NCBI GenBank assembly: GCA_965279515.1
Contig: CBDIID010000001.1
Location: forward strand, 1 to 38,023
Direction of reading: 5' to 3'
DNA: 38,023 nt
From: Turneriella sp.
Lineage (GTDB): Bacteria > Spirochaetota > Leptospiria > Turneriellales > Turneriellaceae
Shown here in pieces: positions 1 to 38,023 of the stretch. A program made the translations under genes and the position numbers. The number at the start of each line of letters is the position of its first letter. Positions within the stretch are counted from its first letter, which is position 1. The notes under the pieces are model-generated. The model worked only from the letters and a program-made list of their open reading frames with translations, did not search any database and was not told the origin of the DNA.

Positions 1-34
1 GCATTCAGCATAGAGCGCCGCTGAAGAGAGCAGG

Positions 35-253
35 CTAAATATCAAAACGATTGCGGGTTTCACAGTTCGGGCAGAGAATGTCAACCTGACCTTTGACGCG
101 CGAGTTGCCGCTTTTGTCGACCAGCTTGCCCACGGCGGTGAATTGAAAGTCGAGGCCTTCGGCATGGTAGTTGCCTTTACCATACTTCGCGGTGCCTTCC
201 ATAATGTAACCACAGGCGTGGCATTTAACCTTTAAACGAATCTTCTCAGCCAT
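35..253 (-). CDS. Small zinc-ribbon protein (72 aa)
   Basis: Two CxxC pairs (CHAC, CPNC); TAATG coupling to upstream MlaD gene. Confidence 0.75.
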   Translation of the reverse strand: MAEKIRLKVKCHACGYIMEGTAKYGKGNYHAEGLDFQFTAVGKLVDKSGNSRVKGQVDILCPNCETRNRFDI

Positions 254-1194
254 TAGTTGTTAAAGAAAATTCTGTAAGGCGCGGATGCCATGTCATTCAG
301 TTTTTCATTTGCATACTTTGCGTAATCGAGCAGCAAAAGATAGATCGTTTCTTCGTGCAGCAGGCGGGCGCTGAAACTTTGCCCGTCGTAAGCCACGCTT
401 TGCTCCAATTTTGCCATGTTGGTCTTGATGGCCGGCAGGTTCTTGTTGAGGTCGTATACCAGAAATTCACTGACGCTGTTGACGCGCGAGAGCATGGTGT
501 AAAGATCTGAACTCGTAGAATTAATTATGCCAAAAAAAGTATTCATTGTTCCTGTTGCCTGGCGTATCGTTGCGCGTACGGCATGGCGCTGGATATACGG
601 GGTTCGTCGCAGATCATCGACCGTTTTTTTCAGCTGTTGCAGCCGCTTTTCGAGAATGCTCATATGCCCGCCTTCAGATTTTATGGCATCGTAATATTGC
701 TGAAACATGATTGTCGAATTGATAATTTTTTCCAAGGGCATGGAGTGATCAAGCGAATAAAATGCTTCGTTGAACGTCGACGGTACAATTTCGATATTGA
801 TAAATTTGGCGCCAAAATAGCCCCACGAGCTCAGTGAAGCGCGGCTGCCGGTTTTGGGAATCGGAAAATCCGTGCGAATCTTTGCGACGATGCGGTGGCC
901 AGACATGTCAGATGTCAGGTGCTCGACCTCACCGATTTCCAGCGCACCCTGGTAGCGGACCTTTGTTCCGGGGCGGATATCCTCGATAAAAGTCGCGGAG
1001 AAAGACATGCGGTAATAGTCCAGGGAGCGGGCAATGCTGCGCGTGCCGAAATACCCCAAAAAAATCGCGAAAAACATCAGGACGGCAAAACCGATCAGAA
1101 GCGTAATTCGATCCGGGTTGCGTATCGAATCCCAGAACGACAACCATTCGGCGGTCGTCGCGGTTTCAGCTGGTTTTTTTTCTGAGGTCAGCAT
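253..1194 (-). CDS. MlaD/Mce-family protein
   Basis: N-terminal TM helix, then MlaD-like motifs IRPGTKVRYQGALEIGEV and WGYFGAKFINI, helical C-terminus. Confidence 0.8.
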   Translation of the reverse strand: MLTSEKKPAETATTAEWLSFWDSIRNPDRITLLIGFAVLMFFAIFLGYFGTRSIARSLDYYRMSFSATFIEDIRPGTKVRYQGALEIGEVEHLTSDMSGHRIVAKIRTDFPIPKTGSRASLSSWGYFGAKFINIEIVPSTFNEAFYSLDHSMPLEKIINSTIMFQQYYDAIKSEGGHMSILEKRLQQLKKTVDDLRRTPYIQRHAVRATIRQATGTMNTFFGIINSTSSDLYTMLSRVNSVSEFLVYDLNKNLPAIKTNMAKLEQSVAYDGQSFSARLLHEETIYLLLLDYAKYANEKLNDMASAPYRIFFNN

Positions 1195-1981
1195 GCAGAA
1201 TCTGGACGGCGTTCATTGCCGCTTCCGAACCCATCTTGTTCTTCTCATAACACAGCAAGAGGATTTTCCGGCGATCCGGAAGATGCTCGAGATACAGAAA
1301 GGCGATGCCGAAGTTCCGTTTTCCCTCAAGCACTGTTCCGGTTTTTCCTGCCAAAAAGCGGAAACGCCGGTTCTGCCGAAGCGCGCGGCAAAAATCAGCC
1401 AGCGTGCCTTCGCAGGTTTGTCTTAAACCGTCCATAATTGTTCGCGCGGCCGGATTTCCATTCTCTTCGGCGCCGAGCAGCGCAGTGTACATGGCCAGTA
1501 GTTTATCTGCTTCGATGCCAGCGGGCAGGTCAAAGCCATAGACATTCACGGGTTTCACAATTTTCAGATCGGCCGGCCAGTCAAACCGCTGTCTCAGCCA
1601 TGCTTCATATTCCGCCAAGTTGAGACCCATAAACCGCGACAGGAAGTAATAGTTGCAGCTCTGCACCAGCGCGGTTTGTAAGGTCATGGCGCCATGGCCG
1701 GCCGGCGTCCAGCAGCGCAGGCGATCCGTACGTTTTTTCTCGGGCGGGCAAAAAATCGTCTCATCGGCTTTAAAACCCTTTTCGAGCAAATACCAGGCGG
1801 CAAAGGGCTTGAGAAGCGAGCCAACAGGCGCGGCCATGGTCTGGTTCTGCTGGTTGAGAATGGTGTATTTTCCCCCTGCATACTCCGCCATGACAAATGC
1901 CGACTTTTTTTCGGCCGAAAGGGCTAATCCTGAAAACAGGAAAATCAAAATTGGATTTACGGCGGCTTTAATTTTGCGCAT
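1166..1981 (-). CDS. Stand-alone penicillin-binding/transpeptidase-fold protein with signal peptide
   Basis: SxxK (GSLLK), SxN (QSCN) and KTG (GKTGT) motifs; hydrophobic N-terminus; no transglycosylase domain. Confidence 0.8.
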   Translation of the reverse strand: MRKIKAAVNPILIFLFSGLALSAEKKSAFVMAEYAGGKYTILNQQNQTMAAPVGSLLKPFAAWYLLEKGFKADETIFCPPEKKRTDRLRCWTPAGHGAMTLQTALVQSCNYYFLSRFMGLNLAEYEAWLRQRFDWPADLKIVKPVNVYGFDLPAGIEADKLLAMYTALLGAEENGNPAARTIMDGLRQTCEGTLADFCRALRQNRRFRFLAGKTGTVLEGKRNFGIAFLYLEHLPDRRKILLLCYEKNKMGSEAAMNAVQILHADLRKKTS

Positions 1982-1984
1982 TCA

Positions 1985-2677
1985 ATGGCGGCAATGGTTG
2001 AAAACGCCGTCACTCTGGAAAGAGAACAGCTTTCCCTGAAGATCAACGAGATCTTTTACAGCATCCAGGGCGAGGGCTCTTATGCCCTTTACCCCTGTGT
2101 CTTTGTACGCCTGACCGGCTGCAACCTGCGCTGCGCCTGGTGTGACACGACCTATTCCTTTTTTGAAGGTGAGCCACAGACTCTGGCGCAGATTCTCGCA
2201 GAGGTGAACCGCTACAACTCAGAACTCGTCGAAGTGACCGGCGGAGAGCCTCTGCTGCAGAAAAACGTCTATGCTTTTTTTGAAATGCTGAAAGCCGCAG
2301 GCAAAAAAATCCTGATTGAAACCTCCGGATCGATTTTGATCGATCGTGTGCCTGAGTATGTGCATATCGTGCTCGACCTGAAAGCACCTGATTCCGGCGA
2401 AGCAGAAAAGAACCGTTATGAAAATCTGGGTTTCATCAAACCTTCGGATGATATTAAGATTGTTGTAGCATCCCAAAAAGACTTTGAATTTGCCGAAGAA
2501 ATTGCGGCGAAGTATGCGCTAGCGCAGAAAATGGAAAAACCGGTCATCATCCAGCCGGCATTCGGGCAACTCGACAGTGCCGAGGTGGGCGAATGGGTGA
2601 AAAACTCAATGACGCGCTTCCGCCTGGGCCTGCAACTGCATAAATTCATCTACGAACCCACTCTCCGGGCGGTTTAA
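1985..2677 (+). CDS. queE: 7-carboxy-7-deazaguanine synthase (radical SAM)
   Basis: EIFYSIQGEG, CNLRCAWCDT (CxxxCxxC), TGGEPL, LQLHK; adjacent to queD and queC. Confidence 0.93.
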   Translation: MAAMVENAVTLEREQLSLKINEIFYSIQGEGSYALYPCVFVRLTGCNLRCAWCDTTYSFFEGEPQTLAQILAEVNRYNSELVEVTGGEPLLQKNVYAFFEMLKAAGKKILIETSGSILIDRVPEYVHIVLDLKAPDSGEAEKNRYENLGFIKPSDDIKIVVASQKDFEFAEEIAAKYALAQKMEKPVIIQPAFGQLDSAEVGEWVKNSMTRFRLGLQLHKFIYEPTLRAV

Positions 2678-3032
2678 TGCTGATCGAAAAGAATTCGTCT
2701 TCGATTCGGCGCATTTTTTACCTTTTGTTCCGCAAGAGCATAAATGCCGGCGCCTGCACGGACACACATACAAAGTCGTGATCGGCGTTGAAGGTGATGT
2801 CAACGATGCCGGCTGGGTCATTGACTTTGCCGATATCAGCGCCGGTGTAAATCCCATTCTGCAGAGTATCGACCATACTTTGCTGAATGCGGTCGAAGGG
2901 CTCGACAATCCCACGGCAGAAAATATTGCCCTTTGGATTTTTACCCGTGTCAAACAGGCTATCCCCCTGTTAAGCTATGTCAGCGTGCAAGAAGGCCTGG
3001 CGTCGCGCGTGATCTACCCCCGTAAACCATGA
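2677..3032 (+). CDS. queD: 6-carboxytetrahydropterin synthase; apparent frameshift at A-run 2687-2690 (likely sequencing error)
   Basis: Copy 2 has 5 A and an intact 118-aa ORF with CRRLHGH and NPTAEN; this copy has 4 A. Confidence 0.88.
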
Positions 3033-3745
3033 GCGCGAAAAAAGCCATAGTTCTGCTTTCGGGTGGCCTCGATTCGGCGACCTGCCTTGCGATCGCAAAA
3101 GAACGCGGGTTTTCACCAACGGCAATTTCCTTTAATTACGGGCAACGGCATAAAAACGAACTCATGGCCGCGGCAAAAATCACCGGTCTTGCAGGTGTTG
3201 AACACACCGTTATTGCCGTAGATCTCGCGGCTATTGGCGGCTCAGCCTTGACGGACAAAATCGCCGTGCCAAAGGGCGGGGCGCATCTGACAGCGGCGCC
3301 TGCGATTCCCGTCACCTATGTGCCTGTGCGCAATATGATTTTTCTATCGCTCGCGTATGCGCTCGCCGAGGCGCGCGGCGCAGCGGCTATTTTTATCGGC
3401 GTCAATGCGATCGACTATTCGGGTTATCCCGACTGCCGCCCCGATTTTATTGAATCGTTTGCGAAAACCGCGGCGCTGGCTTCCAAAATCGGCCGCGAAG
3501 GGCATTCCCCCGAAATTATCGCGCCGCTGGTGACATTTTCAAAGGCCGATATTGCCCGCGAAGCCGCGCGGCTGAAGGTTCCGGTGCAGTTTACCTGGTC
3601 GTGCTACGATCCGCAGATTCTCCATGGTTATTACACTCCCTGTGAAAACTGCGACGCCTGTATCTTGCGCCGCAATGGTTTTGCCGACGCGGGCCTCGTT
3701 CTCTCTAAAGAAGAAATTTTTGGTTCTCCGATAGCGCTTGCATAA
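3029..3745 (+). CDS. queC: 7-cyano-7-deazaguanine synthase
   Basis: SGGLDS, TYVPVRN, DYSGYPDCR, TWSCY...CENCDAC motifs. Confidence 0.95.
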   Translation: MSAKKAIVLLSGGLDSATCLAIAKERGFSPTAISFNYGQRHKNELMAAAKITGLAGVEHTVIAVDLAAIGGSALTDKIAVPKGGAHLTAAPAIPVTYVPVRNMIFLSLAYALAEARGAAAIFIGVNAIDYSGYPDCRPDFIESFAKTAALASKIGREGHSPEIIAPLVTFSKADIAREAARLKVPVQFTWSCYDPQILHGYYTPCENCDACILRRNGFADAGLVLSKEEIFGSPIALA

Positions 3746-4283
3746 AGCGGCTCGCAGGAAACCCCATCACATTAAAATAACAACCCTCGATGCGGCTGAT
3801 ATTCGCCATGCCGAAAGCATCCTGTACACCATAGCCGCCGGCCTTATCATACGGCTCAGGTGTCGCTGTATAGGCGGCAATGGTTGCCTCTGTCAGCTGC
3901 AAAAAATGCACCGCAGTTTTTTCCAGGAAGCTGATCTTTTCGCCGCGCGGAAAAACCATGCAGACCGCAGTAAAAACCCAGTGTGGCCGGCCGGAGAGTT
4001 TTTTCAGCATTTGTGAGGCATGCGCCTGGTCGCGCGGCTTTTCCAGCACCTCGCCCTCCAAAACCACAATCGTATCCGCGGCGATATTCAGCCGGCCGGG
4101 GCGGGCGACAGCAGCGGCCTTTGCCTCTGCCAAAAGCAGCGTCTGCTCGGCAGGGTCGCTGTGGCGTATCGACTCTTCGTCGAGGTTCGCCGGGATAATT
4201 TCGCAGACAAAACCCAGCTTTTCGAGAATTTCACGGCGCCGCGGCGATGCGCTGGCGAGTATTATAGGTTTATCCAGCTGCAT
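3705..4283 (-). CDS. maf: Maf family nucleotide pyrophosphatase (YhdE-like)
   Basis: ILASASPRR, ADTIVV, DKAGGYGVQ motifs. Confidence 0.92.
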   Translation of the reverse strand: MQLDKPIILASASPRRREILEKLGFVCEIIPANLDEESIRHSDPAEQTLLLAEAKAAAVARPGRLNIAADTIVVLEGEVLEKPRDQAHASQMLKKLSGRPHWVFTAVCMVFPRGEKISFLEKTAVHFLQLTEATIAAYTATPEPYDKAGGYGVQDAFGMANISRIEGCYFNVMGFPASRFMQALSENQKFLL

Positions 4284-4325
4284 TGTAATTCATTGACGCG
4301 CGCAGATCACACTCCGCCTTCACCT

Positions 4326-4706
4326 ATGCGCCTCCTTGTGGTTGCCGGAATCTCCGGTTTTTTTGCGGTATTTTTCGGGGCATTCGGTTCGCATATCCTG
4401 AAAGCCTCGCTTGGCGAAAAATTTTTTTCCGTATTCCAGACCGCCAACCAATACCATTTCTGGCATACCCTCGCGCTGCTGGCGGTGGCGCTGCTCAGGG
4501 TTTCCCGGCCGCAAAAATTTTTCACAGCCTCGGCCATAGCCTTTATCAGCGGCCTGGTATTATTCTCGGGCTCGCTGTATTTCTACGCTGTGTACCAGAT
4601 CAAAACATTTGCCATGCTGGCGCCACTCGGCGGGGCGTCGTTTATGTTGGGTTGGCTGTTCTTTACCTTGGGCACAATCCGCGAATTTTCAAAAAAAGCA
4701 ACATAG
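4326..4706 (+). CDS. DUF423 (YgdD/TMEM256) membrane protein
   Basis: GAFGSH, FQTANQYHFWH, LFSGSLY, APLGG...GW; start reassigned to ATG 4326. Confidence 0.88.
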   Translation: MRLLVVAGISGFFAVFFGAFGSHILKASLGEKFFSVFQTANQYHFWHTLALLAVALLRVSRPQKFFTASAIAFISGLVLFSGSLYFYAVYQIKTFAMLAPLGGASFMLGWLFFTLGTIREFSKKAT

Positions 4707-4736
4707 GGGGATTTCCCCCGGCGCGGCGCCGGCTTT
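4706..4736 (+). terminator. GC-rich hairpins downstream of DUF423 gene
   Basis: ggggg-attt-ccccc and ccggcgc-g-gcgccgg followed by cttt; lies between convergent genes. Confidence 0.4.
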
Positions 4737-4773
4737 GGAAGGCTTTGCATTACCGATTTTTTACTAGTTAATG

Positions 4774-4801
4774 ACTTCCCATAATAAATATTATGTCGCA
4801 T
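4774..4801 (+). other. dif-like XerC/XerD recombination site
   Basis: ACTTCCCATAA-TAAATA-TTATGTCGCAT has the 11-6-11 layout with the CATAA-N6-TTATG core of canonical dif sites; intergenic AT-rich context. Confidence 0.75.
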
Positions 4802-4828
4802 TATCATCAATTTTTCCGTTCGGACCGC

Positions 4829-6076
4829 TCAAGTCTGCGCATGCCTCTGCTGTGCAAAAACCAGCCACGCTATGAGACACAATGCCCCGCCCAACAGAAA
4901 TGGAACCGGTAGCCAAACCGCATATAAGCCCGTAGCCACCACAGGCGCGGTAAATCGCGCCAGCGCTGCCAGGGATTGCATATTGCCCAGCGTCTGACCC
5001 TGCTCATTTTTTGGCGCATGGATGGATGCATAGGCGTTCAGCGACGGGCCACCAAAGCCCGAGGCCAGCGCCATCAGAATCAGAACTGCGCTCAAGAGAC
5101 AGATTTTTACCGAAACCCCAGACATGAGGATGCCATCGACATAACCTGCCCACGGCAGCAACAGCATGCCTATCGCCGACCCGATAAGGCCTAGCTTTAC
5201 CCAATGTTCCGGCGGCCTTTTCTTCTCCATGCGGCGGTATAATCCACCCTGAACCAGCGCCAGAATGACGCCCTGCGCGCCGAAGAAATAGAAGGTTTCT
5301 TTCAGGTCAAAATGGTATTGCTTCTGCAGTATCCAGGCAAACAAGACCTCGAAGATAACGAATGCAAACTGGTTCAATAACTGCGTGACATAGGTATTGC
5401 GGCTGCCCGACTTCCTGAAAGCGCTCGCCACAACTGCGAGGCCTTCTCTTTGTACTGCTCCATGACTAACCTCCGCCGCTGAAAATCGATTGATTACAAT
5501 CAGAACAAATGAGATTAAAGATAGTCCAAAACAAACCGCCCCAATCAACCAAAATGGATTAAAATCAATCATTGTCGGCGATGCAGTTTGATTGAAATTG
5601 ATCAGGATACCACCCAGGAACGGACCCAACAGGAACCCCATTCCGATACAAGCTCCCAATAAGCCCATCGCCCGTGGCCGCTGCTCTGGTGTTGTATGGT
5701 CTGCAAGAATGCTCTGGGCGATGGCTATATTACCGCCCGTAATGCCACTGAGCACCCTGCCTGCCAGGAAAAGCCCGTAGTTATTAGCTATGATCCATAT
5801 GGCATAACTAGCCACGTTACCCAATGTAGAGATAAGAAATATGGGTTTCCGGCCATAGATATCTGACAGTCTGCCGAGTATCGGCGCGCTCAACATCTGC
5901 GCCCCGGAATAAGATGCCATGAGAATGCCCATATAGATCTCGGGCGCAAGCGATGAAAGTCCTGAGTTTTTTACCAGGACTTGCGTTAAATCCCGAACGA
6001 CTGGAATCATCACGCCAAACCCCAGCATATCGAGAAAAACCACGAGATATACCGTGGTTTTTGCTGACTTATTCAC
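4829..6076 (-). CDS. MFS transporter, DHA1/TetA-like
   Basis: VFLDMLGFGVMIPV, motif A GRLSDIYGRKP, motif C GFLLGPFLGG, about 12 TM segments. Confidence 0.9.
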   Translation of the reverse strand: MNKSAKTTVYLVVFLDMLGFGVMIPVVRDLTQVLVKNSGLSSLAPEIYMGILMASYSGAQMLSAPILGRLSDIYGRKPIFLISTLGNVASYAIWIIANNYGLFLAGRVLSGITGGNIAIAQSILADHTTPEQRPRAMGLLGACIGMGFLLGPFLGGILINFNQTASPTMIDFNPFWLIGAVCFGLSLISFVLIVINRFSAAEVSHGAVQREGLAVVASAFRKSGSRNTYVTQLLNQFAFVIFEVLFAWILQKQYHFDLKETFYFFGAQGVILALVQGGLYRRMEKKRPPEHWVKLGLIGSAIGMLLLPWAGYVDGILMSGVSVKICLLSAVLILMALASGFGGPSLNAYASIHAPKNEQGQTLGNMQSLAALARFTAPVVATGLYAVWLPVPFLLGGALCLIAWLVFAQQRHAQT

Positions 6077-6139
6077 AGTTTCAAGGACTGAATTGCAGAT
6101 GTACGGTCAAAGAATGCTCGATATTCTCAAGGAAAAGCA

Positions 6140-6180
6140 TTGACAGCATATTCTAAATCGAATATTCGAAATAGAATATG
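6140..6180 (+). promoter_or_regulatory. Promoter (-35 TTGACA at 6140) overlapped by 34-bp operator palindrome 6147-6180
   Basis: catattcta-aa-tcgaatattcga-aa-tagaatatg, covering the -10 region and ATG of the regulator; divergent from the MFS gene. Confidence 0.7.
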
Positions 6181-6675
6181 AACACCTTAGACAACCTCCA
6201 ACTATTATTACTGGCAATCCTCCGGGGTAAAAAACACCCCATCTCACGCTATGAGGCCATGGCCACCTTGAACCATGTCACAAGCCGAATCGATCGCCCC
6301 TACTCGCCAGGCGCTGTTTATCACTGCATAAAAAACCTTGCGGGGAGAGAATTAATTAATTTTAATCATAAATCCATACAGATTTCGCCTACTGGGGGCG
6401 CAGCCTTGTCAGATCGCCTCACCCAGGCTCCATTGTCAGAATCTGTTTTGACCATGATCTATGAGGCCTTAGCTTTACAGCTATCTGGCGACCCAGGGCT
6501 TAAAAACTCAGGGATCCGACGACTCAAGGTTGAAATGATCAAATTTAATCAAAGACCAGAATCTCGCCATCTCGAAGGCCCAGAAGCGGGACAGCTTGAC
6601 AAGGCGCTGAATTCTTGTCATTTAGAAATTGTCAAAGGCTTAAATCGATTCATCTTGGAATTAGGCGACATTTAA
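6178..6675 (+). CDS. PadR-like winged-helix transcriptional regulator (divergent)
   Basis: LLLLAIL...ISRYE...SPGAVYHCIKNL...LI...ISPTG resembles PadR wHTH; divergent from MFS. Confidence 0.6.
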   Translation: MNTLDNLQLLLLAILRGKKHPISRYEAMATLNHVTSRIDRPYSPGAVYHCIKNLAGRELINFNHKSIQISPTGGAALSDRLTQAPLSESVLTMIYEALALQLSGDPGLKNSGIRRLKVEMIKFNQRPESRHLEGPEAGQLDKALNSCHLEIVKGLNRFILELGDI

Positions 6676-6708
6676 TTGGCGCCAATATCAAGGCATTTTT
6701 GGGCATTG

Positions 6709-7575
6709 TCACTGTCCCATAGTTGGGATGAAATTGACGGCGCCCAATTCTTGGTCATGGATCGTTGCCCGCTGCAGAGGGACCAGAATCTCCTGTCCGC
6801 CGGGGTGGATTATCGACCTGACATAGACATTTTGACTAAAAATCATCAGCTCTTTAGGCTGTACGAGGGACCGCTGGGGGAACCCGTTTCGATCAAAATA
6901 ATCGACCTTTAGCATGGCTTCTTGCCGTATTTTGCCGAGAAAATACTGCTCGATCTGGTCGAAATTTTTCGGAAAAAGAATTTCATATTTTTCCGTTTTT
7001 CTCTGCCAGCGACGTATTCTCTGGTATTTTGTTTTGGAAGAAAAAATATCCTGCTCCGTCTGCAAGATGTTGAGAAACGCGAGCGCGGTAGCGCGCGCAT
7101 CAGCAAGAGCGCGGTGCGCCTTGCCTGTGTCTATCCCCAGTTCTTTTTTGATCGCCTCAAGTGCATGCGACGGCCGTTCGGCTCGCAGTTTGCGCGAGAG
7201 CTGCAGGTGATCGTAATACGAGCGGTTCGGCCACGGCACTTTGACGGCAGCGAAACTTTGTTTTAAAAACGCCAGGTCGAAGGGTGCATTGTGAAAAACC
7301 CAACTGCCTTCGGGTAGAAATTTCAGAAACGCGGCAATCCCTTCTTGTAATGGTACCGCCTTGGTTTCGAGCTCTTCAGCGCTGATCTGGTGGATCGCCC
7401 GCGCCTTCGGATCCATTTTTTTCTCGGGCTTGATGAGAATAGAAAAATCGTCGGCGAGACCGGCCAGCGAGAACGCGACCGCGCCGATTTCGATAATTTC
7501 GTGTTTATAAGGGTTAAGCCCGGTGGTCTCGAGGTCGATCGCTAGAAAGCGCAGATCCTGCGCCCATTGCTCCAT
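6709..7575 (-). CDS. DEDDh 3'-5' exonuclease (DnaQ/PolC-like) with WYL-like C-terminus
   Basis: DLETTG, HNAPFD, HRALADA motifs; C-terminal LKVDY...R.LVQP.EL...VYV...LQR pattern. Confidence 0.85.
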   Translation of the reverse strand: MEQWAQDLRFLAIDLETTGLNPYKHEIIEIGAVAFSLAGLADDFSILIKPEKKMDPKARAIHQISAEELETKAVPLQEGIAAFLKFLPEGSWVFHNAPFDLAFLKQSFAAVKVPWPNRSYYDHLQLSRKLRAERPSHALEAIKKELGIDTGKAHRALADARATALAFLNILQTEQDIFSSKTKYQRIRRWQRKTEKYEILFPKNFDQIEQYFLGKIRQEAMLKVDYFDRNGFPQRSLVQPKELMIFSQNVYVRSIIHPGGQEILVPLQRATIHDQELGAVNFIPTMGQ

Positions 7576-8293
7576 GCGTCAGCGATGCGTGAGGCTGTGT
7601 CGGGTCGATTGTAAAATGAAAATGCGCCATTGCTGCCGCCGGCGCCTGGGCAGAGCTGGCCTGCCCGAAGGGCGAAAGATTGCGCGCCTGTGGGATATCC
7701 CGCTGTGTAGCAGGCTTCACGCCGCGATGAGTCATGCCCGCACTGTCTGACATGCCGCCAGAGACTGCAGCCACGGGGCGAAACCAGTCGAGGAAATAGC
7801 GCAACGAAGGTAGATTGAGGGTATAAATCGAGCCTGAGAGGCAGCGATTTGGCGGCGCAGGCGCCCCGGGAACACCCGGTTTTTGACCCTGGGCTGCGGA
7901 ATCTTCTTTAGTGTTGCATGCACCGGCCGCAGGCGATACAGTCAAAGCAGGGCTATCGAAAAGCACTCCGTGAGGATGGCTTGCGTCGGCGGCAGAGTCA
8001 TTAACTAAGGCAGTCTTTATCTGTGCGGATGAGCGCTTTTGGGCGGGTACCGCTGCATAATGCCGTTTGGCCTGCCCGGCATGGGCCACGAGGCGGACGA
8101 CGCCCCTGCCCCAATTCTGCGCCGATTGTTTCATAAAAGCGGTAAATCCGACTTTTTGTTTTTTGTCCGATTTTTTAGCTTTTTGGACGATATTCAGATT
8201 AGGGGAAACCTTGCCTGCGCTGGCGAAAGCTCCGCCCGAAGCTGCCAACGCAGCCACTAGGGTTAGAATCTTGGTGAGTCTTCGCCCGGACAC
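7514..8293 (-). CDS. Hypothetical exported low-complexity protein
   Basis: GTG 8293 gives signal-peptide-like MSGRRLTKILTLVAALAASGGAFA; fills an otherwise empty 0.7 kb; no recognised domain. Confidence 0.5.
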   Translation of the reverse strand: MSGRRLTKILTLVAALAASGGAFASAGKVSPNLNIVQKAKKSDKKQKVGFTAFMKQSAQNWGRGVVRLVAHAGQAKRHYAAVPAQKRSSAQIKTALVNDSAADASHPHGVLFDSPALTVSPAAGACNTKEDSAAQGQKPGVPGAPAPPNRCLSGSIYTLNLPSLRYFLDWFRPVAAVSGGMSDSAGMTHRGVKPATQRDIPQARNLSPFGQASSAQAPAAAMAHFHFTIDPTQPHASLTHGAMGAGSALSSDRPRDHRA

Positions 8294-8380
8294 TCTGGGG
8301 CAAGAGGGTTTAAAGAGCCAAAAAGTCAACAAAAAAAGTAAATTTTTTATACCTTCTGCTTATTAAGTTTGCCGTTTTGG

Positions 8381-9379
8381 CTAAGCCGCGATCTGGCTAC
8401 TTGGGATGTCTTTCAAAACCTGGCCCACATCCCGCAGGAATGCCGAATAAGATAAATTTTTGTCGAGCAGCGCAAACTTGCGCTGAAACTCGCAGGTGGC
8501 AATGAGATTGGATAACACCACGCGCTTATAGTTCTGGTGTTTTCTCTGCCAGGATTTTACGCGCGCAAAATCGGCAGTCAGCAACGCCAGCACACCGTCG
8601 TAATAATCCACGAGGTCAGACAAAGTCTGTACAGAATTTTGCAGCTCCGGAACATTGGGCGCTGTCTTATACATCTTCTCCATAAAAGAGACGATGATTT
8701 CAACCTCAGCAATCTTGACGCGTGTGAACATCGGTATCGAGTACATCTTACGCCAGTCGAGATTGCGCAAAAAATAACGCGCAGCAAAGACCGGGTTTTG
8801 TGAAATCGAATCGTCGGTCATGGCTTCGACCAGGTCGACCGCGCGCGCCTTGCCCTGCTCTTCTATTTTCTCCCGCTCGACCTTGATTTTCATAAAGTCT
8901 TCGGGTTTAAAAACAATTAAGCGCGAACGCGGGTATTTGCCCTTGATGCGCATGATGTTCTGCCGGGGGATATCCTGGTCGGAAATAAAATAACGTCGCC
9001 CGTCGCCGATCGCCGGCAGCACGTTCGGCCAATAACCAGCGAAATGGAAAGCAAGCCCCGGCAGGGAATCCAGGCCTTCATATTCGAGCGGAATCCGCAT
9101 AAACCGGGTCTCACCCTCTTCGCCGTACTCGAACGGGATTTTTACAAAACTGCGCTCCATCGGGAAAAAAAGCAACGGCGAATCGAGCCGTGTCTGGATG
9201 CGAAATTTCTCACCGAGAAAAATGGCATGCAGCATTGGGTGAATCTGCTGCTCCACGCCGGCACTCATCCAGCCTTGCGGCTTGCCGTCGCGGAAAGCCA
9301 GGAAGGTTCCGTTCCGCATATTGACGCGGAGCAAAAAACCTGCGGCTGTGCGATGTTCTACGTAATCGTCGAACTTCAT
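8381..9379 (-). CDS. Hypothetical protein (332 aa)
   Basis: Long ORF, ATGA overlap with upstream Fis-HTH gene; no recognised motif. Confidence 0.75.
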   Translation of the reverse strand: MKFDDYVEHRTAAGFLLRVNMRNGTFLAFRDGKPQGWMSAGVEQQIHPMLHAIFLGEKFRIQTRLDSPLLFFPMERSFVKIPFEYGEEGETRFMRIPLEYEGLDSLPGLAFHFAGYWPNVLPAIGDGRRYFISDQDIPRQNIMRIKGKYPRSRLIVFKPEDFMKIKVEREKIEEQGKARAVDLVEAMTDDSISQNPVFAARYFLRNLDWRKMYSIPMFTRVKIAEVEIIVSFMEKMYKTAPNVPELQNSVQTLSDLVDYYDGVLALLTADFARVKSWQRKHQNYKRVVLSNLIATCEFQRKFALLDKNLSYSAFLRDVGQVLKDIPSSQIAA

Positions 9380-10410
9380 TCTTCATTATCAGTATCGGCA
9401 TCTGCCGAGGCATAACTTTCCAACTGGTACTTTCTTAATTTATGCTGCAACGAACCCCGCGAGACTTTTAGCAGATTCGCGATCTTGTGTTGCGAGCGCC
9501 CGACCCGGGCCTGCGCCTTGAGGATTGCCTGCTTTTCAAACTCGGCGATCACGCCGCGCAACCCCCTACCCTCTTCGAGAATTGACTCGACCGAAAGCGA
9601 ACTTTTACCCAGGACACGGCTTTTCTGGAAGTCCAAATTCGCCTCTGCCCCCGTGGCGCGGACGCCATGGAGCGACCTCCAGAATGCAGCCATCTCTTCC
9701 AGTTCTGCCGGGCTGCGTTTAGCCAGCGCCGGTAAAAGAAATCGCCCGGGAATCAAAGCGTCAGCCAGCGGAGCCTGTAATATTTTTCGGTTGCGCAGCG
9801 CCTGTAAGTCATAGACTGTCGCCGCCCACAACACGCCCCAACCCTTTATATGCTTCACAACAGCCTGCTGCTCTGCGACCTCCAGAAGCGCGATCTCCGG
9901 AACAACGAACGCAAGGCCGAATCTCGTCTGCACATGGATAACCACTTCGTCGCGGTTGTCGATGCGAGTGTTCGCATGGCGGATCGCCAGCGTCTGCAGC
10001 ACAGCTTCCTTTCCGGCGCCGGGCTGGCCATTGAGTACAAGCAGAGCGGGCGGCTGCGCAACAATCTCATTGAGCTGCAAAGCAAGGCCAGTCAAGCCAG
10101 GAAAAAAGGGCAAAAACGTGGGATAACCATCGGACCGCACCACCTCGTGCTCCAGCAAGATCTGCCATAACCCGGCATCCGCGGCAGCGGGGATAGCGTC
10201 AGCATAGAGGTGCAACCTGAACCCACCTGCAGACTCCCACTCAAACACAGACCCGGGCGGCAGAGACTCGACCGCCCGAACCAAGCCGTCGCTAGAAAAG
10301 AAAAAGGAAAACGAGTCATAGGCAAGGCCAAGATCTACGCCCGACGGATACGCCGCAACCCAGAGACCCCAAATCCCCTTAGCCTGATATTCAGACCAGC
10401 CTGCCATCAC
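9376..10410 (-). CDS. Fis-type HTH regulator with degenerate sigma-54-activator-like AAA region
   Basis: NGQPGAGKE Walker-A-like motif; C-terminal FEKQAILKA...QHKIANLLKVSRGSLQHKLRKY (HTH_8); no GAFTGA. Confidence 0.75.
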   Translation of the reverse strand: MMAGWSEYQAKGIWGLWVAAYPSGVDLGLAYDSFSFFFSSDGLVRAVESLPPGSVFEWESAGGFRLHLYADAIPAAADAGLWQILLEHEVVRSDGYPTFLPFFPGLTGLALQLNEIVAQPPALLVLNGQPGAGKEAVLQTLAIRHANTRIDNRDEVVIHVQTRFGLAFVVPEIALLEVAEQQAVVKHIKGWGVLWAATVYDLQALRNRKILQAPLADALIPGRFLLPALAKRSPAELEEMAAFWRSLHGVRATGAEANLDFQKSRVLGKSSLSVESILEEGRGLRGVIAEFEKQAILKAQARVGRSQHKIANLLKVSRGSLQHKLRKYQLESYASADADTDNEE

Positions 10411-10455
10411 CTCACGAGGCTTAATTTTAATCGGCCGTCAATCACTAATACGGCA

Positions 10456-10471
10456 TGTCGGATATCCGACA
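10456..10471. promoter_or_regulatory. Candidate parS site 1 (perfect 16-bp palindrome)
   Basis: TGTCGGATATCCGACA upstream of parA. Confidence 0.7.
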
Positions 10472-10502
10472 CCAACAGGTATTTCGATGTAGCATAACCA
10501 GC

Positions 10503-10518
10503 TGTCGGACATCCGACA
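10503..10518. promoter_or_regulatory. Candidate parS site 2
   Basis: TGTCGGACATCCGACA, 15/16 identical to site 1, 47 bp downstream; both followed by CCA. Confidence 0.7.
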
Positions 10519-10568
10519 CCATAATTGAATCGGCTTGACGTGCCGTGGTGGCGCGCTCGTGTGCACCG

Positions 10569-11327
10569 ATGCCAGCCGCCATCATTGCCATCGCAAACCA
10601 AAAAGGAGGCGAAGGCAAGACTACAACCTCCATCAATCTGGCGCATGGCCTGTCGCTGACCGGCAAAAGAACCCTGCTCGTCGACATGGACCCCCAGGGT
10701 AATAGCTCGGGCATCTTTGCTGATGTTGAAAATCTGACGAAAACTGTCGCCGACCTTTTCACCAAAAAGCACACCGCTGAAGAGGTTATTGTCCGCACCC
10801 GCTATGAGAAGCTCGACCTGCTGCCAGCAAAGATCAGCCTTGCGGAAGTCGAGCTCAGCACTCTCAATGTCGACGCACCCTATGTCATGCGCGATGCACT
10901 TGAAAGCGTCAAAGATAAATACGACGCCATGGTGATCGACTGCCCACCCAGTCTTTCCATTTTCACGATCAATGCCCTCGGCGCGGCGGGGTATGTCGTT
11001 ATCCCTCTGCAGGCAGAAAAATTCAGTATCGACGGGATAAAGGGTTTGCAGGGCACAATAGAGGGGATTAAGCGGCGCATAAACCCAGACCTTAAGATTC
11101 TCGGCGCACTCATTACCCAGCTCAAAAGCAATACGGTTTTAACGAAAACCATCCTGCCTGTGATCCAGAATTACTTCCCGGTTTTTGAGACCTCGATCTC
11201 CACGGGGGTCGCAGTAGGGGAGAGCCACCTGTCTCGCAGGTCATTGCTCGATTACAATTCCGGGGTCAAGCAGGCCAAAGAGTATTCAGCGTTCGTCAAA
11301 GAAGTCATCGATGGCATCAAAAAGTAA
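10569..11327 (+). CDS. parA: ParA/Soj partition ATPase
   Basis: ANQKGGEGKTT deviant Walker A, LVDMDPQGN, IDCPPSL; start reassigned to ATG 10569. Confidence 0.93.
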   Translation: MPAAIIAIANQKGGEGKTTTSINLAHGLSLTGKRTLLVDMDPQGNSSGIFADVENLTKTVADLFTKKHTAEEVIVRTRYEKLDLLPAKISLAEVELSTLNVDAPYVMRDALESVKDKYDAMVIDCPPSLSIFTINALGAAGYVVIPLQAEKFSIDGIKGLQGTIEGIKRRINPDLKILGALITQLKSNTVLTKTILPVIQNYFPVFETSISTGVAVGESHLSRRSLLDYNSGVKQAKEYSAFVKEVIDGIKK

Positions 11328-12144
11328 AAAACTTTCTTTCGCTGCCGACATCTTCGAGCAGGATATCGAAGGTATTATCCGCAAGATTCCGATTGCTGAC
11401 ATTCAGCCCTCTGTCGACCAGCCCCGAACCCAGTTCGATGACACCATCAACAGCCTGGCAGAATCGATTAAAACAGAAGGCCTGTTGCAGCCGATTGTCG
11501 TTACTAAAGAAGGAACTAAATACAAAATCGTAGCAGGTGAGCGCCGGTACCGTGCCGCACGCCTTGCAGGCCTTGAAACGATTGAATGCCGCATACTGCG
11601 CAAAAACCCCAAGGACACTTACCGGCTTGCTGTTATTGAGAACCTGCAGCGTGAGAACCTGAACGCCGTCGACGAGGCCAAAGCCTTCCGCAAACTCAAG
11701 CACGAGTATGGTTATAACGACAGCGACCTGGCCAAAATCGTCGGTAAATCACGCAATTACGTCAACGAGATCTTGTCGGTGGCGGATATCCCCGCAACAT
11801 GGATTGAGCGCGCCCAAGCCATCGGCATTGAGTCAAAGAACCTCTTTATCCAGTTTGCGCAGGCGATAAAATCAGGCACCGCTGAAGGTTTTTTGAGCGC
11901 CTATGAAAGCGGGGCGGTGAAAACCGTCGCTGCGGCAAAACAATTTAACAAGACGCAAAAAACTCCCGAAGCGAAGCCCGCAGCCCGCCCGCCTGGAATC
12001 AGCGATCTTCAGTGCAAGGGCGAATTCAAAGACAAACGCTGGCGCTTCACCCTGGACTTCACCACAGTACAAACCGGAAACGCCGACAAGGTAAAACAAC
12101 TCGAGAAGTTGATCGGCGAGACCGTTAAAAAACATTTGAAATAA
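11311..12144 (+). CDS. parB: ParB/Spo0J partition CTPase
   Basis: QPR, GLLQPIVV, IVAGERRYRA, ENLQRENL, HTH LAKIVGKSRNYV. Confidence 0.93.
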   Translation: MASKSKKLSFAADIFEQDIEGIIRKIPIADIQPSVDQPRTQFDDTINSLAESIKTEGLLQPIVVTKEGTKYKIVAGERRYRAARLAGLETIECRILRKNPKDTYRLAVIENLQRENLNAVDEAKAFRKLKHEYGYNDSDLAKIVGKSRNYVNEILSVADIPATWIERAQAIGIESKNLFIQFAQAIKSGTAEGFLSAYESGAVKTVAAAKQFNKTQKTPEAKPAARPPGISDLQCKGEFKDKRWRFTLDFTTVQTGNADKVKQLEKLIGETVKKHLK

Positions 12145-12429
12145 CCGCGGGCGCGGGTTCACGCCGTGCAAAAGACTTGACGGTGAATAATTATGTCACA
12201 TCTTAGTTTAGAAATTTAGGGGCTTGTTGGAATCCCGGAGAATATTCTCCAGGCGCGTAAAAAAAAACAGAACGCCAATCCTCTTAAAATTTCCGCTGAC
12301 GACCTTTGCAAAAAAAAAGGCATGTTGCCATGCCCGAAATTTCCAAAGGGAACTTGTTGGATGATGAGACATAATCCATCGCCAACAATCCGTCAACAAG
12401 TTTTTGATTACTTTCAAGCGGTGGGGGAT

Positions 12430-13335
12430 ATGGAACCGAACAACATGTATCTGGCAATAATGTCCGATATTTTGGACAGTGGCACTTGGGCAAATCTGGG
12501 GCCAGCAGCAAAAGCGCTCTATCCGGTATTGTGCAAATTCAGTAGCCACACCTTCAAACCAGTCTGGCCCGGCACAGACGAGCTCTTGCGGCTGACAGGG
12601 TTCAAAACAAAAAAGTCTCTTCAGGAAGCCAAGCGCGAACTCATCAAACAGGGATTGCTCCATGTCGTTGCGGGCACAGGCAGGACTTCGTCGCATTATT
12701 ATTTTCGCTTTGATTATCCTGGCAGCCGGGTGGATATTGAGGCTCACCGGGTGAACGCTGCATCCCGCAGAGGGATACAGGAATCACCCCCTGCGGGATA
12801 TCCGGCAACTACCGTGGGGGATGGCGCAATAGCCCCGAACCATATCAACATCCACATCAATAAACTTACTCAAACCACTAACAACAACAACCCGGACTTG
12901 TCGTCGTTGTTGAATGAATTTTTTGGAGCGTCGAAACCGCGAGGGGATTTCAAGGAGCATCTCGTCCAGGAAATGCTGGAGAAGTATGGCTCGCTGGAAG
13001 TCGGTGAAGCTGTACGTATCGCCATCAGCAAAGGCAAGGACGGCGACATCCGTTACCTCGAGGGGATTTTGAAGAACCGCGGCTCAGACCAGGTTAAAAA
13101 AAGCGATCCGGCACCCGGCGCGTTTTCTTTTGACGCAGTTTCGCCTTCGCTCAAAATTTGGCAGCACCACCTGGAGTCACTGGGTCGCTTTGGTGACACC
13201 TGGTATTTTTCGGCGAAAACCGATCTTTCGCCATCATTTGTCGAGGAGCAGTTTAAGCGCGCCGGCGTGCAGGTGAAGATCGTAAAGTCAGCCGCTGGTC
13301 GCGGCGAGAGTCGTGATTTTGCTGCGGCAAACTGA
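12430..13335 (+). CDS. Putative replication initiator (N-terminal wHTH, DnaD-like C-terminal motif), Leptospira chromosome II Rep-like
   Basis: Follows parAB; WANLGPAAKALYPVL...VWPG..EL.RLTG wHTH; RYLEGILKN DnaD-type motif; gggggat RBS before ATG 12430. Confidence 0.75.
   Translation: MEPNNMYLAIMSDILDSGTWANLGPAAKALYPVLCKFSSHTFKPVWPGTDELLRLTGFKTKKSLQEAKRELIKQGLLHVVAGTGRTSSHYYFRFDYPGSRVDIEAHRVNAASRRGIQESPPAGYPATTVGDGAIAPNHINIHINKLTQTTNNNNPDLSSLLNEFFGASKPRGDFKEHLVQEMLEKYGSLEVGEAVRIAISKGKDGDIRYLEGILKNRGSDQVKKSDPAPGAFSFDAVSPSLKIWQHHLESLGRFGDTWYFSAKTDLSPSFVEEQFKRAGVQVKIVKSAAGRGESRDFAAAN
12749..12895. repeat. Iteron-like 23-bp-phased repeats plus G-free tract inside rep (candidate origin)
   Basis: GGG(AT) at 12749, 12772, 12795, 12818; 12/13-bp inverted repeat 12762-12774/12787-12799; A/C-rich tract without G at 12838-12893. 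Confidence 0.5.
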
Positions 13336-13400
13336 ATTAATAAATTGATTGAAACACTATTCCTGCTTTCATCATGGGGCATTATGTTAGAGGGGGCACT

Positions 13401-14009
13401 ATGCCATTGATGTTATATACGGTTGTTTTCTTCTTTTTGTTGTGCTTGTTCGGGCTTTTCTGGTATCTGCAAAGCGGTTCTCCCGTTCGCGATGCCTATG
13501 TTTCTCCCTTATTTGGTGATCATGAAAAAAATCTCAGCACCGAGGATCTCTCTCTTCTGCTGGGTCTCAAGCGCATCGAGCATCTCGCCGATCGTGGGCG
13601 TTGGTTGCTCTTTATTTCGATTCTGCTTCTGATTATTGAATTCTTTGCAGTGCTCGGTATGTTGATTGAAAATCGCGGCCAGATGTATTGGGTGACAACA
13701 GTCAATCACGGGTATGTCATCGGCGGGTTCGTTTACCTGCTGGTGTCGATCGTTGCAGTGATTTTTTCCGTGCGCCTCGTGTCTGCGGAGAAAAGTCTTT
13801 CGATCTCAAATCCGTTTGAACGTATCGACGCATGGGAGCACAAGGTCGTGCAGGCAGACGCTGAACAGAAAAAGCGCATTTGCCTGTATCTGAACCAGGA
13901 ATCCGGTCGTCTCGAAGGCTATTTCGCTTTTGTTTTTGCCCTCGTCGGCTGCGGACTGACTCTGTTAACTTTCTGGGTCGCCGGCTGGCTGATGCAGTTC
14001 GTTCGCTGA
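13401..14009 (+). CDS. Hypothetical membrane protein (about 4 TM)
   Basis: agggggc RBS before ATG 13401; four hydrophobic segments. Confidence 0.75.
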   Translation: MPLMLYTVVFFFLLCLFGLFWYLQSGSPVRDAYVSPLFGDHEKNLSTEDLSLLLGLKRIEHLADRGRWLLFISILLLIIEFFAVLGMLIENRGQMYWVTTVNHGYVIGGFVYLLVSIVAVIFSVRLVSAEKSLSISNPFERIDAWEHKVVQADAEQKKRICLYLNQESGRLEGYFAFVFALVGCGLTLLTFWVAGWLMQFVR

Positions 14010-14022
14010 GCTTCTTTACAGA

Positions 14023-16416
14023 ATGGATCTCATCCGGTCGCAGGGCCTTGCTGCCCTGCACGCGCATTCCCTTTCCCCCGCATTAAAGGTCGATCACCAC
14101 GGCGGTGCTCTTTCTTTCCATGTAGAGAGAACGGCGCCGCATTGCACGGCAAAAATCGATTTTGAGAAATCCGTTTTTCTGAATAACATCAGCTATGAAA
14201 GCACGCTGCATGTACTAATCGATGTCTCATGGTCTAATGACGGTAAAAGTTTTTACCGTGTGCATGGCATGAAACATGAAAGCCACGGGGAAGCCCGGGA
14301 ATTTAAGTTTCCCCTGGTTGAGGCGCGCCATATACAGATCCATTTCTATCAGGAAGGTGGCTCAATCCATAAAAGCGATGTACGGAAATTCCAGCTCGGT
14401 TATACATCGCGCGCGAAAATTAAGGCGACCTCAGAAGCGGACAGGCTTTGGGTGGCGGAAAATCTTTCGGATCGGCGCGAAGACTATGGCTGGGCATCAC
14501 CCCTGCGCGATAAAAATGAGGCCGACGCGATCGATGTGGATTTAGGCGCGCTCTTTTTTGTGAATGAGATTCAACTGAAATCCATTGCCGATGAGTATAA
14601 TCATTTCCCGGTCGCGTTCCAGCTGCAATTGTCTGAGGATGCCGGGGTGTGGCAGACGCTTTCGACAGAAGACCATTTTTTTGCCGCACCACTGACATGG
14701 CATGCCTGGAAGTTTTCTGCCACGCGTGCGCGTTTTGTCCGCATACAGATCGACAAGCAGGCGCACTATAAGAAGGGCGAGTATCAGTCCAAGATTTTAG
14801 ACGTGGCCATCTTTGCTGAGGCTGATGCAATGCAGATTGCCGGCTCGGCAAAGCAGAGCTCGGGACGCATGGCGAGCGAAAATGTCCCGGGCATGGTGCT
14901 TCTCGCCGCCAACAATATTGCCGCGCCCAGCCGCGTTGTGCAATCCGATGACATTCGGCTCAGAAATGCCAGCACCGAATACCGCGGCATCATGCAGTTT
15001 GCACGCGATAATGAGGCAGCTCAAGAGAAGGCTGTGCAGGGTAGTGATTCGCGCCTGAAGCCGGCAACCGAAGCCTGTCCGGGAATTGTTCAGCTCGCGA
15101 AAGATGGCGAAACACGGGAGCAGGCGGTGGTGCAGGGCAGCGACTCACGCCTCAAGCGCGCTACACAGGATAGTTTTGGCATCGTTCAGCTTTCAAAAGA
15201 CGGGGAGACAAAACCCGGCGTCGCCCTGCAGGCAAGCGATTCGCGGCTGAAAGCTGCGGCGGTGGATGCAGCCGGTATTGTCGCGCTGGCCCGTGACGGC
15301 GAAAACACCATCGGCAAAGCGGTCCAGGGCAATGATTCGCGGCTCAGGGCGTCATCTCAGGCCTGGCCCGGTATTATTCAGCTCGCAGGGCACGGTGAAA
15401 TTGCGGGTAATAAGGCCGTGGCTGCCGACGATCCAAGGCTCGCAGAAGGTGACGAGGCGCATAAAGGCCGCGTGCAATTCGCGCGACAGGGTGAATCCGC
15501 GAATTTAAAAGCGGTGCAGGCCAGCGATCCGCGGTTGCAGAGCGCAACGGAAGAGTCGCGCGGCGTCGTTCAGTTTGCCCGGAGCGGCATGAGCGCCGCA
15601 GGGCAGGCGGTGCAAGCGACGGATTCGCGTCTGAGCGACGCGCGTGAGGCAAAGGCGCATTCGCACGATGAGTACGCAAAACATCAGCACGATTTTAATT
15701 CTCATACGGGGAATATCCAACTGAAACGCGCAAACAAAACTGCGCAACCGGATTCGCTGGCGGCGCCCGTCGATACGCAGATTCCTTTTATCGTCGAGAA
15801 CAGCGACGGCTTGGCGGCGAGTCTCTCTGGCGGAGCGGTTTTTTCAGCAGATGGCACGGCGAGTTTTCATATTTCCAAGACGGCGCCGGCGATTCAGGCG
15901 AGTTCGCGCGACCAGGTTGCGGCAACGCTGATATCGGCTAACGCCTATGCGTTGCATCTGCCGCGTTCGATACCAGGACTCAAAGGTTCTGAAAAGGCGC
16001 TGCTTGCAGAAGGTTTCGTGCAGGTGGATGGTCAGCTGTCTGTAAAAAATGCCGCGTGTATTTCTGTGGCATTGCCGAAGGCATCGAACGAAGCATTTGT
16101 CGACGGCGATCTGCTCACCATTGAAAACGGGGTGGCCGCAAAAATGCGTTCTGAAAACCAGGCTTTCATCGGTGTCTCCATTAAAGCGGCGGGCATCCAG
16201 CTTGAGTCGGGTGTGGCCTCTGTGAGAGCCGCGGTTGCCGGCATCGTCAGCTTGCGCGTTTACGGCCAGATCAAGGCCGGCGACAAACTGACGCTCAATT
16301 CGTCGCAGCCCGGCACCTGCAAAGCAGGGCAGGGGCAGGATAAGATTTATGCCGTTGCCCTCGAGACGGTCGCAAATGATCGCGAAAAGCAAGTATTGAG
16401 TATCTTAGTCCGGTGA
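14023..16416 (+). CDS. Discoidin (F5/8 type C) domain protein with phage tail-fibre-like repeats
   Basis: Two discoidin-like regions (VSWSNDGKSF...ARHIQI; IDVDLG...FQLQLSED...ARFVRI), eight 32-aa A[ST]xxxxGIVQLA repeats, HxH motifs. Confidence 0.82.
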   Translation: MDLIRSQGLAALHAHSLSPALKVDHHGGALSFHVERTAPHCTAKIDFEKSVFLNNISYESTLHVLIDVSWSNDGKSFYRVHGMKHESHGEAREFKFPLVEARHIQIHFYQEGGSIHKSDVRKFQLGYTSRAKIKATSEADRLWVAENLSDRREDYGWASPLRDKNEADAIDVDLGALFFVNEIQLKSIADEYNHFPVAFQLQLSEDAGVWQTLSTEDHFFAAPLTWHAWKFSATRARFVRIQIDKQAHYKKGEYQSKILDVAIFAEADAMQIAGSAKQSSGRMASENVPGMVLLAANNIAAPSRVVQSDDIRLRNASTEYRGIMQFARDNEAAQEKAVQGSDSRLKPATEACPGIVQLAKDGETREQAVVQGSDSRLKRATQDSFGIVQLSKDGETKPGVALQASDSRLKAAAVDAAGIVALARDGENTIGKAVQGNDSRLRASSQAWPGIIQLAGHGEIAGNKAVAADDPRLAEGDEAHKGRVQFARQGESANLKAVQASDPRLQSATEESRGVVQFARSGMSAAGQAVQATDSRLSDAREAKAHSHDEYAKHQHDFNSHTGNIQLKRANKTAQPDSLAAPVDTQIPFIVENSDGLAASLSGGAVFSADGTASFHISKTAPAIQASSRDQVAATLISANAYALHLPRSIPGLKGSEKALLAEGFVQVDGQLSVKNAACISVALPKASNEAFVDGDLLTIENGVAAKMRSENQAFIGVSIKAAGIQLESGVASVRAAVAGIVSLRVYGQIKAGDKLTLNSSQPGTCKAGQGQDKIYAVALETVANDREKQVLSILVR
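14872..15639 (+). repeat. Eight tandem 96-bp (32-aa) degenerate coding repeats
   Basis: Consensus A[ST]xxxxG[IV][VI]Q[LF]AxxGExxxxx[AV]VQxxDxRLxx. Confidence 0.9.
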
Positions 16417-17045
16417 CACCAGAAGAACTTGCAGGACATCCTTTAGCCGCAGAGCTCGCAGCCTGTGGAAATCTTTTTCACAGCTGGCAGTGGTCGCTTT
16501 CGAGCAGCAGCAATTATTCGGCGCTACTTAGTGAAGGGCGGGTTATTATTTCGCGCTCAGGGGTGGATAAAGAGCATATGACTTCGGCTGACTTCATGCT
16601 GGTAGATCTTGAAGCAAAGCCAATCCCTCCTTTTGATCAATTCAAACCATCGGCCGAAACTGAACTTCACTGCCATCTCTACAAAATGGGAGAAAAGGCG
16701 GGCGCCAAAGCTGTGCTGCACACACACTCTAAATATTCCGTATATTTTTCGCGTAAATATCTCCAGCAGGGCAGATTAAGCGTTTCTGGTTTTGAGATGC
16801 AGAAAATTTTTGAAGGTGTTAAGACGCATGACAGCACTGTGGAAATTCCTGTGTTTAAAAATAGCCAGAGCATGCCCGACATCACAGCCGAGTTTGATGT
16901 ATACCTCAAAACAAACCCTATGCCGCCGGCTTATCTGATCGACGGACACGGGATTTACTCCTGGGCAAAAACTGTTTTACACGCCAAGCAGAAACTCGAG
17001 GCGCTGGAGCACTTGCTCGAGTTGAAGTACATGGAGGAGCCATAA
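16413..17045 (+). CDS. mtnB: Methylthioribulose-1-phosphate dehydratase
   Basis: Class II aldolase motifs SGVDK, KPSAETELH, VLHTHS, GHGIYSW; adjacent to mtnD and mtnC. Confidence 0.9.
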   Translation: MTPEELAGHPLAAELAACGNLFHSWQWSLSSSSNYSALLSEGRVIISRSGVDKEHMTSADFMLVDLEAKPIPPFDQFKPSAETELHCHLYKMGEKAGAKAVLHTHSKYSVYFSRKYLQQGRLSVSGFEMQKIFEGVKTHDSTVEIPVFKNSQSMPDITAEFDVYLKTNPMPPAYLIDGHGIYSWAKTVLHAKQKLEALEHLLELKYMEEP

Positions 17046-17584
17046 TGCAAACCAGATTAACAGTCAGCCCTGAGACAGCCCATAAGGCAGAAGAAGTTCT
17101 TACAGATTTTGAAAGTATCCGCAAGAAGCTGGCTGAATTAAAGATCGGCTATGAGCGCTGGCAGGCTGAAAAACCCCTGAGCGAAACAGCCACGCCTGAA
17201 GAAGTGGCGGCGGCCTACCGGTCTTCGATTGATAAGATCATGAGCCAGGGTTACAAAACATTTGATGTTGTTTCACTCCATCCCGAGGCGCCGAATGCAG
17301 CCGAAGCGCGCGCCCGGTTCATAAATGAACATACGCATGGCGAAGATGAAGTGCGGTTTTTTGTCGATGGTTCAGGAATGTTTTATATCCGCGCCGGCGG
17401 TAAGGTTTATATGCTGTTGTGCACGAAAGGCGATTTTATCAATCTGCCGGCCGGCACGACGCACTGGTTTGACATGGGGCCAAAGCCGTTTTTTAAGGCG
17501 ATTCGTGTTTTTAACAATCCCGAAGGCTGGGTGGGCAAATTCACCGGAGACACCATTTCAGAAAGATTTCCGAAGTACGAATAA
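17045..17584 (+). CDS. mtnD: Acireductone dioxygenase
   Basis: EHTHGEDEVRFFVDGSG, PAGTTHWFDMG, GWVGKFTGD. Confidence 0.93.
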   Translation: MQTRLTVSPETAHKAEEVLTDFESIRKKLAELKIGYERWQAEKPLSETATPEEVAAAYRSSIDKIMSQGYKTFDVVSLHPEAPNAAEARARFINEHTHGEDEVRFFVDGSGMFYIRAGGKVYMLLCTKGDFINLPAGTTHWFDMGPKPFFKAIRVFNNPEGWVGKFTGDTISERFPKYE

Positions 17585-18289
17585 GTGGCCAAAACCATTC
17601 GCGCGGTCGTCTGTGATATCGAGGGCACGACTTCTTCGATATCGTTTGTGCACCGGGTTCTTTTTCCGTTGTCGCTCGATAAGCTGTCGGAATACCTGGA
17701 CGCCCATTTTGCAGACGACGATGTTGCGAAGCAGCTCGAAGTGCTTTGGCAGAAAATTCAGCCGCCGGCCGGTGCGGATAAAAAGAAGTTATTGCTCGAG
17801 ACCTTGCAGGATTATATACGCAAAGATGTAAAGGATACGACGCTCAAGTGGGTTCAGGGGAAAATCTGGCAGGTAGCGTTCGAGAGCGGGCAGATTAAAG
17901 GTCATGTTTATCCCGAGGTGCCGGATTTTTTCCGCCGCTGGACATCCGACAATCTAAAACTCTTCATTTACAGTTCTGGCTCTGTCGAAGCGCAAAAACT
18001 GATGTTTCGTTATTCGGAAGCCGGCGACCTCGCAGAATATCTCAGTGGTTATTTTGATACAATGACGGGAATGAAGCGTGAAGCGCCTTCGTATGGAAAG
18101 ATCGCTGCAGCGACGGGGTTTGCGCCCGGCGAAATGCTTTTTCTCTCAGACATTGTAGAGGAGCTGAACGCTGCGAACGCCGCTGGCATGCAGACCTGTC
18201 TTTTGCTGCGTGACGGTTCGGCCGCGCCGGCTGGTTATGCAGGCGCCAGGGCGGGCGATTTCGGAGAAGTTAACGCGCAATTTTTTTAG
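17585..18289 (+). CDS. mtnC: Enolase-phosphatase E1 (acireductone synthase)
   Basis: DIEGTTSSISFV, LKWVQGKIW, IYSSGSVEAQKL, LFLSD. Confidence 0.93.
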   Translation: MAKTIRAVVCDIEGTTSSISFVHRVLFPLSLDKLSEYLDAHFADDDVAKQLEVLWQKIQPPAGADKKKLLLETLQDYIRKDVKDTTLKWVQGKIWQVAFESGQIKGHVYPEVPDFFRRWTSDNLKLFIYSSGSVEAQKLMFRYSEAGDLAEYLSGYFDTMTGMKREAPSYGKIAAATGFAPGEMLFLSDIVEELNAANAAGMQTCLLLRDGSAAPAGYAGARAGDFGEVNAQFF

Positions 18290-18322
18290 TTGTCTCTGCC
18301 GTTCGGCGGGTGAAAGCACCGC

Positions 18323-19807
18323 ATGGCAAAACCTTTTATCATTACCATCGATCAGGGCACCACGGGTTCGCGGGTGTTTCTGATCTCAGAACGCGGCGAA
18401 GTGATTTCGAGCGCCTACGAAGAATTTACACAGCATTTCCCCCGCCCTGGCTGGGTTGAGCATGATGCCAATGAAATATGGACCAGTGTTTCGCGGCTAT
18501 TGGGAAAGGCTCTTCAGGGCTCGGGTCTCAAGGCCTCTGACGCTGCAGCGATAGGCATCACGAACCAGCGTGAAACAACTGTTATCTGGGAAAAGGGTAC
18601 GGGTAAGCCGATTCATAATGCGATTGTCTGGCAATGCCGGCGCACAGCCGATTATTGCGAGCAGCTGAAAAAAGAAGGCAAGGCGGATGTCTTTCGTAAT
18701 AAAACCGGCCTCGTGCTCGACGCATATTTTTCCGGTACCAAGATCAAATATATTCTCGACAATGTTTCGGGCGCACGTGCGCGCGCGGAGAAGGGTGAAT
18801 TACTTTTTGGAACCATCGATTCGTTTCTTCTTTATAAACTAACGGGCGAGCACAAGACCGATTTTACCAACGCTTCGCGCACATTAATCTTTAATATCCA
18901 CGAGCGCAAGTGGGATAGCGAACTCTGTCAGATTCTGCATATCCCCGAGAATATTCTGCCGACAGCACAGGCGTCGAAGAGTCTGTTCGGCAAGACCAAG
19001 GGGCTCTCTACGCTACCCGACGGAATCCCTGTCTATGCGATGATCGGTGACCAGCAGTCTGCTCTCTATGGCCAGCTCTGCCACAGCCCTGGTGAGGCCA
19101 AGAACACCTATGGTACCGGCTGTTTTGTCGTTATGAATCTCGGTGATAAGTTCTTACAGAGCAAGCACGGGCTCATCACGACGCTGGCCTGCGATGCCAA
19201 CGGCGAACCTGTATACGCGCTCGAAGGTTCGATTTTTATCGGTGGTGCAGTAGTCCAGTGGTTGCGTGACAAAATGCAATTTTTTGACGATTCGACGAAG
19301 TCAGAGAGCCTGGCGAAATCGGCTTCCCAGGAATCCGATGTGGTTTTCGTTCCGGCTTTCGCAGGCTTGGGCGCGCCATACTGGGATCAAAATGCCCGGG
19401 GTGCAATCCTGGGTCTTACCCGTGATACCACCGCCGGTCAGATTACGCAGGCGGCGCTGAAGGCGATTGCGCTGCAGTCATACGACGTGATTGCAGCAAT
19501 GCAGGCCGATAGCGGCCTCAAATTGCCTTCGCTCAAGGTCGATGGCGGCGCGACACGGAACCATTACCTGATGGAATTTCAGGCTGGTGTGTTAAATTCG
19601 TCAGTCGTGGTTCCGCGGAACGCCGAAACAACTGTATTGGGTGCTGCATATCTCGCCGGCCTCGGCGCGAAAGTCTGGTCGTCGCCCGATGACCTCAAAG
19701 GGTTGAATCCACCTGCGGCAACCTACCACCCGGTGATGGGCGCGCCACAGCGGGAGCGCGAGCTTAAACTCTGGAAAGATGCTGTGGGAAGAATTTTGAC
19801 GAAGTGA
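18323..19807 (+). CDS. glpK: Glycerol kinase
   Basis: DQGTTGSR, GITNQRET, GDQQSAL, KNTYGTG, PAFAGLGAPYW, LKVDGG. Confidence 0.96.
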   Translation: MAKPFIITIDQGTTGSRVFLISERGEVISSAYEEFTQHFPRPGWVEHDANEIWTSVSRLLGKALQGSGLKASDAAAIGITNQRETTVIWEKGTGKPIHNAIVWQCRRTADYCEQLKKEGKADVFRNKTGLVLDAYFSGTKIKYILDNVSGARARAEKGELLFGTIDSFLLYKLTGEHKTDFTNASRTLIFNIHERKWDSELCQILHIPENILPTAQASKSLFGKTKGLSTLPDGIPVYAMIGDQQSALYGQLCHSPGEAKNTYGTGCFVVMNLGDKFLQSKHGLITTLACDANGEPVYALEGSIFIGGAVVQWLRDKMQFFDDSTKSESLAKSASQESDVVFVPAFAGLGAPYWDQNARGAILGLTRDTTAGQITQAALKAIALQSYDVIAAMQADSGLKLPSLKVDGGATRNHYLMEFQAGVLNSSVVVPRNAETTVLGAAYLAGLGAKVWSSPDDLKGLNPPAATYHPVMGAPQRERELKLWKDAVGRILTK

Positions 19808-20284
19808 TCAGGCGTCTTTGACAGCTTTGAGAATATCGAGTGCATGTGTCTTCACGGAAACTTTTTCGAAGACGTGCGTGATTTTTCCCGCAGTGTCGAT
19901 AACGAAGGTGGAGCGCAGGATGCCCATGTATTTTCTGCCGTACATGGACTTTTCAGCCCACACGCCGAATGCTTCGGTGACTTTTCCGGTGTCGTCGAAA
20001 AGTAGCTGGAAATTGAGATCGTGATTATCAATGAACTTTTTATGCGCTTTTTCATTGTCGCGCGAGCAGCCGATAATGTTGAACCCGGCTTTTTTTAAAG
20101 CGGCACTATTGTCACGGAAGCATTGCGCCTCGGTTGTGCAGCCGGGGGTGTTGTCTTTCGGGTAAAAGTAGAGAATGAGTTTTTTTGCTTTATAGAGTTC
20201 AGAAAGTTTAATTTTACGGGGTTCGCCGTCGCCGACCAGTATACCGGTCAGCGCGGCGGGTATTTTTTTTCCCGCGGTCAGCAT
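19808..20284 (-). CDS. bcp: Peroxiredoxin BCP/PrxQ
   Basis: YFYPKDNTPGCTTEA, MYGRKYMGILRSTF. Confidence 0.92.
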   Translation of the reverse strand: MLTAGKKIPAALTGILVGDGEPRKIKLSELYKAKKLILYFYPKDNTPGCTTEAQCFRDNSAALKKAGFNIIGCSRDNEKAHKKFIDNHDLNFQLLFDDTGKVTEAFGVWAEKSMYGRKYMGILRSTFVIDTAGKITHVFEKVSVKTHALDILKAVKDA

Positions 20285-20499
20285 TACTTGAGTTTGCCCA
20301 GAATGCCTTTTTCCTGAAGGTATTTATAGAACGTGTCACGGTTCTTTGGTTTGTATTTCGCTCCACCGTCTTTTTTCCATGTGCGGCAAGCAGTTTGCAT
20401 TTTGTCGACGTTTTCTTTCGACGAACCCTTCTTGAAGTGCTTTAATACCGTTATCATTTCGTGTTCCTGCTCGCAGGCAACCAGATGTTTATCAGCCAT
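20284..20499 (-). CDS. Small basic hypothetical protein (71 aa)
   Basis: agggggc RBS, TAATG coupling with bcp. Confidence 0.65.
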   Translation of the reverse strand: MADKHLVACEQEHEMITVLKHFKKGSSKENVDKMQTACRTWKKDGGAKYKPKNRDTFYKYLQEKGILGKLK

Positions 20500-20511
20500 A
20501 ATAGGCCCCCT

Positions 20512-21120
20512 TTAGTTTTCGCGAGAGGTATAGTTTGCCCCGGCGCCGTCAATTGCTTTTACAAGTTCAATTGCAGCGTGATGCAGAACATCGATGATTT
20601 TTTTTCGGCGCTTGCCGAACTCATCATTGTTTAAGGCAGGCACATGAACAAAGAGCGCAGGGAGTCTGAGACGCGATGAAAGCATTTTATAGTAGATGAA
20701 ATTGCACAAGTAGGTTCCGGCATTGTCGCTAACAGATAAGAATTTTTTTCCTGAGTGAAAACGCCGCCGCAGCGCAGTGCCAATTTTTGTTACCGGCAAG
20801 GGGGATGTAATTCTTTGGGCTGAATTTTTCGCAATGGGGATTAATCCCCGTTTTGAGATTCTTTGATTTCGTGCTGTCGTCTCTAAGGTGAGGGCAGTGG
20901 AAGTTTTTTCGCCGAGCAGCAGTACGGCGTCCGGTTTATGGTGAACGAGATGTTTGCGCAGGGTCGGCCAGGCGTGATAAAAGTTTACGGGAAGGATTGC
21001 GAATCGATAGGATAAAAGGCCTATTTGATTGTGACCATTGCGCAGCTCCGAAAGCAGATCTTGTGAGGTGTTGCAGGTTCTTCCGCCGAAAGGTTCAAAT
21101 GCGGTAACGAGCAGTTTCAA
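20512..21120 (-). CDS. pcp: Pyroglutamyl-peptidase I
   Basis: KLLVTAFEPFGG, LETTARN, AGTYLCN, FVHVP (E/C/H triad); TTG start at 21120. Confidence 0.88.
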   Translation of the reverse strand: MKLLVTAFEPFGGRTCNTSQDLLSELRNGHNQIGLLSYRFAILPVNFYHAWPTLRKHLVHHKPDAVLLLGEKTSTALTLETTARNQRISKRGLIPIAKNSAQRITSPLPVTKIGTALRRRFHSGKKFLSVSDNAGTYLCNFIYYKMLSSRLRLPALFVHVPALNNDEFGKRRKKIIDVLHHAAIELVKAIDGAGANYTSREN

Positions 21121-21219
21121 GAAGCAACACCTGAGCTTTTGGTATTGCCTGAAGCAGAGTGTCAATGAAATGTCATTTAAAACTTGCCGGGGACAGTTCT
21201 GTGCTATATTTTACCAAGT

Positions 21220-22191
21220 ATGAAACAATACTTAATATACTTTAGCGTCCTCGCCGCGGTATTGAACTGTGGCCCTAAAATAGACCATGCTGAAGTTCGC
21301 AACCGCGCGAAATCAGCATTTGGCACCTTGCCGGCGAAAATACCTGGTTCTGAAAAAGACACCCCTGAACTGATCGCCTTGGGTAAAACCCTCTACAACG
21401 ATCGCCGCCTCTCCATCAACGATACGCAATCGTGTGCAAGCTGCCATGTGATTGAAGGTAAGAAAGGCGGCGTCGACAACACTAAGTTTAGCCCTGGTGC
21501 GAAAGGCAGTTTGGGCGGCCGCAACGCCCCTACAGTGCTCAACGCCGGCTTCCATTTTGTCCAGTTCTGGGATGGCCGGGCTGCGACCTTGTCTGACCAG
21601 GCTAAGGGGCCGATTCTGAATCCCGTCGAGATGGGCATGCCGAATGAAAAGGCCGTGCTTGAGAAACTTTCGAAGATTGCAGAATATAAAGAGGCTTTTG
21701 CCAAGGCATTTCCCGGTGCGAAGAATTCTATCACTTACCAAAATCTTGCTGATGCGATTGCAGCGTTTGAGCGCACGCTGATCACGCATGACCGCTTGGA
21801 TGATTATCTGAACGGCGACGATAAGGCGCTGACAAAAGAAGAAATCCTGGGTATGCAAACCTTCATGACGCAGGGATGCACAACCTGCCACATCGGGCCC
21901 TTGCTCGGTGGCAACAGCTACCGCAAAATGGGTCAGGCGAAACCGTATGAGACGAAAGATCTCGGGCGCTACGAGGTGACAAAAAAAGAAGAAGATAAGT
22001 TTATGTTCAAAGTTCCATCGTTGCGCAACATTGCTTTGACTGAGCCATACTTCCACGATGGTTCTGCCGCAACACTTTCCGAAGCTGTTGCAAAAATGGC
22101 AGTCCACCAGCTGGGCAAACAGCTCGGCGAAAAAGAAGTCGGCCAGATCGTGACTTTCCTCAAAGCTCTTACAGACAAAGAACGTCTCTAA
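21220..22191 (+). CDS. Di-heme cytochrome c peroxidase, probable lipoprotein
   Basis: CASCH and CTTCH, RNAPTV, QFWDGRA, FKVPSLRN, PYFHDGS; signal ending AVLNC resembles a spirochaetal lipobox. Confidence 0.92.
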   Translation: MKQYLIYFSVLAAVLNCGPKIDHAEVRNRAKSAFGTLPAKIPGSEKDTPELIALGKTLYNDRRLSINDTQSCASCHVIEGKKGGVDNTKFSPGAKGSLGGRNAPTVLNAGFHFVQFWDGRAATLSDQAKGPILNPVEMGMPNEKAVLEKLSKIAEYKEAFAKAFPGAKNSITYQNLADAIAAFERTLITHDRLDDYLNGDDKALTKEEILGMQTFMTQGCTTCHIGPLLGGNSYRKMGQAKPYETKDLGRYEVTKKEEDKFMFKVPSLRNIALTEPYFHDGSAATLSEAVAKMAVHQLGKQLGEKEVGQIVTFLKALTDKERL

Positions 22192-22199
22192 ACAGGGCA

Positions 22200-22232
22200 G
22201 GGTGGGGGATCTCCCCCGCCCTCCAATTCTTT
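22200..22232 (+). terminator. Hairpin after cytochrome c peroxidase
   Basis: gggtggggg-atct-cccccgccc stem followed by a pyrimidine-rich tail. Confidence 0.5.
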
Positions 22233-22271
22233 AACCTCTCAACATTTTTCACCCAAGGCCGATAAACGAAT

Positions 22272-23027
22272 ATGGCCCGCTATGCGATTTATGCTCTGCT
22301 GCTTGTTCTGCTCAATGCCCTGAGTTCCGCTTCTGCAGCGAATGTCGACAATGACTACAGAGATGCGCTCTCTTTATTCCAGCGCCGGGACATTGCATCC
22401 TGCCTGCGTACCATCACCCTCCTGGAGAGAAATCTCGAACAGAAAGCAGACCATGCGGATTCACAGGCCCTGATCGCCTATGCCTATGCGCACCAGGCTT
22501 TTATCCTTTCGCAGATCGGTGAATCCGGAGCTGACTACCTGAATTCCGCCGACGCCTTCTCGAAGGCTGTGCTTGCGCAGCAGCCGCAGAATCCATTTGC
22601 GCGCAAGGCAAAACTTTTGTTGCAGCTCATCGGCGGTAATTTTGCCGATGTGCGCAAGACCTTTGAAAAAGAGCTGACGGATAAAGAAACCGACGCAGAT
22701 CTTTGGTATATGTCTGCGGTTGCCGGCGATGCCGACAAAGCCGCAAAGTCACTCGGCACGGCACTCCGGCTCAACGCCGATCTGGTGTGGATTTACACCG
22801 ACATGGCCTTTCGTGCGCTCAAGATGAATGACCTCTCAACCGCGGAAAAGTGGCTGCGCGCGCTCGAGGCGCGCAAACCCGGCATTGCCGACATCGATCT
22901 CTTAAAGGCTACCATTGCGGCGCAGAGGCAGGATAAAAAGACAGTCCAGGCATCATGGAGCGATTTCTCGCGCAAGGCGCCTGATTTTGCACTCGTCGCC
23001 CGGTTTGCTGGCCGCGCTAAAAAGTAA
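22272..23027 (+). CDS. Exported TPR-like helical repeat protein
   Basis: Signal peptide; TPR-like segments (AVLAQQPQNPFA, ALRLNADLVWIY). Confidence 0.7.
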   Translation: MARYAIYALLLVLLNALSSASAANVDNDYRDALSLFQRRDIASCLRTITLLERNLEQKADHADSQALIAYAYAHQAFILSQIGESGADYLNSADAFSKAVLAQQPQNPFARKAKLLLQLIGGNFADVRKTFEKELTDKETDADLWYMSAVAGDADKAAKSLGTALRLNADLVWIYTDMAFRALKMNDLSTAEKWLRALEARKPGIADIDLLKATIAAQRQDKKTVQASWSDFSRKAPDFALVARFAGRAKK

Positions 23028-23537
23028 TCATTGCAACGGCAGGGTGCTTCTCAACCCGGCATCCGAGTTCAATACATCTATCAGCAATTTCAGTAATTCA
23101 CAGCGCGGTAGATCAGCGCGTGCCTTCCAGCGGTCCTGGAGCGGGGCTGTTTGCGCCGGCGCAGTTGTGCACTTGGCCGTGTCAGACATCGCGAGTACAA
23201 ACGGTTCGGCGACGGGGTAGGGGAGCACCTGCCAACGCATGTCGAGGTAGACATGCGCCATTTCATGCATGAGATCGGTGAGCTTGGCGCTACGCCTCAG
23301 AATTCTGCCTCTCTTGCGGTCGAGAGCCGATTGCATTTTTGAGCCGCCTTTGATTTCAAAGAAGTAATTCCGCCCGGTGCAAACCATGAGCTCGTCAGGG
23401 AACCGCGCCGCGCCATAAGTTTCGTTAAAAAGCCGCCAAAACGTCTGCGCCCCGGTTGTCTTCACAAGCGGCATGCATTCAGCATAGAGCGCCGCTGAAG
23501 AGAGCAGGCTAAATATCAAAACGATTGCGGGTTTCAC
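23028..23537 (-). CDS. Small exported HExxH zinc-metallopeptidase-like protein; spans the unit seam (5' end also at 1-63)
   Basis: GTG 23537 gives signal MKPAIVLIFSLLSSAALYA; HEMAH motif with downstream E (PVAEPF). Confidence 0.65.
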   Translation of the reverse strand: MKPAIVLIFSLLSSAALYAECMPLVKTTGAQTFWRLFNETYGAARFPDELMVCTGRNYFFEIKGGSKMQSALDRKRGRILRRSAKLTDLMHEMAHVYLDMRWQVLPYPVAEPFVLAMSDTAKCTTAPAQTAPLQDRWKARADLPRCELLKLLIDVLNSDAGLRSTLPLQ

Positions 23538-23727
23538 AGTTCGGGCAGAGAATGTCAACCTGACCTTTGACGCGCGAGTTGCCGCTTTTGTCGACCAGCT
23601 TGCCCACGGCGGTGAATTGAAAGTCGAGGCCTTCGGCATGGTAGTTGCCTTTACCATACTTCGCGGTGCCTTCCATAATGTAACCACAGGCGTGGCATTT
23701 AACCTTTAAACGAATCTTCTCAGCCAT
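23509..23727 (-). CDS. Zinc-ribbon protein (copy 2)
   Basis: Identical translation to 35-253. Confidence 0.75.
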   Translation of the reverse strand: MAEKIRLKVKCHACGYIMEGTAKYGKGNYHAEGLDFQFTAVGKLVDKSGNSRVKGQVDILCPNCETRNRFDI

Positions 23728-24668
23728 TAGTTGTTAAAGAAAATTCTGTAAGGCGCGGATGCCATGTCATTCAGTTTTTCATTTGCATACTTTGCGTAAT
23801 CGAGCAGCAAAAGATAGATCGTTTCTTCGTGCAGCAGGCGGGCGCTGAAACTTTGCCCGTCGTAAGCCACGCTTTGCTCCAATTTTGCCATGTTGGTCTT
23901 GATGGCCGGCAGGTTCTTGTTGAGGTCGTATACCAGAAATTCACTGACGCTGTTGACGCGCGAGAGCATGGTGTAAAGATCTGAACTCGTAGAATTAATT
24001 ATGCCAAAAAAAGTATTCATTGTTCCTGTTGCCTGGCGTATCGTTGCGCGTACGGCATGGCGCTGGATATACGGGGTTCGTCGCAGATCATCGACCGTTT
24101 TTTTCAGCTGTTGCAGCCGCTTTTCGAGAATGCTCATATGCCCGCCTTCAGATTTTATGGCATCGTAATATTGCTGAAACATGATTGTCGAATTGATAAT
24201 TTTTTCCAAGGGCATGGAGTGATCAAGCGAATAAAATGCTTCGTTGAACGTCGACGGTACAATTTCGATATTGATAAATTTGGCGCCAAAATAGCCCCAC
24301 GAGCTCAGTGAAGCGCGGCTGCCGGTTTTGGGAATCGGAAAATCCGTGCGAATCTTTGCGACGATGCGGTGGCCAGACATGTCAGATGTCAGGTGCTCGA
24401 CCTCACCGATTTCCAGCGCACCCTGGTAGCGGACCTTTGTTCCGGGGCGGATATCCTCGATAAAAGTCGCGGAGAAAGACATGCGGTAATAGTCCAGGGA
24501 GCGGGCAATGCTGCGCGTGCCGAAATACCCCAAAAAAATCGCGAAAAACATCAGGACGGCAAAACCGATCAGAAGCGTAATTCGATCCGGGTTGCGTATC
24601 GAATCCCAGAACGACAACCATTCGGCGGTCGTCGCGGTTTCAGCTGGTTTTTTTTCTGAGGTCAGCAT
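23727..24668 (-). CDS. MlaD/Mce-family protein (copy 2)
   Basis: Identical translation to 253-1194. Confidence 0.8.
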   Translation of the reverse strand: MLTSEKKPAETATTAEWLSFWDSIRNPDRITLLIGFAVLMFFAIFLGYFGTRSIARSLDYYRMSFSATFIEDIRPGTKVRYQGALEIGEVEHLTSDMSGHRIVAKIRTDFPIPKTGSRASLSSWGYFGAKFINIEIVPSTFNEAFYSLDHSMPLEKIINSTIMFQQYYDAIKSEGGHMSILEKRLQQLKKTVDDLRRTPYIQRHAVRATIRQATGTMNTFFGIINSTSSDLYTMLSRVNSVSEFLVYDLNKNLPAIKTNMAKLEQSVAYDGQSFSARLLHEETIYLLLLDYAKYANEKLNDMASAPYRIFFNN

Positions 24669-25455
24669 GCAGAATCTGGACGGCGTTCATTGCCGCTTCC
24701 GAACCCATCTTGTTCTTCTCATAACACAGCAAGAGGATTTTCCGGCGATCCGGAAGATGCTCGAGATACAGAAAGGCGATGCCGAAGTTCCGTTTTCCCT
24801 CAAGCACTGTTCCGGTTTTTCCTGCCAAAAAGCGGAAACGCCGGTTCTGCCGAAGCGCGCGGCAAAAATCAGCCAGCGTGCCTTCGCAGGTTTGTCTTAA
24901 ACCGTCCATAATTGTTCGCGCGGCCGGATTTCCATTCTCTTCGGCGCCGAGCAGCGCAGTGTACATGGCCAGTAGTTTATCTGCTTCGATGCCAGCGGGC
25001 AGGTCAAAGCCATAGACATTCACGGGTTTCACAATTTTCAGATCGGCCGGCCAGTCAAACCGCTGTCTCAGCCATGCTTCATATTCCGCCAAGTTGAGAC
25101 CCATAAACCGCGACAGGAAGTAATAGTTGCAGCTCTGCACCAGCGCGGTTTGTAAGGTCATGGCGCCATGGCCGGCCGGCGTCCAGCAGCGCAGGCGATC
25201 CGTACGTTTTTTCTCGGGCGGGCAAAAAATCGTCTCATCGGCTTTAAAACCCTTTTCGAGCAAATACCAGGCGGCAAAGGGCTTGAGAAGCGAGCCAACA
25301 GGCGCGGCCATGGTCTGGTTCTGCTGGTTGAGAATGGTGTATTTTCCCCCTGCATACTCCGCCATGACAAATGCCGACTTTTTTTCGGCCGAAAGGGCTA
25401 ATCCTGAAAACAGGAAAATCAAAATTGGATTTACGGCGGCTTTAATTTTGCGCAT
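24640..25455 (-). CDS. Transpeptidase-fold protein (copy 2)
   Basis: Identical translation to 1166-1981. Confidence 0.8.
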   Translation of the reverse strand: MRKIKAAVNPILIFLFSGLALSAEKKSAFVMAEYAGGKYTILNQQNQTMAAPVGSLLKPFAAWYLLEKGFKADETIFCPPEKKRTDRLRCWTPAGHGAMTLQTALVQSCNYYFLSRFMGLNLAEYEAWLRQRFDWPADLKIVKPVNVYGFDLPAGIEADKLLAMYTALLGAEENGNPAARTIMDGLRQTCEGTLADFCRALRQNRRFRFLAGKTGTVLEGKRNFGIAFLYLEHLPDRRKILLLCYEKNKMGSEAAMNAVQILHADLRKKTS

Positions 25456-25458
25456 TCA

Positions 25459-26151
25459 ATGGCGGCAATGGTTGAAAACGCCGTCACTCTGGAAAGAGAA
25501 CAGCTTTCCCTGAAGATCAACGAGATCTTTTACAGCATCCAGGGCGAGGGCTCTTATGCCCTTTACCCCTGTGTCTTTGTACGCCTGACCGGCTGCAACC
25601 TGCGCTGCGCCTGGTGTGACACGACCTATTCCTTTTTTGAAGGTGAGCCACAGACTCTGGCGCAGATTCTCGCAGAGGTGAACCGCTACAACTCAGAACT
25701 CGTCGAAGTGACCGGCGGAGAGCCTCTGCTGCAGAAAAACGTCTATGCTTTTTTTGAAATGCTGAAAGCCGCAGGCAAAAAAATCCTGATTGAAACCTCC
25801 GGATCGATTTTGATCGATCGTGTGCCTGAGTATGTGCATATCGTGCTCGACCTGAAAGCACCTGATTCCGGCGAAGCAGAAAAGAACCGTTATGAAAATC
25901 TGGGTTTCATCAAACCTTCGGATGATATTAAGATTGTTGTAGCATCCCAAAAAGACTTTGAATTTGCCGAAGAAATTGCGGCGAAGTATGCGCTAGCGCA
26001 GAAAATGGAAAAACCGGTCATCATCCAGCCGGCATTCGGGCAACTCGACAGTGCCGAGGTGGGCGAATGGGTGAAAAACTCAATGACGCGCTTCCGCCTG
26101 GGCCTGCAACTGCATAAATTCATCTACGAACCCACTCTCCGGGCGGTTTAA
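25459..26151 (+). CDS. queE: 7-carboxy-7-deazaguanine synthase (copy 2)
   Basis: Identical translation to 1985-2677. Confidence 0.93.
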   Translation: MAAMVENAVTLEREQLSLKINEIFYSIQGEGSYALYPCVFVRLTGCNLRCAWCDTTYSFFEGEPQTLAQILAEVNRYNSELVEVTGGEPLLQKNVYAFFEMLKAAGKKILIETSGSILIDRVPEYVHIVLDLKAPDSGEAEKNRYENLGFIKPSDDIKIVVASQKDFEFAEEIAAKYALAQKMEKPVIIQPAFGQLDSAEVGEWVKNSMTRFRLGLQLHKFIYEPTLRAV

Positions 26152-26507
26152 TGCTGATCGAAAAAGAATTCGTCTTCGATTCGGCGCATTTTTTACCTTT
26201 TGTTCCGCAAGAGCATAAATGCCGGCGCCTGCACGGACACACATACAAAGTCGTGATCGGCGTTGAAGGTGATGTCAACGATGCCGGCTGGGTCATTGAC
26301 TTTGCCGATATCAGCGCCGGTGTAAATCCCATTCTGCAGAGTATCGACCATACTTTGCTGAATGCGGTCGAAGGGCTCGACAATCCCACGGCAGAAAATA
26401 TTGCCCTTTGGATTTTTACCCGTGTCAAACAGGCTATCCCCCTGTTAAGCTATGTCAGCGTGCAAGAAGGCCTGGCGTCGCGCGTGATCTACCCCCGTAA
26501 ACCATGA
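26151..26507 (+). CDS. queD: 6-carboxytetrahydropterin synthase (copy 2, intact)
   Basis: FDSAHFL, CRRLHGHTY, NPTAEN. Confidence 0.94.
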   Translation: MLIEKEFVFDSAHFLPFVPQEHKCRRLHGHTYKVVIGVEGDVNDAGWVIDFADISAGVNPILQSIDHTLLNAVEGLDNPTAENIALWIFTRVKQAIPLLSYVSVQEGLASRVIYPRKP

Positions 26508-27220
26508 GCGCGAAAAAAGCCATAGTTCTGCTTTCGGGTGGCCTCGATTCGGCGACCTGCCTTGCGATCGCAAAAGAACGCGGGTTTTCACCAACGGCAA
26601 TTTCCTTTAATTACGGGCAACGGCATAAAAACGAACTCATGGCCGCGGCAAAAATCACCGGTCTTGCAGGTGTTGAACACACCGTTATTGCCGTAGATCT
26701 CGCGGCTATTGGCGGCTCAGCCTTGACGGACAAAATCGCCGTGCCAAAGGGCGGGGCGCATCTGACAGCGGCGCCTGCGATTCCCGTCACCTATGTGCCT
26801 GTGCGCAATATGATTTTTCTATCGCTCGCGTATGCGCTCGCCGAGGCGCGCGGCGCAGCGGCTATTTTTATCGGCGTCAATGCGATCGACTATTCGGGTT
26901 ATCCCGACTGCCGCCCCGATTTTATTGAATCGTTTGCGAAAACCGCGGCGCTGGCTTCCAAAATCGGCCGCGAAGGGCATTCCCCCGAAATTATCGCGCC
27001 GCTGGTGACATTTTCAAAGGCCGATATTGCCCGCGAAGCCGCGCGGCTGAAGGTTCCGGTGCAGTTTACCTGGTCGTGCTACGATCCGCAGATTCTCCAT
27101 GGTTATTACACTCCCTGTGAAAACTGCGACGCCTGTATCTTGCGCCGCAATGGTTTTGCCGACGCGGGCCTCGTTCTCTCTAAAGAAGAAATTTTTGGTT
27201 CTCCGATAGCGCTTGCATAA
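26504..27220 (+). CDS. queC: 7-cyano-7-deazaguanine synthase (copy 2)
   Basis: Identical translation to 3029-3745. Confidence 0.95.
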   Translation: MSAKKAIVLLSGGLDSATCLAIAKERGFSPTAISFNYGQRHKNELMAAAKITGLAGVEHTVIAVDLAAIGGSALTDKIAVPKGGAHLTAAPAIPVTYVPVRNMIFLSLAYALAEARGAAAIFIGVNAIDYSGYPDCRPDFIESFAKTAALASKIGREGHSPEIIAPLVTFSKADIAREAARLKVPVQFTWSCYDPQILHGYYTPCENCDACILRRNGFADAGLVLSKEEIFGSPIALA

Positions 27221-27758
27221 AGCGGCTCGCAGGAAACCCCATCACATTAAAATAACAACCCTCGATGCGGCTGATATTCGCCATGCCGAAAGCATCCTGT
27301 ACACCATAGCCGCCGGCCTTATCATACGGCTCAGGTGTCGCTGTATAGGCGGCAATGGTTGCCTCTGTCAGCTGCAAAAAATGCACCGCAGTTTTTTCCA
27401 GGAAGCTGATCTTTTCGCCGCGCGGAAAAACCATGCAGACCGCAGTAAAAACCCAGTGTGGCCGGCCGGAGAGTTTTTTCAGCATTTGTGAGGCATGCGC
27501 CTGGTCGCGCGGCTTTTCCAGCACCTCGCCCTCCAAAACCACAATCGTATCCGCGGCGATATTCAGCCGGCCGGGGCGGGCGACAGCAGCGGCCTTTGCC
27601 TCTGCCAAAAGCAGCGTCTGCTCGGCAGGGTCGCTGTGGCGTATCGACTCTTCGTCGAGGTTCGCCGGGATAATTTCGCAGACAAAACCCAGCTTTTCGA
27701 GAATTTCACGGCGCCGCGGCGATGCGCTGGCGAGTATTATAGGTTTATCCAGCTGCAT
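27180..27758 (-). CDS. maf: Maf protein (copy 2)
   Basis: Identical translation to 3705-4283. Confidence 0.92.
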   Translation of the reverse strand: MQLDKPIILASASPRRREILEKLGFVCEIIPANLDEESIRHSDPAEQTLLLAEAKAAAVARPGRLNIAADTIVVLEGEVLEKPRDQAHASQMLKKLSGRPHWVFTAVCMVFPRGEKISFLEKTAVHFLQLTEATIAAYTATPEPYDKAGGYGVQDAFGMANISRIEGCYFNVMGFPASRFMQALSENQKFLL

Positions 27759-27800
27759 TGTAATTCATTGACGCGCGCAGATCACACTCCGCCTTCACCT

Positions 27801-28181
27801 ATGCGCCTCCTTGTGGTTGCCGGAATCTCCGGTTTTTTTGCGGTATTTTTCGGGGCATTCGGTTCGCATATCCTGAAAGCCTCGCTTGGCGAAAAATTTT
27901 TTTCCGTATTCCAGACCGCCAACCAATACCATTTCTGGCATACCCTCGCGCTGCTGGCGGTGGCGCTGCTCAGGGTTTCCCGGCCGCAAAAATTTTTCAC
28001 AGCCTCGGCCATAGCCTTTATCAGCGGCCTGGTATTATTCTCGGGCTCGCTGTATTTCTACGCTGTGTACCAGATCAAAACATTTGCCATGCTGGCGCCA
28101 CTCGGCGGGGCGTCGTTTATGTTGGGTTGGCTGTTCTTTACCTTGGGCACAATCCGCGAATTTTCAAAAAAAGCAACATAG
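27801..28181 (+). CDS. DUF423 membrane protein (copy 2)
   Basis: Identical to 4326-4706. Confidence 0.88.
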   Translation: MRLLVVAGISGFFAVFFGAFGSHILKASLGEKFFSVFQTANQYHFWHTLALLAVALLRVSRPQKFFTASAIAFISGLVLFSGSLYFYAVYQIKTFAMLAPLGGASFMLGWLFFTLGTIREFSKKAT

Positions 28182-28248
28182 GGGGATTTCCCCCGGCGCG
28201 GCGCCGGCTTTGGAAGGCTTTGCATTACCGATTTTTTACTAGTTAATG

Positions 28249-28276
28249 ACTTCCCATAATAAATATTATGTCGCAT
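28249..28276 (+). other. dif-like site (copy 2)
   Basis: Same 28-mer as 4774-4801. Confidence 0.75.
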
Positions 28277-28303
28277 TATCATCAATTTTTCCGTTCGGAC
28301 CGC

Positions 28304-29551
28304 TCAAGTCTGCGCATGCCTCTGCTGTGCAAAAACCAGCCACGCTATGAGACACAATGCCCCGCCCAACAGAAATGGAACCGGTAGCCAAACCGCATAT
28401 AAGCCCGTAGCCACCACAGGCGCGGTAAATCGCGCCAGCGCTGCCAGGGATTGCATATTGCCCAGCGTCTGACCCTGCTCATTTTTTGGCGCATGGATGG
28501 ATGCATAGGCGTTCAGCGACGGGCCACCAAAGCCCGAGGCCAGCGCCATCAGAATCAGAACTGCGCTCAAGAGACAGATTTTTACCGAAACCCCAGACAT
28601 GAGGATGCCATCGACATAACCTGCCCACGGCAGCAACAGCATGCCTATCGCCGACCCGATAAGGCCTAGCTTTACCCAATGTTCCGGCGGCCTTTTCTTC
28701 TCCATGCGGCGGTATAATCCACCCTGAACCAGCGCCAGAATGACGCCCTGCGCGCCGAAGAAATAGAAGGTTTCTTTCAGGTCAAAATGGTATTGCTTCT
28801 GCAGTATCCAGGCAAACAAGACCTCGAAGATAACGAATGCAAACTGGTTCAATAACTGCGTGACATAGGTATTGCGGCTGCCCGACTTCCTGAAAGCGCT
28901 CGCCACAACTGCGAGGCCTTCTCTTTGTACTGCTCCATGACTAACCTCCGCCGCTGAAAATCGATTGATTACAATCAGAACAAATGAGATTAAAGATAGT
29001 CCAAAACAAACCGCCCCAATCAACCAAAATGGATTAAAATCAATCATTGTCGGCGATGCAGTTTGATTGAAATTGATCAGGATACCACCCAGGAACGGAC
29101 CCAACAGGAACCCCATTCCGATACAAGCTCCCAATAAGCCCATCGCCCGTGGCCGCTGCTCTGGTGTTGTATGGTCTGCAAGAATGCTCTGGGCGATGGC
29201 TATATTACCGCCCGTAATGCCACTGAGCACCCTGCCTGCCAGGAAAAGCCCGTAGTTATTAGCTATGATCCATATGGCATAACTAGCCACGTTACCCAAT
29301 GTAGAGATAAGAAATATGGGTTTCCGGCCATAGATATCTGACAGTCTGCCGAGTATCGGCGCGCTCAACATCTGCGCCCCGGAATAAGATGCCATGAGAA
29401 TGCCCATATAGATCTCGGGCGCAAGCGATGAAAGTCCTGAGTTTTTTACCAGGACTTGCGTTAAATCCCGAACGACTGGAATCATCACGCCAAACCCCAG
29501 CATATCGAGAAAAACCACGAGATATACCGTGGTTTTTGCTGACTTATTCAC
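28304..29551 (-). CDS. MFS transporter (copy 2)
   Basis: Identical translation to 4829-6076. Confidence 0.9.
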   Translation of the reverse strand: MNKSAKTTVYLVVFLDMLGFGVMIPVVRDLTQVLVKNSGLSSLAPEIYMGILMASYSGAQMLSAPILGRLSDIYGRKPIFLISTLGNVASYAIWIIANNYGLFLAGRVLSGITGGNIAIAQSILADHTTPEQRPRAMGLLGACIGMGFLLGPFLGGILINFNQTASPTMIDFNPFWLIGAVCFGLSLISFVLIVINRFSAAEVSHGAVQREGLAVVASAFRKSGSRNTYVTQLLNQFAFVIFEVLFAWILQKQYHFDLKETFYFFGAQGVILALVQGGLYRRMEKKRPPEHWVKLGLIGSAIGMLLLPWAGYVDGILMSGVSVKICLLSAVLILMALASGFGGPSLNAYASIHAPKNEQGQTLGNMQSLAALARFTAPVVATGLYAVWLPVPFLLGGALCLIAWLVFAQQRHAQT

Positions 29552-29652
29552 AGTTTCAAGGACTGAATTGCAGATGTACGGTCAAAGAATGCTCGATATT
29601 CTCAAGGAAAAGCATTGACAGCATATTCTAAATCGAATATTCGAAATAGAAT

Positions 29653-30150
29653 ATGAACACCTTAGACAACCTCCAACTATTATTACTGGCAATCCTCCGG
29701 GGTAAAAAACACCCCATCTCACGCTATGAGGCCATGGCCACCTTGAACCATGTCACAAGCCGAATCGATCGCCCCTACTCGCCAGGCGCTGTTTATCACT
29801 GCATAAAAAACCTTGCGGGGAGAGAATTAATTAATTTTAATCATAAATCCATACAGATTTCGCCTACTGGGGGCGCAGCCTTGTCAGATCGCCTCACCCA
29901 GGCTCCATTGTCAGAATCTGTTTTGACCATGATCTATGAGGCCTTAGCTTTACAGCTATCTGGCGACCCAGGGCTTAAAAACTCAGGGATCCGACGACTC
30001 AAGGTTGAAATGATCAAATTTAATCAAAGACCAGAATCTCGCCATCTCGAAGGCCCAGAAGCGGGACAGCTTGACAAGGCGCTGAATTCTTGTCATTTAG
30101 AAATTGTCAAAGGCTTAAATCGATTCATCTTGGAATTAGGCGACATTTAA
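29653..30150 (+). CDS. PadR-like regulator (copy 2)
   Basis: Identical translation to 6178-6675; operator palindrome at 29622-29655. Confidence 0.6.
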   Translation: MNTLDNLQLLLLAILRGKKHPISRYEAMATLNHVTSRIDRPYSPGAVYHCIKNLAGRELINFNHKSIQISPTGGAALSDRLTQAPLSESVLTMIYEALALQLSGDPGLKNSGIRRLKVEMIKFNQRPESRHLEGPEAGQLDKALNSCHLEIVKGLNRFILELGDI

Positions 30151-30183
30151 TTGGCGCCAATATCAAGGCATTTTTGGGCATTG

Positions 30184-31050
30184 TCACTGTCCCATAGTTG
30201 GGATGAAATTGACGGCGCCCAATTCTTGGTCATGGATCGTTGCCCGCTGCAGAGGGACCAGAATCTCCTGTCCGCCGGGGTGGATTATCGACCTGACATA
30301 GACATTTTGACTAAAAATCATCAGCTCTTTAGGCTGTACGAGGGACCGCTGGGGGAACCCGTTTCGATCAAAATAATCGACCTTTAGCATGGCTTCTTGC
30401 CGTATTTTGCCGAGAAAATACTGCTCGATCTGGTCGAAATTTTTCGGAAAAAGAATTTCATATTTTTCCGTTTTTCTCTGCCAGCGACGTATTCTCTGGT
30501 ATTTTGTTTTGGAAGAAAAAATATCCTGCTCCGTCTGCAAGATGTTGAGAAACGCGAGCGCGGTAGCGCGCGCATCAGCAAGAGCGCGGTGCGCCTTGCC
30601 TGTGTCTATCCCCAGTTCTTTTTTGATCGCCTCAAGTGCATGCGACGGCCGTTCGGCTCGCAGTTTGCGCGAGAGCTGCAGGTGATCGTAATACGAGCGG
30701 TTCGGCCACGGCACTTTGACGGCAGCGAAACTTTGTTTTAAAAACGCCAGGTCGAAGGGTGCATTGTGAAAAACCCAACTGCCTTCGGGTAGAAATTTCA
30801 GAAACGCGGCAATCCCTTCTTGTAATGGTACCGCCTTGGTTTCGAGCTCTTCAGCGCTGATCTGGTGGATCGCCCGCGCCTTCGGATCCATTTTTTTCTC
30901 GGGCTTGATGAGAATAGAAAAATCGTCGGCGAGACCGGCCAGCGAGAACGCGACCGCGCCGATTTCGATAATTTCGTGTTTATAAGGGTTAAGCCCGGTG
31001 GTCTCGAGGTCGATCGCTAGAAAGCGCAGATCCTGCGCCCATTGCTCCAT
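30184..31050 (-). CDS. DEDDh exonuclease (copy 2)
   Basis: Identical translation to 6709-7575. Confidence 0.85.
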   Translation of the reverse strand: MEQWAQDLRFLAIDLETTGLNPYKHEIIEIGAVAFSLAGLADDFSILIKPEKKMDPKARAIHQISAEELETKAVPLQEGIAAFLKFLPEGSWVFHNAPFDLAFLKQSFAAVKVPWPNRSYYDHLQLSRKLRAERPSHALEAIKKELGIDTGKAHRALADARATALAFLNILQTEQDIFSSKTKYQRIRRWQRKTEKYEILFPKNFDQIEQYFLGKIRQEAMLKVDYFDRNGFPQRSLVQPKELMIFSQNVYVRSIIHPGGQEILVPLQRATIHDQELGAVNFIPTMGQ

Positions 31051-31770
31051 GCGTCAGCGATGCGTGAGGCTGTGTCGGGTCGATTGTAAAATGAAAATGC
31101 GCCATTGCTGCCGCCGGCGCCTGGGCAGAGCTGGCCTGCCCGAAGGGCGAAAGATTGCGCGCCTGTGGGATATCCCGCTGTGTAGCAGGCTTCACGCCGC
31201 GATGAGTCATGCCCGCACTGTCTGACATGCCGCCAGAGACTGCAGCCACGGGGCGAAACCAGTCGAGGAAATAGCGCAACGAAGGTAGATTGAGGGTATA
31301 AATCGAGCCTGAGAGGCAGCGATTTGGCGGCGCAGGCGCCCCGGGAACACCCGGTTTTTGACCCTGGGCTGCGGAATCTTCTTTAGTGTTGCATGCACCG
31401 GCCGCAGGCGATACAGTCAAAGCAGGGCTATCGAAAAGCACTCCGTGAGGATGGCTTGCGTCGGCGGCAGAGTCATTAACTAAGGCAGTCTTTATCTGTG
31501 CGGATGAGCGCTTTTGGGCGGGTACCGCTGCATAATGCCGTTTGGCCTGCCCGGCATGGGCCACGAGGCGGACGACGCCCCTGCCCCAATTCTGCGCCGA
31601 TTGTTTTCATAAAAGCGGTAAATCCGACTTTTTGTTTTTTGTCCGATTTTTTAGCTTTTTGGACGATATTCAGATTAGGGGAAACCTTGCCTGCGCTGGC
31701 GAAAGCTCCGCCCGAAGCTGCCAACGCAGCCACTAGGGTTAGAATCTTGGTGAGTCTTCGCCCCGGACAC
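30989..31770 (-). CDS. Hypothetical exported protein (copy 2, apparent frameshifts)
   Basis: Extra T near 31605 and extra C near 31762 relative to copy 1. Confidence 0.45.
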
Positions 31771-31859
31771 TCTGGGGCAAGAGGGTTTAAAGAGCCAAAA
31801 AAGTCAACAAAAAAAGTAAATTTTTTTATACCTTCTGCTTATTAAGTTTGCCGTTTTGG

Positions 31860-32860
31860 CTAAGCCGCGATCTGGCTACTTGGGATGTCTTTCAAAACCT
31901 GGCCCACATCCCGCAGGAATGCCGAATAAGATAAATTTTTGTCGAGCAGCGCAAACTTGCGCTGAAACTCGCAGGTGGCAATGAGATTGGATAACACCAC
32001 GCGCTTATAGTTCTGGTGTTTTCTCTGCCAGGATTTTACGCGCGCAAAATCGGCAGTCAGCAACGCCAGCACACCGTCGTAATAATCCACGAGGTCAGAC
32101 AAAGTCTGTACAGAATTTTGCAGCTCCGGAACATTGGGCGCTGTCTTATACATCTTCTCCATAAAAGAGACGATGATTTCAACCTCAGCAATCTTGACGC
32201 GTGTGAACATCGGTATCGAGTACATCTTACGCCAGTCGAGATTGCGCAAAAAATAACGCGCAGCAAAGACCGGGTTTTGTGAAATCGAATCGTCGGTCAT
32301 GGCTTCGACCAGGTCGACCGCGCGCGCCTTGCCCTGCTCTTCTATTTTCTCCCGCTCGACCTTGATTTTCATAAAGTCTTCGGGTTTAAAAACAATTAAG
32401 CGCGAACGCGGGTATTTGCCCTTGATGCGCATGATGTTCTGCCGGGGGATATCCTGGTCGGAAATAAAATAACGTCGCCCGTCGCCGATCGCCGGCAGCA
32501 CGTTCGGCCAATAACCAGCGAAATGGAAAGCAAGCCCCGGCAGGGAATCCAGGCCTTCATATTCGAGCGGAATCCGCATAAACCGGGTCTCACCCTCTTC
32601 GCCGTACTCGAACGGGAATTTTTACAAAACTGCGCTCCATCGGGAAAAAAAGCAACGGCGAATCGAGCCGTGTCTGGATGCGAAATTTCTCACCGAGAAA
32701 AATGGCATGCAGCATTGGGTGAATCTGCTGCTCCACGCCGGCACTCATCCAGCCTTGCGGCTTTGCCGTCGCGGAAAGCCAGGAAGGTTCCGTTCCGCAT
32801 ATTGACGCGGAGCAAAAAACCTGCGGCTGTGCGATGTTCTACGTAATCGTCGAACTTCAT
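31860..32860 (-). CDS. Hypothetical protein (copy 2, apparent frameshifts)
   Basis: Extra A near 32617 and extra T near 32763 relative to copy 1. Confidence 0.65.
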
Positions 32861-33892
32861 TCTTCATTATCAGTATCGGCATCTGCCGAGGCATAACTTT
32901 CCAACTGGTACTTTCTTAATTTATGCTGCAACGAACCCCGCGAGACTTTTAGCAGATTCGCGATCTTGTGTTGCGAGCGCCCGACCCGGGCCTGCGCCTT
33001 GAGGATTGCCTGCTTTTCAAACTCGGCGATCACGCCGCGCAACCCCCTACCCTCTTCGAGAATTGACTCGACCGAAAGCGAACTTTTACCCAGGACACGG
33101 CTTTTCTGGAAGTCCAAATTCGCCTCTGCCCCCGTGGCGCGGACGCCATGGAGCGACCTCCAGAATGCAGCCATCTCTTCCAGTTCTGCCGGGCTGCGTT
33201 TAGCCAGCGCCGGTAAAAGAAATCGCCCGGGAATCAAAGCGTCAGCCAGCGGAGCCTGTAATATTTTTCGGTTGCGCAGCGCCTGTAAGTCATAGACTGT
33301 CCGCCGCCCACAACACGCCCCAACCCTTTATATGCTTCACAACAGCCTGCTGCTCTGCGACCTCCAGAAGCGCGATCTCCGGAACAACGAACGCAAGGCC
33401 GAATCTCGTCTGCACATGGATAACCACTTCGTCGCGGTTGTCGATGCGAGTGTTCGCATGGCGGATCGCCAGCGTCTGCAGCACAGCTTCCTTTCCGGCG
33501 CCGGGCTGGCCATTGAGTACAAGCAGAGCGGGCGGCTGCGCAACAATCTCATTGAGCTGCAAAGCAAGGCCAGTCAAGCCAGGAAAAAAGGGCAAAAACG
33601 TGGGATAACCATCGGACCGCACCACCTCGTGCTCCAGCAAGATCTGCCATAACCCGGCATCCGCGGCAGCGGGGATAGCGTCAGCATAGAGGTGCAACCT
33701 GAACCCACCTGCAGACTCCCACTCAAACACAGACCCGGGCGGCAGAGACTCGACCGCCCGAACCAAGCCGTCGCTAGAAAAGAAAAAGGAAAACGAGTCA
33801 TAGGCAAGGCCAAGATCTACGCCCGACGGATACGCCGCAACCCAGAGACCCCAAATCCCCTTAGCCTGATATTCAGACCAGCCTGCCATCAC
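32857..33892 (-). CDS. Fis-HTH regulator (copy 2, apparent frameshift)
   Basis: Extra C near 33301 splits the ORF into 200 aa and 126 aa pieces. Confidence 0.65.
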
Positions 33893-33937
33893 CTCACGAG
33901 GCTTAATTTTAATCGGCCGTCAATCACTAATACGGCA

Positions 33938-34000
33938 TGTCGGATATCCGACACCAACAGGTATTTCGATGTAGCATAACCAGCTGTCGGACATCCGACA
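33938..34000. promoter_or_regulatory. Candidate parS pair (copy 2)
   Basis: Palindromes at 33938-33953 and 33985-34000. Confidence 0.7.
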
Positions 34001-34050
34001 CCATAATTGAATCGGCTTGACGTGCCGTGGTGGCGCGCTCGTGTGCACCG

Positions 34051-34809
34051 ATGCCAGCCGCCATCATTGCCATCGCAAACCAAAAAGGAGGCGAAGGCAA
34101 GACTACAACCTCCATCAATCTGGCGCATGGCCTGTCGCTGACCGGCAAAAGAACCCTGCTCGTCGACATGGACCCCCAGGGTAATAGCTCGGGCATCTTT
34201 GCTGATGTTGAAAATCTGACGAAAACTGTCGCCGACCTTTTCACCAAAAAGCACACCGCTGAAGAGGTTATTGTCCGCACCCGCTATGAGAAGCTCGACC
34301 TGCTGCCAGCAAAGATCAGCCTTGCGGAAGTCGAGCTCAGCACTCTCAATGTCGACGCACCCTATGTCATGCGCGATGCACTTGAAAGCGTCAAAGATAA
34401 ATACGACGCCATGGTGATCGACTGCCCACCCAGTCTTTCCATTTTCACGATCAATGCCCTCGGCGCGGCGGGGTATGTCGTTATCCCTCTGCAGGCAGAA
34501 AAATTCAGTATCGACGGGATAAAGGGTTTGCAGGGCACAATAGAGGGGATTAAGCGGCGCATAAACCCAGACCTTAAGATTCTCGGCGCACTCATTACCC
34601 AGCTCAAAAGCAATACGGTTTTAACGAAAACCATCCTGCCTGTGATCCAGAATTACTTCCCGGTTTTTGAGACCTCGATCTCCACGGGGGTCGCAGTAGG
34701 GGAGAGCCACCTGTCTCGCAGGTCATTGCTCGATTACAATTCCGGGGTCAAGCAGGCCAAAGAGTATTCAGCGTTCGTCAAAGAAGTCATCGATGGCATC
34801 AAAAAGTAA
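34051..34809 (+). CDS. parA: ParA (copy 2)
   Basis: Identical translation to copy 1. Confidence 0.93.
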   Translation: MPAAIIAIANQKGGEGKTTTSINLAHGLSLTGKRTLLVDMDPQGNSSGIFADVENLTKTVADLFTKKHTAEEVIVRTRYEKLDLLPAKISLAEVELSTLNVDAPYVMRDALESVKDKYDAMVIDCPPSLSIFTINALGAAGYVVIPLQAEKFSIDGIKGLQGTIEGIKRRINPDLKILGALITQLKSNTVLTKTILPVIQNYFPVFETSISTGVAVGESHLSRRSLLDYNSGVKQAKEYSAFVKEVIDGIKK

Positions 34810-35626
34810 AAAACTTTCTTTCGCTGCCGACATCTTCGAGCAGGATATCGAAGGTATTATCCGCAAGATTCCGATTGCTGACATTCAGCCCTCTGTCGAC
34901 CAGCCCCGAACCCAGTTCGATGACACCATCAACAGCCTGGCAGAATCGATTAAAACAGAAGGCCTGTTGCAGCCGATTGTCGTTACTAAAGAAGGAACTA
35001 AATACAAAATCGTAGCAGGTGAGCGCCGGTACCGTGCCGCACGCCTTGCAGGCCTTGAAACGATTGAATGCCGCATACTGCGCAAAAACCCCAAGGACAC
35101 TTACCGGCTTGCTGTTATTGAGAACCTGCAGCGTGAGAACCTGAACGCCGTCGACGAGGCCAAAGCCTTCCGCAAACTCAAGCACGAGTATGGTTATAAC
35201 GACAGCGACCTGGCCAAAATCGTCGGTAAATCACGCAATTACGTCAACGAGATCTTGTCGGTGGCGGATATCCCCGCAACATGGATTGAGCGCGCCCAAG
35301 CCATCGGCATTGAGTCAAAGAACCTCTTTATCCAGTTTGCGCAGGCGATAAAATCAGGCACCGCTGAAGGTTTTTTGAGCGCCTATGAAAGCGGGGCGGT
35401 GAAAACCGTCGCTGCGGCAAAACAATTTAACAAGACGCAAAAAACTCCCGAAGCGAAGCCCGCAGCCCGCCCGCCTGGAATCAGCGATCTTCAGTGCAAG
35501 GGCGAATTCAAAGACAAACGCTGGCGCTTCACCCTGGACTTCACCACAGTACAAACCGGAAACGCCGACAAGGTAAAACAACTCGAGAAGTTGATCGGCG
35601 AGACCGTTAAAAAACATTTGAAATAA
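34793..35626 (+). CDS. parB: ParB (copy 2)
   Basis: Identical translation to copy 1. Confidence 0.93.
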   Translation: MASKSKKLSFAADIFEQDIEGIIRKIPIADIQPSVDQPRTQFDDTINSLAESIKTEGLLQPIVVTKEGTKYKIVAGERRYRAARLAGLETIECRILRKNPKDTYRLAVIENLQRENLNAVDEAKAFRKLKHEYGYNDSDLAKIVGKSRNYVNEILSVADIPATWIERAQAIGIESKNLFIQFAQAIKSGTAEGFLSAYESGAVKTVAAAKQFNKTQKTPEAKPAARPPGISDLQCKGEFKDKRWRFTLDFTTVQTGNADKVKQLEKLIGETVKKHLK

Positions 35627-35910
35627 CCGCGGGCGCGGGTTCACGCCGTGCAAAAGACTTGACGGTGAATAATTATGTCACATCTTAGTTTAGAAATTTA
35701 GGGGCTTGTTGGAATCCCGGAGAATATTCTCCAGGCGCGTAAAAAAAACAGAACGCCAATCCTCTTAAAATTTCCGCTGACGACCTTTGCAAAAAAAAAG
35801 GCATGTTGCCATGCCCGAAATTTCCAAAGGGAACTTGTTGGATGATGAGACATAATCCATCGCCAACAATCCGTCAACAAGTTTTTGATTACTTTCAAGC
35901 GGTGGGGGAT

Positions 35911-36816
35911 ATGGAACCGAACAACATGTATCTGGCAATAATGTCCGATATTTTGGACAGTGGCACTTGGGCAAATCTGGGGCCAGCAGCAAAAGCGCTC
36001 TATCCGGTATTGTGCAAATTCAGTAGCCACACCTTCAAACCAGTCTGGCCCGGCACAGACGAGCTCTTGCGGCTGACAGGGTTCAAAACAAAAAAGTCTC
36101 TTCAGGAAGCCAAGCGCGAACTCATCAAACAGGGATTGCTCCATGTCGTTGCGGGCACAGGCAGGACTTCGTCGCATTATTATTTTCGCTTTGATTATCC
36201 TGGCAGCCGGGTGGATATTGAGGCTCACCGGGTGAACGCTGCATCCCGCAGAGGGATACAGGAATCACCCCCTGCGGGATATCCGGCAACTACCGTGGGG
36301 GATGGCGCAATAGCCCCGAACCATATCAACATCCACATCAATAAACTTACTCAAACCACTAACAACAACAACCCGGACTTGTCGTCGTTGTTGAATGAAT
36401 TTTTTGGAGCGTCGAAACCGCGAGGGGATTTCAAGGAGCATCTCGTCCAGGAAATGCTGGAGAAGTATGGCTCGCTGGAAGTCGGTGAAGCTGTACGTAT
36501 CGCCATCAGCAAAGGCAAGGACGGCGACATCCGTTACCTCGAGGGGATTTTGAAGAACCGCGGCTCAGACCAGGTTAAAAAAAGCGATCCGGCACCCGGC
36601 GCGTTTTCTTTTGACGCAGTTTCGCCTTCGCTCAAAATTTGGCAGCACCACCTGGAGTCACTGGGTCGCTTTGGTGACACCTGGTATTTTTCGGCGAAAA
36701 CCGATCTTTCGCCATCATTTGTCGAGGAGCAGTTTAAGCGCGCCGGCGTGCAGGTGAAGATCGTAAAGTCAGCCGCTGGTCGCGGCGAGAGTCGTGATTT
36801 TGCTGCGGCAAACTGA
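35911..36816 (+). CDS. Putative replication initiator (copy 2)
   Basis: Identical translation to copy 1; internal repeats at about 36230-36376. Confidence 0.75.
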   Translation: MEPNNMYLAIMSDILDSGTWANLGPAAKALYPVLCKFSSHTFKPVWPGTDELLRLTGFKTKKSLQEAKRELIKQGLLHVVAGTGRTSSHYYFRFDYPGSRVDIEAHRVNAASRRGIQESPPAGYPATTVGDGAIAPNHINIHINKLTQTTNNNNPDLSSLLNEFFGASKPRGDFKEHLVQEMLEKYGSLEVGEAVRIAISKGKDGDIRYLEGILKNRGSDQVKKSDPAPGAFSFDAVSPSLKIWQHHLESLGRFGDTWYFSAKTDLSPSFVEEQFKRAGVQVKIVKSAAGRGESRDFAAAN

Positions 36817-36881
36817 ATTAATAAATTGATTGAAACACTATTCCTGCTTTCATCATGGGGCATTATGTTAGAGGGGGCACT

Positions 36882-37490
36882 ATGCCATTGATGTTATATA
36901 CGGTTGTTTTCTTCTTTTTGTTGTGCTTGTTCGGGCTTTTCTGGTATCTGCAAAGCGGTTCTCCCGTTCGCGATGCCTATGTTTCTCCCTTATTTGGTGA
37001 TCATGAAAAAAATCTCAGCACCGAGGATCTCTCTCTTCTGCTGGGTCTCAAGCGCATCGAGCATCTCGCCGATCGTGGGCGTTGGTTGCTCTTTATTTCG
37101 ATTCTGCTTCTGATTATTGAATTCTTTGCAGTGCTCGGTATGTTGATTGAAAATCGCGGCCAGATGTATTGGGTGACAACAGTCAATCACGGGTATGTCA
37201 TCGGCGGGTTCGTTTACCTGCTGGTGTCGATCGTTGCAGTGATTTTTTCCGTGCGCCTCGTGTCTGCGGAGAAAAGTCTTTCGATCTCAAATCCGTTTGA
37301 ACGTATCGACGCATGGGAGCACAAGGTCGTGCAGGCAGACGCTGAACAGAAAAAGCGCATTTGCCTGTATCTGAACCAGGAATCCGGTCGTCTCGAAGGC
37401 TATTTCGCTTTTGTTTTTGCCCTCGTCGGCTGCGGACTGACTCTGTTAACTTTCTGGGTCGCCGGCTGGCTGATGCAGTTCGTTCGCTGA
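36882..37490 (+). CDS. Hypothetical membrane protein (copy 2)
   Basis: Identical translation to copy 1. Confidence 0.75.
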   Translation: MPLMLYTVVFFFLLCLFGLFWYLQSGSPVRDAYVSPLFGDHEKNLSTEDLSLLLGLKRIEHLADRGRWLLFISILLLIIEFFAVLGMLIENRGQMYWVTTVNHGYVIGGFVYLLVSIVAVIFSVRLVSAEKSLSISNPFERIDAWEHKVVQADAEQKKRICLYLNQESGRLEGYFAFVFALVGCGLTLLTFWVAGWLMQFVR

Positions 37491-37503
37491 GCTTCTTTAC
37501 AGA

Positions 37504-38023
37504 ATGGATCTCATCCGGTCGCAGGGCCTTGCTGCCCTGCACGCGCATTCCCTTTCCCCCGCATTAAAGGTCGATCACCACGGCGGTGCTCTTTCTTTCC
37601 ATGTAGAGAGAACGGCGCCGCATTGCACGGCAAAAATCGATTTTGAGAAATCCGTTTTTCTGAATAACATCAGCTATGAAAGCACGCTGCATGTACTAAT
37701 CGATGTCTCATGGTCTAATGACGGTAAAAGTTTTTACCGTGTGCATGGCATGAAACATGAAAGCCACGGGAAGCCCGGGAATTTAAGTTTCCCCTGGTTG
37801 AGGCGCGCCATATACAGATCCATTTCTATCAGGAAGGTGGCTCAATCCATAAAAGCGATGTACGGAAATTCCAGCTCGGTTATACATCGCGCGCGAAAAT
37901 TAAGGCGACCTCAGAAGCGGACAGGCTTTGGGTGGCGGAAAATCTTTCGGATCGGCGCGAAGACTATGGCTGGGCATCACCCCTGCGCGATAAAAATGAG
38001 GCCGACGCGATCGATGTGGATTT
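37504..38023 (+). CDS. Discoidin/tail-fibre protein, 5' part (copy 2; truncated by window end, 1-nt deletion near 37769)
   Basis: Matches 14023-14543; G4 run is G3 in this copy. Confidence 0.75.
   Translation, partial: MDLIRSQGLAALHAHSLSPALKVDHHGGALSFHVERTAPHCTAKIDFEKSVFLNNISYESTLHVLIDVSWSNDGKSFYRVHGMKHESHGKPGNLSFPWLRRAIYRSISIRKVAQSIKAMYGNSSSVIHRARKLRRPQKRTGFGWRKIFRIGAKTMAGHHPCAIKMRPTRSMWI

Follow-up and report, generated by a model that had tools for sequence, protein, structure and literature searches.

Our analysis of a 38,023-bp Turneriella contig (C1, the whole of which is here called the window) leads us to conclude, with a probability of roughly 75%, that its first 23,474 nucleotides represent a circular 23.5-kb replicon with the replication and partition core of Leptospira chromosome II, likely a miniature, vertically inherited chromid. 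On a tiny scale, the circle corresponds to the second Leptospira chromosome: a known type of chromid in an extremely small form. It is likely a permanent part of the genome and possibly an essential one. The original prediction of a tiny secondary chromosome rather than an ordinary plasmid is sustained by homology, single-copy cargo, composition and vertical inheritance, but not as regards chromid-defining essentiality and a 1:1 copy number.

The window consists of one unit of the replicon (1..23474) followed by a 14,551-bp second copy of positions 1-14543 (23475..38023), which matches the first at 99.93% identity with ten single-base indels and no substitutions; we read this copy as an overlap left by over-circularised assembly, carrying long-read indel errors, and not as a real duplication. 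That the unit closes on itself, as had been proposed, is borne out both by this repeat structure and by short-read contigs that bridge the junction at 23474/23475 with no differences (two of four runs, all from one study that is possibly the assembly's own source), giving a true length of 23,474-23,475 bp. The same runs contain the 4.84-Mb chromosome (C3) at 0 differences, and blastn found no similarity between C1 and C3. The further claim that no gene is broken holds once long-read error is removed and fails for the contig as assembled, where the first copy of queD is frameshifted; an intact second copy, with which a short-read contig agrees without gaps, identifies the break as a long-read error. 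In place of the roughly 27 genes first counted, we find 29 ORFs. In two runs contig depth was 2.0-3.6 for the unit and 4.6-8.2 for a stretch of chromosome; in a third, both stood at 2. These values lie near the floor and are not equivalent to copy number; by such depths the unit would not be multicopy, yet neither would it be at 1:1 with the chromosome.

Gene identities come from Pfam and NCBIfam profile searches of the 29 proteins. Reading from position 1, the map opens with a 72-aa zinc-ribbon-like protein (35..253, minus strand), common to the origin region of Leptospira chromosome II at about 50-67%, an MlaD/MCE-domain protein (253..1194, minus), with further MlaD-domain genes on the chromosome, and a penicillin-binding transpeptidase-domain protein (1166..1981, minus). 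The que cluster contains a queE-like radical SAM enzyme that scores under its NCBIfam cut-off (1985..2677, plus), queD (2677..3032, plus; a base is missing at 2687, and the intact copy lies at 26151-26507) and queC (3029..3745, plus). It is followed by maf (3705..4283, minus), a DUF423 membrane protein (4329..4706, plus), an MFS transporter far under tetracycline-efflux cut-offs (4829..6076, minus), a 165-aa hypothetical protein (6178..6675, plus), a DEDDh 3'-5' exonuclease with a dnaQ-family domain and a C-terminal extension (6709..7575, minus) and the poorly conserved hypothetical orf272 (7514..8332, minus). Next come orf332, a conserved 332-aa protein of unknown function (8381..9379, minus) that is also found on Leptospira chromosome II and on the chromosome in a fused lineage, and, divergent from parA, a Fis-HTH regulator-like protein (9376..10410, minus) shared with Leptospira chromosome II mainly in its C-terminal HTH. 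Then follow parA (10569..11327, plus), parB (11311..12144, plus) and rep (12430..13335, plus), which encodes an HTH_36 winged-helix initiator with distant likeness to phage replication-initiation and DnaD-like families and most likely starts at 12430 rather than 12322. Beyond a predicted 211-aa membrane protein (13374..14009, plus) lies a discoidin (F5/8 type C) domain protein (14023..16416, plus), whose gene comes after rep on Leptospira chromosome II too and is chromosomal in the fused lineage. The circle is completed by mtnB, mtnD and mtnC for methionine salvage (16413..18289, plus), glpK (18323..19807, plus), bcp, a 71-aa conserved hypothetical and pcp (19808..21165, minus), a di-haem cytochrome c peroxidase with a TPR protein (21184..23027, plus) and a hypothetical ORF that is intact over the circle junction (23028..23687, minus).

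The genes named at the outset, from parA-parB-rep-discoidin through queEDC, mtnBDC, glpK, maf, bcp, pcp and ccp to MlaD, were thus all recovered, and, as anticipated, none of the 29 proteins belongs to a transposase, integrase, relaxase, T4SS, toxin-antitoxin or capsid family in Pfam or NCBIfam; nor did additional scans, of 11 of the 29 proteins with PHROGs and of 12 with PADLOC, bring up any such family. The unit carries no tRNA, no dnaA among its 29 proteins by the same profiles, and no universal essential gene that we could recognise among its 29 genes. The host bin also contains an unrelated 6.6-kb mobilisable plasmid.

The closest known relative is pTURPA.01 of Turneriella parva DSM 21527 (NC_018021.1 / CP002960), at 25,287 bp the small second replicon to which the original prediction had pointed. 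All 29 genes have counterparts there in the same circular order, ParA being 92% and Rep 77% identical, and the two replicons have the same parS, parB-rep spacer and dif; pTURPA.01 differs in carrying IS481. The T. parva replicon is thus already known and deposited as a plasmid, and a link between its ParA and Leptospira was reportedly pointed out in a 2018 preprint. In the accessible part of the genome paper it figures as a second scaffold and receives no analysis (PMC3746428).

The resemblance to Leptospira chromosome II (~280-460 kb) extends well beyond the suspected parA-parB-winged-helix Rep-discoidin order, which Rep and ParA matches confirm. The zinc-ribbon, orf332, Fis-like, parA, parB, rep and discoidin genes occur in identical order, the first three as a divergent block, and the two replicons appear, from their sequences, to have an identical parS-like palindrome and a conserved parB-rep spacer. 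ParA is 60% identical to that of L. interrogans chromosome II, with which it falls in one clade (98 SH-aLRT); for the remaining plasmid and phage records among the matches listed, identity does not exceed about 40%. Ten of the 29 unit proteins match a 307-kb Leptospira chromosome II, and mtnB and mtnD are also present on the single chromosome II read whole. The unit is, however, more than 10 times smaller, and asd, gltB, metF and the hem genes of chromosome II are missing from it (asd, gltB and metF have no representative among its 29 proteins), whereas it carries queEDC. Because cargo differs between the lineages, queC being on the large chromosome in Leptospira, the unit does not just carry a selection of chromosome II genes, and it may be either an ancestral seed or a reduced form of it.

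Within the class, Rep is present in 144 of 164 genomes and in every one of the 111 genomes of family f8, to which the Leptospira-type genomes belong; of the order's 34 genomes, 22 have a chromid-type ParA. Related replicons are circles of 14.7-32 kb; among 58 Rep clusters at at least 66% identity, 17 lie on contigs of 23.5-25.9 kb and none on a longer contig. One lineage has exchanged its Rep, and a phage O-type Rep can replace it in relatives. In four reduced genomes that have no rep, parAB, orf332, DEDDh and discoidin genes lie on chromosome-scale or ordinary contigs, and in three genomes of family f3 queC, orf332, DEDDh, discoidin and parAB lie on megabase contigs.

The composition of the unit, as the original prediction required, lies inside the range of the chromosome, whose own blocks are at least as deviant in 31 of 206 cases for GC, 28 of 206 for tetranucleotides and 25 of 204 for codon usage. 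Its GC content of 51.9% against 53.1% leaves a gap of 1.2 points, which exceeds the 1-point rule for chromids. Across 18 hosts, replicon GC follows that of rpoB (r=0.945). Distances for ParA, ParB, Rep, discoidin and orf332 correlate with those for RpoB (Mantel rho 0.72-0.88), and the nearest ParA and Rep relatives come from the host's nearest RpoB relatives. Vertical inheritance, with replicon trees following host RpoB, is strongly supported at the level of sequence. Against it, agreement with the RpoB tree is limited to between 6 of 13 splits for Rep and 12 of 17 for orf332.

The cargo is largely single-copy: for 23 of the 29 proteins, tblastn finds no match on C3 or C2, and queDC, mtnBDC, glpK and maf are among them, in keeping with expectation, whereas queF, tgt and mtnA reside on the chromosome, so that the que and mtn pathways are split between replicons. 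The Harrison criteria, in the form given in the available part of PMC6090056, ask for plasmid-type replication, chromosome-like composition, core genes that are essential, and conservation. The unit has parA, parB, an HTH_36 Rep with phage-initiator matches and no dnaA; it is chromosome-like in GC, tetranucleotides and codon usage; it carries genes that are chromosomal in other species (queC, located on the first contig in each of the two closed Leptospira-type genomes, and core genes in f3); and its Rep distribution extends through the genus and beyond. On whether those genes are essential, patterns of retention bear only indirectly. In a cell-cycle view, about one copy per chromosome is a further criterion (PMC13342612).

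An unlikely alternative is that the unit shares its ancestor with Leptospira chromosome II and is now a stable, dispensable low-copy plasmid with useful cargo and no essential gene, missing from certain cells and species. The T. parva counterpart is, after all, deposited as a plasmid, contig depth is under that of the chromosome in two runs, and que, mtn, glpK and maf are usually dispensable in culture; glpK is also non-obligatory given the gpsA-family genes on C3. Moreover, none of five replicon markers is found in 10 of the order's 34 genomes, one of which is a single contig at 99% completeness. Yet queF is kept in eight of these ten, and mtnA occurs without mtnB in all five tested, as one would expect had a small circle dropped from the bin; one genome has just a 3.2-kb fragment of the replicon. 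Marker absence is thus probably binning loss. The retention of core genes on the chromosome in highly reduced genomes and the presence of Rep in all 111 genomes of family f8 likewise argue against dispensability.

The notion of a recently acquired remnant of an LE1/p74/lcp-type plasmid-prophage, resembling chromosome II only through a layout of parA-parB-rep that, according to the parts available of PMC2229662 and PMC4338851, is common to LE1, p74 and lcp1-3, is largely refuted. Although the distant phage-initiator matches of Rep and the phage O-type Rep swapped into relatives might favour it, the unit has no recognisable phage structural genes, and Rep has no match in 50,697 phage records or among IMG/VR loci. 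In 72,556 plasmid records the sole matches to Rep are pTURPA.01 (76.9%) and two L. interrogans records of chromosome II size (37.7%), in collections that may not include LE1, p74 and lcp1-3; on these records, the Rep/Par check places the unit with chromosome II and not with phage or plasmid clades. In two closed Leptospira-type genomes, the third contig contains neither Rep nor a strong ParA match, and the ParA clade, the common flanking genes, parS and spacer, and the co-divergence with RpoB point the same way. Least probable of all is an assembly artefact or an element misbinned from another organism, as the over-circularised contig with its indel errors, the mobilisable plasmid in the same bin and the presence of two such circles in one bin might suggest; this is opposed by the independent short-read contigs over the junction, from runs that also contain the chromosome, by the nearest-relative pattern of ParA and Rep, and by the orthologous replicon in the isolate T. 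parva.

We therefore return to the chromid reading and suggest how such a circle might be maintained. The candidate parS, origin and dif sites of the original prediction are each backed by sequence conservation. Two putative parS sites, a perfect 16-bp palindrome (10456..10471) and a second copy (10503..10518), precede parA; similar palindromes are found ahead of parA in eight of eight Leptospira-type loci and 15 of 19 non-fused loci, and none occurs at up to one mismatch on the 4.84-Mb chromosome. The candidate origin within rep (12764..12897, plus) has three iteron-like repeats spaced by about 23 bp and, after them, a G-poor, A/T-rich tract, and the GC-skew minimum of the unit, at 12893, falls inside it. 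Upstream lie a candidate rep promoter with a -35-like hexamer and a conserved 12-bp box (12177..12201, plus) and a predicted antisense RNA unit (12310..12396, minus), with a -35-like hexamer (12396-12391), a second box (12379-12368) and an RNA of about 50 nt ending in a hairpin (12335-12318) and a U-run. Promoter-like hexamer, hairpin and U-run are present in 24 of 24 aligned loci; the RNA has no Rfam match and its alignment gives no covariation. Two genomes still keep the module after loss of this rep, and its role may thus go beyond regulating rep. The candidate dif (4774..4801, minus), found once on each replicon in 13 of the 15 sets scanned, lies 8 kb away from the candidate origin, neither opposite it nor at the skew maximum of the unit; on the chromosome the dif matrix finds a single strong site 7 kb from the GC-skew maximum. 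We hypothesize that Rep binds the repeats within its own gene and opens the adjoining A/T-rich tract, that the antisense RNA in the parB-rep spacer damps rep expression and so keeps copy number low, that ParA-ParB segregates copies from this private parS, and that host XerCD resolves dimers at the chromosomal-type dif. The cell likely keeps the circle for the sake of its genes: the sole ones for early queuosine synthesis, the sole mtnBDC and glpK, and a conserved block of unknown function, of which orf332, the Fis-like regulator and the discoidin protein would be kept by every lineage with the system, even after chromosomal fusion.

More tentatively, and at somewhat less than even odds, chromosome II could mark one extreme of a chromid family spanning the class, with essential circles of 15-25 kb, carrying 15-29 genes, at the opposite extreme; these would be the smallest chromids described and would approximate the founding core. 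A few essential genes of unknown function (orf332, Fis-like, discoidin) would hold them in the cell, the antisense RNA and a host-wide operator also upstream of dnaA would govern them, and one order would display every stage in the life of a chromid, from the minimal circle through growth and initiator replacement to re-fusion. A 15-25-kb replicon orthologous to an accepted second chromosome uncouples the term chromid from size, and a 15-29-gene system in the culturable, free-living T. parva opens the genes behind second-chromosome indispensability to single knockouts. For initiator swap and re-fusion, the order provides natural examples. For Leptospira chromosome II, the rep of which is called no more than putative in the available text, candidates for parS, origin, antisense RNA and dif can now be named.

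Among known systems, the repABC replicons of Alphaproteobacteria, whose origin lies within repC, resemble the unit in their parA-parB-rep order, in an antisense RNA between parB and rep (predicted here) and in a candidate origin inside the rep gene. A counter-transcribed RNA ahead of the initiator gene is described for repABC in the part of PMC6090056 available. The Rep of the unit, by contrast, is HTH_36/phage-initiator-like with no RepC family match in Pfam or NCBIfam; by analogy, the unit appears to work like a repABC replicon, yet is no member of that family. Chromids are usually seen as large domesticated megaplasmids. Borrelia burgdorferi cp26, a 26-kb circle with essential genes that is never lost in culture, as the accessible part of PMC2229028 has it, is likewise a small circular spirochaete replicon, but it has no gene in common with the unit by annotation alone, its essentiality is proven, and it does not correspond to any larger second chromosome. 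The Pseudobutyrivibrio PxyII chromid, given as 88,942 bp in the portion of PMC7523725 available, and that of Dinoroseobacter, given as 72 kb in the corresponding portion of PMC4373377, are the smallest chromids in the literature available and likewise small secondary replicons of chromosome-like composition; in contrast to them, the unit is 3-4 times and its relatives 5-6 times smaller, with an unrelated replication system.

We put the probability at about three in four that the unit, a circular replicon of 23,474 bp (window 1-23474), is a real and very small orthologue of Leptospira chromosome II that would qualify, on sequence grounds, as a chromid. The contig, which makes up the entire window (38,023 bp), is one of three in a genome with a completeness rating of 99.99%, beside a 19,790-bp contig and the 4,840,723-bp chromosome, and consists of the unit and, after it, 14,551 bp in which its start is repeated; this second copy matches the first at 99.93% identity, with ten single-base indels and no substitutions. 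No DNA similarity between this contig and the chromosome was found. Short-read contigs from two of the four public runs compared with it, all of one study that is possibly the source of the assembly, cross the junction at 19958-24311 and 14830-24328 with no differences, and where such contigs cover the indels they agree with the intact reading. An ORF also runs uninterrupted over the junction, and the unit is on these grounds a circle of 23,474-23,475 bp. The original prediction of a unit that closes on itself with no broken gene thus holds for the circle, while queD is broken in the first copy, by read error only; likewise, family scans bore out the predicted gene identities and not the number, about 27, as the unit has 29 ORFs. 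As predicted, none of the 29 proteins fell into a family of transposases, integrases, relaxases, secretion systems, toxin-antitoxins or capsids; 11 of the 29 were scanned against PHROGs as well, and 12 against PADLOC.

The kinship of the unit is seen in its initiator, a winged-helix (HTH_36) Rep. Among 72,556 plasmid records Rep matches three, namely Turneriella parva plasmid pTURPA.01 (76.9% identity) and two records from L. interrogans, 350 and 394 kb long (37.7%); neither the 50,697 phage records nor IMG/VR gave a match. On the first of these L. interrogans records asd, metF and hem genes surround the same origin, and this record is chromosome II deposited as a plasmid. ParA is 92% identical to that of pTURPA.01 and 60% to those of the L. 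interrogans records, other plasmid or phage records among the matches listed reaching about 40% or less. All 29 unit proteins match pTURPA.01, in identical circular order, the plasmid differing by an extra IS481. The order Zn-ribbon gene, orf332 (a conserved 332-aa protein), Fis-like gene, parA, parB, rep and discoidin gene moreover recurs around the origin of chromosome II in the examined Leptospira-type loci, the Zn-ribbon match being absent within the fetched stretch in one of seven; in a 307-kb chromosome II searched whole, ten of the 29 proteins are matched, by these seven origin-region genes together with mtnB, mtnD and a bcp-like gene. A Rep profile search was positive in 144 of 164 class genomes of at least 90% completeness, nearly always in single copy, including 111/111 of family f8, that of the Leptospira-type genomes, and 22/28 of family f9. 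The ParA tree sets the small-replicon, fused and chromosome II sequences apart from three other ParAs (98 SH-aLRT); its outgroup branches are long, and true Leptospira plasmids are not represented among its ParAs. The predicted relationship to Leptospira chromosome II and the T. parva replicon is thereby strongly supported, in that among the plasmid records Rep matches these only, all 29 proteins recur on pTURPA.01 and gene order is shared. The PLSDB records NZ_CP020413.2, NZ_CP043881.1 and NZ_CP092665.1 comprise two L. interrogans records of chromosome II size deposited as plasmids and a 109-kb "plasmid" that resembles a chromosome fragment, with dnaE and gatB adjoining its ParA.

Similar circles recur across the order. 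Contigs that bear Rep or ParA and have terminal repeats are 23,828, 32,323, 22,806, 17,424 and 17,261 bp long, and contigs of 25,416 and 24,693 bp carry all 29 genes in permuted order and no terminal repeat; a contig scan of genomes for close loci found four. The smallest members found are two metagenome contigs with near-perfect terminal repeats, which close into circles of roughly 15.5 and 14.7 kb and carry about 15 genes. Rep clusters at 66% identity or more number 58 among the best 120 of 258, of which 17 come from contigs 23.5-25.9 kb long and the other 41 from shorter contigs, no contig being longer. Family f2 has larger pieces, with rep on 83- and 38-kb contigs and the discoidin-que segment apart on 72- and 28-kb contigs, so replicon size varies inside the order. 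One bin, G029, holds two circles (C102 and C22, GC 31.8% and 27.0%), one of which is probably from another organism.

Two departures from this plan concern the initiator. On the 17.3-kb circle of genome G018, parAB, parS, dif and the customary cargo are present and an HTH_36 Rep is absent; in G018 and G017 alike, mtnC is followed by a two-domain replication gene of the phage O type (L067:11922-12932 and L091:2461-3660), which likely reflects initiator replacement; a 270-aa "Rep" match in G017 proved to be an unrelated O-type protein and was dropped before the tree was built. Family f3 comprises four genomes of 1.9-2.7 Mb, which have no rep and retain chromid-type parAB, orf332, Fis-like, DEDDh exonuclease, MFS and discoidin genes (loci L063:90-6387, L064, L088 and L089). 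In three of the four these core genes lie on contigs of more than 1 Mb, in two with parB followed by enolase, and a parS-like site is found in the orf332 region of all four (0-2 mismatches) and none before parA; a single query, run with no positive control, did not find the Zn-ribbon gene in them. Since f3 is nested inside the order and the outgroup carries the replicon, fusion into the main chromosome with loss of rep would be the simplest reading. That genomes this small keep the core genes is the best sign, albeit an indirect one, that these genes are indispensable.

Ties to the host appear in cargo, composition and co-divergence. By tblastn, 23 of the 29 proteins have no match on the chromosome or the 19,790-bp contig, among them queD, queC, maf, mtnB, mtnD, mtnC, glpK, pcp, DEDDh, discoidin and rep, and distant paralogues exist for queE, MFS, parA, parB, bcp and ccp. 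The suggested check, whether que, mtn, glpK and maf are single-copy and off the main chromosome, thus comes out positive for queD, queC, mtnBDC, glpK and maf, with a distant paralogue for queE. The chromosome carries queF, mtnA and two tgt matches above cut-off (373320-374393 and 3338501-3339577, one within a 723-aa frame), so queuosine synthesis and methionine salvage are divided between replicons. The unit lies inside the chromosome's compositional range: its GC is 51.9% against 53.1% (31 of 206 chromosome windows are equally low), its tetranucleotide signature is equalled in distance by 28 of 206 windows, and its codon usage by 25 of 204 coding blocks, the 19,790-bp contig being matched by only 18 of 784. 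That contig, made of roughly three copies of a 6.6-kb unit that encodes a MobA/MobL relaxase and a C-5 methylase, differs from the chromosome in codon usage and is an ordinary mobilisable plasmid, possibly misbinned. Across 18 replicons GC follows host rpoB GC (r=0.945), with one G029 circle excluded and composition-based binning able to inflate r. Patristic distances correlate with those of a quick-mode RpoB tree for ParA (rho 0.81), ParB (0.72), Rep (0.79), discoidin (0.79) and orf332 (0.88), over 15-22 taxa and with none of 999 permutations as high; DEDDh, queC and MlaD give 0.56, 0.63 and 0.86. Gene trees and RpoB have 4/11 to 12/17 splits in common, making the congruence broad rather than exact.

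Against chromid status one may set that no universal essential gene was recognised on the unit. DEDDh as sole DnaQ was rejected, given one further PF00929 gene on the chromosome and a DnaE with a PHP domain, and its orthologue was not found in two of three Leptospira-type genomes; glpK as essential, MlaD as single-copy and the MFS protein as a tetracycline pump were likewise dropped, given chromosomal gpsA-family genes, four chromosomal Pfam matches and scores far under cut-offs. For orf332, an AlphaFold model (pLDDT 80, pTM 0.47) had no Foldseek match at E<=0.001 and no ESM Atlas match, residues 202-332 giving generic helical structural matches only (Z up to 8.1). Short internal repeats follow one another in the discoidin protein (window 14900-15650), for which only a weak PHROG match was found; such repeats resemble those of phage tail fibres.

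Dispensability could also be read from the ten of 34 order genomes that have none of five replicon markers. Eight of the ten keep queF, all five tested keep mtnA without mtnB, and one further genome has only a 3.2-kb fragment of the replicon; loss during binning fits this pattern, and true loss is possible. Contig depth, near the floor, was 2.0-3.6 on the unit where one chromosome stretch had 4.6-8.2 (two runs), and was 2 on both in a third run; the unit is thus not multicopy, yet falls below the 1:1 that PMC13342612 gives for large lineage-associated replicons. Seed and reduced form of chromosome II, both offered in the original prediction, would fit alike, the comparison being one of two sister lineages and no outgroup that has the replicon. 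As queC lies on the large chromosome in Leptospira and asd, metF and hem are absent from the unit, each lineage has its own cargo around a common core.

Sequence similarity to chromosome II extends to the candidate parS. A 16-bp palindrome in two copies before parA (10456 and 10503), a candidate parS by sequence conservation, recurs there in 8/8 Leptospira-type and 15/19 non-fused loci, the remaining four having sites within one mismatch nearby; the chromosome has no site within one mismatch and has two sites of its own that fit the canonical parS consensus. These lie with the chromosomal skew minimum at about 2.85 Mb (2.84-2.87 Mb), dnaA being at 4.28 Mb and chromosomal parAB at 4.51 Mb; the chromosomal origin is apparently distant from dnaA, or the assembly is inverted. 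A candidate dif site (4774-4801, minus strand) is present in single copy in 13 of 15 replicon sets. Its distance to the candidate origin of the unit is 8 kb, and it is off the unit's skew maximum. A matrix from these sites finds one chromosomal site (304,403) at a score of 34.0, the second-best reaching 21.7, and this site is 7 kb away from the chromosomal skew maximum (311,185); the accessible part of PMC5357621 holds nothing on a Leptospira dif. The candidate origin is inside rep, where a G-poor A/T tract comes after repeats spaced at about 23 bp; GC skew on the unit reaches its minimum at 12,893. The repeat pattern, picked after inspection, has 62 matches in 22 related, non-independent loci against 26 in synonymous shuffles (0/500 as high). 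Lambda-type origins have this same layout.

The minus strand of the parB-rep spacer carries, in 24 of 24 loci aligned (two with insertions were excluded), a -35-like hexamer, a 5' stretch that is conserved, a hairpin of 7-10 bp whose sequence varies (z -2.7 to -6.3) and a U-run, and this module is kept in two genomes that lost the HTH_36 rep. The repABC antisense RNA of about 50 nt, as described in PMC6090056, has the same anatomy as this predicted RNA (12361-12310). Rfam gave no match, a sigma-70 scan returned no promoters, RNAalifold found no covarying stem (MAFFT left the variable hairpin unaligned), and folding the leader with and without the antisense-covered stretch showed no clear attenuator switch; a sequence search for the motif in the supplements of the Leptospira sRNA studies PMC5243855 and PMC13224635, whose tables may give coordinates only, did not find it. 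A 12-bp box (12190-12201 and 12364-12375) repeats the left arm of the dif-like site (4790-4801). The chromosome has 52 copies, 36 outside long ORFs and one directly upstream of dnaA, and all 41 genomes tested have 2 to 374 copies (reversed control 0-2), including genomes without the family Rep, for which reason Rep was dropped as its binder; the box could link the replicon to a host regulator.

Earlier descriptions, in the parts accessible to us, touch on this replicon from several sides: the T. parva genome paper (PMC3746428) lists it as a second scaffold or plasmid without analysis, a preprint (bioRxiv 10.1101/264945) has a Leptospira ParA cluster common to one T. parva plasmid, and PMC2229662 gives chromosome II a partition operon and a putative rep and proposes an LE1-like phage as its source. 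PMC10645730 concerns rRNA-operon plasmids. A designation of pTURPA.01 as a chromid was not found in searches of an open-access library, and the tables of that preprint, from 2018, may classify it. Because small essential replicons exist, cp26 being one (PMC2229028), and the replicon of T. parva was made public in 2012, the kind of replicon is already known; what is new here is an extremely small version of a known chromid type.
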